Of a stretch of 64,000 nucleotides of DNA, positions 1 to 64,000 are shown one piece after another; positions within the stretch are counted from its first letter, which is position 1; each line of letters starts with the position of its first letter. The notes beneath the pieces were generated by a model. It ran no database searches, was not told where the DNA came from, and saw nothing but the letters and a program-made list of their open reading frames with translations. The translations under genes were made by a program, and so were the position numbers. This stretch comes from Mobula hypostoma. Lineage: Eukaryota. The DNA is taken from assembly GCF_963921235.1 (NCBI RefSeq), contig NC_086097.1, forward strand, positions 148,492,001 to 148,556,000, read 5' to 3'.

Positions 1-1075
1 GTTATGTGTGGTTGGAATGGACATATCAATTAGGTAAGTTGTTCTTGCTTGTTGTTTGTGTGGGCATGTGGCCAGGTGGTTAAGGCATTAGACTAGTGAC
101 CTGAAGGTTGTGAGTTCAAGCCCCAGCTGAGGGAACGTGTTGTGTCCTTGAGCAAGGCATTTAATCACACATTGCCCTGCAACGACACTGGTGCCAAACT
201 GTATGGGTCCTAATGCCCTTCCCTTGGACAACATTGGTGTCGTGGAGAGGGGAGACTTGCAGCATGGGCAACTGCTGGTCATCCATACAACCTTGCCCAG
301 GCCTGTGCCCTGGAGAGTGAAGACTTTCCAGGTGCAGATCCATGGTCTCGCAAGACTAACGGATGCCTTTATTTATTACTTATTTATTTTCTTGCTTGTT
401 TATCCTGTATCATTATATCCGGATGGTAATTATGGATTGTCCAATCTGTAATAATGGATCAGTCATATTGTAATTTGTGGGACTCTGACTCCAAAACTGG
501 ATCAGAGTTGTATTTATTGCAAGGTATGGAGTATTTTATGAGTCTGTATTTTAAAGCAAGATTTTGCTAAATGATGTTTGCTATTTGATTGTGTCTGTGT
601 AAGTAATCGACAGAGTTAAATAGTTTCAGGACCCTGTAATGTGTTGGATTGTTCCTGTTTTCTCTTGGTATTTTCTGCATTTATCATCTTGAATTTGCTG
701 GTCATTTATAATGCATTGCCACAAGGAACCCCTCTGTTTCTGCGGAGAGGTCTCCAGCTCTGAACCAGAAGTTTAACACTTCCTTGTCGACATCTAGTCT
801 GCTCAGATCATGGGGATATCTTCCACGGAGGGTCATGCTCTTCCAATGGTTAACTTTTCCCTCAATAGTGATAATGTCTTAATTTTTCTGGGTTGTGCTC
901 TCATTTAAGTTTAGTGGTGTGTACTTCTTATCAGAATTGCATATGCCTGCATGGAGTGCTGAATTCTGTTTTCATTGATGTAAGAAGTTTTATCTGACTG
1001 TTGTTCAAATTTTTATGTCAATTATTCCTCTTCCTCCTTCTAAGCGTTAATCTAACCATGTTTGAGTGTACATAG
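1..1075 (-). mobile_element. R4/Dong-type non-LTR retrotransposon fragment (post-RT region, CCHC, start of RLE), split by the SINE
   Basis: Minus strand gives degenerate ETEGFLVA, DDKCRK, YLHRHNQIANII and PDIMIQDKQ motifs, with stops and frameshifts. Confidence 0.75.
54..388 (+). mobile_element. tRNA-derived SINE inserted into an R4-type LINE fragment
   Basis: A-box-like TGGCCAGGTGG, B-box-like GTTCAAGCC, CORE-like GTGTCCTTGAGCAAGGCATTTAA and a (TTTA)n tail. 12-bp TSD TTCTTGCTTGTT at 42-53 and 389-400. Confidence 0.8.
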
Positions 1076-1138
1076 TGTTTCTAAAAATTGACATTTCAGT
1101 TCTTATTTTTCTTATTATTGTTATTTCTATTTTTATTT

Positions 1139-1707
1139 TTTCTCATCTCGAGCTGCTAAAAGCTGAGGTATAGGCATAGCGACGCACTTTCATTTCTCAA
1201 TTGTTAAGAACTTTCGGACTGTTCTAGTGGTGTTTAGTATTGTGGCTTTCTGGAGATTTACATAGATATTACTGTGTAGTCCTAATTGTTTAATGCTATT
1301 GTGTAGTGCCTTTGGTATGACACCAGTTGTAGATATTACCATTGGGACAATGTATACCTTGTTCATGTTCCAAAGTTCTTCAATTTTCTCATTTAATTCA
1401 GTATATTTCTGTTTCTTTTTTCTCTTATTGATATGTGTGTTTGGAATGGCTGTATCTATTAAGTAAGTTGTTCATGTTTGTTTATGCTGTATTATTATAT
1501 CCAGTTAGATATTATGGATTCCCATATCTGGAATAACATATCGGTCGTAATATGATTTGTGGGATTCTGACTTTAACACTGGATCAAGGCTTGTGTTTAT
1601 AGTAAGGTATGATTTCTTTTATGAGTTTGTATTTTAGAGCAAGATTTTGGTGAATGATGCTTGCCAATTGATTGTGTCTGTGTAACTAATCAGATTATGT
1701 TAAACTG
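1139..1707 (-). mobile_element. R4/Dong-type LINE 3' end (restriction-like endonuclease domain plus 3' UTR)
   Basis: Minus strand reads LHRHNQLASIIHQNLA..YLIDTAIPN..KYTEL..VISTTGVIPK..LQKATILNTTRTVRKFL, stop near 1190. Flanked by TAA-type repeats. Confidence 0.8.
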
Positions 1708-1737
1708 ATTATTATTATTATTATTATTATTATTATT
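1708..1737. repeat. (ATT)10 microsatellite
   Basis: Perfect ATT repeat abutting the R4 fragment. Confidence 0.95.
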
Positions 1738-1949
1738 GAAGTTTATTGGGGTTCTGGAGCTAATGTAGGTGAACTGAGTCCTGATAGCTATCAGAAGTGA
1801 AAAACCAATGGAGCACCTAGCTAAAGGGGCTGAACAACGTACCCAGGCCTTTACGTGCTTTTTTAAAGAACCAGAATTGCTTCTGGTAAATTTTCAGATT
1901 TAAACAAAAAGGAGCAGGGATGAAGTGAGAATCAAAAAAGGAATGGTCA

Positions 1950-2545
1950 AAACAAAATGCTCAAACATTTTTGAAATATGAACAAAAGGAATTGGGAGTT
2001 GACCCTCAAGCCAGATATATCATTTAATAAGGTCATGGGTGACCTGACTGTAACCTCAATTCCATAATTCAGTTCAGTCTCCTTGTTTATCAAATATCTA
2101 TCGCTCTTTACCTTAAAGTATTGCCTACACCACAAGGTTTTATCTTCTGCCTTTACATTCGATGAGGCCACTTAACAAATGACTTTTGGAAAACTAAGTA
2201 CATTCACAGGTTTACTCTTAATAGAGGAATTGTTACTTCTGCAGCAAACTCTAATAAATTAGTCAAACATACTTTTATTTTCACAAAACCATGTTGTCTT
2301 TGCTTAATTATCTTGAAATTTTTTCTAAGTGCCTTACTATAACACCTTCAATAATTAACCCAATATTTTCCCTATGACAGATGCTAGGATAATTGATCTG
2401 CAGTTTCTCTCTTTCTGTCTTCCTCCTTTTTTGATTAAAGGAGTTACATATGCCATTTTTCAATCGACAGAAACTTGGCCTAAATCCTAGGGACTTTAGA
2501 AAGGCAAGACCATCACCTTGACTATCTCACTAGCCATGCCTTCAA
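1950..2545 (-). mobile_element. Old CR1 LINE RT fragment
   Basis: Degenerate similarity to the younger CR1 RT segments in this window, including the DFQKAFDKV-like region near 2170-2200. Confidence 0.55.
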
Positions 2546-3827
2546 CACCCAACAACATGCAATTCCAGAAGAGATTCTTGCTTTAAATGGAGAAGGAAGC
2601 AGGATAATATTTTCATTTCATGTGTGTGGGTTTGATTAAAACCCAGTGGTGAAATACATTACAAAATTAATCTAAACCCATGTGGATTTGTGACCAGTAA
2701 CTATTTCATATCCCTTTACTCTTGAACAGTTTTCATGTAAAGTGAAAGTGAAACTTTAAAATGTAAAGTGTGAAATAGATTTATTGCAACTAGATTCTGC
2801 AGATGTTTGAAATCCAGAGGTTAATCCTTTCCATAAATGCTGCCTAAAATCAGGAATTAAGTGATTTGCTCCTCCACACCAGGAAAGCCTGAGCATATAC
2901 TGTACATTCAGAACAGTCTTCTTCTCCAAAGTTCACAGGAGAAGTTTGGTTTCTTTCTGGCCTACTTTAAGTGACTGTACCAATTGTGTCAATCATTCAG
3001 GAGAATTGTTGGAAAACAGGAAAAACATTTTCTATCCAAATCACAAATTCTGAAGCTCAACCTGCGTCTCATTGTTGGAACAGATTATTCTTTCTATCCT
3101 CCTCTTTCTCCTCCACCATGCAATAACTATTATGATGTTAAGGTCACATCACTCCTTGTTCCCTTAATAGATGTCATCAATGTGTGATACTCCTTTGGGG
3201 AAAGTGGAGGATAAAGAGGGAATTTCCTCTGGATTACCTCAGTCATTCCCAATCTACTGCAAAATTAAATAGTATTATTTAAATATAAGAAAGTCCTTTA
3301 TACCATTCACCACAAATCTCTAACAGAGTGACAGCCCCATCACAGTAATGATAGGAAATGGAGACCCTCCCCTCCCCCACATCGACTGCACTAATGCACA
3401 TTTATGTGCTAATTGATACTTTACCTTGTTTTTATGCCTCTCCATTGATCTGTTTGGACACATGATTCAGAGTTTATGAGCCTTTCAGAGAATATAATAT
3501 TAATTTGAGTCACAGCTTGCGTCGGTGACATTCTTCTATTGGTAAACAATTACAGCATCAACTGCACTTGGTACGGGTTTGATTTTATAAAATACTGCTG
3601 GGCAGTGAAATATTCAGCTCCTAGGGAAAGATACTGATCTTGGACAGGGGCACTATATGTGCAAAGAACTTCCGGCTCTGATAAAGTTATCCTCTCCTTT
3701 ACCACAACTCTTTCTTTGCTCAACATCTTTTGCCTTCACACAGAATATGGTTGCATGCACTCTGAATTATTGATGCAATACTCGTTGATAAGGTAAATCG
3801 TTTCCTGCTGCTTCCAACACCAGTTTG

Positions 3828-4122
3828 TGGTGGATTGGTGGTGGCATTCTTGTCTCTGCGTCAGAAAGCTGTGGGTTCGAGTCCCACTCCCGAGCTCTGA
3901 ATGCTGCACTTCAGCTGACACTCCAGACTAATAAGAAAGTTCTGCATTGCGGAAGGTATTGTTTTATTTTAGCTTAGATTTGAGCTCTCGAGTTGTTATT
4001 AAAATCCCAGGGCACTATTTTAAAGACTAAAGGAATTTTTCTTGCCGTCCTGGGCCAAAAGTTATCCAATGACCAGCATTTACAATTAGATTATCTGCTG
4101 ATTATTAAGCTGCTGTTTACAA
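3828..4122 (+). mobile_element. Ancient DeuSINE (SacSINE1-like) copy
   Basis: tRNA-like head with B box GGTTCGAGTCC, followed by GCTGACACTCCAG..AAAATCCCAGGGCACTATTT..GTCCTGG..AGATTATCTG, resembling the Deu domain as I recall it. Confidence 0.65.
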
Positions 4123-4419
4123 TGTTCCCGCTGGAAGGATTGTCCAGAGGCAACAGTCAGCACTGCCAGTTCACTGTTGAATGCAACATCTTCAGCATGG
4201 TGTCAGTTCTGGAGATATTAATATCAGTTCTAGTATCACCAGGACTTGAAGACCTGAGTTAGAGGGAAAGGTTGAACAGGTTAGGACTTTACTCCCAAGA
4301 ATGTAGAAGATTGAGGGGAGATTTGATAGAGGTATACAAAATTATGATGGTCTAGATAGAGTAAATGTAAGCAGGCTTATCCCACTGAGGTTGAGAGAGA
4401 ATACAACTAGAGATCATGG

Positions 4420-6030
4420 TGCAACCAGATAATCATTGAATATTAGTTTTTATTGGTAAAGTGCACTTATGTATTCATCCCGGTAATGCTAAAATAGCTG
4501 ATGGTGATGTCATTATGCATGTACGGAGTTACAATATTCTAGAAAGGATATTGAGTTCTGGTTGTATGATGAGGAAAGGTGAACAATATTTGATAATATC
4601 ATGTAAATTTGTTTATACCTGTTTGTATATCCCGAATATGGGTAATTTGACATTTTTTACATGGGGATGCTTTAGATTTTCGTGAGTAAGTTATCGGCGC
4701 TGGATAGCGTGTTTGTGTGAAGTTCCTTATTGGCCTAGTAGGTTAGTCTTTCTAGGAAATATATTGTAAAAGTTTTTGTGAAAGTTTATTTTTGTCTTAC
4801 TTTGTTTTTCATGACTGAATGTGAATGTAACAGAGTAATGTGAATGTGCTAACCTCTGTTCACATAGCGTGAGCAAGGAGAACTCATTTTGGGGTCTATT
4901 CTGTATGTGTTTAGAAGTTAAGCACACGTGTGCCAAAGTGAGTATACCTCTTACCATAGAAACCATAGAAACTACAGCACAGAAACAGGACTTTTGGCCC
5001 TTCTTGGCTGTGCTGAATCATTTTCTGCCTCGTCTCACTGACCTGCACACGGACCATATCCCTCCATACACCTCCCATCATGTATCTGTCCAATTTATTC
5101 TTAAATGTTAAAAAAGAACCCGCATTTACCACCTCATCTGGCAGCTCATTCCATACTCCCACCACTCTCTGTGTGAAGAAGCCCCCACTAATGTTCCCTT
5201 TAAACTTTTCCCCCCTCACCCTTAACCCATGTCCTCTGGTTTTTTTCTCTCCTTGCTTCAGTGGAAAAAGCCTGCTTGCATTCACTCTATCTATACCCAT
5301 CATAATTTTATATACCTCTATCAAATCTCCCCTCATTCTTCTACGCTCCAGGGAATAAAGTCCTAACCTATTCAACCTTTCTCTGTAACTGAGTTTCTCA
5401 AGTCCTGGCAACATCCTTGTAAACCTTCTCTGCACTCTTTCAACCTTATTTATATCCTTCCTGTAATTTGGTGACCAAAACTGAACACAATACTCCAGAT
5501 TCGGCCTCACCAATGCCTTATACAACCTCATCATAACATTCCAGCTCTTATACTCAATACTTTGATTAATAAAGGCCAATGTACCAAAAGCTCTCTTTAC
5601 GACCCTATCCACCTGTGACGCCACTTTTAAGGAATTTTGTATCTGTATTCCCAGATCCCTCTGTTCTACTGCACTCCTCAGTGCCTTACCATTAACCCTG
5701 TAACCCATTAACCCTTATTCATATTTTAGATGTTGTATATAAGATACAGGGTTGGTGAGATTCTAATATTGTTTGTACTGTTTTTTAGAAATGCCACTAC
5801 TGCATTGGTTTTGTATATTTTGTTTTATTTATTTTCATACTGTATATACATAACTAGTTGGGCTGAAATTAAGCTACGATTTTAACAGCAGGAATGGTAA
5901 TTTTTAAAATTTATTTTATTGATTTTATTTCAACACCCTCTTTCTGCATTGAACCATCTAAAGCAGATAAAGGAATTAAAGATCTGAAAAAGTATTTGTT
6001 GCCCTGAGTGTGTATTTTTCCCAGGCTACA
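4420..6030 (+). mobile_element. Probable solo LTR, itself interrupted by a young CR1
   Basis: Begins TG, ends GGCTACA, TATATAA near 5736, ATTAAA near 5975, then AAATTGGG (PBS-like start). Interrupts a CR1 fragment. No clean TSD. Confidence 0.5.
4954..5700 (-). mobile_element. Young 5'-truncated CR1 LINE (ORF2 C-terminus)
   Basis: ORF 4911-5708 has RDLGIQI, LYKALVRPNLEYCVQFWSP, ERVQRRFTRMLP, RGDLIEVYKIM and FFTQRVVGVWN. Tail is (GTTTCTATG)n. Confidence 0.92.
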
Positions 6031-6619
6031 AAATTGGGTTAAGGGTGGAAGGTGAAATGCTTAAGGGGAACATGAGGGGGAACTTCTTCACTCAGAAGGT
6101 AATGAGCATGTGGAATGAGCTGCCAGATGAAGTAGAGGGTGCAGGTTCAATTTCAAGATCTAAGAGAAATTTGGATAGGTACATGGATGGGATGGATATG
6201 GAGGGCCAGGTGCATGGTGCAGGTCAATGGTACCAGGCAGATTAATGGTTTGACATGGACTAGATGGGCCAAAGGGTCTGTTTCTGAGCTGTAGTTTTCT
6301 ATCACTCTTTGGCTTTACTCTTGTAGACTGATACCACGTGGAGTGCAAAGTTCCTATTAAATCTCTCTCTCTCTCTCTCTTGCTCTCATTTCCTTTTTAC
6401 TCTCTCTTTTCCTTCCATACTATTACTTCCTCTCATATTTACCCCCCTTCACTTCTTCTACTCCCTTATCTCCTCTCCCTCCCCTCCATCCCTCAGATTC
6501 TCAATATTATTTATTTACTTCTTTCTTTCTTCTTCTTTTGCACATTCGTTGATTGTCCGTCTTTGTGTGTAGTTTTTCATTCTATTGTATATCTTTGTTC
6601 TACTGTGAATCCTGCAAAA

Positions 6620-7867
6620 AATATAATTGCAAAGAAATCACAACAATGCCTGTACTTCCTCAGGAGTCGGCACGTCCTGAAAAACCTTGGCAAACATCTA
6701 TAGATGTGTGGTGGAAAGTGTGCTGACTGGCTGCTTTAAAGCCTGGTGTGGGAACAGCAAAGCCTTTGAGCAGAAAATCCTACAAAAGGTTGTGGATTTG
6801 GCTCAGTACATCATGAGTAAAACCACCCCCCCCCCCAAATATTGAAGCATATCTACATGAAATGTTTCATAGAAAAGCAGCATCCATCATTAAAGATCCT
6901 CACCACTCATACCGTGCTCTTTTCTCACTGCTGCCATGAGGTAGAAGGGTACAAGTGCCTCAGGACTTGCACCACCAGGTTCAAGAACAGTTACTACTCC
7001 TCAACAAAAGGCTCTTGAACAAAAGGGGATAATTACACTTGTTTAAGGACTCTTTTATCTTGTTATTTCATGCTATTTATTTATTGCTGTTTATTTATAT
7101 CTGCATTTGCAGTTTGAGGTCCATTGATCCTGTTTACAGTTACTGTTCTACAGATTTGCAAAGTATGCCTGCAGAAAAAGAACCTCAGGGTTGTATATGG
7201 TGACATATATGTACTCTGATAATAAATTTTATTTTGAACTTTGAAAATGAAGCTCAGGGTAGTATATGGTGACATAGATTCAGTGACCACTTTATTAGGT
7301 ACCAAATAAAGTGGCCACCGTGTGGATGTTCATGCTCTTCAGTTGCAGTGGCAAGGTTTAACTTCAAGGTTTGACATGTTGTGCATTCAGAGATGCTCTT
7401 CTGCACACCGCTGTTGTAACGTGTCATTATCTGAGCCACTGTCATGTTCCTGTCAGCTCCAGTGCCATATTTAAGTTTACTGACAACACCACTGTCAACG
7501 ATGGTAACAAATCAGCATATAGGACAAAGATTGAAAATCTGGCTGAGGTGCCATAACAACAATCTCTCATTCAGTGTTAGCAAGACCAAGGAGATGATTA
7601 TTGACTTCAGGAGGAGGAAATTGGAGTTCCATGAGCCAGTCCTCATCAGGGGGTCAGAGGTGGAGAGGGGCAGCAACTTTAAATTCGTTGGTGTTATCAT
7701 TTCAGTGGACCTTTTCTGGTCCACCATGCAAGTGCCGTTTCGAAGAAAGCACAGCAGTGCTTCTCCTTTCTTAAAAGTTTGCGAAGATCCAGAATGTCAT
7801 CTAAAACTTTGACAAACTTCTATAGATGTGTGGTAGAGGGTATATTGACTGGTTGTATCACAGCCTG
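6620..7867 (+). mobile_element. Rex1/Babar-type LINE fragments (6620-7250 and 7455-7867), separated by a Tc1-derived fragment at about 7279-7455
   Basis: KKSQQCLYFLR, YRCVVESVLTGC, KFTDNTTV, SKTKEMIIDFRR and FKFVGVIIS motifs; tail GATAATAAA(TTTGAAC)n. Confidence 0.75.
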
Positions 7868-9273
7868 CAATTGCAAGAAAAAGTTTGTGAACCCTTTGCA
7901 ACTACCCGGTCTTCTGCATTAATTACATAAAATGTGGTCTAATCTTTATTTAATTCACAATAATAAACAAACACAATCTACTTGAACTAATAACACCCAA
8001 GTAATTTTACTTCTTCTCATCAATACTGAGTACATCACAGTCTGGGTTCAAAAAAGTATGTGAACCTCTGGGGTAATGCCATTTACAAAAGCTATTTGGA
8101 GTCAGGTGTTCCAGTCAATGAGATGAGATTGGAGGTGTGGGTTGTAGAGGCACCCTGCCCTATATAAAAAAAAGACATACAAAGTCAGGTTACTGACAGC
8201 CTGCTCTTCTCAAGAAAGATTTGTTTATGTGCACCATGTCTCAATCAAAACAACCTTCAGAAGACCTTAGAAGAAGAATTGTGGAGATGCATGAAGCTGG
8301 AAAAGGCTACAAAAGCATTTTTAAAGACCTGAGTGTTTGTCAGTCCACAGCAAGATAAATTGTCTACAAATGGAGGAAATTCAGTACTGTTGCTACTCTC
8401 CCTAGGAGTGGGCACCAAGACCACAACGTGCAATGCTGAAGGAAGTGAAGAAGAATCCAAGGGCTTGGAGAGATCTCTAGAACTTGTTAAAGTCTCTGTT
8501 CATGTGTCCACTAGAAGAAAAACACTAATCATGAATGGTGCCCATGGAAGGACACCGCTGCTCTCCAAAGAAAATATTGCTGCACATTTCAAGTTTGCAA
8601 AAGACCACCTGGATGTCCCATAATGCTTCAGGGACAATGCTCTGTGGACAGAAGAAACAAAAGTTGAACCTTTTGGCAGAAATGCAATCTGCTATGTTCG
8701 GAGGAAAAAGGGCACTGCACACCAACACCAACACCAACACCAAAACCTCATCCCACCTGTGAAGCATGGTGGAAGAAGCATCATGGTCTGAGCTGCTTTC
8801 CTGTGTCAGAGCCTGGACAGCTTGCAGTCATTGAGGGAACAATGAATCCAAAATTGTATCAAGGCACTTTACAGGAGAATGTCAGGGTAGCAATCCATCA
8901 CCGGAAGCTTAATAGAAATTGGATGATGCAACAAGATAATGATCCAAAGCACAAGAGTAAATCAACAACAGAATAGTTTAAAAAGAAGAAAATTCATATT
9001 TTGCAATGAAGAGGGCTGTTCATGCAAGGTATCCCAGAAATATTGAACTAAAACAGTTCTGTATGGAGAAATGGTTTAAAGTTCCTCCTCACTGTTGTGC
9101 AAGTCTGATCAGCAGCTACAGGAAACGTTTGGTGGAGGTTATTGCTGCTAAAGGAGGTTCTACCAGTTATTAAATACAAGGGTTCACATACTTTTTCCAG
9201 CCTGGACTGTGAATGATTAAGCAATGTGTTCAATAACAACATGAAAAGTACAATTGTTTGTGTGTTATTAGTT
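7868..9273 (+). mobile_element. Tc1 DNA transposon with long IR/DR-type ends; decayed transposase about 8236-9173; right end truncated
   Basis: AAAAAGT(T/A)TGTGAACC direct repeats near 7878 and 8052, inverted copy near 9181. Protein MSQSKQPSEDLRRRIVEMHEAGKGYKSI, LWTEETK, VKHGGRSIMV, QQDNDPKH, with many stops and frameshifts. Confidence 0.9.
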
Positions 9274-9435
9274 GAGATTTCGTCATGTTTGCGCTTTCAT
9301 TGATTCCATTGTTTTTCTTGTATTTACCTAGGCCTCATTATGTCTGCTCCTTATCAGCTTTTAGATAATATTCTACCTCCCTGTTTATGCCACTAAAGAG
9401 GAGAACTTCACATTTATCTACTCTGTATATCATCT

Positions 9436-10117
9436 CAGACATCCCACCCTGCAAAAACTCATTTCAGGGAGGTAGCACCATCAATTTGCAGGAGACTCCC
9501 AGAACTTCTGGGAGAGGTGGCATGTCTGCAATGGAGTAGCTACTTAGCAGTAGCCAGCTAGTTTAAATAACGTTACCTATGCTAATAAACAAATGACACC
9601 TGTTAAACTCACCTCAACATGTCTTTTACTGTCTTATCCCACCATGGGCAATAGAAAAGTCACTGTTGCAAACAGTGCAGCGAGCAACACTGTCATTATT
9701 TTTGACCCCTGTTAGGCAGGGGTACACTTTAGTGTAGTCTGGGGTGACGTACGTTTTATATTTTCTTTTTTTGGAACACTCTGCCATTCTGACTTTTTTT
9801 GGAACTCTCTCACTCTTGCTCTTGCTCTCGTGCGCTCTCTTGCTCATGGTCACTCTCACTCGTGCTCGTTTTCTCGTGCTTGCTTTCTCGCTCTAGCTCT
9901 CTCTCTCACGTGCACGCTCTCCCTCGTGGTCGCTCTCACTCGTGGTCACTCACTCACACTTGTTTTCTTGCTCTTGCGCTCACTCTCTCGCGCACTCTCT
10001 CACGCTCACTCTCAAAAAAATCAATTTCCGGGACATTGTATATAATTTGCGGGCATCAGGGAGCCACTATTAATTTGCGGGAGACTCCTGGAATTTCCGG
10101 GAGAGGTGGGATGTCTG
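9436..10117 (-). mobile_element. Non-autonomous hAT-like element retaining the BED zinc-finger exon
   Basis: 13-bp TIR CAGACATCCCACC/GGTGGGATGTCTG. Flanks TCATCT and TCATTT. ORF 9626-9859 contains CTVCNSDFSIAHGG. Confidence 0.75.
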
Positions 10118-11359
10118 TCATTTCACACTTGGTCAACCTGTCCAAATAACCTTGACACTTCTCTGCATTCTGCTGACTGCTCACCCTCACACCCAGCTTC
10201 ATGTCATCCACATTCTGAAAAAAAAGAGCTGCGGTTGTAGGACTGAAGACTGTAGTAACTCAAATGTTACTGCCTGCCACTCAGAAAATGATCTATTTAT
10301 TCATACTCTTTGTTTCTTGTCAGCCAAGCAGTATGCATTCTGTGTCAATACATTACATCCAATTCCAATGTTTTAATCTTGCCCACCAAAATTTCATGGG
10401 GGACTTTATCAAAAGCTTCCTAATGCCCAAAAGTAATACATTCAGTGGTTCTACCACCATTTGTTCTACTATACATAAAAAATTTCAATGAATTTGTCAA
10501 TCATAATTTCCTTAGTAAAGCCATGTTGAATTTGACAAATCCTATCATTGATTTCCAAATGCTTTTTATCCACTCCAAGTCTAAAATTCCCTCTTTTGTT
10601 TTTTTTTTAAATTACGTGATTAAATTTTGTACCCTACAACCCACAGGAACTGATCCAGAGTTGGAAGTGACTCTGGAAGTGAAAATAACTATAGTATAAT
10701 AGTGCATCAACTATTTATAAGTCTGCTTCCTTAAGAACTCTGGGGATGGGCTCTGGGGATTTATTGGCCTTCACTCCATCAATTTCACCAACATTATTGA
10801 CAGCCATTTGCCTCCTTCCTGTCTCAGCTCTGCCCCCTACCCTAACTCCTCCCCATCACTTTTATTTCCCTCCTAATATTGAATGGGCACCTTTTGCAGA
10901 CAAAATCTTCAAAGGGAGAAATGAAGGCTGACTCTTTGGGTGTAGCCTATTGAACAAATCAGGAAGGATAATAGAAAAATACTGATTCACTGGTAAAGAT
11001 CAAATGGATCTATTGGGAATGCAGAAAAGGCAAGGGAGCAATAGGAATGCCTAAACCTTTGGAACAAGTCAGAGATCTTATTTATCTGAGGAGTTGAAGA
11101 ATCTCTGGGGAAAGACGGAAGGATCAGACTGGCAAATTGGAAGGTGCAGATCTCAGTCTAAAATTGAAACACCACAGGGGAGGAACTGGAGAGCTCATTA
11201 TTTTTAAATTTAAGAGTCTTGTGCATTAAAGTTTTATGTAGTAGCACGGAGAACATGGTTCAAAGGGGACAAACAGGGAGGAGAACGATTGTTTTATGCT
11301 ACTGATTCACAGAGGGCAACAGGACCAAAGAGGAGATACCTCTTTCACAACTGTAGCTT

Positions 11360-11640
11360 GCCACAATGCACCTCTCAACCAGTGAAGCACCTTTGAAGTG
11401 GTCCTAATAAAGGGAAATCTTCAACCTATTGCACAAAAATCAGAGGTAAATAAATGGTTCATTTGTTTTTTGTAAGTGGAGGCTGTTAAAGCTTAATTAT
11501 CTATCAGGAAAATGAGAGTCTGATGCTCTCCTGTTTTAAAATTACCATTGCATCTGCAACATCCATCTGAGGGCAGATTTTAATGTATTCTGTAACAGAG
11601 ATGTGTGTCAGCGTCTGTTGCAAGCGTTAGCTCAAACCTC
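11360..11640 (-). mobile_element. Highly decayed DeuSINE-like copy
   Basis: Reverse complement resembles the Deu-domain segments of the 3828 and 12950 copies. Confidence 0.4.
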
Positions 11641-12529
11641 AAGTTTGATTCATTATTTTCATATTCAGATCACCAGGAGACCAAAGAAAATGTAAGTACA
11701 CAGGTTGTTTTGGGGGGAATGTTATGCAGTGTAACAAAACTAGGAAAATACAGTATCTAACATCCACATTTGTAATGCCAATAGTTGGACTCGCTCCACA
11801 GCTCGTCCCTGCTCTCCCTTTCTTCACCATATCTGATGGCGGCTTCATTTAGTAGCTTGACCACCTTATATTTCCCATCAGCCACCTCTCAGATCACCAA
11901 CTCTACTTCCCTGCTTCTTGCCAGCTCTCATATCGCACACCTATTTAAAAACCTGACCTCCAACAGTTCACACATCCAGCTCTTTCACCCTTTCATCTCT
12001 GCCTCCTATTTTGTCACATGAGCTCCACCCTCTCCGAGCTCGCATTTCTATTTACTGGTTCTACAGGTACCACTGCTTAAATCCACCAAAACCCTCTTCC
12101 ATATCTTCCACCACCAAGATTTACAGCTCCTAAACAATCCACCATCCGAGGATTTTAACTTTCTGCTCTCAGCCCAGTTCTGTCCCCATAAAATGAGCAC
12201 AACCCACAACACAGACTTGTGTATACAGTTTTCTTCAGTTTTAATTTTCTTAGTAACCCATTGTAAGCATTAGAATTAGTAACTAATTCACTTACAAAAA
12301 CAATAGTGCAATTCATGTCCTAAGGCAATTTTACTCATTTTTATTCCCACATTTTCTCTCATTAACTGCCAAACCATCAAATAATTAATACAAGATTGGC
12401 CTTACTAGTGACAAAGCATGATTCGATTCTTTTAATGTCTTTCAAAAGCTGGTGGATACTGTCCACACCAAAGCGATGTACATTTTTTAAACTGATGTTC
12501 ATAGTTCTGTCAGTTCACAGGCTATAATC

Positions 12530-13275
12530 TAAATCCCACTCCAATATTTGGGCATATAATACAGACTGATGCCCCAGTCCAGGATTGAAGTTGCAGGTGC
12601 TGACTTTTGAACACCATATTAAGTCATTTCTCAGGTGCATCCCATGGTACTAAAACAGACGATTGAGTCTATCTGAAGCTGTTGCTTGTGGGAGGTTGTT
12701 GTGTCCAAATTGACTGCCGTGTATCCTTCATTATAGAAATGATTATACTTCTGCAATGTGTAGTGGGATGTACTGGAAAGCAAGCTTTTCGCTCGCAATA
12801 ACCAGCTTGTTCCTATGGGCTTGGACAATTAGGTAGCATATTGAACCTTTGGGGTACAAACATTGAGGTCTTTTTCCAGCATTTATTGGTTAAGTGACTT
12901 GTTTGCTGTTTATAACATACTAAATTGTCAGCTTCACTTAAGCCTAGCATCTCCTTGCTGACTCAGGGAGTCAAAGGTTCAAACTGCACTGCATAATTTA
13001 AGCACAGAATCCAGGCTGAGACATCAGTACTGCATCCTGAGCAAGTTTTTTTTTGGAGCTGCTGCTTTCAGATGCGATGGTAATCTGTGTGTCTGTTTGG
13101 GTGAACGTAAGATATCCAAAGACATAATGTGAAGGAGTGTAAAAAGATCCCCTGGAGCCCTAAGGAATATGTATCCCTCTGGGGAAAAACTAACAGAATA
13201 GAGTAGCAGTTAATTGTTTTATTGCTGTTTTTAGCATGTGAGTAAACTTACTTTTCCTACATTCTTAAGTCAATG
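12530..13275 (+). mobile_element. Two decayed DeuSINE-like copies (about 12530-12790 and 12950-13275)
   Basis: AAGCACAGAATCCAGGCTGA, CTTTCAGATG, TTGTGGGAGGTTGTTGTGTCCAAATTGACTGCCGTG and ATATGTATCCCTC segments typical of the Deu domain. Confidence 0.55.
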
Positions 13276-13616
13276 TATTAGCAGTACAGCAGTTTGGTTT
13301 GGTTTATATCACCTAATTAATATGAACCACCATTTTATAAAGTGGTTTATGAATTACCTTGTCTTTCAGTATTTGTGCATTTTTGGCAAGAAGGCAGGTA
13401 CTCAGCCTGTTTGCAAGGGCAGTTATTGCCCACCTCCAGTGCGTTGAGAAAGTGCTTAGTACCTGCCTCCTGGAATAGCTGTGACAACAATACAACCAGA
13501 TAGTTTGCAGGACTTCAGCAGGTAGTTAACAGCCAAGTGCATTGCTTTGGGTCTGCAGTGTAACACAGGTAGTGTCAGTCCAGCAGATTTCCTTCTATGA
13601 AGTACATTAAATGCAA

Positions 13617-13845
13617 ACCAAAAAGTTGCAGGTGCTGGAAATCTAATAATAAAACGAAAATGCTGGACGTCATCAGAAGGTCAGGCGGTATTAGCGGAGA
13701 CAGGAAAGGCTGCTGGCCTTTCAAGAAAGTAAAAGTTCTGACAAAAGATATTGACCTGAAATGTTAACACTTGCTCTATCTGCAAATGCCCACTGACCTA
13801 CTGAAAATATTCCTCTTTTCAAATTTACAGCATCTGCAGAGTTTT
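13617..13845. mobile_element. Old fold-back Penelope-tail element with a degenerate hammerhead
   Basis: Terminal inverted arms TGCAGGTGCTGGAAAT / ATTTACAGCATCTGCA. Internal CTGACAAAAG..CCTGAAATGTTAAC at about 13738-13768. Confidence 0.6.
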
Positions 13846-16766
13846 ACACTTCCATGAATGGTAGCTAAAAAAAAATAAACACTAACAGGAGGTCAACTCA
13901 TAATATTGGTCAAATTCAGCTAGTGTGAAAAACAAAGCTGAAGTTCAAACTTCAGTCAACAGCGTTCAGTTATTTTGGCTTTTGCCAAGGCCATTCAAAT
14001 CTATATCTCATAAAATGTTTGATCCAATCATGGACACGTGAGCAGATAAATTAAGAGTCACATAAAATAAGAGTAACTACCTTCGATATCAGAGCATCTG
14101 TGCTGACAAAAGAACATTGAATTGAAATGTTAATACAGTTTGCAGCCCAATCCTCCGGCTGCATTTAGATTAAGTGCAAATTAATGGTTCCTACTAAGTG
14201 ATCACCATTACAGGAAAATTACAGTCAGATGAGCCATTATTTTTTTCCAAGTCTAACAAAACAATATTTTCAGAAATTGCATGGTTCTAAATGCACTGAT
14301 TTCCTTAGTGAGAAACTGCCTAAGATATGGTTAGCACCTGCAAAGATGCATTAAATAGTTGTGAGCCATGAACTAGACATAGTTCTTGTATTTGCTCATA
14401 GCACCACTGTACTGTGTGCAAAGACATTGAACATTCTCTTGTATGCTGCAGTGAAAAAGTCAGGTGTGACTTGGAGCTCAGCAAGAGTTGTCTGTATGCA
14501 GCTCCAGCTCAGAGAGTGGAAACTGAAGGTTCAGATTAGAAACTGAAAACAGGATTAAATTTAGCCATTGTTGTGCAGTTTTTCCGGAGATTTGGGGAGC
14601 TGGTACTGTGCCCAGTTGTGCAGCAATCCAGGTGGAGCAGAGCTTCTGTTCAGCAGGCTTGGTTGTGCTGGTCATGTACTCCAATTCGATCTGCCATAAT
14701 TGCAGGCCTGCTCTCTCCATCTATCCCTGTCGACTTCCCACGTGACAATATCCAGCCAGCTCCCTGCTCCAAGGCATTCGGCCCATCTCTAAGAGTCCAC
14801 ACTAAGGTCTCCTTCCAGTGGGTGTAATGCCAGTGGCCAGCCAGCCATGCATCAAGAGACCAGGCAAGCAAAGAATAACTTCACATGAAACACTAATATT
14901 CAATTCAGCAAGCCTTCACAAACTCAGACTTGTCAGATTGTTCATGCTCCCTTGCACACTGACCCACAGTGATCACCATTTTCCCATAACGCTCCTCTGT
15001 GTGTGTGAATATCAATGTGCCAATTTCCAGAGAAAGATTAGTTAATACTGCAAGGAGAATATTTACTAATTCTGAGTTCTTTTTGCCATTGACAGATATC
15101 ACTCCCTTGGATAGATTTATTTCAATGACATTTGTCTTTGAGAATTGAAAGAGTGAAAATATGACAGTCAATAAAGCCACAATTAGCTGGATCAAGACTT
15201 GTCTGCCAAAGGGTGATTCCAGGCTCCGTAATCAATATTCACTCTCCTGTAAAATGAAAGTAAGATTTGTTGCTGTAGAGTGAGAGGGATTGGAAGTGCC
15301 TTCCACTGGGGAACTATAGATCTTGTCCTCAGCACCTCCTCTGCTGCTGCCACAGTCATTATCCTCTTATGGGTGAGGTCTTGAACCCATCACTCACACC
15401 AAGTTTGCTCACACAACTCATACCTGCTCTGGTTCTGTAGTTTCCTCTTAAATTTGTATAGGAAAAAAAATGGAAGGAAAAATACTCAGATTGCATTGTG
15501 TACGAAGCAATAAAAGTGGAGAGTGAATGTCTAAACCTTCTTGGTGGATGGAGTAGGTAGAAAATCGAAGCCCAAAGGTCTGGAAGTCGAAACCCAATGG
15601 CCAAAGCCTGGGGACTGGAGATTGGATGTCCAGAGGCCTGTAATGGAGTGGGAGAGAGAGAAAGAGGAAAGGGGCTTGTCTTGTTGTTGTTTTCTTGCTT
15701 GTTATGTTCTGTTTTGTTGTGTCCTGTGTTGTTCTGTTGAACATTGTGGACATGCTGTGTTGGTGCTGGAATGTATGGTGACATTTGTAGGAAACCCCCA
15801 GCATATCCTTAGGTGTGCTGGTTGTTAACACAAATGATGCAATTCACAGTATGTTTTGATGTAGATGTGATAAATAAATCTGAATCTGAATCATGATAAA
15901 TATCAATGGTTTTGATGAGAGAAGCAAATGTATTTTTTTCCAAATTTGCCAATGGTACAGATTGTGTGAAACTGAGATTTGTGAAGAGATGCAAAAAGGC
16001 TTCAAGATTATTTAGGCAAGTTGACACTGCACCCAAATCCCAATGTCAATTGAACAATTCCCTGCCATCCCCATCAGCACCACCACCACTTCTTCAATCA
16101 CAAGAGAAAGAACTTTTATTTATTATACCAATCATCCTCGTAACTTCTAAATTAAACTTACAATTGAGTACTTATGGACTCTCAGATACCACGGGACTGA
16201 ATCACGACTGCCCACATTTTATTATAGGCAGGATACGAGCAGCATTAGACTTTGTTCCACAAGAGCTCCAGTGTGAAAAACAATGCATGTTCTCTGTCTT
16301 ATAACATTCAAAGTTTTTTTTTTGTTATCAGAACAGTGAGAAAGAAAGGATTTATCTTGCATAGTCAAGAAGTACAATCAAAAAGTTTGGGTTGTGCTCA
16401 GAATCAGCATGATGCAGGGAACAGTATTGGAATTGTCTATGGGCCTCCAAACAGGGTTGTAACGAAGACGTGGGATGTTCAAGACATTAGAGGCACATGT
16501 ATAAAGATACTTCAATAATTCTGAGGACATGCAGACTAGGTAAACCAGATCAGCAATAGCAGTGAATAGCATAGAAGATGTATTCATGCAATCTATAAAG
16601 CATAAAACTCTAGATCCTTATGTTAAGGAACCAACAAGAGAATGAACTATTCAAAATTTGGTATTATGAAATGAGAATGGTTCACCAAAAAAGTATATAC
16701 TTGCATTAAGAGGAGTGCAAAAAAAGTTGCCACATTTATTCATGCAATGGATGGTTTGTCCTTCCT

Positions 16767-16820
16767 GACTGGGAAGACTGGGAAGACTGGGAAGACTGGG
16801 AAGACTGGGCAGACTGGGCC
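16767..16820 (+). repeat. (GACTGGGAA)6 tandem repeat within an old CR1 remnant
   Basis: Six 9-mer units; the last two vary at their ends. Confidence 0.9.
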
Positions 16821-17179
16821 TTTTAGGTAATTTTATTCATGTGGCTTAACTGAATGGACGCAAGAATGATGTTTCCTTTCATTGGTTGTAGAGAACCAGG
16901 AGCAGAATGTCAAAGGAAGGTATCAGTTGTACATTCCAAAGATGGGAAGAGACTTCACCCAAGTGATAGTGCATCTTTGAGTTCTCTACTCAAGAGGTCT
17001 ATGGAGGTTTAGTTGTTGAGTATGTTCAAGACAAAGATTGAAAAATAATTAAAGGAATTGTGAGTTATAGGGTTTAGCAGGTCAGATGTGCTGAGGTAAA
17101 AGATGAGAAAAAGATGAAGTAAAAGCAGAGCAGTCCTCATAGCCACAATGACTCCATCATCTCAGTTTCTGAGGCCTTC

Positions 17180-18555
17180 ATTGGATGTATCTGGTATGGA
17201 AACACCAATCTCCAGGAATGGAAAAGGCTACAGAAAGTGGTGAATATAGCCTAGTCCATTACAAGCAAAGCCTTCCCCAATATTAAATATACTTATATGG
17301 AGCATTGCCACAAGAAAGCAGCATTCATTATCAAAGACAATCCACCATCCAGGCCACCCCCTCTTCTTGCTATTACCATTGAGCAGAAGATACAAAAGGA
17401 CTCAAAATTCTGGATTCAGGAACAGTTATTACCCTACTACAATTAGGCTTCTGACCCAGCATGGAGAGCTACATTCACCATTGTTTATATATAGCTTTTT
17501 GTGCAAATTTGTATTGCATGTCTCTTTTCCTGTAAATGCCTGAAAGAAAATTAGTCTCAGGGTAGTATATGGAAATGTATAGGTTTGTACTATAATAAAT
17601 TTACTTTGAACTTGAACATTCAACTTTGAGATACAAAGGGTCATTTGACCTACTTGTGTTTCGATTTCTTAGTTCTCTTATTCAGTCTCCAGTTGAGCAT
17701 ATTTAACACATTGGACCCACTTGATCAGCAGTGGAGAGAGTCAGCAGATTTAAATTCCTGGGTGTTTATGTATTGGATAACCTGTCCTGGGTCTTGCACT
17801 TAGATGCAATCATAAGGAAAGTCTGCCAGTGTCTTTGTTTTCTGGGGAGCTTTGTCTAGTCATTGAACACTTGAAAACTTCTTACAGATGTATGTTTGAA
17901 AGTATCCTGACTGGTCGCATTATGGTCTGGTATGGTAACTCAAATCTGCAGGACCACAAGAAACTGCAGAGAGTAGTAACCTCAGCCCAGTACAACACAG
18001 GTACATTGCTCTCCGCCATTGCTTGAATCTCCAGGACATAGTGCCTCAAGTAGGAAACATCTATCATCAAATATCCCAGCCATCCAGACCATGCCATCTT
18101 TTCTCAGTTACTATTGGGCAGGACATACAGAAGCCTGAAGTACACCACCATATTCAAGAACAGTTACTTCTCTTCAACCATTTAGCTCTTAAACCAACAG
18201 ACAAAACACTAATCACTACAGTTTAGCAAAACTATGACAGCTTTAACCACTTTACACTAAAATGCACTTTGCTTTTTTGGCTCTAATTGTATTTTCCTGT
18301 AAAAATTGTGTATAATTTAATTTAAAATGAAAGGTCTCAGCCCAAAACATAAACTGTACTCTTTTCCATAGATGCTGCCTGGCCTGCTGAGTTCCTCCAG
18401 CATTCTGTGTGTATTGCTATAATTTAATTTAAGTTTTTCTTGTGAAACCTGCTTAAATGATTCTATGTCCCTGTGATTCTGCTGCAAGTTTCTTTTTAAT
18501 TTCACCTGTGTAAACATGTACTCGTGCATATGACAATAAGCTCAATTTTGACTTT
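17180..18555 (+). mobile_element. Two Rex1/Babar 3' fragments, with a decayed Penelope tail at about 18327-18418
   Basis: WYGNTN..KRLQKVV, FKFLGV, YRCMFESILTGRIMVWYGN and KKLQRVV motifs; AATAAA/(TTGAAC)n tails. Confidence 0.75.
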
Positions 18556-18649
18556 GACAATTAAACAGTAAACAGAAAGATGCCATATTAAATATTAAAG
18601 TCAAATCGTGCAACATTTTCCCTTTCACATCTTCATTTGAGCACTTAAT

Positions 18650-19080
18650 CTTTCTAGGTGAGAAGGTGATTCATTTGTATTTCTTCCAACCTAATGTATT
18701 TCTTTCATGATAAACTACTCAATTCTGGACAAACTAGATCCAGATTGGATGGCCACTTTGTGAACCATTCTGTTTAGGGTGCCCTAAGTTTCCCGTTGCC
18801 TGCTATTCTAATTCTTCATCAATTGAACTTTCTGCTTCTAGTCTCTTAAGCAAAGACTGAGAAGAAACTTCTGATCTTCCAGCTAAACATGCCACTGTCT
18901 TCAGGACTCAACAATGAACTCAAACACTTCGGATAACCAATCTTTCCAGCTTGTATCTGAACTAACCAGTTCTGATGAAAGCTAATCAACCTATAACATA
19001 AACTCCGTTATGTCTCGTCACAAATTTGCCTGACTAAATATGTTTTTCCTTCTCACCTTGTGTTCTCAGCATTTATGGTT
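18650..19080 (+). mobile_element. Very old Penelope GIY-YIG 3' remnant with hammerhead trace
   Basis: Degenerate similarity to 50460-50780 (AGATTGGATGGCCACTTTGTGAACCA), then TTCTGATGAAAG near 18971. Confidence 0.5.
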
Positions 19081-19667
19081 TCAGCATTACCTTAATCTTT
19101 TCTCATTTGTCAGTGTTCATTCATTTCCTTCCAATTGCCTCTCCTCCAGACAGATGAATGATTAACAAGCCTTCTTCACCCAGTCTAGCTGGCATCATCA
19201 CCTTTTGTAACATTTAAAAGACACTTCGATGGGTACATGGACGGAAATGGATTAGAGGAATATGGGCCAAACACAGACAAATAGAATTAGCATAATCAGG
19301 CAACTTGATCAGCAAGGATGAGTTGGGCCAAAGGCCTGATTCTGGTATTGCTTAACTCTATGACTCTATGATCAGAAACAATAAACTCTTATTCTCTTTC
19401 CACAGAAGTTGCCTGGCATGTTGAATGTTTAGAGTGTTTACTATCTTTATATCTTTATTATTGACTTTTCAGTTGCTTACTTGATTGCCTTATTTCATTC
19501 ATGTTCTGGATCTCTCCATCCCTGACTTCTGCCTTCTCACTCAATCCATTCCCTTCTCTCTTCAGTTTTTCTTGTGCTTCTTCCGTAGCTAATCCTGACT
19601 TAATTGTTCTGTCTCCTTTATCTCCCTTTTTATTATTACTCTCTCATTTCTGTCTCTCCCCATCCAT

Positions 19668-19703
<36 letters not shown>

Positions 19704-20519
19704 CTTCCCATCTGCATGGCTGCCTCAGATGATCTTTAAATCTCATTACATATTTCAAACATACTGTTTGGAGAAAGCTTTGAGTTGCATGAAGTTGTGA
19801 TTTAGAACATATACCATTTCATTTTTCATTATCTCACTTTTTGGTGCAATGCTCTAATAGGGGGCACTTCCATTAAATCAAGGATTACTATGAGTAATGA
19901 TCACTAAAATAAGTAGAAATTCCAATGAATACAAACAGACTGAGAGTTGAGATGATATAAATTCACGGTTAATTAGTGCACTCTGTATTAAATAAACTTC
20001 CTCCTGCCCTGCCTGCCAAACCATTTCATCATTTAGACGTTATAAATCTTTGGTGTTATTGAACAGTAGTCAGAGCATTTGGGCATCTCTATCAGTTTTT
20101 CGATAAGACTCGCTAGGATCCCCGTCCATCATGAGAAAGCCTGAGCTGATAGTTCTTCCTTTCTCTTCAATCAATTCCATTCCCATCAGCCCATCAAAGC
20201 TCAGTATCATGGGACTGACCCCTGGATGTCACCTCAGACATACATTTGCTTCAGTCCAATTCTCTGAGGATTAATTTTGGACTGCAAGAGAAGAATATCA
20301 TAGGGAGCACATATCAGGGGCCTGTTTTTCAGGGTGGGTAAATCCGTCATCATTAATATTAGGAAGATGAATGAGAGCAAAGAAGGTCCATGGCATTTGT
20401 AAAAGAGAAATCTAAATTACCTTTCCCTTTACTTTTCAAAATCCATGTTAGTTTAATGAAGAAGCTCTTAATGTTTTATTTATTGCTCATCTAATTTGCT
20501 TTCAAAGTAAAGGAACAAA

Positions 20520-20790
20520 AATGAAAGACCTTCATTTGCTTAGCACTTTATCATATTACTCAGAACTCAGTCCAAGTGCTCCATGTGATACTAATTACTT
20601 TCAGGAGAAAGCCGCATTATTAGAAAATGTGGCAGCAAATTCGGGTACACCTCAGATCACACACTTTAAAAAAACTTCAATACTATAATCAAAATTCTAT
20701 TCTTAATTCTTTGTTGGTTGAAGCTATTAGCTAGGACACTGAGAACAAAAGTTCTGTTTTTTTTAAATGGCACTACAAATATTATCCTGG
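20520..20790 (-). mobile_element. Decayed DeuSINE-like copy
   Basis: AAAGACCTTCATTTGCTTAGCACTTT (3' end), AAATGTGGCAGCAAATT and TGTTGGTTGAAG..AGGACAC match the reverse complement of the Deu/L2-type tail. Confidence 0.5.
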
Positions 20791-22042
20791 GCCAGCTGGA
20801 AATCTGATCCAAGAAAAAAAGAACAGCTAAAGTTTCCAGAACCCTTCACAGATCTGGGAGAGAAAGGAAAACATGGTATTTTTCAATAGCAGAGAGGGTC
20901 GGGAAGGGAGGGGAGGACCAAAGGGAATAGGATAAATCTAAATTGGTCATTGGAGTCGGTTAGAATAGCAGTGAAACACATAATGCCTCTTCATCTGTGT
21001 AGATATTGTTTATGTTAAAATGAAAGAAATAGGGATGCGAAACAGAATTTTAGTCATCAACTTATCAAAGTCTCGAAGTGAAAGAGAAGCCAATGTGAAT
21101 AAGGCAAAGGGGACAGACAGAAGTCCAGACAGACATTTTCCACATCATTTCAATGAAGACAATGTAATAGTCATTCAATAATAAATTCCCCCAAGATATA
21201 CTATTTAAACCCCATATTTCCCAGATCTGCTAAACTTTGTCCTCTACTGTGCCTATTATCTTGTTTATTATTTATTGTACTGCCCTGCACTGTTTTGTGC
21301 ACTTTATGTAGTCCTGTGTAGGTCTGTAGTCTAGTGTAGTTTTTGTGTTGTTTTACGTAGTCTAGTGTAGCCTTGTGATGTCTCACTTAGTCTAGTGCAG
21401 TTTTATGTTGTTTCATGTAGTACCATGGTCCTGGAGGAACATCAGTTCATTTTTACTGTGTACTGTACCAGCAGTTTATGGTCGAAATGACAATAAAAAA
21501 TTACTTGAATTGACTTTCTTTATCAGAAAATCTATTCATTAATATTCATTAATTTCCACTTGTATGCATTGCCACTTCCATTGTTTGAATTGTCAGATTG
21601 TTGGCCCAAAATCCAACAATAGGAGAATCAAGACTTCCTCTAACCAATTGCCTTTGTCCACTGTTGCAAAGTACATGTCCTGGCCCTCTACTCTCTGTCA
21701 AATATCTGAAACTAAAACAAATTAGACCATAAGACCAGAAGGCATAGGAGAAAAGCTAGGCTATTTTGCCCATTGACTGTGCTACGCCACTCCATCATTA
21801 CTGATTTGTTACCCCTCTCAACCCATTCTCCTGCCTTCTCCTCCTAACCATTGATGTCCTTACTTATCAGATATCATCCTCAGCTTTAAATATACTCAAT
21901 TGCATGGCCTCTATTGCCATCTGGGGCAAGGAATTCCAGAGATTCATCACCTGCTGGTGAAGAAATTCTTCCTCATCTCTGTTGTAAAGGGACGTCCCTC
22001 TATTCTGAGGCTGTGCCCTCTGGGGCTGGACTCCACCACTAT

Positions 22043-23542
22043 CCTTCTGGTAAGATGGTGATGTGCTCAGATGCAGTGGCCTCCCTGGGTCCAGGTGCAA
22101 CTGTTTGTGTTTTTATGTCTTTTTTTTTAACAATCACTAGATATTAAAAACATCAAGTACAGCGGCTCTACCTCACTAGCAATTCTCTGGGTAGCGGTGG
22201 AGCTGGACTTGTTGCACATTGAGCAGCAGCCTGCTTTATCTCCCAGGAAAGAAGGTGTCAGAGCTGGTGCATGGAGCACAGTCCAATCATCGGTGTGGGT
22301 GGATGTCTTCAACATTTTTGTTGTGATTGCAAGACCCGGTAGGATATTGGTAATGTAGAATACTGTGAGTCTGATTCACTGGTTCATTGGTGAGACTGAC
22401 AGTGGGAGAACTGGATTGCCTCAGTTGGTGTGCGTGGATAATGCCCCCATGCATTGGGTCACCTGTTATGGCTGCCAGTGAGGGAGATGCCAATGCTGGT
22501 TGTGTGCTGTTGGATTCAGTACTGGATTGGGTTCTGGCCCTATCTGTTGGTGTTGCTCTCCAGTGTTCGGTCCCAGGAAGACAAGCTGGATTGTGTTTAT
22601 CTGTGGTTGTTCTTGCACAAAGTAAGGAACCTCGAAGAGATTATTCTTGCAGAAACATGGCTCTAGGACAACATCCATTCACCATTTATCTACAGGCCAT
22701 GACACTCAGGGACTTGGGCTGCAATATTATTTTTTTTATATATTTCTTGTTACTGTATGTTTCTTTGCTATCATATTTATATGTGTAATGCCCTGGTTCA
22801 TGTTTTTTACTGTTATGCTGTAGGTATTTCATTTTGTGCTGTTCTGTATGTTCTATGTTTTCAGCTTATATCTGGGTTATTGTTGAAGATAAGAGATGAG
22901 GAGAAATGTCTGCCATTCAATTAGGATGGTTGAATTGAAGGGGCGGTTTCTCTGGTGAGGGACACTAAGGTTGGGATTGGGGTTTTGTTTTGGTTCAAGA
23001 GGGATGGAAAGGGAAGACATCAAAGTGAAGAGTTCGTAGGATTCAACCTGGGGCAGGACTGTGATGCAACAAAGCCCGGGGTGAGATCAATTGAGGATCG
23101 GTGACCTGGGGCAACTGTGAGCTCCAAATTGTGCACATTAGTCTATTTCATTAAAATGAGCCTTCTTCATTTTTGTTCTTTTCTTTACTAACTCTTTAGT
23201 CAAATTAAGAATTATAAAGCTAACTCTTTTAATTGTATGTGGTGTACTGTCTGTTATTGCGTGGCACTCGTTTGTAACAGGGTAACGAGTCACACAGCAT
23301 CCACACAAACAGGGGGTTTGGGGTGGACTCGCACCTCAATCTCACACGTTTGGCGGGGCTGGAGATTGTCCTCCCTGGATTTACGCAGCCGAGCAAACCA
23401 GGGGTTTTCATATGTTCTATATGTGCTTTGAGCTCTGTGTGACTGTTGGTACTGTGTTTTGCACCTTGGCCCCAGAGGAACACTGCTTTGTTTGGCTGTA
23501 TTCCTGTGCATGATGGAATGACAATTAAACTTGATACTGAAT
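22043..23542 (+). mobile_element. Non-coding AAGATGG-headed retroposon with a Rex/Babar-like tail, hosting a solo LTR
   Basis: Cleanly interrupts the CR1. Starts CCTTCTGGTAAGATGGTG and ends ATGACAATTAAACTTGATACTGAA. Confidence 0.6.
22784..23410 (+). mobile_element. Solo LTR, 627 bp
   Basis: TG..CA termini with subterminal inverted CCCTGGTT/AACCAGGG. 4-bp TSD TATG at 22780-22783 and 23411-23414. Confidence 0.8.
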
Positions 23543-24551
23543 TATAGGAAACATCCTCTCCATGTCCACTCCATCTAGTTTTTCAATATTTGGTAGGTTT
23601 CAATGAGATCCCCTCTCATTTTTTTAAAACTCCAGTGAGTACAGGCCCAGAGCCATCAAACACTTCTCATACAGTAATTCTTTCATTGCCAGGATAATTC
23701 TCATGAACCTTCGCTGGACCCTTTCCAATGCCAGCATATCCTTTCTTAGATAGCACACCCAAAACTGCTCACAATACTACAAGTGCCATTTGACCAATGC
23801 CTCATAAAGCCTCAGCATTACATGCTCGCTTTTATACTCTAAAACTCTTGAAATGAATGCAGACATTGCATTTGCCTTCCTTACGACCAACTTAACCTGC
23901 AAGTTAACATTTAGGAAATCCTGTGCAAGAACTTCCAAGTCCATTTGCACCTTTGATTTTTGAAACTTCACCCAATTTTGAAAATAGCCTATGACTTTAT
24001 TCCATCTACCAAGGTGTATGACCATGCACTTTCCATCACAATATTCCATCTGCCATTTATTTGCCCGTTCTCCTAATCTCTCCATGTTCACCTAAAGTTC
24101 CCTACTTCCTCAACACCACCAATCTTTGTGTTGTCTGCAAACTTGGCCACAAATCCATCAAATCCATCATTGACATATTATGTGAAAGGTGGCAGTCCCA
24201 ACAATGACCTCTGTGGGACACCGCAAGTCTCTGTCAGACGAATGAGAAAAGGCCCACTTTATTCCCACTCTTTGCCTCCTGATAGTCAGTCAATCTTCTA
24301 TTCATCCTAGTATCTTTCCTGAAATACCATTGGCTCTAATCTTGTTTAGCAGCCTCACGTGCACAACTTGTCAAATTGTTCACATCCTGGCAGTTATATT
24401 TGACCAGAGATAAGCTTTAGATGATGCAATTGTGCCTGTACTAGAAATACTTATTTCTATCTCCATGAGGTCTCTTATCTCAGCCTTTATCACTATAAGT
24501 GAAACCCTCTTCCACACCATTGTTACCTCCAGTTCTTTATTCATTCATTTA

Positions 24552-25145
24552 CAGGGGGTGATTGATAAGTTCGTGACATAAGGTAGAAGGAGTCAATTTT
24601 AGAAAATATAGCAAATTTATTTTTCTACATTGTCCCCTCCTACATTTACACACTTAGTCCAGCTGTCGTGGAGCATATGGATCTTGGACCTCCAGAAAGT
24701 GTCCACAGATGGGTGATTGATAAGTTCGTGGCCTGAGGTAGAAGCAGTTGAGTTATGCAGCTCTCCTTATACATGCAGGTCAACTCTTTGAGTGATTATA
24801 CAGCAAGTTTTAAGTTAATAACTCATCTCCTTCTGCCTTAGACCACGAACTTATCAATCATCCCTGATGAGTTATTAACTTCAAACTTTCTGCATAATCA
24901 CTCAAAGAGTTCAAGTGCCTGTGCATGTAACGAGAGCTGTATAACTCACCTCCTTCTACCTTAGGCCACAAACTTATCAATCATCCCTGTTGTGGACACT
25001 TTCTGGAGGTCCAAGATCTCTGTATGCTCCACAACCGCTGGACTAAGTGTGTAAATGTAGGAGGGGACTTAGTTGAAAAGTAAATGTGCTAGGTTTTCTA
25101 AAATTGACTGCTACCTTAGGCCACAAACTTATCAATCACCGCTCG
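24552..25145. mobile_element. Mariner-type fold-back MITE with five TIR copies
   Basis: TA at both ends. TIR GGGGTGATTGATAAGTTCGTGGCCTAAGGTAGAAG appears twice forward and three times reverse. The two arms are near-palindromic. Confidence 0.9.
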
Positions 25146-28100
25146 TATATGTTTATTTATTTGGAGACTCAGCCCAGAGAGCCGCATTGTCTAGCAACTC
25201 ATTTATTTAACCCTAGCCTAACCACAGGATAAGTTACAATTACTAATCTTTCCACAGCCTCTCCCATCTTTATCTCAGAAACCTTATATAACTTTCTGAG
25301 CAACATCTTTCCCCGGACAATAGAGCAGATAGTTACTTTAAGTTAAAAAAATATAATCTGAGCTGTCAAGTTGAAAGAATTTAAAACCAATTACTTTGTG
25401 CATTGTCTGTGGTGATATAAGAAAATATAGCACCTATTGGATCCTGCAATGATTTTTCACTGACAGACTCATTGCGTGACAAGCATAGGTACAGATATTC
25501 GGACTACCATGTCCACACCAACCTTTGGACTTCCATCCATATTAATTTCATCATCAAACACCAGGCCTTTCATTGATACTGGAGTTCAAGCTTTACCCGT
25601 TGTCAGATGACAGTGATTATTTCCTAAATGAAACAGAGATTTAGTCTCAATCATATCTCACTCTTTACATCCTCTCTTCTCACCTCTCCCAGCAGGCAGG
25701 AAATACGAAAGTCTGAAAGCACATACCACCCGACTCAGGAAAGCTTCTATCCCACTGTTATCAGAATCTTGAAAGTGCCTCTTGTGTGACAAGATGAATA
25801 CTTGGCCTCACAATCCACCTCATTGTGATCTTGGACTTGCATTTACCTGCATCGCACTTCAACATCTTTTCACTTCTTTCTACATTGCTATTGTTTTGCC
25901 TTATTCTATTTTAATGCACTGTGTAATGATTTGATCTGTATAAGCAGCATGCAAGACAAGCTTTTCACTGTATCTTGCTACATGTGACAGTAATAAACTG
26001 ACACCGGTATCAATTTTGCTTATTACTGAGGGTCATGCTGGAACTTGCGAAATTAATAGATTAGGCATATCTGTCCTACAATTCTTTGCTCTTTTAAAAG
26101 CACGCCTTTCTCTATACACCTCTTTTCATTTTCTTGGTCATTCTAACTCCAAGAGAACATTTAGTAAACCACCCATTTCTGAAAGATACTTCATAATTTA
26201 CACTCCCTGTTAACTGCTTAGATTTTCATGTTTCCAGTAAGTATCACCAACCTCAAATTACTGCAGCAGCCAGAAGAAATAATTAGGAAATTACCAATAA
26301 ATGGTTGACTCTTCCTTTAAATACCACCAGCAGTAAAATATTTCGTATCACTAAATTCATTTGTGGGATGTAAGAGACTTGAACGTTAGAATATGCTTTC
26401 CTTCGCCATGCTTTTATATTTTAATCAAACTTTATAATTTTACCTTGTCTGTCACCTATTCCCAGCTTGTTCATGTTTCCACGTCCACCTGCAATCCCCA
26501 GCATTGCTCCGTTTGGTTTACTACCGACAATTGGCATTGTCGGAAAGTTTCATATCAGTCCTTTTGCGCTTATTTTCAAATTATTCATATAAATGGAAAA
26601 ACAAAAGAGTTTGCATGGTCAGTTTTCTAGGACAGGACAGCAGCAGGTAATTACATCTGTTGCCTTTCAAACCGAGTCTGTAGTAGCAGGCAGGAATAGC
26701 AGAATATAATCCAACAGAATTGCCTTACTACTGATTTTATGACCACAACACCTGCAAAAAGTAAATCCACGGTATCCATAGTATCCACTCTTGAAAGCAG
26801 TCAGAATATTTCATTCAAAATATGCCTGGAATTGTACCAGATAACTTAGGCTTACATTTTCTACAAATAAACATTTACAGCGTCACACATGTAAAATCAT
26901 TCAGGAAGCGGCAAATTTAAGCAAGGGAAGAAGGTAGTCATTCATTTGGATTGAAAGGGATGCTGTGTGATGTATCATGGAGGGTTAACCTGTTGCAATT
27001 TCAATAATATAGTTGGAAATGGATTTATCAATTTAAAAAAAAGCAATCTTACCATGATTTTCAAGTTCTCCTTCTCAGAGTGGGGCCCAATTCCGATTTA
27101 TGGGCATTTGAACCGCAGGCAAAAGGGGGAACAACCCAGAAACTCATTCCCTGTCAGTGGCATTGAACACACCAGTTTTGGAGCATTATCCTGACATGTC
27201 TATATGCCATAGCCAGGCCTATCCAACAAGGACAAGTTGCCCTGTGAAGTGACTTTGGACATGTTTCAAGTATCTGTCTTGAACCAAAACATCAGCTATT
27301 CATTTACTTTCACTGATTCTGCCAGTTCAAATCAGTTACAACCAAAGGAAAAGTAACCCCCTCATTAATTTAAGACATCTGGAGATGTGTACCACTTGAT
27401 AGTCTAAAGGCAACCAACTCACATCAGTTTTCATAACAAATCTCACAATGAAGGATCCATTCTTCACAGGAATGAAGAAGCTTTTTGTCTTTAATTGTAA
27501 TAGGAAAGGTGCGGGGAGTGCAATGATACCTTTAGTGCCGTAACATGATGTTGATCCATGTTAAAACTGGCCAACTAAGCCATCCAAATTTGAGTCTCTA
27601 TGGGCTTCCACTTAAAATCAGGAAGTGATTATTCCGATGCTCCTTTACTGCAAAAGGCACTGCAACCAAACTGTCCTCACCCAAGGAGTTTCAAGTAACA
27701 AGAAGAAGAAGGTGTCCATGTCAGTTTTAATTACCGCCCTTCCCCCTGGATACTGAGATCAAGTAAAGCAGAATTTTATCTGCTGATGATTAATTTAACG
27801 CAAACTAGGGAAGGGATCTTGGACCTTCTGACCCATACAACCCAGTTCTACAATGAGCATCTAGTTCAAAAGAGGCTATTTTACTGTGAACTTTGGATGT
27901 TAATTATCTCAACAAACAACCTCATCCTTCTAATAAAAATAACAAAATGGAACTTCCTTACTTGACATAACTATAATTCCCTTGGTGACACAGGAACAGC
28001 TTTTTAAATGGTACAGCAAGAAAAAACTTAAAGTCAGTGAATTGTGGTCATTCTAATGCAATTACTGCTGTCATGTTATTAGGTTACAAGCCCCTTTGAG

Positions 28101-29594
28101 ACAGGCCATGCCGTCGACGTCGACAGGCTGAAAGGGAACTCAAACCAAATTACATTTCGTCCCAATTTGGCTGCAAATTTATGATTTTGTCGGGTGGGAA
28201 GCATCTCAGTGACATTGCTCTAATTTGTACCGTTGTGGATTATTAATCACAAGTGTCAAATGCTTTAGGGTACGATGCATGGGACAATCACAGGAAACAT
28301 AATGAGGGAGGCTCATCATCAGCTCCTTATTTGAGCAAGGAGTTTTTCTGTCAGCATCCTCTCCAAAGGCAAAATCTCATGTCTGCAAGCATTTTCAAGT
28401 GGGTGTTTAACCATCAAAAGTCCTTTTAAAGCCATTGCCACAGATTTTCAGGAGAGAATCTCTCCATAACAATTCCCTTCTAAAGAAGGAATCATCAAGA
28501 GTGGAATCCTTGTTAGAACTCCTTTAAATAAAATTAAAGAGAGTAAGCATGGGAACAGTGGATCTTTTTAATACAGAAAGTTGTCAATAGCATGGCAGCT
28601 TTTAACAAACAGGATACCCAGAATGGTATCACTGGTATAAATATTTTGCACTATATGTCAGAATTAAGGTTGACTATGTTAGATTATGTTTGTAATGTAC
28701 TCTGTTGATGTTGCAAAAAGCTAATTTTCATGGAATTTATTCCTTGCATATGTGTGCTCATGACAATAATCTTGAACTTAAAACAGTACTCAAGATAGTA
28801 ACTACTCAGCATTATACTGTACATCCTCCTCATCATCATTCTGATAGTTGCTTTTCATTCACTAACCAGATTCCCATCTATGTCAGAGTTTAACTTGTTC
28901 TAGTTTAGCAAAGGGTAGTTTGAGCTTTATCAAATGCCTTTAGGAAGCTTAGGTACAATTTTCTGATTGAAAAAGGTGGAGAACATCCTTGCTGGGCATT
29001 AATAGACTCAGTAGCACTTAATCTTTGATTATTCTTCTGGAGAGTAAATGTCAAAGTGAAAGTCAAAGTTGAGTTTATTGTCATCTGCACAAATACATGG
29101 ATGCAGAGGTGTGATATAAATCCTACTTGCAGCAGCTTCACAAGAACGTACAATACCTGTGATGCTGCTGCGAAAAAGTTTTAATGTAACAGTAGCCACA
29201 AGAAAAATATAAATTATGCATAATTTTTACAAAGATAAAACACATTTTGAAGAAACAAAAAGCTAATTTTAGTGCAAACTGAGCAGTGCGGTCACAGTGA
29301 AGTGGTGGTTTTTCGTTTTGCCTGTTGGTTGAAGAATCGAATGGTTGAAGAGAATTAGCTCTTCTTGAACCTGGTGGTGTGAGACCTAATTTATCTAATG
29401 CCTGCCAGATGGTAGCAGTAAAAAAATTGCCAGAATAGTAACTTCAATCTCCAGAGATGAACCTAAAAATTTAGTTTTGACTGATACTACTATGGTGTAC
29501 AATGCTGATCCACATGGATATAACTAAATTAGATTAATATGGGTGATGTCATATGAGGAAGCGTTGAAAAAGCTAGGCTGGTTTTGCTAGAGTT

Positions 29595-31280
29595 AATAAC
29601 ATAAGTAATATGAGCAGGAGTAGGCCATCTGGCCCATCGAACCTCCTCTGCCATTCAATGAGATCATAGTGATAGACTCAGATCCACCTACCTGCCTTTT
29701 CACCATAACCCTTCATACCCTACTACACAAGAACCTATCTAACTCAGCCTTAAATATATTTAATGAGGTAGCCTTTACTTCTTCCTTGGGCAGAGGTTCG
29801 AGGTTCAAAGGTCCAATTTAATCTCAGAGAAATGTATACGATATAAATCCTGAAATGCTTTTTCTTCGCAAACATCCGTGAAAACAGAGAAGTGTCCCAA
29901 AGAATGAATGACAGTTAAGTGTGAGAACCCCAAAGTCGCCCCCCCAGCTCCCTCCTCCCACACGTAAGTGGCTGCAAGCAACGATCACCCCTCCCCACCT
30001 GCCTAGCAAAAAAAAACGCACCCGCACCGGTTCCACAGGTTCACTATTATCTGGAAAAATCAGTTTCTCCTCATCTCTATCCTAAATCTATTCCCCTAAG
30101 TCTTGAAGCTATGTCTCTTAGTTCCATCTATCAGTGGAAACAACATTCTTACCTCTATCTTATCTAATGCTTTCATAATTTTATATTTTTTCTATAAGAT
30201 CTCCTCTTATTCTTTGAATTCCAGTAAGTATAGTCCTAGGCAACTCAATCTCTCCTCATAGGCTAACATCCTCATCTCTGAAATCAACCTGGTGAACCTC
30301 CTCTGCACCTTTTCCAAAGTCAGTAAATCTTCCCTTGAGTAATCAGACTGGAATTGCATGCAGGACTCCAGGTGTGACCTTGCCAGTATTCTGTATAGTT
30401 GCAGCATAACCTCCCTGCTCTTAAATTCAGTTCCTCCAGCAACAAAAGCCAATATTCCAGTTGCCTTCTTGATAACCTGTTGCATCTACAAACCAAAGTT
30501 TTGTAATTCATGCACAAGCATTCCCATGTTCCTCTGCACAACAGTATGCTGTAATATCTTACAATTTATATAATAACCTGATCTTCTGGTTTTCCTTCCA
30601 ATGTGGATGACCATGCATTTACCAACATTGTACTCCACCTGCTAGACCTTTGCCTACTCACTTAACCTATCTATATCTCTCTACAGACTCTCCACATCCT
30701 CTGCAAAATTTGCTTTTCCATCCAATTTAATGTAATCAGAAACTTAGTTACATTACATTGGGTCCTTTTTTTCCAATTAATTGCAGGACTAGCACCAAAC
30801 TCATCTCTGAGTGCCGTCTCTGAGAAGTATACATTTATCCAAACTCTCTGCCTTTTATTGGTTAACCAATCCTCTATATATCTGCCAATACATTACATGC
30901 AAGTCCATACATCCTTATCTTATGGATAAGTCCTTTATGCAGCAGCTTATCAAACGCTTTCTGGAAATCCAAGTATGCAGCATCAACCTGTTCCCCACCA
31001 TCCACTGCATCCATTATATCCTCAAAGAACTCCAATAAATTTGTCAAATAAGACCTGCCCTACCTGAATCCACTCTGTATCTGCCAGATGAAACCACTTC
31101 TACCCAGATGTTGTATAATTTCTTCCTCAGTGATAACTTCAATCATTTTCCCAACTGCAGACATAAAATTAATGAGTTTATAGTTACTTGCCTTTTGCTG
31201 ACATTTGTTTTAAGCAGTGAAGTGGCATTGTTGTCGTCTAATCCAATGGTACCTATCCAGAATCCACAGAATTTTGGTAA
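29595..31280 (-). mobile_element. CR1 LINE RT and 3' fragment, with a small nested tail insertion at about 29790-30030
   Basis: ORF 30207-30485 (MLQLYRILARSHLESCMQF..LEKVQRRFTRLI) and YLDFQKAFDK near 30950-30980. Confidence 0.85.
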
Positions 31281-31754
31281 CATTTGAGAGAGTTAGAAGG
31301 ACAGTGATTAAAATTAAGATCCTGGAAGTATTGACAGTGCGTATATGAAGAGGGTGATTCCTTTTTGTGAGAAAATCAAGAATGAAAGATCAATGTGTTG
31401 CCTACTTAAAATAGTGATGAAGTAATATTCTTTCTTTCATATAGTTATGAGCCTTTGTAACTCTTTTCCTCAAGGGGTAGTGAAGCAGTGTTAGAAGCAA
31501 TGTTTTTGAATGTGTTTAAGGCAGAAGTAGAGAGATTTTTGATAAGTACTAACTATGGAACATTGTACTAACTGTGGAACTGAGTTTACAATCATTCATA
31601 GAGTGGAAACAGGCCATTTGGCCCATCTAGTCTATGCCAAACTATTATTCTTCCTAGTCCATTTTCCTGTACCCAGACCATAGCCCTTGATATTCCTCCC
31701 ATCCATGTACTTATCCAAGCTTCTCTTAAACGTTGAAATTGAAGCCGCATCCAT

Positions 31755-32580
31755 TATTGCCCTTCACACTGTCCTGGGACACCTGGAGCACAAAGACAGC
31801 TATGTCAGGATGCTTTTTGTTGATTATAGCTCAGCTTTTAACAGCAGACAAGCTGAATGTCAAGCTCCACAATCTAGGTCTTGGCACATCAACTTGTAAT
31901 TGGATCTTGGACTTCCTCACTAATCGTACCCAGATGTTGAAAGTAGGAGGAGCTATCTTGGTCTGTCAACACAACCTCGATAGTAGGGAAGGCACAACAG
32001 TGACTATACTACCTGAGGTAGCTAAGGAGAGCTAATCTGCCCCAAAATTGCTGGCCAACTTTTATCAATGTGGGATAGAGAGCATACTGACATACAGAAT
32101 GACAGTGTGGGGTACTCTAGCTGCAGCAGGACAGATCACAAAGCACTCCACCAAGTGATTAGAATGGCTCAGCGCATCATTACGACTCAACTAATGGATC
32201 TGGAGACCATCTACAACTCTCAATGCCTACAGTGCACTTGTAACATCAGTAAAGACCCATCCCATCCCAAACACTATCTGTTCAATATTCTGCCATCTGG
32301 TAGGAGATACAGAAGCATTTTACCCAAAGCAGTAAGTCTGAAAACAGCTTCTTCCTGAGGACTGTTGTGCAGCTGACTAATGCTGCACCCCGGCTTGCCA
32401 ATGGCCTTTGATTACTATGAATTATTGAAGTCTCTTGTTGCATGTAAATATGGGGATTTTTTTGTTTTTTAATTAAACTGTACCACATGCATTGTAAATA
32501 TCTGTTTTGCATGGACTGAAGCAGCACCACAATCACATCGTCTTGAGCAATGACACTGAAGTCCTATTCTGTTCTGTTTT
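31755..32580 (+). mobile_element. Rex1/Babar LINE fragment inserted in a CR1 tail
   Basis: [39 protein letters not shown] and KDPSHP..LPSGRRYRS. Confidence 0.85.
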
Positions 32581-33109
32581 ATTACTTCCACTGGCAGCTC
32601 TTTCCACTCTCACACCACCCTCTGAGTCATAGTAATTAAGATCTTTTAAATGGCAGACCAGACTTGAAGGGCTGAATGCACCCCCCCCCATACTTCTAAC
32701 TCATATGTTTATTTGCACCATTTAAAAGAAACTAAGTTAAAGGAGAACTGGTACTGAAGATGCATACAACCTTACTTTGCAATTGGAGAATGGCCTGCAG
32801 GAGAGCCATTAAGTCCCCTTTGCAGGTCCTGGTGGAGAGTGAATGAGGAAGGAAGGAGGTCCTGTTTAGAAGACCCTTTGAAGTGTTATCTCTGTCAAGT
32901 GTGGCAGGCAGAAGAAATTAATATTAGTTGAGATTTTTTTTTCCAGAAAGAGTTGTACAATGGGAAGGATTACAATGACCTCTTTAGAATTATCAAGGAT
33001 CGATGATTTTGTGCTTACACCTGCAGACCATGCTGTATCTGTATGCACAAAACTCCTCTTCCTTGTTTTCTCTCATTCTATTACAGTTAGAGTCCCTACA
33101 CTCCACACA

Positions 33110-34225
33110 TTCCATTGACAGCAGAGATTACTTCATTACCAGGCTTCACATCCTCTACACAACACATATCCCCTACCCAACTATTGCAGATATTTCTTCA
33201 AGCACTCACCTTTGTTCATTGCAGGGGGAAATAACAGATGATTTGCAGCAGGGGCTTACAACTAGAGGAAGGTGAAACTACCAGAAGAGTCTCCCATCTT
33301 TCCTTTCTCCACCCCCACCACTCCCACCCCCAACTTTCCATGTGATTATCTTGTTCACTTGTTCTCCCTCCTGGCACTTATTTCTGGAAGTGCAGGAAGT
33401 GCTATATCTGCCCATACACATCCTCCTACACCACTATTCAGAGCCCCCAGCACCCCTTCCAAGTGAGTCAACAACTGGCGTGCAAGTCTGTCAGGGTCAC
33501 TTAATATATCCAGTGCTCCTGCTGTGGCCTCCTTTACATCGATAGATAGAGGAATGCTTTCTCAAGCACCTTCACTCCGTCTGCTGCAAGAAATGGGATT
33601 CCCCAGTGGACATCCATTTCAATTCAACTTCCCATTTCCACTCTGACATGTCCGTCCATTGCCTCCTCTACTGACATGATGAGGCCACACTCAGGTTGGA
33701 AGAGCAACATCTCATATTCTGCCTGGTCAACTTCCAACCAGACAACATGAACATTGATTTCTCTAACTTCCAGCAATTTCTTCCCCCTTCTCCTTCTCAC
33801 TTTTTTTTATTCCCTGTTCTGGTTCCTCTCTTACCCATTCTCTTCTTCTCACCTGTCATTCGTCTCCTTCTGGTGTCCCTCCTCCATCCTTTTCTTCCAA
33901 GTTTCACCGTCCTCTCCTATCAGATTCCTTCTTCTTTAGCCCTCTCCCTCTTCTACCTATCACCTCACAGCTTCTTACTTCACCTACCCCCAATCCACAT
34001 ACCTTCCCCCTCATCTAGTTTCACTAATGATGTACCAGTTTGTACTCCTTCTGCCTCCCACCTCCTTATTCTGGCTTCTGTCGCCTTCCTTTCTAGTCCT
34101 GATGAAGGGTGTCAACCCGATCCTGTAGCTATTTATTCTCCTCTATTGATACCGCCTGACTTGCTGAGCCCCCTATCCATTTGAAGGTGTTGCTCAAGAT
34201 TTCCAGTATCTGCAGAATCTCTTGT
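33110..34225 (+). mobile_element. Decayed Penelope (Neptune-type) 3' fragment: linker, GIY-YIG, pyrimidine-rich UTR and broken hammerhead
   Basis: EEQHLIFCLVNFQPDNMNIDFSNF in ORF 33696; AGTCCTGATGAAGGGTGTCAACCCGA at about 34095-34120, with GAAAC lost. Confidence 0.8.
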
Positions 34226-35349
34226 GTTTGTGGAGCTATCCTTCATGAGCACGAACTTAATGAGTGCTGTTTCTGTGCATGATCCTACCCAGGGTTTCTT
34301 CAGAATTATCCCCTGCTTCTTCACTTTCATCAGTCTCCCCCAATTATTGTTCACAGTAGTCTCCAGCTGTTTTCACCAGCCACTTCTTCCTCTTCCTATC
34401 TTACACTAAGATATAATTCTTGTTGGTCTCCTTCATATCAGGTACTAAGAATATCAGCCACCAGCAACAATTCAAGAGGAATTTGGCCTTCTTGAAGGCT
34501 CTTAAACTAAAGCAAGAAAATTCCAGTTTAGAGGCTGGCACCTTGCCCATAGATAATCTTCAAACAATGTAACACCAAGCACATGAGGACAAATCAAAGT
34601 ACAAGAATCCTTGTACTCATTGAAGGTGAGATTATTTGTTGGCTCTGCCATAGTGGAGTCCAATACTGACTTTGAGTAACTAGGCTAACAAAGGTTGAAG
34701 GGTATTCATCAAAACTACTAGTTGTCCAATGGAGCCTCTCCATGAGCTGACTGTAAAGGTCTATAGCAAAAAAGAATTGGACTTTCCTCAGAGGATGGAG
34801 ACTACCCTGTTCAAGTTAACCTGATAGGCAACTCAACCAATATGTTTAAGGCTGTCATAGGAGCTGTAACAAATGACACCTTGGCTATAAGGACTATTAT
34901 TTACAGACCTATTCGCAATTTTATAACGGTGCTGCCCTCTTTTCACGCTGAGCCTTATGCATGTTGACACTCAATGTCATTATTTTTCTTGTTTCGACGT
35001 GAGAGGCAGCCACTGGTATCTGTCAGGAAGAGAACATTTGTGTGCATCTACCAAACGCTGTCTCTGTCTCCGTGAGTGACTCAGGGCTGTGCAGTGTTAC
35101 ACCTGCATATACCTCACACAAGATAAACTAGCATGATACACCATTTTGATAAGAGTAGGAAAGCACAGATAAGGAAGCAAACAGAGACTGATGATTAATG
35201 ATGTTTTGGGAAATATTCTTCTCATCTTTTTATTTGGTGACTGTGATCATGACACATTGAATTGAGTAAAACAGGAGAACTGGTTTAGGTTTAACAGTCT
35301 AAATTGTATAAGACTAAGAAAAATGAGGGTCAGGGTCTGCGCAAATTAT

Positions 35350-35472
35350 GGGAGAGAGGAAGGGGGATGGGCAGAGGAGGAGAAGAGAAGGAGAAGGGGA
35401 GGGGGAGAGAGGGAGAGGGGAGGGGAGAGAGGGAGAGGGGGAGGGGAGAGAGGGAAGGAGAGATAGAGAGAG
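35350..35472 (+). repeat. Purine-rich (GA/GGA) low-complexity tract
   Basis: About 120 bp composed almost only of G and A. Confidence 0.9.
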
Positions 35473-35969
35473 CTTATGTAGAATCACAGCAGGGAATAAG
35501 GCAAACTGGTAAATGATTAATTGAGTATCTACACTGCTTTACTTTGATCTTAATTTATCTTCAATTAATTGTTCCACATTGAGAGTCTATGGAGATCTTT
35601 AATCAACATAAGGTAATGAACACTAGTGACTGAAATGTGAGAAAACTGCTGAACATTTGTCAAAAGGGCATTAGCGAGGAGAGTGAGATCAAGTTTTATG
35701 GGAGAGGTTTTATGCTCAATAAGGTGAGAAATGTCAACTGGATAGAAAAATGGAAAGAGCATAGCAAAAAAGTAATTTAGTTAATATTTGGGGTATAGAA
35801 CTGGTTATTTAAATAGCTAAAGATTTTTTGGTTTTGCTGCTTAGTAAGGTAAATGGCAGAAGCAGACCCACTAAAATATTTTATTTAGCAGTGACTGAGA
35901 CGATAATGTACCAACATCTATACCACATTAACCTTCATTTTAAAAGGATGCACTAACTTATAGACAATG

Positions 35970-36139
35970 CAGTTATCAGGCAGGGAACCAGAAAATAAAT
36001 TCACTTTCTTCAGTCAGTCTTGGCTCACTAGTTTCACTCGACTTTGAGTTACATCAGTTATCATGCGGGGAACTGGAAAATAAATTCACTTTCATTTGCC
36101 AGTCTTGGCTCACTCGTTGTACACAGCTTTGAGTTACAG
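35970..36139. repeat. Diverged 85-bp tandem duplication
   Basis: CAGTTATCA.GC.GGGAAC..GAAAATAAATTCACTTTC..CAGTCTTGGCTCACT..CTTTGAGTTACA occurs at 35970 and again at 36055. Confidence 0.85.
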
Positions 36140-36657
36140 AGCTTAAGCTCGAACCTCAGATTGTTTTTATTTATTTCCAGGATGTGGCCTGACTACAAAG
36201 ATAGGAATTTATTGCCCACCATTAATTATTCTTGAGAAGCTGATGGTGAACCTCCATCTTGAACTACCTCAGAATTTCCATTGTAGGTATTTCCCTGGTG
36301 TAGTTCAGAAGGGTGTTCCAAGATTTTGATCTAACAATGATAAAAGAGCTGTGGTATATTTAAAGGGAACAATGGTGTGGTGAATTTAAGATGAACTTGC
36401 TGCAGATAGTATTCTCATATACTGACAATCTTTTCCTTTCTTTGTGGCTGAGATTGCTGATTTAGGATGTGCTGACCAAAGTAGCTCAGTTGAGTAACTG
36501 TGGTGAGTTATTACACACTGCAGCCATGACATGCCATTGTTAAGGGAGCACAGTATATGTTTGGATTGGGGTATTAATTAAGCTTTGCCCTTAATGATGT
36601 CAAACTTCTCAAGTATTATTGATGCTGAACTCATCGAGGCAAATCATGTTCCTCCTA

Positions 36658-37227
36658 CATTCAGTGGCCACTTTACTAGGTACCTCTTCTACCTAACAGA
36701 GTGACCACTGAGTGTATGTTCATGATCTTTTGCTACCGTAGCCCATCCACTTCAAGGTTTGACGTTTTGTGCATTCAGAGATGCTCTTCGGCATGCCACT
36801 GTTGGAATGACTGATTATTTGAGATACTGTCACCTTCCTGTCACATTGAACCAGTCTGGCCATTCTACTCTGACTTCTTTCACCAATAAAGTGCTTTCAC
36901 CACAAACTGCAACTCATCGTTTTTTTTATGTTTTTTGCACCACTCTCTGTAAATTTTAGAGATTGGTGTCCATGAAAATCCCAGGAAATTAGCAATTTCT
37001 GAGAAATTTCTCATGCCACCCCGTCTGGAATCAGCAATCACTCCATGGTCAAAGTTACTTAGATCACATTTCTTCTCTACTCTGATGTTTGGTCTGAACA
37101 ACAACTGAACCTTTTGACTATGTCTGCATGATTTTATGCATTGAGTTGCTGCCATATGATTGGCTAATTAAGTATTTGCATTAATGTGCAGGTGTACAGG
37201 TGTACCTAATAAAGTAGCCACTGAGTG
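36658..37227 (-). mobile_element. Non-autonomous Tc1 derivative with N-terminal transposase remnant
   Basis: TA TSD. TIR CA(C/T)TCAGTGGC(C/T)ACTTTA(C/T)TAGGTAC. ORF 36880-37155 KKCDLSNFDHGVI..SEIANFLGFSWTPISKIYREW (paired-like HTH). Confidence 0.88.
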
Positions 37228-37269
37228 TAGATAGGGAAGAGGATTTACATTATAATATATGAATGTATG

Positions 37270-37820
37270 AAGTAGAAGCATGTGAATTAGGAGTGGACCC
37301 TTGAAAATAAGACCATGAATATTCAGCCTTTCAGCCCATCCAGTCTGCACCTGCCATGCACCTGATTATGACAGATTTTATTTTTCCTCTCAACCCCATT
37401 CTCCTGCCTTCTTTCTGTAAACTTTGGTGTCCTTACTGATCAAGAACCCATCAACTTCTGCTTTAAATATACCTAATTACTTGGCCTCCACAGCCATCTG
37501 TGAACATGATTTCCATAGATTCATCAGTTTCTGGTCTTGGACTCTCCCACTAATGGAAATATCTTCTCCACATCCACTCTGTGTTAGCATTTCAATATTA
37601 GGTAAGTTTCAATGAGATCCTCCCCCCACCATTCTTTTAAACTCCAGCAAGTAGAGGTCAAGGTCCATCAAACGCTCCTTATACATCAACCTTTTCTTTC
37701 CTGAGATCATTTTCATAAACCTTCTCTGGACCCTCTCTAATGCCAGCACATCCATTCTTAGACATGGGGGCCCAGAACTGCTCACATTACTCCAATTATG
37801 GTCTGACCAACACCTTAAAA
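37270..37820 (-). mobile_element. CR1 3' fragment
   Basis: Reverse complement matches the CR1 C-terminus and 3' UTR seen at 21720-24375. Confidence 0.75.
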
Positions 37821-39602
37821 TCTCTGATATTTGTTAAGCTTATGGCTAATATGATCATTATCTCAAGTCCTCATTCCACTTACTCCTTGTAACCTTCCAC
37901 CATTTTGCTTAGCAAATATCTATCTACCTCCATCTTAAAGACATTCAAAGACTCTGCTTCTTTTCCCTTTGAAGAAGAGAATTATACTGACCTTTGGAAA
38001 GAGACATTTAAATTATTTACCGTTCTTGAAGAATGACTCACATTAGTGACACTAGACCCAAAATACAGGATATTACAATATCCTCATTCTGACCTGGAAT
38101 GAACCAAATACTGTAGATAAAATTCCTTTGCTATAGTTAAAAGTCAAAGTTGAGTTTATTGTTATATATGTGAGTACATGTATGCTCAGTGTTACAACCT
38201 CGGCTCTCAGAAAGTAACACAAAGCTATCAGGCCACAACAGGAATTACAAACAAAAGACATTTATTAAATTAAACTTAAGGTAAAGGGAAAAAGGGTGAT
38301 GTGTGATGTGTGTGGTGTGGTAGTGCTGACTGCAGAATGGGAGGGAGAGAGAGATTGTGGGAGTTGGAGTGGCCTTGTTTTTAAGCAGCCCCCCAGCAGG
38401 TGTCAGCTATGGAAGGGTAATTGCAGGTGTTCTTGGGAACTGCAATGCAGGTTAAGGAGGAAACATAGGCCAGGAAATGCGCAGGACATAACACCCCCAC
38501 CCTTAAAAAGGTTGCTCTAGGGTAACCTACTGCTACTCCAATAATGCATACAGTATGTTCAATAAAGAATATAGGGTGTAAGCAGATGCCAGATACACTT
38601 ACAACCTTGAAAGGGCATCTTCTAGCCCATTGCCCCTTCCACCGATGTGGCAAAGCTTCAGGTCATACCCCTGCAGGAATAAAACCCACTGCACTGAATG
38701 CTGTTTAGAATTCCTCATGCTGCAGAGAAAGACAGGAGGGTTAAGGTCTATACACATACTGAGTGGAAAACAGGAACAAACATAGACATCAAAATGATTC
38801 CAGGCAAGAATAAAGGCTAAAGCCTCCTTCTCTATTGTGGAGTAGTGCTTCTGATGTACCTCAAATAGCACACAGGATGCTCCACGTCCCTCATAAAAGA
38901 CTTATCCATTAGATAAGGATGCATGGAGTTGGGCTTGATGTATTACCATGGATAGAGGATTGGTTAACTAATCCTCTATCCACGAGTTGGGATACATAGG
39001 TGTTTCTCTGGTTGGCAATCAGTGGTGAGCAGTGTGCCACAGGGATCGGTACAGATGACACAACTGTTCACGATATACATTAACAATCTGGAAGAGGAGA
39101 CCGAGTGTAGTGTATCTAAGTTTGCTGATGACACTAAATTGAGTGGAAAAGCAAATTGTGCAGAAGATATAGAAAGCCTGCAGAGAGATATAGATAGGTT
39201 AAGTGAATGAGCACGGATTTGGCAGATGGAGTAAAATTTTGTCGAATGTGAGGTCATCCACTTTGGAAGGAAAAGTGGAAGAGCAGATCGTTATTTAAAT
39301 GGTAAAAAATTGCAGCATGCTGCTGTGCAGAGGGACTTGGGAGTACAGTCGGCCCTCCGTATCCGTGGGTTCCGCATCCGCAGATTCAACCAACTGTGGA
39401 TGGAAAATATTGCACATGAATCACAAAAGGTTGGTTTGCAGGTGCAGCAAGCTATCAAGGAGGCTCATGGAATGTTGGCCTTCATTGCTAGAGGGATTGA
39501 ATTTAAGAGCAGGGAGGTTATACTGCAACTATACAGGGTACTGGTGGTGCTCACCTGGAGTACAGCGTGCAGTTCTGGTCTCCTTACTTGAGGAAAGATA
39601 TA

Positions 39603-39757
39603 AACAACAGGAATTCTGCAGATGCTGGAAATTCAAGCAACATACATCAAAGTTGCTGGTGAACGCAGCAGGCCAGGCAGCATCCATAGGAAGAAGCGCA
39701 GTCGACATTTCAGGCCGAGACCCTTCATCAGGACACGTTTCAGGCCGAGACCCTTCA
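39603..39757 (-). mobile_element. 155-bp Penelope-derived mini-element (hammerhead plus tail)
   Basis: Perfect 14-bp TSD TGAGGAAAGATATA at 39589-39602 and 39758-39771. Near-identical to 49674-49800. Confidence 0.92.
39699..39734 (-). ncRNA. Minimal type I hammerhead ribozyme motif (GAAAU variant)
   Basis: Minus strand reads GUC-CUGAUGA-AGGGUCUCGGCCU-GAAAU-GUC-GACUG. Confidence 0.65.
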
Positions 39758-42399
39758 TGAGGAAAGATATACTGGCTTTGGAGGCAGTGCAGAGGAGGTT
39801 CACCAACTTGATTCCAGAGATGAGGAAGATAGATAATGAGGAGAGATTGAGTTATCTGAGACTGTACTCACTGGAATTCAGAAGAATGAGAGGAGATATT
39901 ACAGAAACATATAAAATTATGAAAGGGATAGATGAGACAGAGACAGGGAACTTATTTCCACTGGTAGGTGAGACTAGAACTCGGGGACATAGACTCAAGA
40001 TTCGGAGGAGTAGATTTAGGATGAAGATGAAGAGGAACTGCTTTTCCCAGAGAGTGGTGAATCTATAGAATTCTCTCCCAATGAAGCAATGGAGGCTACC
40101 TCAATAAATACATTTAAGATAAGTTGGATAGATTTTTGCATAGTAGGGGAATTAAGGGTTATGGGGAAAAGGCAGGCAAGTGGAGATGAGTCCAAGGCTG
40201 AATCAGCCATGATCTCATTGAATGGTGGAGCAGGCTCAACGGGCCAGATGGTCTGCTCCGGCTCCTATTTCTTATGTCCTTATGTGAATCCCTTGGAGGA
40301 CCCCAACCCGACCCCAACATCACTAGCATCAACAGCTAGCTTAAAGGGCCTGCTGAAACCAGGAGCTGCCAGGGCGGCAACATGACTCAGCAACGACTTC
40401 AAATTCTCAAAGGCATGCTAACATGTCTCCATCCAAACGTAAGGAATCTTGGGACTAAGCAGGTTATTTAAGAGTGCAGCAACAGTGGAAAAATTTTGCA
40501 AAAACTTCTTTAATAACCTGTCATCCCGATGAACCATTTCAGCTCTCTCTGGGATACTGGCTGCTGGCACAGTGAAGTTCACAATGGCCTCCTCTGAGAC
40601 TAACTCTTCAAAGGAGACAGAGACAGAGAAAGGTCTCTCTTCTGTTCAATCACTGGCTGTTCACGAGAGGGAAACGCGTGGCCAAACCCTGTTAGATCTA
40701 CATCATCTTTGGCCATACAGGTGTCACAGAAGGCACTATCAGGGAGGTTGTCAGAGCCCTTGCCTTTGCTTTGATCTTTCTTATACATTGCAGGAATAGT
40801 AACACAAACAGGAAAGGTGCCTGGGAAAGTCAGTTCAAGCTCATCCCAGAAGAATCCCCATCACGTTACAACCTGGGCTCTCAGAAAGTAACATGAAGGA
40901 GTCAGGCCACAACAGGAATAACAAACAAAAGATATTTATTAATTTAACGTTTAGGTAAAGGAAAAAAGGGTCCCCAGCAGGTGTTGGCAATGGAAGAGTA
41001 ATTGCAGGTGTCCCAGGGAACTATAACACAGGTTAAAGAGGAAACAGGCCATGAAATGTATAGGACATAACAACAGGTCCAATGAAAAACTTATTTGCAA
41101 CATCACAGCCACATAACATCATATAATCAGCATTCACAAGAAAAACATAAAATAAAATTAGATCAAAAAGAATACAAAGTCCATTTTAGTGCAAAGTGAC
41201 CAAAGTGGTCAAGGTGTTGTAAAACTGTAGTGATAAGGATTGTCCCAGTTCATTCAAGACTGAAGGGAAGTAGCTGTTCTTGAACTTGATGGTGTGGAAA
41301 TTCAGGCTTCTGTATCTCCTGCCCCATGGTAGTTGTGAGATGGCGTGGCCCAGATGGCAGGGATCTTTAAAGATAGATGTTGCATGCGTGAGATAGTGCC
41401 TCATGTATAACCTGCCAGTGCAAGTGATGCATGAGAGCTCCATTTTAACATTTAAGAGAAGCTTGGATAGGTTCATAGATGGTGGGTATATGCAGGGCTA
41501 TGGTCATAGTGCAGGTCAACAGGTGTAGGCAGTTTAAATGCTTCAGTGCAGTCTAGATGGGTCTAAGGGCCTGCTTCTGTGTTGTACTTTTCAATAACTC
41601 TACGACTCTATGATCAATAATCCCACCAACCTGTACTTCTTTGGAATGTTGCCAGGGAGAATGGGGAGCACACACAAACTCCTTTGACAGTGGCAGATTG
41701 AACGCACATCACAGGCACTGTAATGGCATTTAACTGACCACCCTCACAGGCGTGGCACTCCTTGCCCTGATGTGATCATGTAATTGTGACTGCAGCAGAT
41801 GCAGTTATTTTCGTAATTATCAGTCCTGAATCTCATTCACCATGCTCAATATTCCCAGCTGAGGTTCCGTAAAGGAAATTATTCTTTGAACATCAGGTTT
41901 GATAAACTATTGTGCCTTCATTTTCCTCCCTCTTCTTTAAGCGCCTTGTCCAAATTTGTCTGTCCTCTGATCATAGGATACAAAGCATCCTTAGGAGCAG
42001 AGCTGACCCTGCTGCCCCATAGCTTGCCTTGCTGTTCCATTCGACTGTGTTTGATCTTGATCTTAAAAATACTTTCACTCCAGTTCCCCACATTCTCCCA
42101 GCAGAGCCTAACAAAATCTATTTTCAGCTTTGAATCAAAGCTTTCTGAAGAAGGCAATTTTCAAATGTTCACACTGCTCTGAAAAAATATACTGCATTTC
42201 TTAGCCTTAAAGGATACTCATAACCATTTAGACTTTGATCCCAGACTCTAGACTCTGCAACCAAAGGAAACAAACTCCAAGAATCCACCTTCTCAGGCAT
42301 TCTCAGAACCTTGCTTGTTTTAATCAAATTACTTCTTACCTTTCTTGAACCAGTGATCTTAGGCTTATCCTACTCAATATTCAATATTCTGTCCAGTCT

Positions 42400-43970
42400 A
42401 TATTGAAGAGGACTGTGAACCAAAGAGGTCAATCTGGGTGTTCCCCAAACCAAAACCATCTGTTATCCTGGAGATCAAATCACTACTGAAGTCCAGGACT
42501 ATGGCAATCAAATCAGGTGACACTGACCTATGTAGGACATCGAAGTACAACTTTCATAAACCTATTAGGGATGCCAAGGAGCAATACCAGTACAAAATGG
42601 AGTCCCAAACCAGCTCTCAGTTGTGGCAAGGTTTGCATCCCTCCCCCATGCTCAATGCATTTTCTGCACTTCCAGTTAAGATGTTGCTACTGAACGTGTG
42701 CAACAGCTCCTGGTTGTCAAAACGATAAGAAAGCTGTCTAAAATCATCACTAAAAATACTTCTGCTGTGTCAAATTATCACTGCAAACAGTAAAGGGGCT
42801 AGCAATGGCAAGGCGAGTTTGGGGGATGAGGCTAGATGGTATGTTGCAGAATTGTTGCAGATGGAGTTCTGATGCCTGTACAGCTGGCCCGGTGCAAGTT
42901 TGGGTCACTGTAGGCACCAAAAGGAGAAGTCAGGACCCGGACAGAGAAATTCCGTGTTTGTTCAACTGGCTCAGTGCAAGGTTGGTTCGCTCTGGGCACT
43001 GAGCTGATCTGAAGAGCTGCAGGGCAGCGTCGGGTTGGGTGATGGAATCTGGGCCCAGTGCAAGTCAGTGGCCAGCAAAATCTAGGCCCAAAGTGGGTTG
43101 TTGCATCATGAAATCTGGGCCCAGAGTGAGTCACTGCGTGGCGCGGCCTAGGTCCTGGACCTTTCACAGAAGCAGTGCCTGGGTCTTAGTGCAAGATTCG
43201 ATATACTATTTAGACAATTTAAATGCCCGCCTAGGTTGGATGCAACAGCCGAGTTCTCTTGCCCTCTGTGATCTTCACTCCTCTCTCCAGGGCGCTGGAG
43301 CCTTTTGCTGTTCTGTCATTGGGTCAATTTAAACGCCACCTCAGGTAGACTGAAAAGACAGGGTGTCAGTCAGGACGAGAGCCGATTTCACTCATTTTCT
43401 GCAATAGTCATCTCCGTGGCACTGAGGCTACAAAGACTGTCCCAGCTTCTGTGCTCCATGTCCGCTAATATGATGAACTCATATGGAAGTCTTTGGGGCT
43501 CCCCTTCTGATCTCTGATCTTTCAGACTGCAATTCGTAAGGATAGGAGACAACACCACTGCCACAATTATCCTGAATACCGCTTTCCCACAAGGCTATAC
43601 CCTCAGCCCCTTACCTTGTTGCATACACTCTCATCACTGTGTAACCAGATTCTGCTCTAACTCTACCTACGAGTTTGCAGATGTACCACTGTAGTGGGAC
43701 GAATCTCAGATAATCATGACTTGAAGTATAGGAGGACTTGCAGAGCCAAGTAACATGGTATCAAGACAACACGCTTTCCCTCGATGTCAACAAAACAAAA
43801 GAGCTTCAGGTAGCCGATAGGATGGTGTATTAATGGTAGTGAGATGGGGATAGTTGGGAGTCTCAAATTCTTCAATGTAAGTATCAACAATAACTTATCC
43901 TTGTCCATCCATATCAATGTAATGGCCAGGAAAGTGTATTAGCATATATAGTATTTTCTCAGAAAGCTAA
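42400..43970 (+). mobile_element. Fragmented Rex1/Babar LINE with a nested non-coding insertion at about 42670-43330
   Basis: VFPKPKP..IRDAKEQY..QLWQGL (ORF 42438) and VRIGDNTT..FPQGYTLSP..EFAD near 43535-43685. Confidence 0.7.
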
Positions 43971-44081
43971 CGAAATCTCAAGTGTATCCTCTCAATATGG
44001 TTCTGTCTGCCCATTTCCCACATGTGATAGGTGTCCACACCCCCAACTCGTTCCATCTGTCCATCATCCCTCCCTTATATG

Positions 44082-44687
44082 TGTAACACTCGTTGCATCT
44101 AGTGGCTTGATCTCGGGGATGGTGCCCCCTCCCTGACCAAACTTTAGCACTCTTGTTTGGGTGGATGCTGCGTGCTGTGTCCCCTTTGTAACAGAGCTAC
44201 CCCGAAATAACATTCAGTCCACAATGTGCGGTTAAACAATTAAGATTTTATATTCAAGTATGGAGTTAGTAGAGAAACAAAAGAAAGGGAAATCAAATAA
44301 AAGGCACCAATAATCTCATCAACATGTCCAGTGCACAACGTTGGAGCTCACGGATTCCCTTTCGCTGATCCTCCTTCGCTCATCGTCGACCCCTGGGCTC
44401 CCTCCCCAAGCCCAGGCCCAGCGGGTCCAGCAACCGTCTCCTCAAGCCACATCTTCTCTCTTCATCCTCTTCGCGCCTTCTCCCCCAAGCCCACGCAAAC
44501 TAACAGCTTTCACACAGACAGAAAGAATAACATCTATCTCAATTGGTTAGCAAATGAATACAAGTCCCGTTATCACTAATTATACCCCCACACATGCTGC
44601 TATAGAGAACCACTGTCTCAGCAGTTAACAGTACAGAGAAGCCACTTTATTCACCTTAGCAGTAACATAAAAGAAGAAACCCTTATA
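44082..44687 (-). mobile_element. Solo LTR, about 606 bp, related to 22784-23410
   Basis: TGTAAC..CTTATA termini (CA decayed to TA). TSD TATG at 44078-44081 and 44688-44691. Shares CAGCATCCAC.CAAACA with the 22784 LTR in reverse orientation. Confidence 0.75.
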
Positions 44688-44952
44688 TATGGTTTCAATT
44701 ACCATCTACCTAATGTCAGATTCCATCATCTACAGCCTATCTCCACGTATCACCTTCCAGTCTCTGGCTTTCCCTCCATCCTTCCCTCTCTGTATCTAGG
44801 TCCAGTTAGGTCCCCCTCTTCCTGTCTCTCCCTCTCTCTCTCTCTCCCCTCTCCCTCCGTCCCTCTACTTCTCCCTCCTCTCTCTACCTCTCGCTACCTC
44901 TCTTTCCCTCTGTATCTGTCACTTTCCCTGTCCCTCTCTCTCTTTCTCTCTT

Positions 44953-45014
<62 letters not shown>

Positions 45015-45259
45015 TTTCTATCGTTTACCAGCTGCTGTTTCCCGGTTCCACTCCTCCCCCTCCCTCACATGGCTCCATCCACCCATTATCCCCTCTCCGC
45101 AATTGCCAGTCCCTAGCTCACCCTTCACCCCTCCTTCTCACCGTTTTACAGGGGTTAGCTCCTCTCTATAGTCTTAGTCCCAATATGGGGTCTGAAACTT
45201 CGCGTATCACTTTGCCTCCTCAGACCAATTGTGCTCCTCTGGCAGTTAGCAGTTTGCTC

Positions 45260-45815
45260 CTAAGGGTCCTTCTATTTACTCTACACCTTTCTCTTACATT
45301 TGATATCCCAAGGTGCAACACCTCACACGTGGCAAAATTAAATTCTATCTGCCATTTCTTTACCCATATTTTGCCCAACTAATCTGCTGTATCCTTTGAC
45401 AACCTTCTTCACTATCCGCAAGTCCATCAATTTTTAGTACAAACTTACTAATCAGCCCACCTATACTTTCTTTGAAATTCTTATATACTGTACATGGTAT
45501 CACAAACAATAGAGGTTCAAGCATTGATCCCTGTTGTATACCACTGATCACCGGCATCCAATCACAGTAAGAACCCTCTACCACTGTGACCCAGCTAATT
45601 TTGAATGCAACCTGCCAAGTCACAATGGATGCCTTGTGCCTTAGCCCTCTGGATCATCCTAACATGAGGGATGTTACTGAATGCTTTTCTAAAGTCTATG
45701 TGAACTGTACCCACTGCCCTAACATCGTCAATCATCTTTGACATCTCCTCAGAAAACTCTGTCAAGTTCATGAGAAGTGACTGCTCCCCCCACCACACTA
45801 TCTCTAAAAAGTCCA
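45260..45815 (-). mobile_element. Old CR1 RT fragment
   Basis: ORFs 45595-45855 (NLTEFSEE..IDFRKAFSNIPH) and 45360-45623 (VISGIQQGSMLEPLLF). Confidence 0.8.
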
Positions 45816-46499
45816 AGCTTTTCAAAATGCTGGTCCGGATAGAGTGGAAAGCCAAATGTGAAGGCAGAGGTCAGACTGATTTTGCTTGCTCTCCAGCGAT
45901 GTACATTCCTCTCTCTGGTGGCTGCCATCTCTGCGAGTTTCACAGTGTTTTTGCCCCGCTAATATGATAAATGTGAGATTGAGGCTTGAGCCTACTATGG
46001 CTGCTCTGGGGAGCAGATCTAAGCACTCAACCCAGTTTGGAATGCTCTCATTTGCATCTATTGCTTGCATGATGTGTGTGCTTGTTTTTTTTTCCCTCTT
46101 TCTCTGCAAGCAGTTATGTTCTTTCTTTTTTTCAATTGGGTTCTTCAGGTTTCTTGCTTTGTGGCTGCCTGTAAGCAAACAAATCTCAAGGTGTTCAGTT
46201 TATACATTCTTTGATAATAAGGGCACTTTAATTTAATTTGATTAAATCCTATCCCTAATCCTATTCTTCTCCTGCACTATTATGTATTTATTTGTACTTT
46301 GTAGTAATTTAATGTCTTGCACTGTACTGCTGCCACAAAAATCTGATTTCAGTGCTATTAAACCTGAGTTTGATTCTGGTTCTGATGGCTGCAAGAAATG
46401 AGCTCCCTCTGCAGAATGACTTAATGACTGGGGCAAAATGAACAAAGGTGAAACTAATTTGTTAATATACTTCAATAGCGTGGCTTCCATTTTCTTTTT

Positions 46500-46885
46500 T
46501 ATTTAGAGATACAGCATGGAACAGGCCCTTCTGGTCTACCAAGCCACACCACTCAGCAACACACCTATTTTACACTAGCCTAATCACAGGACAATTTTTG
46601 ATGACCAATTAATCTACTAACCAGTATGTCTGGGAACCGTGTAAGGAAACCAATGCACACAGGAAGAAGGTACAAATTTTCTTAGAAAGGACGTCAAAAT
46701 TGAACTCTGACACCCTGAGCTGTAATAGCGTCGCACTAACTGCTGCACTGCAATGGCACTCCGATTTTGGATGTAGGAGGGAACTCCGAGCCAACTCCAC
46801 ACGCGTGTTGCGGCGGAGGTCAGGATCGAACCCGATTTCCAGAGCTGGGTGGTGGCGGCTCCACTCACTGCCGCTTCACACGTCA
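46500..46885 (-). mobile_element. V-SINE/HE1-like SINE copies (tRNA head, V-domain remnant, CR1-type tail)
   Basis: Minus-strand B-box-like GAGTTCAATT and GGGTTCGATCC, TTTGTACCTTCTTCCTGTGTG..GGTTTCCT, and tail GGGCCTGTTCCATGCTGTATCTCTAAAT. Confidence 0.65.
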
Positions 46886-47579
46886 ACCTGAAATATTGCT
46901 TCGGTGAATATTACAATGTGATTTGATTTTTGTTCCTGACACCTTTGGCTGACCGAACAAACGTTCACTGTGAAACGCAACAAGGCTATAGCAATTCAAA
47001 AAAAAGGAACCTACTAATCCTTGATCAACAATGAAGAAATAATAATGCGACTATATAAGTGTGGTCCACAACCTGCAGCAAAATAAAAATAGCCTCATCA
47101 ATTCTGTCAGAGTCAATGTTTTCAGCTTTGCTAAATTTAGTGGATTAAAAGTAAATCTTTCATTGTAAACTCAGATTCCTGCTTAACCATTTAATTTAGG
47201 TCATTGATTAGTTTCTTGAAGCCTTCTGGGAATCTTGTAAAATTCGCTGAAACAACATTTCAGGTTGAAATGTGAAAACTATCAAAGACTGACCCCACCC
47301 TGGTCTTAGAGACTGAAAATCTATAGGTTTTCATCTAATTACTTCATTGGCACCAATGCAGTCAAGTAAATCAAAAGAAATTAGCAGCCGAAGGCAAGTT
47401 AAACATAATTCTTTGCAACTGTTTAATTCTGAAAGGAAATCTTGAACTGATAGAGAATGGAAAGGTTTTAGGTTCAATCCATAATGAGTGGCGTTTTAAC
47501 CAAACTCAGGCAGAGTAATGGATCAGAACACATTTAACGGTCTTTAGATAGTATTCTGATGAGAGAGGGGAAAGCATGG

Positions 47580-47782
47580 TGGACCATATAGCCTACTGTA
47601 TATTATGGGACTACTTTTATGTTGTAGTAACATGTCGTTGAGCATGCGCTATTAGGCGCGTATTGATCTGTACATGTGTGTTCAGTTCGGTTTCAGTCAG
47701 TGAAAAAACCCTGTTAACTTAGCTCCTGTCTCCAGCGTTTTCATTTACAGCTTTGTTGTGTAACCCGGCCACATACACAACA
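47580..47782 (+). repeat. 5' LTR (203 bp)
   Basis: TG..CA termini; about 9 substitutions and 2 indels versus the 3' LTR by manual alignment. Confidence 0.95.
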
Positions 47783-47785
47783 AAT

Positions 47786-47796
47786 TGGCGATGAGG
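47786..47796 (+). promoter_or_regulatory. Primer binding site, tRNA-Ser(GCT)-type
   Basis: TGGCGATGAGG, 3 nt after the LTR; one CpG-type change from TGGCGACGAGG. Confidence 0.75.
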
Positions 47797-48113
47797 TTAA
47801 TGAACCTTCATCCTATCGGAGCGCCGTGTTTTAATTGATAACGACACTTGGAAGAAGAGCGCAAGGAACGAGGCAAGGAGTGGGAGAAGGAGTTCGCGTG
47901 TCTGAAAGGAAGCAAGAGCACAGTCAGAGCCACAGAACGTCCAGCTGAGACCACAGCCAGCGCTGACCCCAGGGGCTGAGGGTCTGACTGCCCCAGAAGG
48001 AAGATAAAAAGGTGCGACACACGCATCTAGACGGAGTGTGCTCGGGATGCTAGCAAAAAGGTCACGTGAGTCAAAAAAAAACAAGGAACCATGGCTAAAT
48101 TAACATAACAAGA

Positions 48114-48955
48114 ATGGCGTTGTTTGGAACCATTACAGCTTTTGATAGTGGCATTGAAGACTGAGCAACTTACATTGAAAGAGTGGAGTTATATTGTGAT
48201 TGTAACGGTGTTGATGATGAAAAGAAAGCCCGTGTCTTACTCAGTGTTATGGGAGCAAAAACATACGACCTGCTACGGAGCTTGTTAACCCCTGAAAAGC
48301 CAGCTGACAAAACATTCAAGCAAAGAGTAGACACCCACCAACAGCACTTAATCCCCAAACCACTGGTTATTGCTGAAAGATTTAAATTTCATAAAAGGAG
48401 TCAGAACAAAAATGAAAGCATTTCTGAATATTGTGCTGAATTGCGCAAATTATCAGAACATTGTCAATTTGGAGCTGGTCTATCAGACGCATTGTGGGAC
48501 AGGTTAGTGTGTGGCATGCACTGTAAAACCACACAGAAGAAGCTCCTGTGTGAAAAAAACCTTACATTCGAGAATTGCAATATCAACAGAAACAGTGGCA
48601 GGGGGTGCTTCCAAGATACAAAAAAAAATCTCTGGAATATGCCACAAATAAAATGTCACTGAACAGAAAGGAAGGAAAGAAATGTTACCGTTGTGGGAAC
48701 AGGTCACATGACCCTGATGATTGTTGGTTCAAAGATAAAGAATGCAGAAACTGTGGCAAACAGGGCCACATTGGCAGAGTATGCAAGGCTAGTAAACAGC
48801 AGAAAAAGGACAAAATACAGAGAAACAAGAAACCCCAGAAAGGAAAATACAACAATGTGCACAAAATGAAAGAAAGCAATTCTGATGAAAGTGACTCAGA
48901 CAAAAGTGAATTGTCTTGTCTGCAACTTCACAGCGTGGAAGAGACAGATGATTGA
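48114..48955 (+). pseudogene. gag: gag with two CCHC zinc knuckles (premature stop at 48162, frameshift near 48575)
   Basis: MALFGTITAFD..ED*ATYIERV, ESISEYCAELRKLSEHCQFG..DRLVCG, CYRCGNRSHDPDDC and CRNCGKQGHIGRVC. Confidence 0.92.
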
Positions 48956-49765
48956 AGAGTAATATGGATCACTCCACAAGTGGCAGGCGTGAGACTGAAA
49001 ATGGAGTTGGGCACAGGCTCAGCTTTAACAGTAATATCTGTACACGACTACAAACGACTGTTTTCTCACATACCACTGAAACGAACTAAACTACTGCTAA
49101 AGACTTAGACAGGACAGAAAGTGCGTCCCAAAGGTAAAATTAAAGTGACAGTGACCTACGGAGACAAAACACAGCAGCTGAACCTTTATGTACTGAGAAA
49201 TGGAGGACCACTGTTGCTGGGACGTGAATGGCTCAGGAAAATTCAGTTGGATTGGCACACCATCAAGGCACTAAATGTGGCAGTGAAGGCGGGCAGCAAG
49301 GCTACATCTGAGAGACTGTCACAAATACTTGCTGACTCTGAGGAAGTGTTCATGAAAGGAATAGGAACACTTCGGGGCATGAAAGCAAAGATTGTGATTG
49401 AGGAAAACGCATGTCCAAAATTTGACAAAGCCAGGCCAGTGCCATATGCAATCTGTCCCACAGTAGAGGCAGAGCTGAAAAATCTGGAGCAGACTAGGGT
49501 CCTGTCAAAGGTGGATTGGAGTGAATGGGCCACACCTGTTGTTCCAGTGATGAAGAAAACCCCCAGCACAAAACCAGGAAAACCAAGCGAGGTGTGCATA
49601 TGTGGTGACTTTAAAGTGACTGTTAACCCAGTTCTCTGCACAATACAGTATCCCCTACCCCATATTGAGGACAACAGGAATTCTGCAGATGCTGCAAGTT
49701 CAAGCAACACACATAAAAGTTGCTGGTGAACGCAGCAGGCCAGGCAGCATCTGTAGGAAGAGGTG

Positions 49766-49803
49766 CAGTCGACGTTTCAGGCCGAGACCCTTCGTCAGGA
49801 CTA
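49766..49803 (-). ncRNA. Minimal type I hammerhead ribozyme motif, intact core
   Basis: UAGUC-CUGACGA-AGGGUCUCGGCCU-GAAAC-GUC-GACUG; helix I is UAGUC/GACUG and helix III is the palindrome ACGU. Confidence 0.82.
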
Positions 49804-50362
49804 ACTGAAGGAAGAGTGAGTAAGGGATTTGAAAGTTGGAGGGGGAGGGGGAGATCCAAAATGATAGGAGAAGACAGGAGGGGGAGGGATGGAGCCAAGA
49901 GCTGGACAGGTGATAGGCAAAAGGGATACGAGAGGATCATGGGACAGGAGGTACGGGAAGAAAGACGGGGGGGGTGACCCAGAGGATGGGCAAGAGGTAT
50001 ATTCAGAGGGACAGAGGGAGAAAAAGGAGAGTGAGAGAAAGAATGTGTGCATAAAAATGAGTAACAGATGGGGTATGAGGGGGAGGTGGGGCATTAGCGG
50101 AAGTTAGAGAAGTCGATGTTCATGCCATCAGGTTGGAGGCTACCCAGACGGAATATAAGGTGTTGTTCCTCCAACCTGAGTGTGGCTTCATCTTTACAGT
50201 AGAGGAGGCCGTGCATAGACATGTCAGAATGGGAATGGGATGTGGAATTAAAATGTGTGGCCACTGGGAGATCTTGCTTTCTCTGGCGGACAGAGCGTAG
50301 ATGTTCAGCAAAGCAGTCTCCCAGTCTGCCCTGCTTTCTCTGGCGGACAGAGCGTAGATGTT

Positions 50363-50782
50363 CTCCCTCCTGGCACTTATCCGTGTAAGCGGAACAAGTG
50401 CTACACATGCCCTTACCTTTCCTCCCTTACCACCATTCAGGGCTCCAAACAGTCCTTCCAGGTGAGGCATCACTTCACCTGTGAGTCGACTGGGGTGATA
50501 TACTGCGTCTGGTGCTCCCGATGTGGCCTTTTATATATTGGCGAGACCTGACGCAGACTGGGAGATCACTTTGCTGAACATCTACGCTCTGTCCACCAGA
50601 GAAAGCAGGATCTCCCAGTGGCCACACATTTTAATTCCACACCCCATTCCCATTCTGACATGTCTATCCACGGCCTCCTCTACTGTAAAGATGAAGCCAC
50701 ACTCAGCTTGGAGGAACAACACCGTATATTCCATCTGGGTAGCCTCCAACCTGATGGCATCGACTTCTCTAACTTCCACTAA
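50363..50782 (+). pseudogene. Penelope Cys-rich linker plus GIY-YIG endonuclease (one internal stop)
   Basis: LPPGTYPCKRNKCYTCPY..FTCESTGVIYCVWCSRCGLLYIGET*RRLGDHFAEH..VATHFN..EEQHRIFHLGSLQPDG. Confidence 0.9.
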
Positions 50783-51075
50783 TGCCCCACCTCCCCCTCG
50801 TACCCCATCTGTTACTTATTTTTATACACACATCCTTTCTCTCACTCTCCTTTTTCTCCCTCTGTCCCTCTGAATTTACCCCTTGCCCATCCTCTGGGTC
50901 CACCCCGCCCTTGTCTTTCTTCCCGGACCTCCTGTCCCATGATCCTCTCGTATCCCTTTTGCCTATCACCTGTCCAGCTCTTGGCTCCATCCCTCCCCAT
51001 CCTGTTTTCTCCTATCATTTTGGATCTCCCCCTCCCCCTCCAACTTTCAAATCCCTTACTCACTCTTCCTTCAGT

Positions 51076-51113
51076 TAGTCCTGACGAAGGGTCTTGGCCT
51101 GAAACGTTGACTG
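51076..51113 (+). ncRNA. Minimal type I hammerhead ribozyme motif (GUU cleavage triplet)
   Basis: UAGUC-CUGACGA-AGGGUCUUGGCCU-GAAAC-GUU-GACUG. Confidence 0.78.
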
Positions 51114-53708
51114 CACCTCTACCATATTGAGAACATTTTTGTTTCCCTGTCAGGAAATCGTTTTGACCCAGGCTTACCTCCAAATGGAAATCGAGGAAGC
51201 ATCCAAGTAATATTTGACAATGAATATCCACGAAGGACTTTACCAGTCTAACGGGTTGGTGTTTGGGATAGCATCATTGCCTGCAATCTGGCAAAGGGCA
51301 ATGGACCAGGTCCTGCAGGGGATTCCAGGAACTCAGTGTTACCTGGATGACATCATTGTCACCGGCAAAGATGATGACGAACATCTTTCTAACCTAAAAC
51401 AAGTGCTCACCAGGTTACGAGAATATGGGCTCAGAGCTAATCGACAGAAATGTGAGTTTTTCAAAAAGGAAATCTCATACTGTGGGCATGTGATCAACAA
51501 GGATGGCTTACACATGTCTCAAGACAAGATAGAAGCGGTGCTTAAGGCACCACCACCTGAAAATGTGTCTCAGCTGAGAGCATATCTTGGTCGTGAACTA
51601 TTACCACAAGTTCTTGTCTAACTGATCCACAGTCCTACACCAACTAAATGCACTATTACAGACAAAGACACAATGGAAGTGGACTGAGAGGTGTGAGAAT
51701 GTGTTTCAAGAAACTAAAAGACTCATAACTTCAGAAGGGGTGCTCGCACACTTTGACCCCTCCTTACCTATCCGACTAGCTTGTGATGCCTTGTCCCATG
51801 GATTAGGAGCTGTGTTATCACACAAGTTTCCAGATGGCTCCAAAAGACCAATAGCCTTTGCTTCAAGAACACTAACTTCATCTGAACGCAACTATGCACA
51901 GATTGACAGAGAGGCCCGAAGCCTCGTGTGGGGAGTCAAGAAATTCAGTCACTACTTGTATGGCCAGAAGTTTACTCTGTTGACTGACCATCAGCCCCTC
52001 CTGTCAATCTTCAATCCAAGAAAAGGCGTTCCAGTGATGACAGCACAAAGGCTGCAGCGATGGTCCCTTTTCTTAGGAGGTCACAGGTATGACATTGAAC
52101 ACAAGGGGACCAAGCAACATGGCAATGCAGATGGTTTGTCATGTTTACCACTGCCCACTTCTGATCAGCAGAGGTTTTACACACAACGATAGTCGAACAA
52201 TTACCAGTAACAAACAGCCTCATTGAGAGGGAAATACGCAATGACCGTATGTTGTCAAAAGTGTATGACATCACAGTAAAGGGATGGCCAGCACGGGCTA
52301 ACACGTTGTTTCCAGCCTTCGCAGCGAGGAAGGAGCAGTTGTCAGTGTGTTGGGGAACACTAAAGTGTGGTTCACGAGTTGTGATCCCTCCCAAGCTACG
52401 CACTAGAGTGCAGGAGGAACTGCACGAGGGGCACCTGGGTACCGTGAAGATGAGAAGTCTTGCCTGTGCCTATGTGTGGTGGCCAGGAATCAATAAACAG
52501 ATTGAGGACTTGACCAAGGACTGCTCTGGATGTCAAAAGATTCAGAACACACCACCACAAGCCCCTCTTCATCCGTGGCAGTGGCCCTCATCACCATGGC
52601 AATGAGTGCACATTGACTTTGCTGGACCATTATGGACGCTATATTTTTAATTGCCGTTGATGCACATTCCAAATGGCCAGAGGTCATCAAAATGAAGACA
52701 ACTGGATCGGAAAAGACTCTTACAGTTCTGAGGACCATGTTCGCCAGGAATAGCACACCAGAACAAATCTGCACAGACAATGGACGACAATTTGTCTCTG
52801 GAATCAAGCACTTTACAACTGTCCCTTACCATCCATCCACAAATGGCTTGGCAGAAAGATTTGTGCAGACATTCAAGAAAGTCATCAAGGCAATGGACAG
52901 CGAAAGTCGACTACTGAAACACAAGATAGACAACTTCCTCCTTGCCTATTGTAATGCAGTACACACAACCACTAATCAGACCCCAGCGACGATGTTCCTG
53001 AACAGGAACCTGAGGTCCCACGTGGATCTTCTTAAACCAGATGTACGGCATGATGTGGAAAACAGACAGTTTCAAACACTTGAATGCTAAGTCAACACGG
53101 AACTTCAGTGTGGGACAGTCAGTTCTTGCATGTGATTACCGGACTGAAAAGTGGCAGCCGGGTAAAATTTCTGCCATAGACCGACCACTAATGTAGAGAG
53201 TACAGGTGCGAGAGAACGTATGGAGACGTCATGTGGATCAAATCCTGGATGCTCAGGTGAAAACTCAACAACAACTTGCCCGGACTCCCATGACACATAG
53301 AAGCACATCATGTGGATCAAGTCCTGAATGCTCAGGTGAAAAACAGAACAGCACCTTGCCCTGACTCCACGGACATAGAAGCAAACACTCCTGATGTGAC
53401 CACATCAGCCTCGCCCACAGATAAGCCTGTCATTAGTGCTGAGGACCCACCTGATGTACCTGTGGAGACTAACTCCCCAAAGCAAATGTTTCAGGGCAGA
53501 TGTTACCCGGAGAGGCAGAGAAGAACCCCCCCCCCCCGCAGAGACTTGACTTATAATTTTATAATTATTATTATTATTACGTTACTTTGTTATAATTTGA
53601 TATTATTAAGTTACTAAGTAAACAATTGGTAGGTGTTTGTATGTTAAGGGTACACATTTTTGTTTAGCGTAGTGCCCCAGTAAAAAAAAGTTGATACACT
53701 ATTAAAAT

Positions 53709-53720
53709 AAAAGGGAGGAG
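53709..53720 (+). promoter_or_regulatory. Polypurine tract
   Basis: AAAAGGGAGGAG immediately before the 3' LTR. Confidence 0.9.
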
Positions 53721-53921
53721 TGTACCATATAGCCTACTGTATATTATAGGACTACTTTATGTTGTAGTAACACGTCATTGAGCATGCGCTATTAGGCGCG
53801 TATTGATCTGTACGTGTGTGTTCAGTTCAGTTTCAGTCAGTAAAGAACCCTGTTAACTTAGCTCCCGTCTCCAGCGTTTTCATTTATAGCTTTGTTGTGT
53901 AACCCGGCCACATACACAACA
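53721..53921 (+). repeat. 3' LTR (201 bp)
   Basis: TG..CA termini; direct repeat of 47580-47782. Confidence 0.95.
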
Positions 53922-55987
53922 CATGGCAAAATTTTTAAGCAATAGAATCATGGATTCATAAAGCTGCACAGCATGGACACAGGCCCTTTGGCGCAGCTCA
54001 TCCATACTGGCTAAATTGTCTGTCCAAGTTAGTCTATCCGGTCACTTTCCTGATTTTGGCCCATATCCCTTTAAAACTTTACGTTCTATGTACCTAGGGA
54101 GTCCTTGATTGAAACTCAGCAGCGCCAGGGAGCACTGTGAACGGAGCAGTGTAGTGGGCTGGGGAATGTAGAAAGCCTGTGATTAGGAAGGTGAATGGTG
54201 GCTGCAGTCAGGAGACTGGAGGGGAGAGAATGTGATTAGACGGGCTGATGGAAATTACCATCAGAAGAGTGGAGAGGAAATAACCTGGAATAGGAAATGA
54301 AGCCTTAGTCTGGTGGGATTAGTAAGGGTGGCAAGGAACACAACTGGAAAGATCATATCAGGTGGATGCTGAACTAGGGAAAACATCTCCTTATAGGATA
54401 GGTGGATGATGAAATGAGCATTATGTGCCTTTGATAGCCAATAGGACAATTTACCATTAAAGGTATTCAGAATAAAGATCCCAAAAGCAAACAAAAAGGA
54501 TTTACCTGGAAAATAGGTAACACTGAGTCCCTTCTTAAATATCCCATGTGTCGTTTCACTATTGGATTCCATAGCAGTAGCTCAAACAGCTAGGAGAATG
54601 CCTTCAAGATCCAGTGTGGGGCTACACTCTACATTCAAGCCTCATGCAGCCTGTCAAGCACATATTCCTGCTGGAATATTGTCAAGCATTCTCTATTAAT
54701 TGATGCCACTTCCAAGCATCCAGCAGCTGCTACACATGTTCGGTGCAAAAACGACTGTTACAATTTCTTGAAGTATGCTGTGCAGAAGCAGAATTACTGA
54801 AAGCTTTCAGCAAGTGGCTTTCAGTTTTAAAAGAAATATTATCATATTTGTTGCATAAAAATGGTGCACAATAAATGATGGAATTAATAGCTTTATAAAG
54901 ACATATTTGCCACCATTTGACAGCATTTCCCAAGTTACTTTTGCTTATAATTTTTCCCTGAGGCTAATAGGTGAAAAACCTATTAAACTCTTTTCACCCA
55001 TGACTGTGCCCCTGCCTATGCCACCAACACCATCAGCAAATTTGCAGATGACACCACAGTGATTGGATTAATGACAAAAGACAATGAAACAGCATACAGA
55101 GAGGAGGTGCAGAAACTATATAAATGGAGCAATAACTATAACCTCTCACTGCAATACATGGGCAGGTACAATATTTGGGTTTAAAATAGCCTTTCTTTGA
55201 TTTCAGAGCTTTCCTTTTAAATCTCAGCTTTAATTCTTGATGCTATTTTACATTTATTCATAGTATTTTATGACATGGGCATGTGCAATATTTGAATGGG
55301 GCAGCACTGTTTCTCTTTATTTTAGTGTTGTTTGTTTTTAATTCAGTTGTAACTTGAGCTTTAAGTCTCTCCAAGATGACACCATTGAACAATATGACCA
55401 ACAGTGATATTCTGCAGACAGTTCACAAAACTACTTTTACTTCTTCTTTCAAATATGCTTTTACTACTAAGCTGCATAGATTGGAACCTGTGATTTACAA
55501 ATTGATGATGTGTTTTTGGGCCAGTTGAGCGATCTGGCGCTTTGCTTTATCTGAGGGATTTCGGTGAGGTTTTAAACCAAATGCACAGCCTGGAGACAGT
55601 GAGCAAGCCCATGATCCACTCCATTACTTCTCTCCGATTAAGTCATTGAGCAAGGTTAAAGATGACAAGGACAAGAGTGGAGGATGGGTGGGTATTCGGC
55701 GCTGGCTGCCTGCATTTGTCTAGTTTTCCTCTCCCTCTCGCTAGCTGCTGTTGGAGGAAAGTCTAGGGATCCACGTTGCAAGGATTGACCAGCAAGGTTA
55801 TGGACTCATTTTGGGGAACTTTGAGGTTCATGTTGCATGTGTTTCTGGATTCAGGAAACTCTTTTGTTTTTGCTGTTTTGTGAGCAGTTTGACTGGGCGG
55901 ACTGGGGTGTTTTGGCGAAGAATAGCTCTGAAGTCTGCAGTGGGCTAGTGGCGCAGCACTGGACTGAACTAAACTGAATACTGTGGA

Positions 55988-56174
55988 TCCCTCCCCCTCC
56001 TGTCTTCTCCTATCATCTTGCATCTCCCCCTCCCCCTCCAGCTTTCAAATCCCTTACTCACTCTTCCTTCAGTTAGTCCTGACGAAGGCTCTCGGCCTGA
56101 AACGTCGACTGCGCCTCTTCCTATAGATGCTGCTTGGCCTGCTGCGTTCACCAGCAACTTTGATGTATGTTGCT
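55988..56174 (+). mobile_element. 187-bp Penelope-derived mini-element (UTR end, hammerhead, shortened tail)
   Basis: Perfect 13-bp TSD TGAATACTGTGGA at 55975-55987 and 56175-56187. Near-identical to 50990-51120 and to the 39603 and 49674 tails. Confidence 0.92.
56074..56111 (+). ncRNA. Minimal type I hammerhead ribozyme motif, intact core
   Basis: UAGUC-CUGACGA-AGGCUCUCGGCCU-GAAAC-GUC-GACUG. Confidence 0.82.
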
Positions 56175-56969
56175 TGAATACTGTGGACTCCTAGTTTGAT
56201 GTTAATATCCCATGTGTTCACTTGCTTTTTGCCATTTGCACAATTTGTTTCTTTTCACACATTGGGTGTTTGATGTTTTCTTGAATGGGTTCTAAGGTGT
56301 TTCTTTGTTTCATGGCTGCCGGTGGGAGGACAAATCCCAGAGCTGTATTTTGTCTACATACTTTGATAATAAAGCAACACACACAAAATGCTGGAGAAAA
56401 TCAGCAGGTCAGGCAGCATCCATGGAGGTAAAGAAACAGTCAACTGTTAGGTCCAGGACCCTTCTTCAGGACTGCAAAGGAAAGGAAAATACACCAGAAT
56501 AGAAACTAGAAGGTGATAGGTGAAGTCAGGTGGGTAGAAAGGTAAAGGGCTGGAGAGGAAGGATTCTGATAGGAGAAGAGTGTGGGCCATAGGAGAAAGG
56601 GAAGGAAGAGAGGAACCAGGGGGAAGTGATAGGCAGATGAAAAGAAGTAAGAGGCCAGAGTGGGGAATAGAAAAGGAGGGGGGGGGGATTTTTTTTTTAC
56701 CGGAAGGAACAATCCATCAAGTTGGAGACTGCCCAGATGGAATATAAGGTGTTGATCCTTCACTCTGAGGGTGGCCTCAACTTGGCAGAAGAGGAGGTTA
56801 TGGACCGACATGTCAGAATGGGAAAGGGAATCAGAATGTTTGGCCCCTAGAACGTTCTGGTTTTGGCGAATGGAGCGGAGATGCATAATGATGCGGTTCC
56901 CTAATTTATGAGGAGGCCACGTTGGGAGCACCAGACACATTAGATGACCCCAGCAGATTTGCCCGTGAA

Positions 56970-57650
56970 AAAAGAAGGGGGAGGAGAAGATGGCGGTGCA
57001 GTGCAGCGCATGCGGCCGCTCCGAAATGATATCATATGTGTTAACTAGGGGCCGTGCACAATCCTGATTTGATGGAGACAGCCATGAGAAGCACGGAGGA
57101 ACACCTGGAGAAACTTCTGAAATGCCTGTTTCCCTGCCGCTGCTACTGTGCGATCGATCGAGAATCTCCAGAGGGGAAGGCCTCAAATTCTTGGCTTTGC
57201 CTATCGCCTGTTGCCGGGGCCAGGGTCAAAGTGCTCAGCAGAGATAGTGCTCGGTGTCGGACGGCTGGTCAGAGGCTCGAAGTTTTCGGACGGACTCAAG
57301 AGTCGGCTGTGGTCGGGTGCTTCTAGGATGCTGCATCGGCAAGTTTGCGGCGCTTGAAGCTCATGGCAGGAAGAGTTTTTTCTTCCTTCTACCGTCTGCG
57401 TGAGATGATGGGACTTTCAAGAGACTTTAAGACTTTTTTTTTTACCATGCCCATGGTCTGTTCTTTATCAAATTACAGTACTGCTTTGCACTGTTGTAAC
57501 TATATGTTATAATTATGTGGTTTTTGTCAGTTTTTCAGTTGGTTTGCCTTATGTTTCTGTGACATCATTCTGGAGAAACCTTGTATCATTTCTTAATGCA
57601 TGCATTACTATATGACAATAAAAGACGACTGTGTGTCCTCATAATCTAAA
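56970..57650 (+). mobile_element. Young CpG-rich non-coding retroposon (AAGATGGCGG head, GACAATAAA tail)
   Basis: Interrupts the GIY-YIG region between ..GTGAA and ATGTTG.. . Many CpGs retained, no Pol III boxes and no LINE ORF. Confidence 0.7.
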
Positions 57651-58418
57651 AAAATGTTGTGTCACCTGGAAGGACTGTTTTGAGCCCTGAATGGAGGTGA
57701 GGGAGGAGGTGTCTGGGCAGGTGTAGTACTTTGGCCGCTTGCAGGGATAAGTTCCGGGAGGGAGATTAGTGGGCAGGGATGGACAGACATGGGAATCACA
57801 GAGGGAGCGATCCCTGCAGAAAGCAGAGGGTGGAGGAGGCAAAGATATGTTCGGCGGTAGATCCCTTTGGAGATGGCGGAAGTTGCGGAGAGTGATGTGT
57901 TGGATGTGAAGGCTCATGGGGTGGTAGGTAAGGACAAGAGGACCTCTATCACTGTTAAGGCAGCGGGAAATGGGATGAGTGCAGAAGTTGGAGAAATAGA
58001 GGAAATGCGGGTGAGGGCAGCATCAATGGGGGAGGAAGGGAAATCCCGTTCTTTGAAGAAGGAGTATATCGCTGATGTCCTGGCAAGGAAACCCTCATCT
58101 GGAGAATAGATGTGGTGGAGATGAATGAACTGATAAAAGCAAATAGCATTTTTACAGGAGGTAGGGTGGGAAGAGGTATAGTCAAGATAGCCACGGGAAT
58201 TGGTAGGTTATCAAAGATGTCAGCTGTCAGTTTGTTTCCAGAGATGGAGACGGAGGTATTGAGAAAGCGGAGGGAGGTGTCAGAAATGGACCGAGTGAAT
58301 TTAAGGGCAGAGTGGAAATCGGAGGCAAAGTTGATGAAAATAACAAGAGCATTATTACGAAAATGATAGGAGCATTATTACGGAAAGCTTCGCACATGGA
58401 TTGTTCCACATAGCTACC

Positions 58419-59310
58419 TGTTACATAACCGGCAACAATGAATATCAATCGAGACAGGTTATATAAAAACAACCAAACATTTATTAAACACAGATAAATG
58501 ATAAGGTAAAAAAACCACGAAAACTTTAACCGGAAGTTAACCGATATGCAGCCATTCAACACCCCGTCACTCGGCACTGGTTCTTAAAGTGTTAAATGCT
58601 AAAACAGTTCTTAAAGCGATGAAGTCAAATATAGTTCTTAAAGTGATAACTTCAAAAGTCCAACTGATTTACATGTTCAATTGGAAGAGACTTCTCTGGA
58701 GAAGGATTTCTTTACAGATGCAACTTTCCTGCTGGTTCTGTCCACAGGATTCACAATGCTGAAAATAAGCAGTTTAAAACGACTGACCTTAAATTCTTTT
58801 AGAGAGAAAGCAAACCATTGCATGAACTCCTTGCTCTTTTTGGCAAGAGTTATCTCCGATGCAGGTAGCTACTCCTCCAATGAAGCCTCAATAAGGTTGA
58901 TTCTTTATTAAACTGCCAAACGATGCCGACTCTTCTCAATCCTTTGATCTTGTACTTCGATAAATTCTTCACTCTCCCTTCTACTTTTGGAATTGAGTAA
59001 ATCAACACATCTAGCAAAAATTTCCAGTCCAATAATATCATATTTTGCAATAGAACGCAATACTCTGTTTTACAAATGAAACTGCGTCACAAAAACAAAC
59101 ATGCAACAGAAACGGAGGCACAGCACATTCTGCCTGGAAATCTACAAACTAAAAACCCAACTGCGTCACCTGGGTCGACCCTTATATAGTCATGGTGCAC
59201 ATGTCATCACGTGACCTCACATCGGCGGGAAAATCACATCAGGTGACCTCCAAAAGATGATTACATCATTCTCACAAAACAAAAACACAGATCTCCTTGA
59301 GCATGTAACA
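58419..59310 (-). mobile_element. Solo LTR, 892 bp
   Basis: TGTTACAT..ATGTAACA inverted termini; minus-strand TATATAA near 59182 and AATAAA near 58480. Interrupts the Penelope RT; TSD degenerate. Confidence 0.8.
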
Positions 59311-60019
59311 CGAACAAAAAAGCAAACTTAGCTGGGACCCATGCAGGTGCCCATGGCTACCTCTTGAGTCTGGAGAAAGTGGGAGAAGCCAAAGGAAAAA
59401 TAGTTGAGCGTCAGGACCAGTACTTTCAATTCAGGAATGTATTTTCAATCTTTTGGATCTTCAAAGATGTCATTCTAAATAACTCAGATGTCATTGTGTT
59501 TTGCACTGAATGGAGCAGCACTGCAATCTCATTGTCCTCAGCTAAACAACTACCTAATGAACTAAAAGGAAAATGTTGTCCTTTGTTCCATCTTTCTTTA
59601 AACGATAAAGTTTATCATGCAACACTGCAAATCCACAGATTTATATTGAGCTGAAGTATATATCAGGAAAACACAAATGAAGAAATCAAACCCCAGATCT
59701 CACTTATAGGTGTAAAATGGAAACCTATGTAAGTCTGACGAATCAACACCGCCAAATCACCAACAGCTGCAGAGAATGTTGAGGCCTAATGCCTGTTGAT
59801 GCTTGAACTGAGTTAGTAAAGGGAGAGTACAGGGTTTGGATTGGCTCTGCTCAGATTCATAATATCTCCCAACAAAAATAAAGCACAAAGGTTCCATCCA
59901 CCCTGGACACTCTGTCATTCCAATCCACTCCAATCAGGCAGAAGATGCAAAAATCTAATAGCACATCACCAGCTCCTATTGAGCTTGCTGAGGAGGACAT
60001 CCTATCATGACAGTTTGAC

Positions 60020-61885
60020 CTAGTTAAATGGCGATTGACCCTCAGCTCATCATTCCATCCTCACGGCCCCTTGTCCCAATCATCTAGGATCTTGAATACC
60101 AGATTCGCCAAGCCCTACAGCACAAGCCTGACACACCTGACAACTGCACGTACGTGCTGGCAGCTGTGCGCTCTGAGGCAGTCCAGTGGGCCCACTTCTC
60201 ACCCCCCTTCTCTCTAAGTGCACAACGGACCCTGGATTTTCTGCGATACTTGTTCTGGTGGCCCACCATGATCTCAAGGTGCACATTAGATCATTGCTGC
60301 CTACCCTTAATATGCCCAGTCCAATTCCTTGAACCAGCAGCTCTTTGGGCTCCTGCGGCCCCTACCAGTCCCTTGATGCTTATGACATCACATTGCCATG
60401 GATTTCATCATGGGTTTGCTGCCTTCTGATGGAGCCACAGTGATCATGACAGTGGTGAACTGGTTCTCCAAGGCAGCCTACTTCCTTGCCCTCCCCAAAT
60501 TTCTGCAGCCACTGAGTCAGCAAAACTGGTTCTCCAACAAATAGTTTGCCTCTACCGTTACTCTCAGGCCATTGTGTTGGGCAAGGGCCCACAATTCGTC
60601 TCCCACTTCTGGTGGGCCTTCTTCTCCCTCCTCAACACCTCAGTGAGTTTGTCCTCTGGCTAACTTCAGCAGACCAACAGTCAATCAGAAAGAGCCAAAT
60701 GGAGAAGGTTCTGCGGTGCTTCACTGCCCCTAACTCTTCCATATGGAAGAAGCACCAGCTCTGGGCCAAGCTGTCCCACAATCTACACACCTCCTCTGCT
60801 CAGGAATATCACCCTTTGAAGTGCTTCATGGCTACAAACCCCCATTCTTCCACACCAGCAGTGGAAGTCCTGTCCGGGCCCTGGTTCACCATTGCTGGAA
60901 TGCTTGGAAGAGGGCATAGAGCCTGGGGATTATGTCTGGCTGTCCCTACACACTGACTCCTGCAAGCTCTTGCCCTGGTTCATTGGTCCTTTTAAGATTA
61001 GCCGTTGTATCAACCCTGCCTCTAGCTGCCATCCTCCCTCAGGATCACATCTACATTCCATGTGACCTGCCTTAAGCCTGTTGTCCATGGATTACTCAAT
61101 CCACCTGAGCCTACACCTCCAGAACCAGTGATGGTGGAAAGTAGTGCAGTGTACACAGTTTGGCATTTGATGGATTCATGTTGTTGCGGGCAGGGTGTGT
61201 GGTACCGGGTTAACTGGGAAGGGTGCATCCCAAAGGAGAAGTCTTAGGTGCTGTCCAGTTTCTTCTTAGATCTATTGCTCATTGAGGAGTTCCTGCAGAC
61301 CCATCCAGATTGTCTAGGGCCAACGGTTTCTGGCCGTAGGATGGGTGAGGGTGGGTGTGTGTGTGGTTCCTGTCGGGCCTGCACAGGAATCTCCACCCAG
61401 CTAACAGAAGTCATCTGCCCAAACACAAAATACTCCGCAGATGCTGGGGTCAAAGCAACACTCACAACACACTGGAGGAACTCAGCATGGCGGGCAACAT
61501 CTGTGGAAACGATCAGTCAACCTGACGAAGGATTCTGGCCTGAAACGTTGACTGATCATTTCCACAGATGCTACCTGACCTGCTGACTTCCTCCAGCGTG
61601 TTGTGAGTAAAGTCACCTGCCACTCATTTCCATCTTATCGCCTGCAGCCCACTTAAACCCTGCTCTCATCCACAGTTCCTTTTCACCCACTGAACCAGCC
61701 AGCCTCAACTATTTGCTCTTAGCCTTTGGTTGCCTCATTGTCTTGTTGAGATAGGTATCTGTACTCTTCCATTTTGTGCCCCTTGTGGTTTGTTATTTTG
61801 CAGTTTATTATTAACCCTCTCGCTCAGCGCTGAATCATCTCCACTGCTCAGCATTTGGGTCAACCCTCCTCTACATTTCCTGACA
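60020..61885 (+). mobile_element. Chromovirus-type Gypsy 3' remnant (integrase, chromodomain, PPT, LTR at about 61360-61885)
   Basis: [41 protein letters not shown] and YTVWHLMDS..YRVNWEG..EKS*; LTR ends CCTGACA. Confidence 0.85.
61421..61608. mobile_element. Fold-back Penelope-tail mini-element with the hammerhead core as its loop
   Basis: Arms at 61460-61521 and 61547-61608; loop CTGACGAAGGATTCTGGCCTGAAAC. TSD AAGTCA(T/C)CTGCC at 61408-61419 and 61610-61621. Confidence 0.88.
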
Positions 61886-62287
61886 CATTCCGTCCTTATG
61901 GTATTCAAGGATCTGCAGTTTTCTCATTGGTCAGATCAGTAACATGAGGACTTTCGAAATCAGAGTAAGAGCAAATCACCGTTATTTCCTTGGGATTGCC
62001 TAAGAAGAAGAAGAGAACCATCCCTTCCAAATATCTTTCACCACCTCTGTTGTTCCACTATTTAGCAACTACCCACTCTCAGTTTGTTTAGTGAGACAGA
62101 TCTGAAATAACAGCAGTAGGCATGCTCATACTGGAGCCATGAGACAGTGGTAGCTTGCACACTTTACTTTAAAACAGTCCTGAAGTTTATTTTATGGGTT
62201 TCTCATCTCCCCTATTTTGTATACATAAAAAATTAGGCCATTGTCCATTTCTTTATCTTTGCATAAAAATTACCGTGTTTGTAATTG

Positions 62288-62760
62288 TGTCAGGACGCTG
62301 GAGTAGGCATCCAATCGCAGACCCAGTACTGTGCTCACAGTGATATTAGTTGAGTAACAAATCCCAAGGTGCAAATAAAGTCAGCATCAAAGTTCAGGCA
62401 GAGATCAAAAATCCAGAGAAATCCAATAACCGGAATCAGGAAGCAGGCAGAGTCAATATTCAGACAGAGTACAGATACAAATGCAAATGCTGGAAAGGCT
62501 TAGGAAAATCCATTGGCACAATCTGGCAACAAATAGGTGAAAACACAGGACTGAACTACACTGGGCAATAAATAGAGAGGCAGATGATAGGTGGAGCACA
62601 ATGAGACACAGGTGGCAGCTATACAGGTAATAATGAGAAACAAATGAGAGACAGAGCACTCAGTAATACAGGGGACAGGAGCACATGGCAATACAAAACC
62701 ACAGACTAACAGCTAGGGGGAAACACATAAAAAGACAGAGTTCAACTGGAGGTACTGACA
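62288..62760 (-). mobile_element. Solo LTR, 473 bp
   Basis: TGTCAG..CTGACA termini; perfect 5-bp TSD AATTG at 62283-62287 and 62761-62765. Confidence 0.9.
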
Positions 62761-63429
62761 AATTGGGAAAATATGAAAAAAATGAGAAAGGGGAAAGAAT
62801 TTAACAGAAGGTAAAAGGATAATAATTAGAAGCATTGGTGAAAGTTTGCAAAAATCAGTCCATACGGAGTAATTTATTCTGCTCCTTTTAATTTAACCTG
62901 ACAGCTCTATTGAGTAACTATCAAAAAACCATATTTGCAGGGTGATGTGTTTTATCCAGCTCAGCATTCCCAGCTTTATAATCTAATATTTAAAGACAGT
63001 GCAGCATGTCCTGTGATCTGAGTAACGTGACTTATCATGGCAATATGACACTTCCATCCAGTGAGGGATATGGAGGGCTATGTCCAGGTCGATTGGACTA
63101 GGCAGAATAATAGGTTGGCATGGACTAGATCGGCCAAAGTGTCTGTTTCTGTGCTGTAATGTTCTATCACTCTATTACTCTATTACAGTACGCAATACTG
63201 TAGTCCAAGGGTCGGAGTTTGGTATTTTATATTGAGAGACATGTTAGTTCTTGAGGCAAAATAGCTTTGGATCTGGAAAAACAAATGAAGGCCATAGAAA
63301 AACTTAGTATTTATTTAGATATTCATCAGACTCACACTCAACAGCCTGATGCCATTGATTGCAGGTTTAAATTAGACTTTCAATGTACTTAGTATGATCT
63401 GTTGGGAGAAACCCAAAACTAATTCTTGT

Positions 63430-63900
63430 TTTTGCTTTTTGGGATCTGGGCTCTGCTGAAAAGGTCGACATATTTTGCCAATCTCTAACTGCCTCAGGGA
63501 AAATACTATAGAGGCACTTTCTTTAATATCCACAGGACTTTTGCCAACGGTACGTGCACAATACGGCTTGGGAATGCAGATCCCAGCAGCAAGGAAGGAT
63601 TAGTGATATATTTCCAAATCCAGGATGACGTGAGCTTGGAGGGTAATATACAAGTGATGGTGTTTCTACGCCCTTGAAGCATTGTCCTTTTTGGTGGTAG
63701 ATTTCACTGGCTTGTTAGGTACTGTCTAGACAAACTACTGTGGTGCATTTTGTTGGCTACTACATGCCAGAGACAGAGAGAACGAGCGTGCAGATTGATG
63801 GATGAAGTGCAAATCAAGTGGGCTGTTTTGCCCTAAGATATATTAATATTTCTCAGTGTCATTATAAACCACAGAGGGTTTATCATTCCCATGTTTTGCA
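63430..63900 (-). mobile_element. Old CR1/L2-like LINE 3' remnant; related remnant at about 36170-36640
   Basis: Shares degenerate blocks with 36170-36640 (TTTTGCC.ATC..TAA.TG.C, G(A/G)TATATTT..AA). Confidence 0.45.
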
Positions 63901-64000
63901 GGTAGTAGAAAGACCCTGATATGTCAGGAGTGAGTTGCGCATGGCAGCAAACCTGGCCTCTTCTCTGCATTATTTGTGACAGTATTTATATGGCAAGCCC

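What the first reader, a model, noticed from the sequence alone, without database searches (positions are those of the whole stretch)
39603..61608. Family of hammerhead-ribozyme-bearing Penelope-derived mini-retroelements, recently mobile and without coding capacity
Seen: a ~38-nt hammerhead core (helix I - CUGANGA - helix II - GAAAC - GUH - helix I') occurs at 39699(-), 49766(-), 51076(+), 56074(+) and 61522(+), with decayed traces near 13740, 18330, 18971, 34095, 45190 and 56460. Three copies are only 155-190 bp: ribozyme plus tail, each with its own TSD. Helix III is just the loop-less palindrome ACGU. Established: Penelope-like elements carry minimal hammerheads in their pseudo-LTRs, and loop-less helix III implies dimer-dependent cleavage. 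Inference: the ribozyme plus a ~90-nt tail is the minimal cis unit mobilised by a Neptune-type RT/GIY-YIG, behaving like a retrozyme or SINE. About ten traces in 64 kb suggests a very high genomic copy number.
Basis: partly seen in the sequence, partly recalled or inferred. Interest (0 to 1): 0.82.

Follow-up and report, generated by a model that had tools for sequence, protein, structure and literature searches.

The report
Truncated Penelope retrotransposon copies carrying hammerheads
The short hammerhead-bearing repeats are the tail ends of one hugely amplified, already-known kind of jumping gene (a Penelope-like element) whose full protein-coding copies lie elsewhere in the same genome, so they are most likely dead by-products and not a separate family, although many begin at one spot that probably marks where the element's RNA starts.

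Summary
The minimal hammerhead core is at all five stated places, and three insertions of 155, 187 and about 190 bp have their own target-site duplications (TSDs).

The motif is the known loop-less minimal hammerhead of Penelope-like elements (PLEs). It lies about 300 nt after the stop codon and about 140 nt before the next ATG of a 3.5-kb Neptune-type element. In this 3.48-Gb genome there are 39,061 exact copies of the 33-nt core and 86,056 of a 26-nt tail word. Three of 14 sampled ORF-bearing copies keep an open 1,016-codon RT/GIY-YIG frame.

All the canonical PLE hallmarks are present:
- variable 5' truncation;
- two 3' ends 34 nt apart (the "tail");
- head-to-head inverted partner copies;
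- partial tandem repeats (pLTRs).

Short and long copies share the same sequence variants, so a separate SINE-like lineage is not supported.

Copy length is not smooth. In 100 tail-anchored copies, 26 start within 20 nt at the hammerhead's outer edge, with a peak at U538. I read this as the RNA's 5' end; this is inferred. Rare single-TSD tandem arrays resemble retrozymes.

This scan reached the same reading on other windows of this genome. The kind is known; the scale is unusual.

The parts
39603..39757 (-). 155-bp mini insertion of the main PLE family. It holds a hammerhead plus the 3' end with the 34-nt tail, preceded by a 23-nt partial duplicate of the core. It is flanked by the 14-bp TSD TGAGGAAAGATATA at 39589-39602 and 39758-39771.
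   Evidence: 97.0% identical over 133 nt to a full-length natural copy
39699..39736 (-). Minimal hammerhead core (CUGAUGA ... GAAAUGU; the U in GAAAU departs from the family's GAAAC).
49670..51121 (.). A single 1,452-bp head-to-head PLE insertion. The minus arm is 50329->49671 and ends with the tail. The plus arm is about 50330/50359->51121 and ends 16 nt past the cleavage site. The 10-bp TSD CCATATTGAG lies at 49660-49669 and 51122-51131. The insertion sits inside a gypsy-like element.
49766..49803 (-). Minimal hammerhead of the minus arm.
50380..50783 (+). C-terminal part of the PLE ORF: the CX4CxxC linker and the GIY-YIG/CCHH endonuclease, with one in-frame stop. The stop codon is at 50781-50783, about 300 nt upstream of the hammerhead.
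   Evidence: read by eye; aligns to 2864-3293 of a full-length copy
51076..51113 (+). Minimal hammerhead of the plus arm (GUU at the cleavage triplet).
55988..56174 (+). 187-bp 5'-truncated copy starting 87 nt upstream of the hammerhead and ending at the short (tail-less) 3' end. The 13-bp TSD TGAATACTGTGGA lies at 55975-55987 and 56175-56187.
   Evidence: 97.7% over 177 nt
56074..56111 (+). Minimal hammerhead. A G-to-C change gives it a 4-bp helix II.
61414..61609 (+). Fold-back (snap-back type) insertion of a second, rarer PLE family. An inverted arm carrying the tail is joined to a direct arm, with a single hammerhead (CUGA at 61522) at the apex of a long hairpin. The TSD is imperfect (AAGTCA exact; 11 of 12 by eye).
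   Evidence: The exact core occurs only 2 times in the genome, and the other copy is a plain direct copy.
18326..18417 (+). 92-bp mini insertion of an older PLE family, 5'-truncated inside the CUGAUGA box, with a 15-bp TSD.
33360..34240 (+). Old, longer PLE copy: an endonuclease-coding relic (72% to the main family) followed by the decayed hammerhead near 34095 and a tail.
56368..58347 (-). Old, longer PLE copy: RT/EN-coding relics (73-76%) followed by the decayed hammerhead near 56460.
13625..13866 (+). Old fold-back relic with a decayed hammerhead near 13740. Boundaries are approximate.
   Evidence: by eye; no convincing TSD

Best explanation
These repeats are insertions of one very abundant, canonical Neptune-type Penelope-like retrotransposon whose non-coding end repeat carries the known minimal hammerhead. 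The 100-190-bp copies are most likely non-propagating short cDNAs made by that element's own reverse transcriptase, not a separate family.

**Shown.**
- The unit is about 3.5 kb: ATG, a 1,016-codon RT/GIY-YIG ORF, about 300 nt of 3'UTR, the hammerhead (cut site C570|G571 in my reference numbering), then two alternative insertion ends at about 636 and 670, and about 40 nt further on the next ATG.
- Copies share their 3' ends and differ at their 5' ends.
- Partner arms lie head to head, one with the 34-nt tail and one without.

**Inferred.**
- Reverse transcription starts internally at the two sites, as shown biochemically for an Anolis PLE.
[quoted passage not shown] The RNA would then carry the entry sites both in its leader and at its 3' end, and initiation in the leader would run off after about 100-135 nt and give the mini copies.
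- The hammerhead probably acts only when two copies pair, and it is not what sets the ends of most copies.
For: **Placement of the hammerhead in a PLE.**
- The ORF end with GIY-YIG lies 300 nt upstream of the hammerhead in the window.
- The join from position 670 to the ATG is seamless in two independent copies.
- Hammerheads flank the ORF 3,512 bp apart.
- 3 of 14 ORF-bearing copies have an open 1,016-codon frame.
- Pfam gives weak RVT_1 (26.7 bits) and GIY-YIG (18.6 bits) matches. The DKG, CX4CxxC and CCHH motifs were read in the translation.

**Canonical PLE insertion features, in a tail-anchored sample of 100 copies** (the first 100 genomic places of an exact 26-mer).
- 3' ends: 57 at 625-648 and 43 at 665-671.
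- All 42 of 42 paired arms have a partner with the other kind of end.
- 5' ends: 21 extend past the 671-nt reference, 24 are scattered over positions 16-499, 26 lie at 530-549 and 19 at 550-599.

**Same source as the long copies.** Haplotypes at three variable sites are shared (chi-square p=0.18, 43 short against 45 longer copies). The tail to no-tail ratio is also the same.

**A 5' end at about 538 appears in three contexts.**
- Mini copies: 14 of 100 arms start at 536-541, with a peak of 6 at 538. TSD-defined starts with no extra bases are seen at 538 and 540.
- Copies that run on into the ORF: 7 of 40 start at 530-543, against 12 of 40 spread over 484 nt. One of them starts at 540 and has hammerheads on both sides of the ORF.
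- A tandem array whose unit starts at 537.

**TSDs.** 11 of 20 unpaired short copies have a TSD of 9-15 bp. The window copies have TSDs of 10-15 bp.

**Literature.**
- Minimal hammerheads in PLE end repeats, mostly as single motifs 'probably related to truncated PLEs', and pairs on opposite strands 100-700 bp apart: PMC4209133, sections 5 and 9 and passages.
- The tail, the inverted 5'-truncated partner and pLTRs: PMC8557442, passages.
- Internal RT initiation at two adjacent sites, cutting of both target strands, and a hammerhead not needed for insertion in vitro: PMC11167929, main text.
- A transcription start and internal promoter in the D. virilis Penelope end repeat: PMC2377424, passages.
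Against: - No RNA data could be used. No listed run is on record as RNA, and only contigs were available, so the RNA 5' end at 538 is untested.
- 35 of 55 short arms sit in head-to-head pairs. A structure-driven stop or fold-back at the hammerhead could produce the same pile-up.
- One haplotype (CG-T-T) is commoner in short copies (17 of 43) than in longer ones (8 of 45). This could hint at some separate amplification.
- BLAST end points are uncertain by a few bases.
- Two of the 100 arms (both starting at 576) share identical flanks and are not independent.
- The sample comes from 3.4 Mb of one chromosome and from copies with an exact 26-mer, so it favours young copies.
- Pfam scores for RT and GIY-YIG are below the curated cut-offs.
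- The Neptune assignment rests on motifs, not on a tree.
Confidence: 0.62

Rival explanations
1. The fragments are the same PLE fragments, but the pile-up of 5' ends at the hammerhead edge is made during reverse transcription and does not reflect an RNA end. After copying the hammerhead, the new cDNA would fold back through the helix I complement (GACT/AGTC), or the enzyme would fall off or switch template at the folded or dimerised hammerhead. That would give mini copies and hairpin insertions.
For: - 35 of 55 short arms, against 7 of 45 long arms, are in head-to-head pairs.
- One class of pairs has one arm starting at about 534-546 and the other at about 566-577, next to the cut site. This is what helix I fold-back priming predicts (L013, L049, L073, L078, L090, L091).
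- The window's 61414-61609 insertion has exactly this form.
Against: - Unpaired, TSD-defined copies also start at 537-540.
- 45 of 100 arms read straight through the hammerhead.
- In the tandem array the enzyme passed three hammerheads.
- Many pairs are symmetric (537/537, 530/531, 547/547, even 46/46), which helix I pairing does not explain.
Confidence: 0.22
2. The roughly 100-135-nt unit (hammerhead plus tail) would be a self-sufficient non-autonomous element. It would be transcribed from its own copies, for example from an internal initiator-type promoter, and copied in trans by the PLE enzyme, so it would multiply like a SINE or a retrozyme.
For: - There is a discrete mode of 5' ends at 538.
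- Internal RT initiation means a read-through transcript of any copy could serve as template (PMC11167929).
- D. virilis Penelope has an internal, LINE-like promoter at its transcription start (PMC2377424).
- The bases TCAGTT at 533-538 resemble an initiator (a motif recalled from memory, not tested).
- Haplotype CG-T-T is enriched in short copies, 17 of 43 against 8 of 45.
- Retrozyme-like arrays exist in this genome.
- A 2026 preprint argues that animal retrozymes derive from PLE end repeats (10.64898/2026.07.22.740005, abstract and Results part 1).
Against: - No private lineage was found: the same haplotypes occur in short, middle and long copies.
- 5' ends are spread from 500 to 599, and 45 of 100 copies are longer.
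- Most mini copies start at or after 538, so they would lack the TCAGTT bases.
- There is no pol III head.
- No expression data are available.
- The copies in the window are single or inverted, not direct tandems, so they cannot supply the two hammerheads needed for dimer cleavage.
Confidence: 0.12
3. Hammerhead self-cleavage would define the copies. The templates would be RNAs cut at C570|G571, possibly circularised, and the short copies would be their cDNAs.
For: - A 63-bp, TSD-flanked copy starts exactly at G571 (L082).
- There is a small bump of 6 of 100 starts at 570-579.
- Several inverted arms start at 571-577.
Against: - The main peak is at 538, 33 nt upstream of the cut site.
- Two of the six starts at 570-579 are one duplicated locus, and three are fold-back partner arms.
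- In vitro, the hammerhead was not needed for PLE insertion, and no RNA-seq reads ended at the cut site in Anolis (PMC11167929).
Confidence: 0.04

Closest known systems
Minimal hammerheads (min-HHR) in the end repeats of metazoan Penelope-like elements (Cervera and De la Pena 2014, PMC4209133)
   Same: - Type I hammerhead with an intact CUGANGA / GAAA / GUH core.
- Short helix I, and helix III reduced to a palindrome, so activity is expected only as a dimer.
- Located in the PLE end repeat.
- Mostly found as single dispersed motifs from truncated PLEs, with some pairs on opposite strands.
- Found in Neptune elements of fishes.
   Different: - Scale: the paper names about 4,000 (coelacanth) and about 9,000 (Xenopus) motifs as remarkable cases. 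Here one exact 33-nt version alone occurs 39,061 times.
- Helix II is only 3 bp in the main version, shorter than the 7-8 bp described for Schistosoma.
- The paper stresses high sequence variability, whereas these copies are very uniform.
Canonical EN+ PLE insertion architecture: pLTR, adjoining inverted 5'-truncated copy, and a 30-40-bp tail at one end (Craig et al. 2021, PMC8557442; Frangieh et al. 2024, PMC11167929)
   Same: All features were seen: frequent 5' truncation, partial tandems, inverted partner arms, a 34-nt tail present on exactly one arm of each pair, two 3' ends as expected from two RT start sites, and variable TSDs.
   Different: - In the Anolis Poseidon element the hammerhead overlaps the ORF start and the RT start sites lie 111-118 nt inside the ORF. 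Here the hammerhead lies about 140 nt before the ATG and the two ends lie about 40-75 nt before it.
- A sharp preferred 5' end at the hammerhead's outer edge is not mentioned in the passages I read.
Animal non-LTR retrozymes (Cervera and De la Pena 2020, PMC7229834, abstract only; Li, Clavereau and Pollet 2026 preprint)
   Same: Short, non-coding, hammerhead-bearing sequences related to PLE end repeats. Elsewhere in this genome there are direct arrays of 310-bp and 267-bp units, each with a hammerhead.
   Different: - The window's copies are dispersed monomers or inverted pairs, not direct tandems.
- Array units differ from locus to locus (537-857 against 515-781), so they look newly made and not one propagating family.
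- No circular RNA evidence is available.
5'-truncated LINE copies and SINEs (general knowledge, recalled)
   Same: Dead-on-arrival short copies sharing a 3' end, TSDs, extra bases at some 5' junctions, and inverted 5' segments.
   Different: - There is no poly(A) or microsatellite tail and no pol III head.
- Both arms of an inverted pair cover the same 3' region, unlike L1 twin priming.
- The 3' ends are internal to the transcript.

Membership tests
Minimal type I hammerhead of PLEs (min-HHR) | Conserved core: CUGANGA, GAAA, and a cleavage triplet GUH | tested here: met
   CUGACGA / GAAAC / GUC (GUU in two copies) at five places; 6 matches against 0 expected. The 39705 copy reads GAAAU.
Minimal type I hammerhead of PLEs (min-HHR) | Helices I and II closed by base pairs around the core | tested here: met
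   Helix I is UAGUC/GACUG (4 Watson-Crick pairs plus U-G). Helix II is AGG/CCU, 3 bp (4 bp in the 56079 copy). Read; helix I appears in the predicted fold.
Minimal type I hammerhead of PLEs (min-HHR) | Helix III reduced to a palindrome without a loop | tested here: met
   A-C-G-U lies directly between GAA and the cleaved C.
Minimal type I hammerhead of PLEs (min-HHR) | Lies in the end repeat (pLTR) of a PLE | tested here: met
   The motif is found on both sides of the ORF, 3,512 bp apart, and the pLTR-ATG join is seamless.
Minimal type I hammerhead of PLEs (min-HHR) | Self-cleavage, as a dimer | not testable with these tools
   This needs transcription and cleavage assays. The cofold prediction says nothing about catalysis.
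Canonical hammerhead families in Rfam | A match to a curated hammerhead covariance model | tested here: not met
   0 matches at gathering score in the whole window. No hammerhead family among the 7 matches at E<=10 in 39000-62500. This is expected for a motif without helix III.
Penelope-like element, C-terminal EN+ (Neptune type) | [quoted passage not shown] | tested here: met
   1,016-aa open frame in 3 of 14 copies. RVT_1 scores 26.7 bits and GIY-YIG 18.6 bits, both below Pfam's cut-offs. The DKG, YIDD and GIY..YIG motifs were read in the translation.
Penelope-like element, C-terminal EN+ (Neptune type) | CCHH motif with two Cys between GIY and YIG (all canonical PLE endonucleases) | tested here: met
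   GVIYCVxCSxCGLLYIGET was read. The criterion comes from PMC8557442.
Penelope-like element, C-terminal EN+ (Neptune type) | CX2-5CxxC linker upstream of GIY-YIG (Neptune/Nematis; absent in Penelope/Poseidon) | tested here: met
   C-KRNK-C-YT-C was read. The criterion comes from PMC8557442.
Penelope-like element, C-terminal EN+ (Neptune type) | pLTRs from partial tandems, an inverted 5'-truncated partner, and a 30-40-bp tail at one end | tested here: met
   All 42 of 42 paired arms have one tail end and one short end. The tail is 34 nt.
Penelope-like element, C-terminal EN+ (Neptune type) | RT groups with the Neptune clade in a phylogeny | not tested
   No tree was built and no named reference RTs were fetched.
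Non-LTR retrozyme | Direct tandem repeats of short non-coding units, each with a type I hammerhead | tested here: not met
   In the window the copies are single or inverted. Elsewhere in the genome the feature is met at two loci: 3 full 310-bp units plus two partial units under one 13-bp TSD, and one full 267-bp unit plus two partial units.
Non-LTR retrozyme | Expressed as small circular RNAs | not testable with these tools
   No run is on record as RNA, and only contigs were available.
SINE | A pol III-type head (tRNA, 7SL or 5S derived) | tested here: not met
   No Rfam family reaches gathering score anywhere in the window.
SINE | Its own lineage with a fixed 5' end, distinct from the autonomous partner | tested here: inconclusive
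   There is a mode at 538, but 45 of 100 copies are longer and 19 shorter. Haplotypes are shared with long copies.

The most novel reading that the evidence does not exclude
The stretch from U538 to the two reverse-transcription entry sites is a complete cis module: a start site, a minimal hammerhead and the enzyme entry site in about 100-135 nt. It is transcribed as a discrete short RNA and copied over and over, making it the smallest Penelope parasite. The same enzyme also copies end-joined or circular 310-nt hammerhead RNAs round and round, as shown by arrays that sit under a single TSD. That would catch the birth of animal retrozymes from a PLE in the act.
Probability: 0.15. Interest if true: 0.7.

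Novelty: new member of a known kind. Interest (0 to 1): 0.3.

Why it matters
The kind is already described: minimal hammerheads in truncated Penelope-like elements. The finding is therefore mostly a correct identification and not a discovery.

Three points go beyond the ordinary.
- **Scale.** At least 86,056 near-identical copies, with open-frame full-length elements, make this genome a good natural data set for how PLEs integrate.
- **The preferred 5' end.** The preferred 5' end at the first base of helix I gives a concrete, testable handle on where PLE RNA begins and on what the hammerhead is for, which is still an open question.
- **The arrays.** Arrays of identical 310-bp hammerhead units flanked by a single TSD show, at the DNA level, a multi-round copying event. 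This is what models of the PLE-to-retrozyme link predict.

Tried and rejected
- **Rfam.** No hammerhead family matched at gathering score or at E<=10. The only notable hit, MIR1033 at 61488-61580(-) (35.4 bits against a gathering score of 70), is the long hairpin of the fold-back PLE insertion, not a microRNA.
- **Sampling bias.** My first sample, anchored on the exact hammerhead 33-mer (49 loci), could by construction only contain copies starting at or before 543. I replaced it with a tail-anchored sample.
- **False 5' ends.** Two apparent 'common 5' ends' of long copies were artefacts of using truncated copies as queries.
- **Whole-genome DNA search.** The search with a 671-nt copy scores only 40 candidates, so it gives no length census.
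- **RNA evidence.** No RNA holder is listed. The 22 runs are guesses and are held as contigs, and laying 4 of them gave no starts, ends or usable depth.
- **The 61522 copy as a hairpin family of its own.** Rejected: its exact core occurs twice in the genome, and the other copy is a plain direct copy.
- **A spliced 5' exon or common leader upstream of 538.** The bases before 537 look like a splice acceptor (pyrimidine tract plus CAG), but the extra bases at TSD-defined 5' junctions differ from copy to copy. The idea was not pursued.
- **Monomer and dimer MFE folds** say nothing about catalysis.
- **Literature search on PLEs in elasmobranchs**. The listing of 4 papers showed nothing that bears on this family. 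The papers were not read.

Full report
**1. Observation.**

The stated hammerhead cores are real. A 27-letter pattern of the core finds six places in the window at up to 3 mismatches, against 0.00 expected from shuffles: 39705(-), 39735(-), 49772(-), 51081(+), 56079(+) and 61522(+). Helix III is only ACGU without a loop. Rfam's hammerhead models do not match, even at E<=10, which fits a motif that lacks helix III.

Of the six 'decayed traces':
- those near 18330, 34095 and 56460 are confirmed by BLAST;
- 13740 is a recognisable relic;
- 18971 and 45190 are not supported.

Three short insertions have their own target-site duplications: 39603-39757 (155 bp, TSD 14), 55988-56174 (187 bp, TSD 13) and about 61414-61609 (TSD imperfect).

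**2. What the motif belongs to.**

At 50380-50783 the plus strand encodes the end of a GIY-YIG endonuclease ORF, and the hammerhead follows its stop codon by about 300 nt. The stretch 49670-51121 is one 1,452-bp insertion made of two head-to-head arms of that sequence. It is flanked by a 10-bp TSD and lies inside a gypsy-like element.

In the genome (3.48 Gb, 200 contigs):
- the exact 33-nt core occurs 39,061 times;
- an exact 26-nt word of the tail occurs 86,056 times;
- both have 0 matches in the reversed controls;
- the join from the tail into the ORF start occurs only 396 times.

Longer natural copies show a 785-aa and then a 1,016-aa frame with RT and GIY-YIG. Pfam sees both domains weakly. 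Three of 14 ORF-bearing copies are open over all 1,016 codons, and the other 11 have stops after 92 to 875 codons. Hammerheads flank the ORF 3,512 bp apart.

In two independent copies the sequence runs on without a break from the tail end to the ATG, about 40 nt further. The hammerhead therefore lies in a pseudo-LTR formed by partial tandem copies.

The endonuclease has the CX4CxxC linker and the CCHH motif. According to Craig et al. 2021 (passages), these mark Neptune/Nematis and not Penelope/Poseidon elements. No tree was made.

**3. Architecture of insertions.**

I took the first 100 genomic places of the exact tail word (3.4 Mb of one chromosome), fetched all of them, and measured each copy against a natural 671-nt copy from the window.

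- **3' ends** fall in two groups: 57 at 625-648 and 43 at 665-671. This is a 34-nt 'tail'.
- **Head-to-head pairs:** 42 arms lie in such pairs, and in all 42 the partner has the other kind of end.
- **5' ends:** 21 extend past the reference, 24 are scattered over 16-499 (0.03-0.07 per nt), 10 lie at 500-529, 26 at 530-549 (1.0-1.6 per nt) and 19 at 550-599 (0.3-0.6 per nt).

At single-base resolution the peak is at 538 (6 arms), with 14 arms at 536-541. This is the first base of helix I.

Frequent 5' truncation, an adjoining inverted 5'-truncated copy and a 30-40-bp tail at one end are the published hallmarks of PLE insertions (Craig et al. 2021, passages). Two adjacent internal RT start sites and cutting of both target strands were shown in vitro for an Anolis PLE (Frangieh et al. 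2024, main text).

The 61522 copy is a fold-back insertion of a second, rare PLE family. It is not a hairpin family of its own.

The decayed hammerheads near 34095 and 56460 are the 3' ends of older, longer PLE copies that still show ORF relics.

**4. Are the mini copies a family of their own?**

Evidence against a separate family:
- They are 97-98% identical to the 3' end of a full-length copy.
- The three-site haplotypes found in short copies (n=43) are also found in middle and long copies (n=45). The distributions do not differ significantly (p=0.18), although CG-T-T is commoner among short ones, 17 against 8.
- The proportion of tail to tail-less ends is the same in short (24 to 31) and long (19 to 26) copies.
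- There is no pol III head.
- In the window they are single or inverted, not direct tandems.

Evidence that the copies are real retro-insertions: 11 of 20 unpaired short copies have a TSD of 9-15 bp, and some have 7-17 extra bases at the 5' junction.

**5. The preferred 5' end.**

The same position recurs in two further contexts.
- Among 40 copies that contain the tail-to-ATG join, 7 begin at 530-543, against 12 spread over positions 16-499. One that begins at 540 has hammerheads on both sides of the ORF.
- A 1,262-bp array on another chromosome consists of a partial unit, three 310-bp units that differ by 0-1 bases, and a final partial unit ending at the short 3' end. All of it lies inside one 13-bp TSD. 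Each unit begins at 537 and ends at about 857, some 150 nt into the ORF.
- A second array has 267-bp units running 515-781.

I infer that 537-538 is the 5' end of a template RNA, most simply a transcription start in the pseudo-LTR. In D. virilis Penelope a start site and internal promoter lie in the pseudo-LTR (Schostak et al. 2008, passages).

Such an RNA would carry the RT entry sites both in its leader and at its 3' end. Initiation in the leader would then run off after about 100-135 nt and give the mini copies. This step is untested, because no usable RNA data were available.

The main rival is a stop or fold-back of the cDNA at the hammerhead. It is supported by the excess of paired arms among short copies (35 of 55 against 7 of 45) and by pairs with one arm at about 540 and the other at about 571-577.

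The cut site itself (C570|G571) plays at most a small part. There is one clean 63-bp copy starting at G571 and a bump of 6 of 100 starts at 570-579. Two of those six are one duplicated locus and three are partner arms.

**6. Comparison with what is known.**

Cervera and De la Pena 2014 (sections 5 and 9 and passages) already describe the following:
- loop-less minimal hammerheads in PLE pseudo-LTRs, including Neptune elements of fishes;
- their occurrence mostly as single motifs 'probably related to truncated PLEs';
- pairs on opposite strands 100-700 bp apart;
- their likely action as dimers, with low activity in vitro.

A 2026 preprint (abstract and Results part 1) argues that animal retrozymes derive from PLE pseudo-LTRs.

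The idea and the kind are therefore in print. What is unusual here is the copy number. The 2014 paper names about 4,000 and 9,000 motifs as remarkable cases. In the passages I read I also did not see the sharp 5'-end mode or the single-TSD arrays described. The literature searches were made, and the supplements of these papers were not consulted.

**7. Earlier notes of this scan.**

Eight earlier notes on other windows of the same genome reached the same identification, including the pile-up of starts at the hammerhead's outer edge and the fold-back insertions. I read them after forming my view. They are not independent evidence.

**8. Verdict.**

This is a new, extremely abundant member of a known kind. 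The interest is modest. It lies mainly in the testable 5'-end mode and in the retrozyme-like arrays.

Noticed in passing
window 48165-53090 (+): A gypsy-like LTR retroelement: a gag-like zinc knuckle, RT, RNase H and integrase domains in broken frames. It is split by the 1,452-bp PLE insertion at 49670-51121.
   Followed up: partly
window 61488-61580 (-): The sub-threshold Rfam hit to plant microRNA family MIR1033 (35.4 bits, gathering score 70) is simply the long hairpin of the fold-back PLE insertion. It is a false lead.
   Followed up: yes
L136 (G000:C2:157815500-157819500, minus strand): A 1,262-bp array of 310-bp hammerhead-bearing units (three full, two partial; 0-1 differences between units) lies inside a single 13-bp TSD. 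It looks like one multi-round retro-copying event.
   Followed up: partly
L156 (G000:C2:122541800-122544200, minus strand): A second, shorter array with 267-bp units (positions 515-781 of the element). No clear TSD was found.
   Followed up: partly
L082 (G000:C1:1756036-1757861): A 63-bp insertion with a 9-bp TSD begins exactly at the predicted hammerhead cut site (G571).
   Followed up: partly
window 39400-39900 and 30196-30335: The 155-bp PLE copy sits inside another dispersed repeat. A second copy of that repeat, 83% identical, lies at 30196-30335. The repeat was not identified.
   Followed up: no
element positions 520-537 (e.g. window 56056-56073): The bases just before the preferred 5' end read like a splice acceptor (CTCAC..CTTCCTTCAG|) and also contain TCAGTT, an initiator-like word. 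In D. virilis Penelope an intron ends at the 5' edge of helix I (PMC4209133, passage). Whether either signal is used here is unknown.
   Followed up: no
junctions in L117, L121, L123, L137, L145, L150, L151, L085: In short tandem forms the upstream unit often ends at element positions 805-835, about 100-125 nt into the ORF. This is close to the distance of the RT start sites reported for the Anolis PLE, so it may be a third entry site.
   Followed up: no

What the first reader, a model, noticed from the sequence alone, without database searches (positions are those of the whole stretch)
49674..51121. 1.45-kb inverted-repeat Penelope insertion with a hammerhead at each outer end, inside a Gypsy RT gene
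Seen: 49759-50328 is the reverse complement of about 50553-51120 (arms of about 570 bp with high identity) around a ~220-bp spacer coding the Cys-linker and GIY-YIG start. One TSD (14 bp, 1 mismatch) brackets the whole unit, so it arose in one event. The left arm carries the full ~95-nt tail, whereas the right arm stops 12 nt after the cleavage site. A short 34-nt re-copied segment (about 50330-50363, copying 50274-50306) sits at the inversion point, suggesting template jumping. Established: inverted pseudo-LTR arrangements are known for Penelope. Inference: transcription in either direction yields long dsRNA with a ribozyme near its 3' end, a possible endo-siRNA or ADAR substrate.
Basis: partly seen in the sequence, partly recalled or inferred. 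Interest (0 to 1): 0.72.

Follow-up and report, generated by a model that had tools for sequence, protein, structure and literature searches.

The report
Dead head-to-head Penelope retroelement insertion
Two truncated copies of a Penelope-type jumping gene sit head-to-head inside one 14-base duplicated target in what is likely a ray genome; this layout is already described as typical for these elements, was likely made when both cut DNA strands primed copying, and its ribozyme motifs would be locked up by base pairing in any read-through RNA.

Summary
The structure is real. Arms 49759-50329(-) and 50553-51120(+) differ at 23 of 565 columns. One 14-bp TSD (13/14) brackets the unit inside a decayed Gypsy RT, and 34 nt are re-copied at the pivot. 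It is a Neptune-type Penelope-like insertion, likely in a ray.

It is also the textbook layout: an inverted 5'-truncated copy under one TSD, with a tail at one end (Craig 2021; Arkhipova 2013). A miniature second case lies at 61421-61609, and this scan noted the layout before in this and another genome.

Each arm holds sequence the other lacks, so two separately primed cDNAs joined by 2-nt microhomology fit best. Arm divergence (4.1%, CpG-rich) matches the host LTR pair (4.5%), so the unit is old and neutral, and not an assembly fold-back.

The functional reading is weak. In a read-through hairpin 37-39 of 39 hammerhead bases pair with the other arm, minimal hammerheads are reported to need dimers, and no transcript was shown. 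Penelope inverted-repeat siRNAs and Penelope editing are already published.

Small extras: the right end (+12) is not the family's main 3' end (+67 to +72), and 2 of 14 family-polymorphic sites hint at two templates. Reads could not test the junction.

The parts
49660..49673 (+). left copy of 14-bp target-site duplication (Gypsy RT coding sequence)
   Evidence: 13 of 14 identical to 51122-51135; null maximum score 6 in 300 trials vs 10
49674..50329 (-). left arm: 5'-truncated Penelope-like copy (C-terminal GIY-YIG part, pyrimidine-rich 3' region, hammerhead, 97 nt past the cut); 3' end points outward; 3-nt microhomology with target (49671-49673)
   Evidence: sister copy at 39604 continues to match into the TSD
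49674..49704 (-). outer ~30 nt beyond the family's commonest 3' end: the likely optional 'tail', present on this arm only
   Evidence: table 7: strongest shown loose-end piles at 49699-49704 in three runs; solo copy 55988-56174 ends there too
49766..49804 (-). minimal type I hammerhead motif (5-bp helix I, 3-bp helix II, palindromic helix III core), GUC triplet, predicted cut 49771/49770
   Evidence: motif inspection against the description in PMC4209133; no Rfam hit
50330..50363 (-). 34-nt re-copied segment at the pivot, same orientation as the left arm, a 57-nt jump back; carries the family base at 50331 where the left arm has a private change
   Evidence: (50274 other letter in 91-100% of family depth)
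50362..50363 (.). 2-nt microhomology at the inversion point (4 of 5 bases if a mismatch is allowed)
   Evidence: loose end at 50362; sister copy at 57765
50362..51120 (+). right copy: 5'-truncated Penelope-like copy, longer 5' reach, ends 12 nt after the cut site
50364..50552 (+). spacer found only in the right copy: CX4CxxC linker and GIY-YIG start, premature stop at 50549-50551
50366..50782 (+). decayed GIY-YIG endonuclease coding stretch (premature stop; conserved Arg changed in both arms; conserved Asn lost in the right arm by a 6-bp deletion)
   Evidence: (89% identity to a Mobula hypostoma protein, E 3.2e-75)
51075..51113 (+). minimal type I hammerhead motif of the right arm, triplet decayed to GUU, predicted cut 51108/51109
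51122..51135 (+). right copy of the TSD; 51121 is one base that matches neither element nor TSD; 2-nt microhomology with the element
47580..53921 (+). host: decayed Gypsy-type LTR retrotransposon (LTRs 47580-47782 and 53721-53921, 5-bp TSD, zinc knuckle, RT, RNase H, integrase; many stops and frameshifts)

Best explanation
This is one old, dead insertion of a Neptune-type Penelope-like retrotransposon, two 5'-truncated copies head-to-head under a single 14-bp target duplication, likely made when the endonuclease cut both target strands 14 bases apart and each cut end primed its own reverse transcription near the RNA 3' end. The top-strand primer would have started at about +97 to +100 past the hammerhead cut (3-nt microhomology), copied 656 nt, jumped back 57 nt and copied 34 nt again. 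The bottom-strand primer would have started at about +12 (2-nt microhomology) and copied 759 nt. The two cDNA 3' ends would then have been joined through a 2-nt microhomology and filled in. Since then both arms have decayed as methylated neutral DNA at the pace of the host LTRs. The hammerheads are passengers of the element's 3' end; in a read-through RNA they are predicted to be sequestered in the duplex. Shown: anatomy, TSD, divergence, decay. Inferred: priming order, jump, joining, methylation, lack of function.
For: - Each arm has sequence the other lacks: the left has 85 nt more at the 3' end (49674-49758), and the right has the 189-nt spacer in sense on the top strand. Neither is a plain fold-back copy of the other's cDNA.
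- Both outer junctions are element 3' ends with short target microhomology, like the solo copy at 55988 (5 nt).
- TSD lengths in the window: 14 (focal), 13, 14, 12 by script (4 of 4 units tested), and 15 at 18329 (by eye).
- Purified anole PLE protein cleaves and extends both strands, starts internally at two sites, and is predicted to be a dimer (PMC11167929).
- The inverted 5'-truncated copy plus one-sided tail is stated to be the typical layout (PMC8557442; PMC3846280, 9-10-bp TSD).
- A second, miniature outward-facing unit with a 12-bp TSD lies at 61421-61609.
- Divergence: arms 23/565 vs LTRs 9/201, Fisher p 0.84; 10 of 32 CpG-site columns vs 13 of 533 others.
- Linker CX4CxxC, two Cys between GIY and YIG, and two His are present.
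- The family is very abundant: 227,587 contigs laid in run X1.
Against: - The published alternative, self-priming on an antisense template (PMC3846280), also yields a long arm with the loop and a short arm with the full tail, and this one locus cannot exclude it.
- The +12 end is not among the 18 loose-end rows shown (2,215 more not shown). It may be a later deletion or a rare start, and base 51121 fits neither element nor target.
- The microhomologies are short (2-3 nt) and could be chance.
- The in vitro data are for a Poseidon-clade element, not Neptune, and found no homology between start site and target.
- No read or contig shown bridges the pivot (24 pieces shown, 299,566 more not).
Confidence: 0.7

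Rival explanations
1. Same one-event insertion, but made by self-priming or fold-back on one (antisense) template: the template's end folds back, makes an abortive 34-nt start, slips and copies through to the tail, and the hairpin is then opened and inserted. The arms would be identical at birth.
For: - Proposed for head-to-head PLE units in PMC3846280 (passage).
- The long arm holds the loop and the short arm holds the full tail, as that model would give.
- The arms agree at 12 of 14 family-polymorphic sites, and their divergence is no larger than that of the host LTRs.
Against: - There is no palindrome at this pivot, which was the paper's main argument.
- The arms carry different common family alleles at 50050 and 50059 (2 of 14; P about 0.02-0.11 under later mutation alone).
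- Both-strand target priming has since been shown in vitro.
Confidence: 0.2
2. The hairpin is a functional or selected source of endo-siRNA or an ADAR substrate, with the hammerhead trimming its 3' end.
For: - A read-through RNA would form a ~570-bp duplex with 9 perfect stretches of 21 bp or more.
- Penelope inverted repeats give siRNAs in Drosophila (PMC3681739).
- Penelope is heavily edited in lizard, and a cartilaginous fish has abundant editing (PMC5625713).
- The unit lies downstream of a Gypsy LTR.
Against: - The hammerhead is sequestered (37-39 of 39 bases), and a single minimal motif was inactive in vitro.
- The arms diverge like neutral LTRs, with CpG decay.
- The host element is dead.
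- No host-gene domain was found in 167 open frames of 75 aa or more (of 183; 16 lying in or across the insert left out), though short exons would be missed.
- The run guessed to be RNA shows no excess of A>G/T>C places (11/13) over DNA runs (11/14, 11/12); this is weak, family-level evidence.
Confidence: 0.05
3. Two independent insertions at the same site, or a later rearrangement, produced the inverted pair.
For: - Independent copies of this subfamily are about as alike as the arms: left arm vs 55988 copy 5 differences in 131 nt, left vs right 4.
- The family is extremely abundant.
Against: - One TSD brackets the whole unit, with no target sequence or second TSD at the pivot.
- The same layout recurs at 61421-61609 and in the literature.
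Confidence: 0.04
4. Assembly or library fold-back artefact.
For: Such structures trouble short-read assemblies (PMC8557442). No shown contig bridges the pivot.
Against: - The arms differ at 23 sites and 3 indels with a CpG-decay spectrum, each arm has private sequence, and a 14-bp TSD interrupts a Gypsy RT in register.
- A fold-back chimera would be expected to give identical arms and no TSD (established knowledge).
Confidence: 0.01

Closest known systems
Canonical EN+ Penelope-like insertion unit (Craig et al. 2021, PMC8557442, Fig. 2 legend; passages)
   Same: Inverted 5'-truncated copy adjacent at the 5' end, giving inverted repeats flanking the unit; tail at one end only; hammerhead in the terminal repeat; CX2-5CxxC linker and CCHH motif as in Neptune/Nematis.
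   Different: Here both copies are truncated inside the endonuclease, so there is no RT and no direct pLTR pair. The arm-length difference at the 3' end is 85 nt, not 30-40.
Adineta vaga Pen2a/Pen2 insertions (Arkhipova et al. 2013, PMC3846280; passages)
   Same: Secondary insertion into another retroelement, inverted terminal repeats, one TSD (9-10 bp), optional tail on one inverted repeat, head-to-head arrangement.
   Different: Longer TSD (14 bp), no palindrome at the junction, a re-copied 34-nt segment instead, and a different clade and host.
Anole Poseidon element PAc in vitro (Frangieh et al. 2024, PMC11167929; parts 1-2 of 4 read)
   Same: Both strands cut and extended; internal RT start at two sites that bound the tail; hammerhead cleavage not needed for insertion.
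   Different: PAc is Poseidon clade, prefers AT-rich targets and starts without target homology. This target is not AT-rich, short microhomologies are seen, and a third end (+12) occurs.
Minimal type I hammerheads of PLEs (Cervera and de la Pena 2014, PMC4209133; passages)
   Same: Extra base between positions 9 and 10.1, short helix II, palindromic 15.2-16.2, no stable helix III.
   Different: The two motifs here lie on opposite strands, so one transcript cannot supply the dimer partner in cis.
L1 twin priming (recalled, from no call)
   Same: Both nicks prime cDNA, and the products are joined by microhomology under one TSD.
   Different: In L1 the second primer lands internally, so the inverted piece is upstream sequence and overlaps little. 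Here both primers start at the 3' end, giving a 570-bp inverted duplication.

Membership tests
EN+ Penelope-like element | C-terminal GIY-YIG endonuclease with CCHH motif (two Cys between GIY and YIG) | tested here: met
   VIYC..CSRC..LYIG and two His; Pfam GIY-YIG E 0.0038, below curated cut-off; 16 homologues, best E 3.2e-75
EN+ Penelope-like element | PLE-type reverse transcriptase upstream of the endonuclease | tested here: inconclusive
   Absent from this truncated unit. Homologues continue upstream into a YIDD-type RT stretch, and related RT pieces lie at 57651-59432; no RT tree was built.
EN+ Penelope-like element | Hammerhead motif in the terminal (pseudo-LTR) region | tested here: met
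   motif and helix I/II pairing at 49766-49804 and 51075-51113; not detected by Rfam
EN+ Penelope-like element | Direct or inverted terminal repeats, 5' truncation, one-sided tail, TSD | tested here: met
   against PMC8557442 and PMC3846280
Neptune clade | CX2-5CxxC linker upstream of a C-terminal GIY-YIG (shared with Nematis, absent in Penelope/Poseidon) | tested here: met
   CX4CxxC at the start of P0001; definition
Neptune clade | RT phylogeny separating Neptune from Nematis | not tested
   No labelled reference set was fetched; Neptune is preferred on recalled host range
Minimal type I hammerhead ribozyme | Self-cleavage (as dimer or protein-assisted) | not testable with these tools
   Folding predicts sequestration in the read-through hairpin; monomer folds are no better than shuffles
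Non-LTR retrozyme | Tandem direct units each with a complete same-strand hammerhead, non-coding | tested here: not met
   Two opposite-strand motifs and endonuclease coding sequence; definition in 10.64898/2026.07.22.740005
Hairpin endo-siRNA / ADAR substrate locus | Long duplex potential | tested here: met
Hairpin endo-siRNA / ADAR substrate locus | Read-through transcript, phased small RNAs or editing at the locus | tested here: inconclusive
   one search was saturated by family copies, and no locus-specific piece was shown; no small-RNA data

The most novel reading that the evidence does not exclude
Head-to-head Penelope units are built from two separately target-primed cDNAs copied from two different template copies (two RNAs on a dimeric enzyme, or two repeats of one tandem RNA). 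The junctions preserve telomerase-like jump-back realignments, one of which in this window (39735-39758) lands within one base of the hammerhead cut. Ray genomes, with huge numbers of such units, would then be a natural record that decides between double priming and self-priming and shows ribozyme-cut RNA ends being used in vivo.
Probability: 0.25. Interest if true: 0.5.

Novelty: new member of a known kind. Interest (0 to 1): 0.2.

Why it matters
As a single locus it matters little: a dead, typical insertion, nested in a dead Gypsy element. Its use is as a clean data point on an open question. Craig 2021 says the way PLE tandem/inverted structures form is still undefined. This unit has private sequence on each arm, microhomology at all three junctions and a re-copied segment, which is what double target priming would leave. 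A genome-wide census in rays, where the family is extremely abundant, could test that against self-priming. If such units lie in introns they would be ADAR substrates like inverted Alus, but that is a class effect already reported for Penelope in lizard.

Tried and rejected
- Own-genome search: no genome is held, so there is no genome-wide count of inverted units and no empty-site search.
- Rfam: 0 gathering hits in 64 kb; 2 chance hits in the unit.
- Monomer folds of four hammerhead-bearing pieces: z 0.11, 0.71, -1.62, -0.41, no support from folding alone.
- Read test of the pivot on 49400-50552 (left flank, left arm, pivot, spacer; right arm and right junction not included). X1, X5 and X9 were swamped by family copies (227,587, 188,554 and 13,814 contigs; the tool warns that counts were incomplete for X1 and X5). 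No shown piece bridges the pivot, and X21 gave 0 reads. Inconclusive. X9 is only guessed to be RNA, so it is no evidence of expression. Four of 24 listed runs were laid.
- ADAR imprint in the arm differences: none (A/G 7, C/T 9 of 24).
- Gene conversion in the outer part of the arms: 4/191 outer vs 19/374 inner differences; not tested formally, left open.
- Host-gene context: only transposon-type domains, plus one ALKBH8_N hit at 7683-7919, in 167 frames.
- Bacterial promoter/terminator scan: at chance and irrelevant for a vertebrate.
- Other inverted pairs in the window (24546-25151, 4239-6302, 29599-40277, 46875-47276) do not match the Penelope queries and were not counted.
- Retrozyme reading rejected (membership table).
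- Literature: 'Penelope' + 'twin priming' + 'inverted' returned 2 papers with one Penelope mention each, seen as listing only. Searches were the other searches. [quoted passage not shown]
- Look-ups of earlier findings by sequence, near place and a second word set returned nothing.
Full report
Observation. A self-comparison of the window gives 49756-50329 against 51123-50553 at 94.3% over 577 columns. The core arms differ by 23 substitutions in 565 columns plus 3 indels and lie 223 nt apart. A 14-bp duplication (49660-49673 / 51122-51135, 13 of 14) brackets the unit; the same search at 300 random position pairs never scored above 6, against 10 here. The target is the RT region of a decayed Gypsy-type element at 47580-53921, with two LTRs, a 5-bp TSD and zinc knuckle, RT, RNase H and integrase pieces. 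RT coding reaches the left TSD copy and resumes at the right one.

What the insert is. The right copy (50362-51120, +) codes a CX4CxxC linker and a GIY-YIG endonuclease with the CCHH motif. Read with X at its premature stop, it is 89% identical to a Mobula hypostoma protein and 82% to a Hypanus sabinus protein (16 hits among 116 candidates), so the genome is likely a ray's. The linker marks Neptune or Nematis rather than Penelope/Poseidon (PMC8557442, passages); Neptune is preferred on recalled host range, and no RT tree was made. The left arm (49674-50329, -) is a shorter copy of the same 3' region. Both are dead: the conserved Arg before the first His is changed in both arms by CpG decay on opposite strands, and the right arm has lost the conserved Asn by a 6-bp deletion (that these residues are catalytic is and recall). 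Each arm ends in a minimal type I hammerhead motif, with GUC on the left and GUU on the right. Rfam does not detect them. The family is very abundant: 227,587 contigs of one run lie on the stretch, with summed depth about a thousandfold above the Gypsy flank (the tool warns this is no copy number).

It is the standard layout. Craig et al. 2021 state that an inverted 5'-truncated copy often lies at the 5' end, giving inverted repeats around the unit, and that a 30-40-bp tail is often at one end only (PMC8557442, passages). Arkhipova et al. 2013 show such units with 9-10-bp TSDs, one nested in another retroelement, and call head-to-head the most frequent arrangement (PMC3846280, passages). In this window a sister subfamily gives a miniature outward-facing unit at 61421-61609 with a 12-bp TSD (11 of 12). 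Solo copies have TSDs of 13 and 14 bp and 15 bp (18329, by eye). Earlier scan notes report the same layout in this genome and another; these are unchecked and are not counted as support.

Age and artefact. Arm divergence (23/565; non-CpG 13/533) matches LTR divergence (9/201; non-CpG 4/181), Fisher p 0.84, and 10 of 32 CpG-site columns differ. The insertion thus likely followed the Gypsy insertion closely, and both have decayed neutrally. Diverged arms, private sequence on each arm and an in-register TSD make an assembly fold-back very unlikely. The read test was inconclusive: the runs were saturated with family copies, none of the 24 pieces shown bridges the pivot (299,566 more not shown), and the raw-read run gave 0 reads.

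Mechanism (inferred). The left arm has 85 nt at its 3' end that the right lacks, and the right has a 189-nt spacer that the left lacks. Neither can be a simple fold-back of the other's cDNA. Both outer junctions are element 3' ends with 3-nt and 2-nt matches to the target, as in the solo copy at 55988 (5 nt). The pivot has a 2-nt overlap (loose end at 50362). This is what two target-primed cDNAs, one from each nick, joined end to end would leave. A purified anole PLE cuts and extends both strands, starts internally at two sites that bound the tail, and is predicted to be a dimer (PMC11167929, parts 1-2 of 4 read). The 34-nt segment is a 57-nt jump back. It keeps the family base at a site where the left arm has a private change, so that change is likely later. 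Jump-backs recur: a 24-nt re-copy in the solo unit at 39604-39757, and 8 of the 12 joints shown table 5c go backwards (360 more not shown). The rival is self-priming on an antisense template, which also puts the loop on the long arm and the tail on the short one. Against it: there is no palindrome at this pivot, and the arms carry different common family alleles at 2 of 14 polymorphic sites (50050, 50059; P about 0.02-0.11). That count uses 18 of the 40 rows shown table 3, those inside the arm overlap (69 more rows were not shown). Four were set aside because the family carries the other letter at 83-100%. The two sites are 9 nt apart, so one short conversion tract from a paralogue could explain them. 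It is a hint, not a result.

The ends. The strongest shown loose-end piles of family contigs lie at 49699-49704 in three runs (+67 to +72 from the cut; 18 rows shown, 2,215 not). The copy at 55988 ends there; the left arm and the 39604 copy end at about +97 to +103. The ~30 nt between these is likely the published optional tail. The right end at +12 is neither, and base 51121 matches neither element nor target. A rare internal start or a later deletion are both open.

Function. A read-through RNA would fold into a ~570-bp duplex (MFE -1245.6 kcal/mol; 9 perfect stretches of 21 bp or more). But the arms overlap through the hammerheads, so the one motif in sense has 39 of 39 (plus) or 37 of 39 (minus) bases paired to the other arm, against -5.8 kcal/mol for the ribozyme fold. 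The antisense copy would be transcribed first. A single minimal PLE hammerhead showed no cleavage in vitro and dimers only weak cleavage (PMC4209133, passages), and cleavage was not needed for insertion in vitro. No transcript of the locus was shown, and no host-gene domain was found nearby in 167 of 183 open frames of 75 aa or more, apart from one ALKBH8_N hit at 7683-7919 (short exons would be missed, so an intronic position is not excluded). siRNAs from Penelope inverted repeats (PMC3681739, passages) and heavy editing of Penelope in lizard (PMC5625713, passages) are already reported. It is not a retrozyme as defined in 10.64898/2026.07.22.740005 (part 1 of 5 read).

Verdict. This is a new member of a known kind, interest 0.2. 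The boldest reading not excluded is double priming from two template copies with jump-back realignment, testable by a genome-wide census (probability 0.25, interest 0.5). In seven paper searches I saw no explicit statement of it in what I read, but older primary papers and all supplements were not read.

Noticed in passing
window 39589-39771: Solo Penelope 3' piece (minus strand, 39604-39757) with a perfect 14-bp TSD and a ~24-nt re-copied segment whose end lies one base before the hammerhead cut (U16.1), as if RT jumped onto a ribozyme-cleaved RNA end. Single case; could be chance.
   Followed up: partly
window 61408-61621: Miniature outward-facing inverted unit of a sister subfamily, 12-bp TSD (11 of 12), pivot at the hammerhead; the left arm begins about 3 nt before the cut site and has the longer tail.
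   Followed up: partly
window 55975-56187: Solo 5'-truncated copy of the same subfamily (95% to the left arm), perfect 13-bp TSD, 3' end at the family's main end with 5-nt target microhomology.
   Followed up: yes
window 18311-18432 (approximate): Short sister-subfamily piece with a 15-bp AT-rich TSD seen by eye; its 5' end lies inside the hammerhead.
   Followed up: partly
window 56372-59432 (-) and 33346-33800 (+): Older Penelope-like copies: one with RT and endonuclease pieces split by insertions, one endonuclease-only piece.
   Followed up: partly
window 50330-50363: The 57-nt jump keeps the endonuclease frame (19 codons), so the re-copied segment and left arm read as one open frame on the minus strand; 1 in 3 by chance. 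In both jump-backs of the window the new segment begins with a repeat of the last bases copied.
   Followed up: no
window 24546-25151; 46875-47276; 4239-6302; 29599-30939 vs 38892-40277: Other inverted repeats (75-83% identity) unrelated to the Penelope queries; the first two look like DNA-transposon remnants with terminal inverted repeats, the others like oppositely oriented old LINE pieces (impression, not tested).
   Followed up: no
window 7683-7919; 8333-8620; 38602-38901; 60820-61062: Pfam hits outside the finding: ALKBH8_N (likely LINE-derived, recalled), Tc3 transposase HTH, a second LTR-element RNase H, and an SH3_Tf2-1 piece.
   Followed up: no
window 49671-49753 (-): The RNA past the hammerhead cut is predicted to fold into a 10-bp outer stem with an inner hairpin; the three observed 3' ends (+12, +67 to +72, +97 to +103) fall just before, inside the 3' arm of, and just after this structure.
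   Followed up: partly
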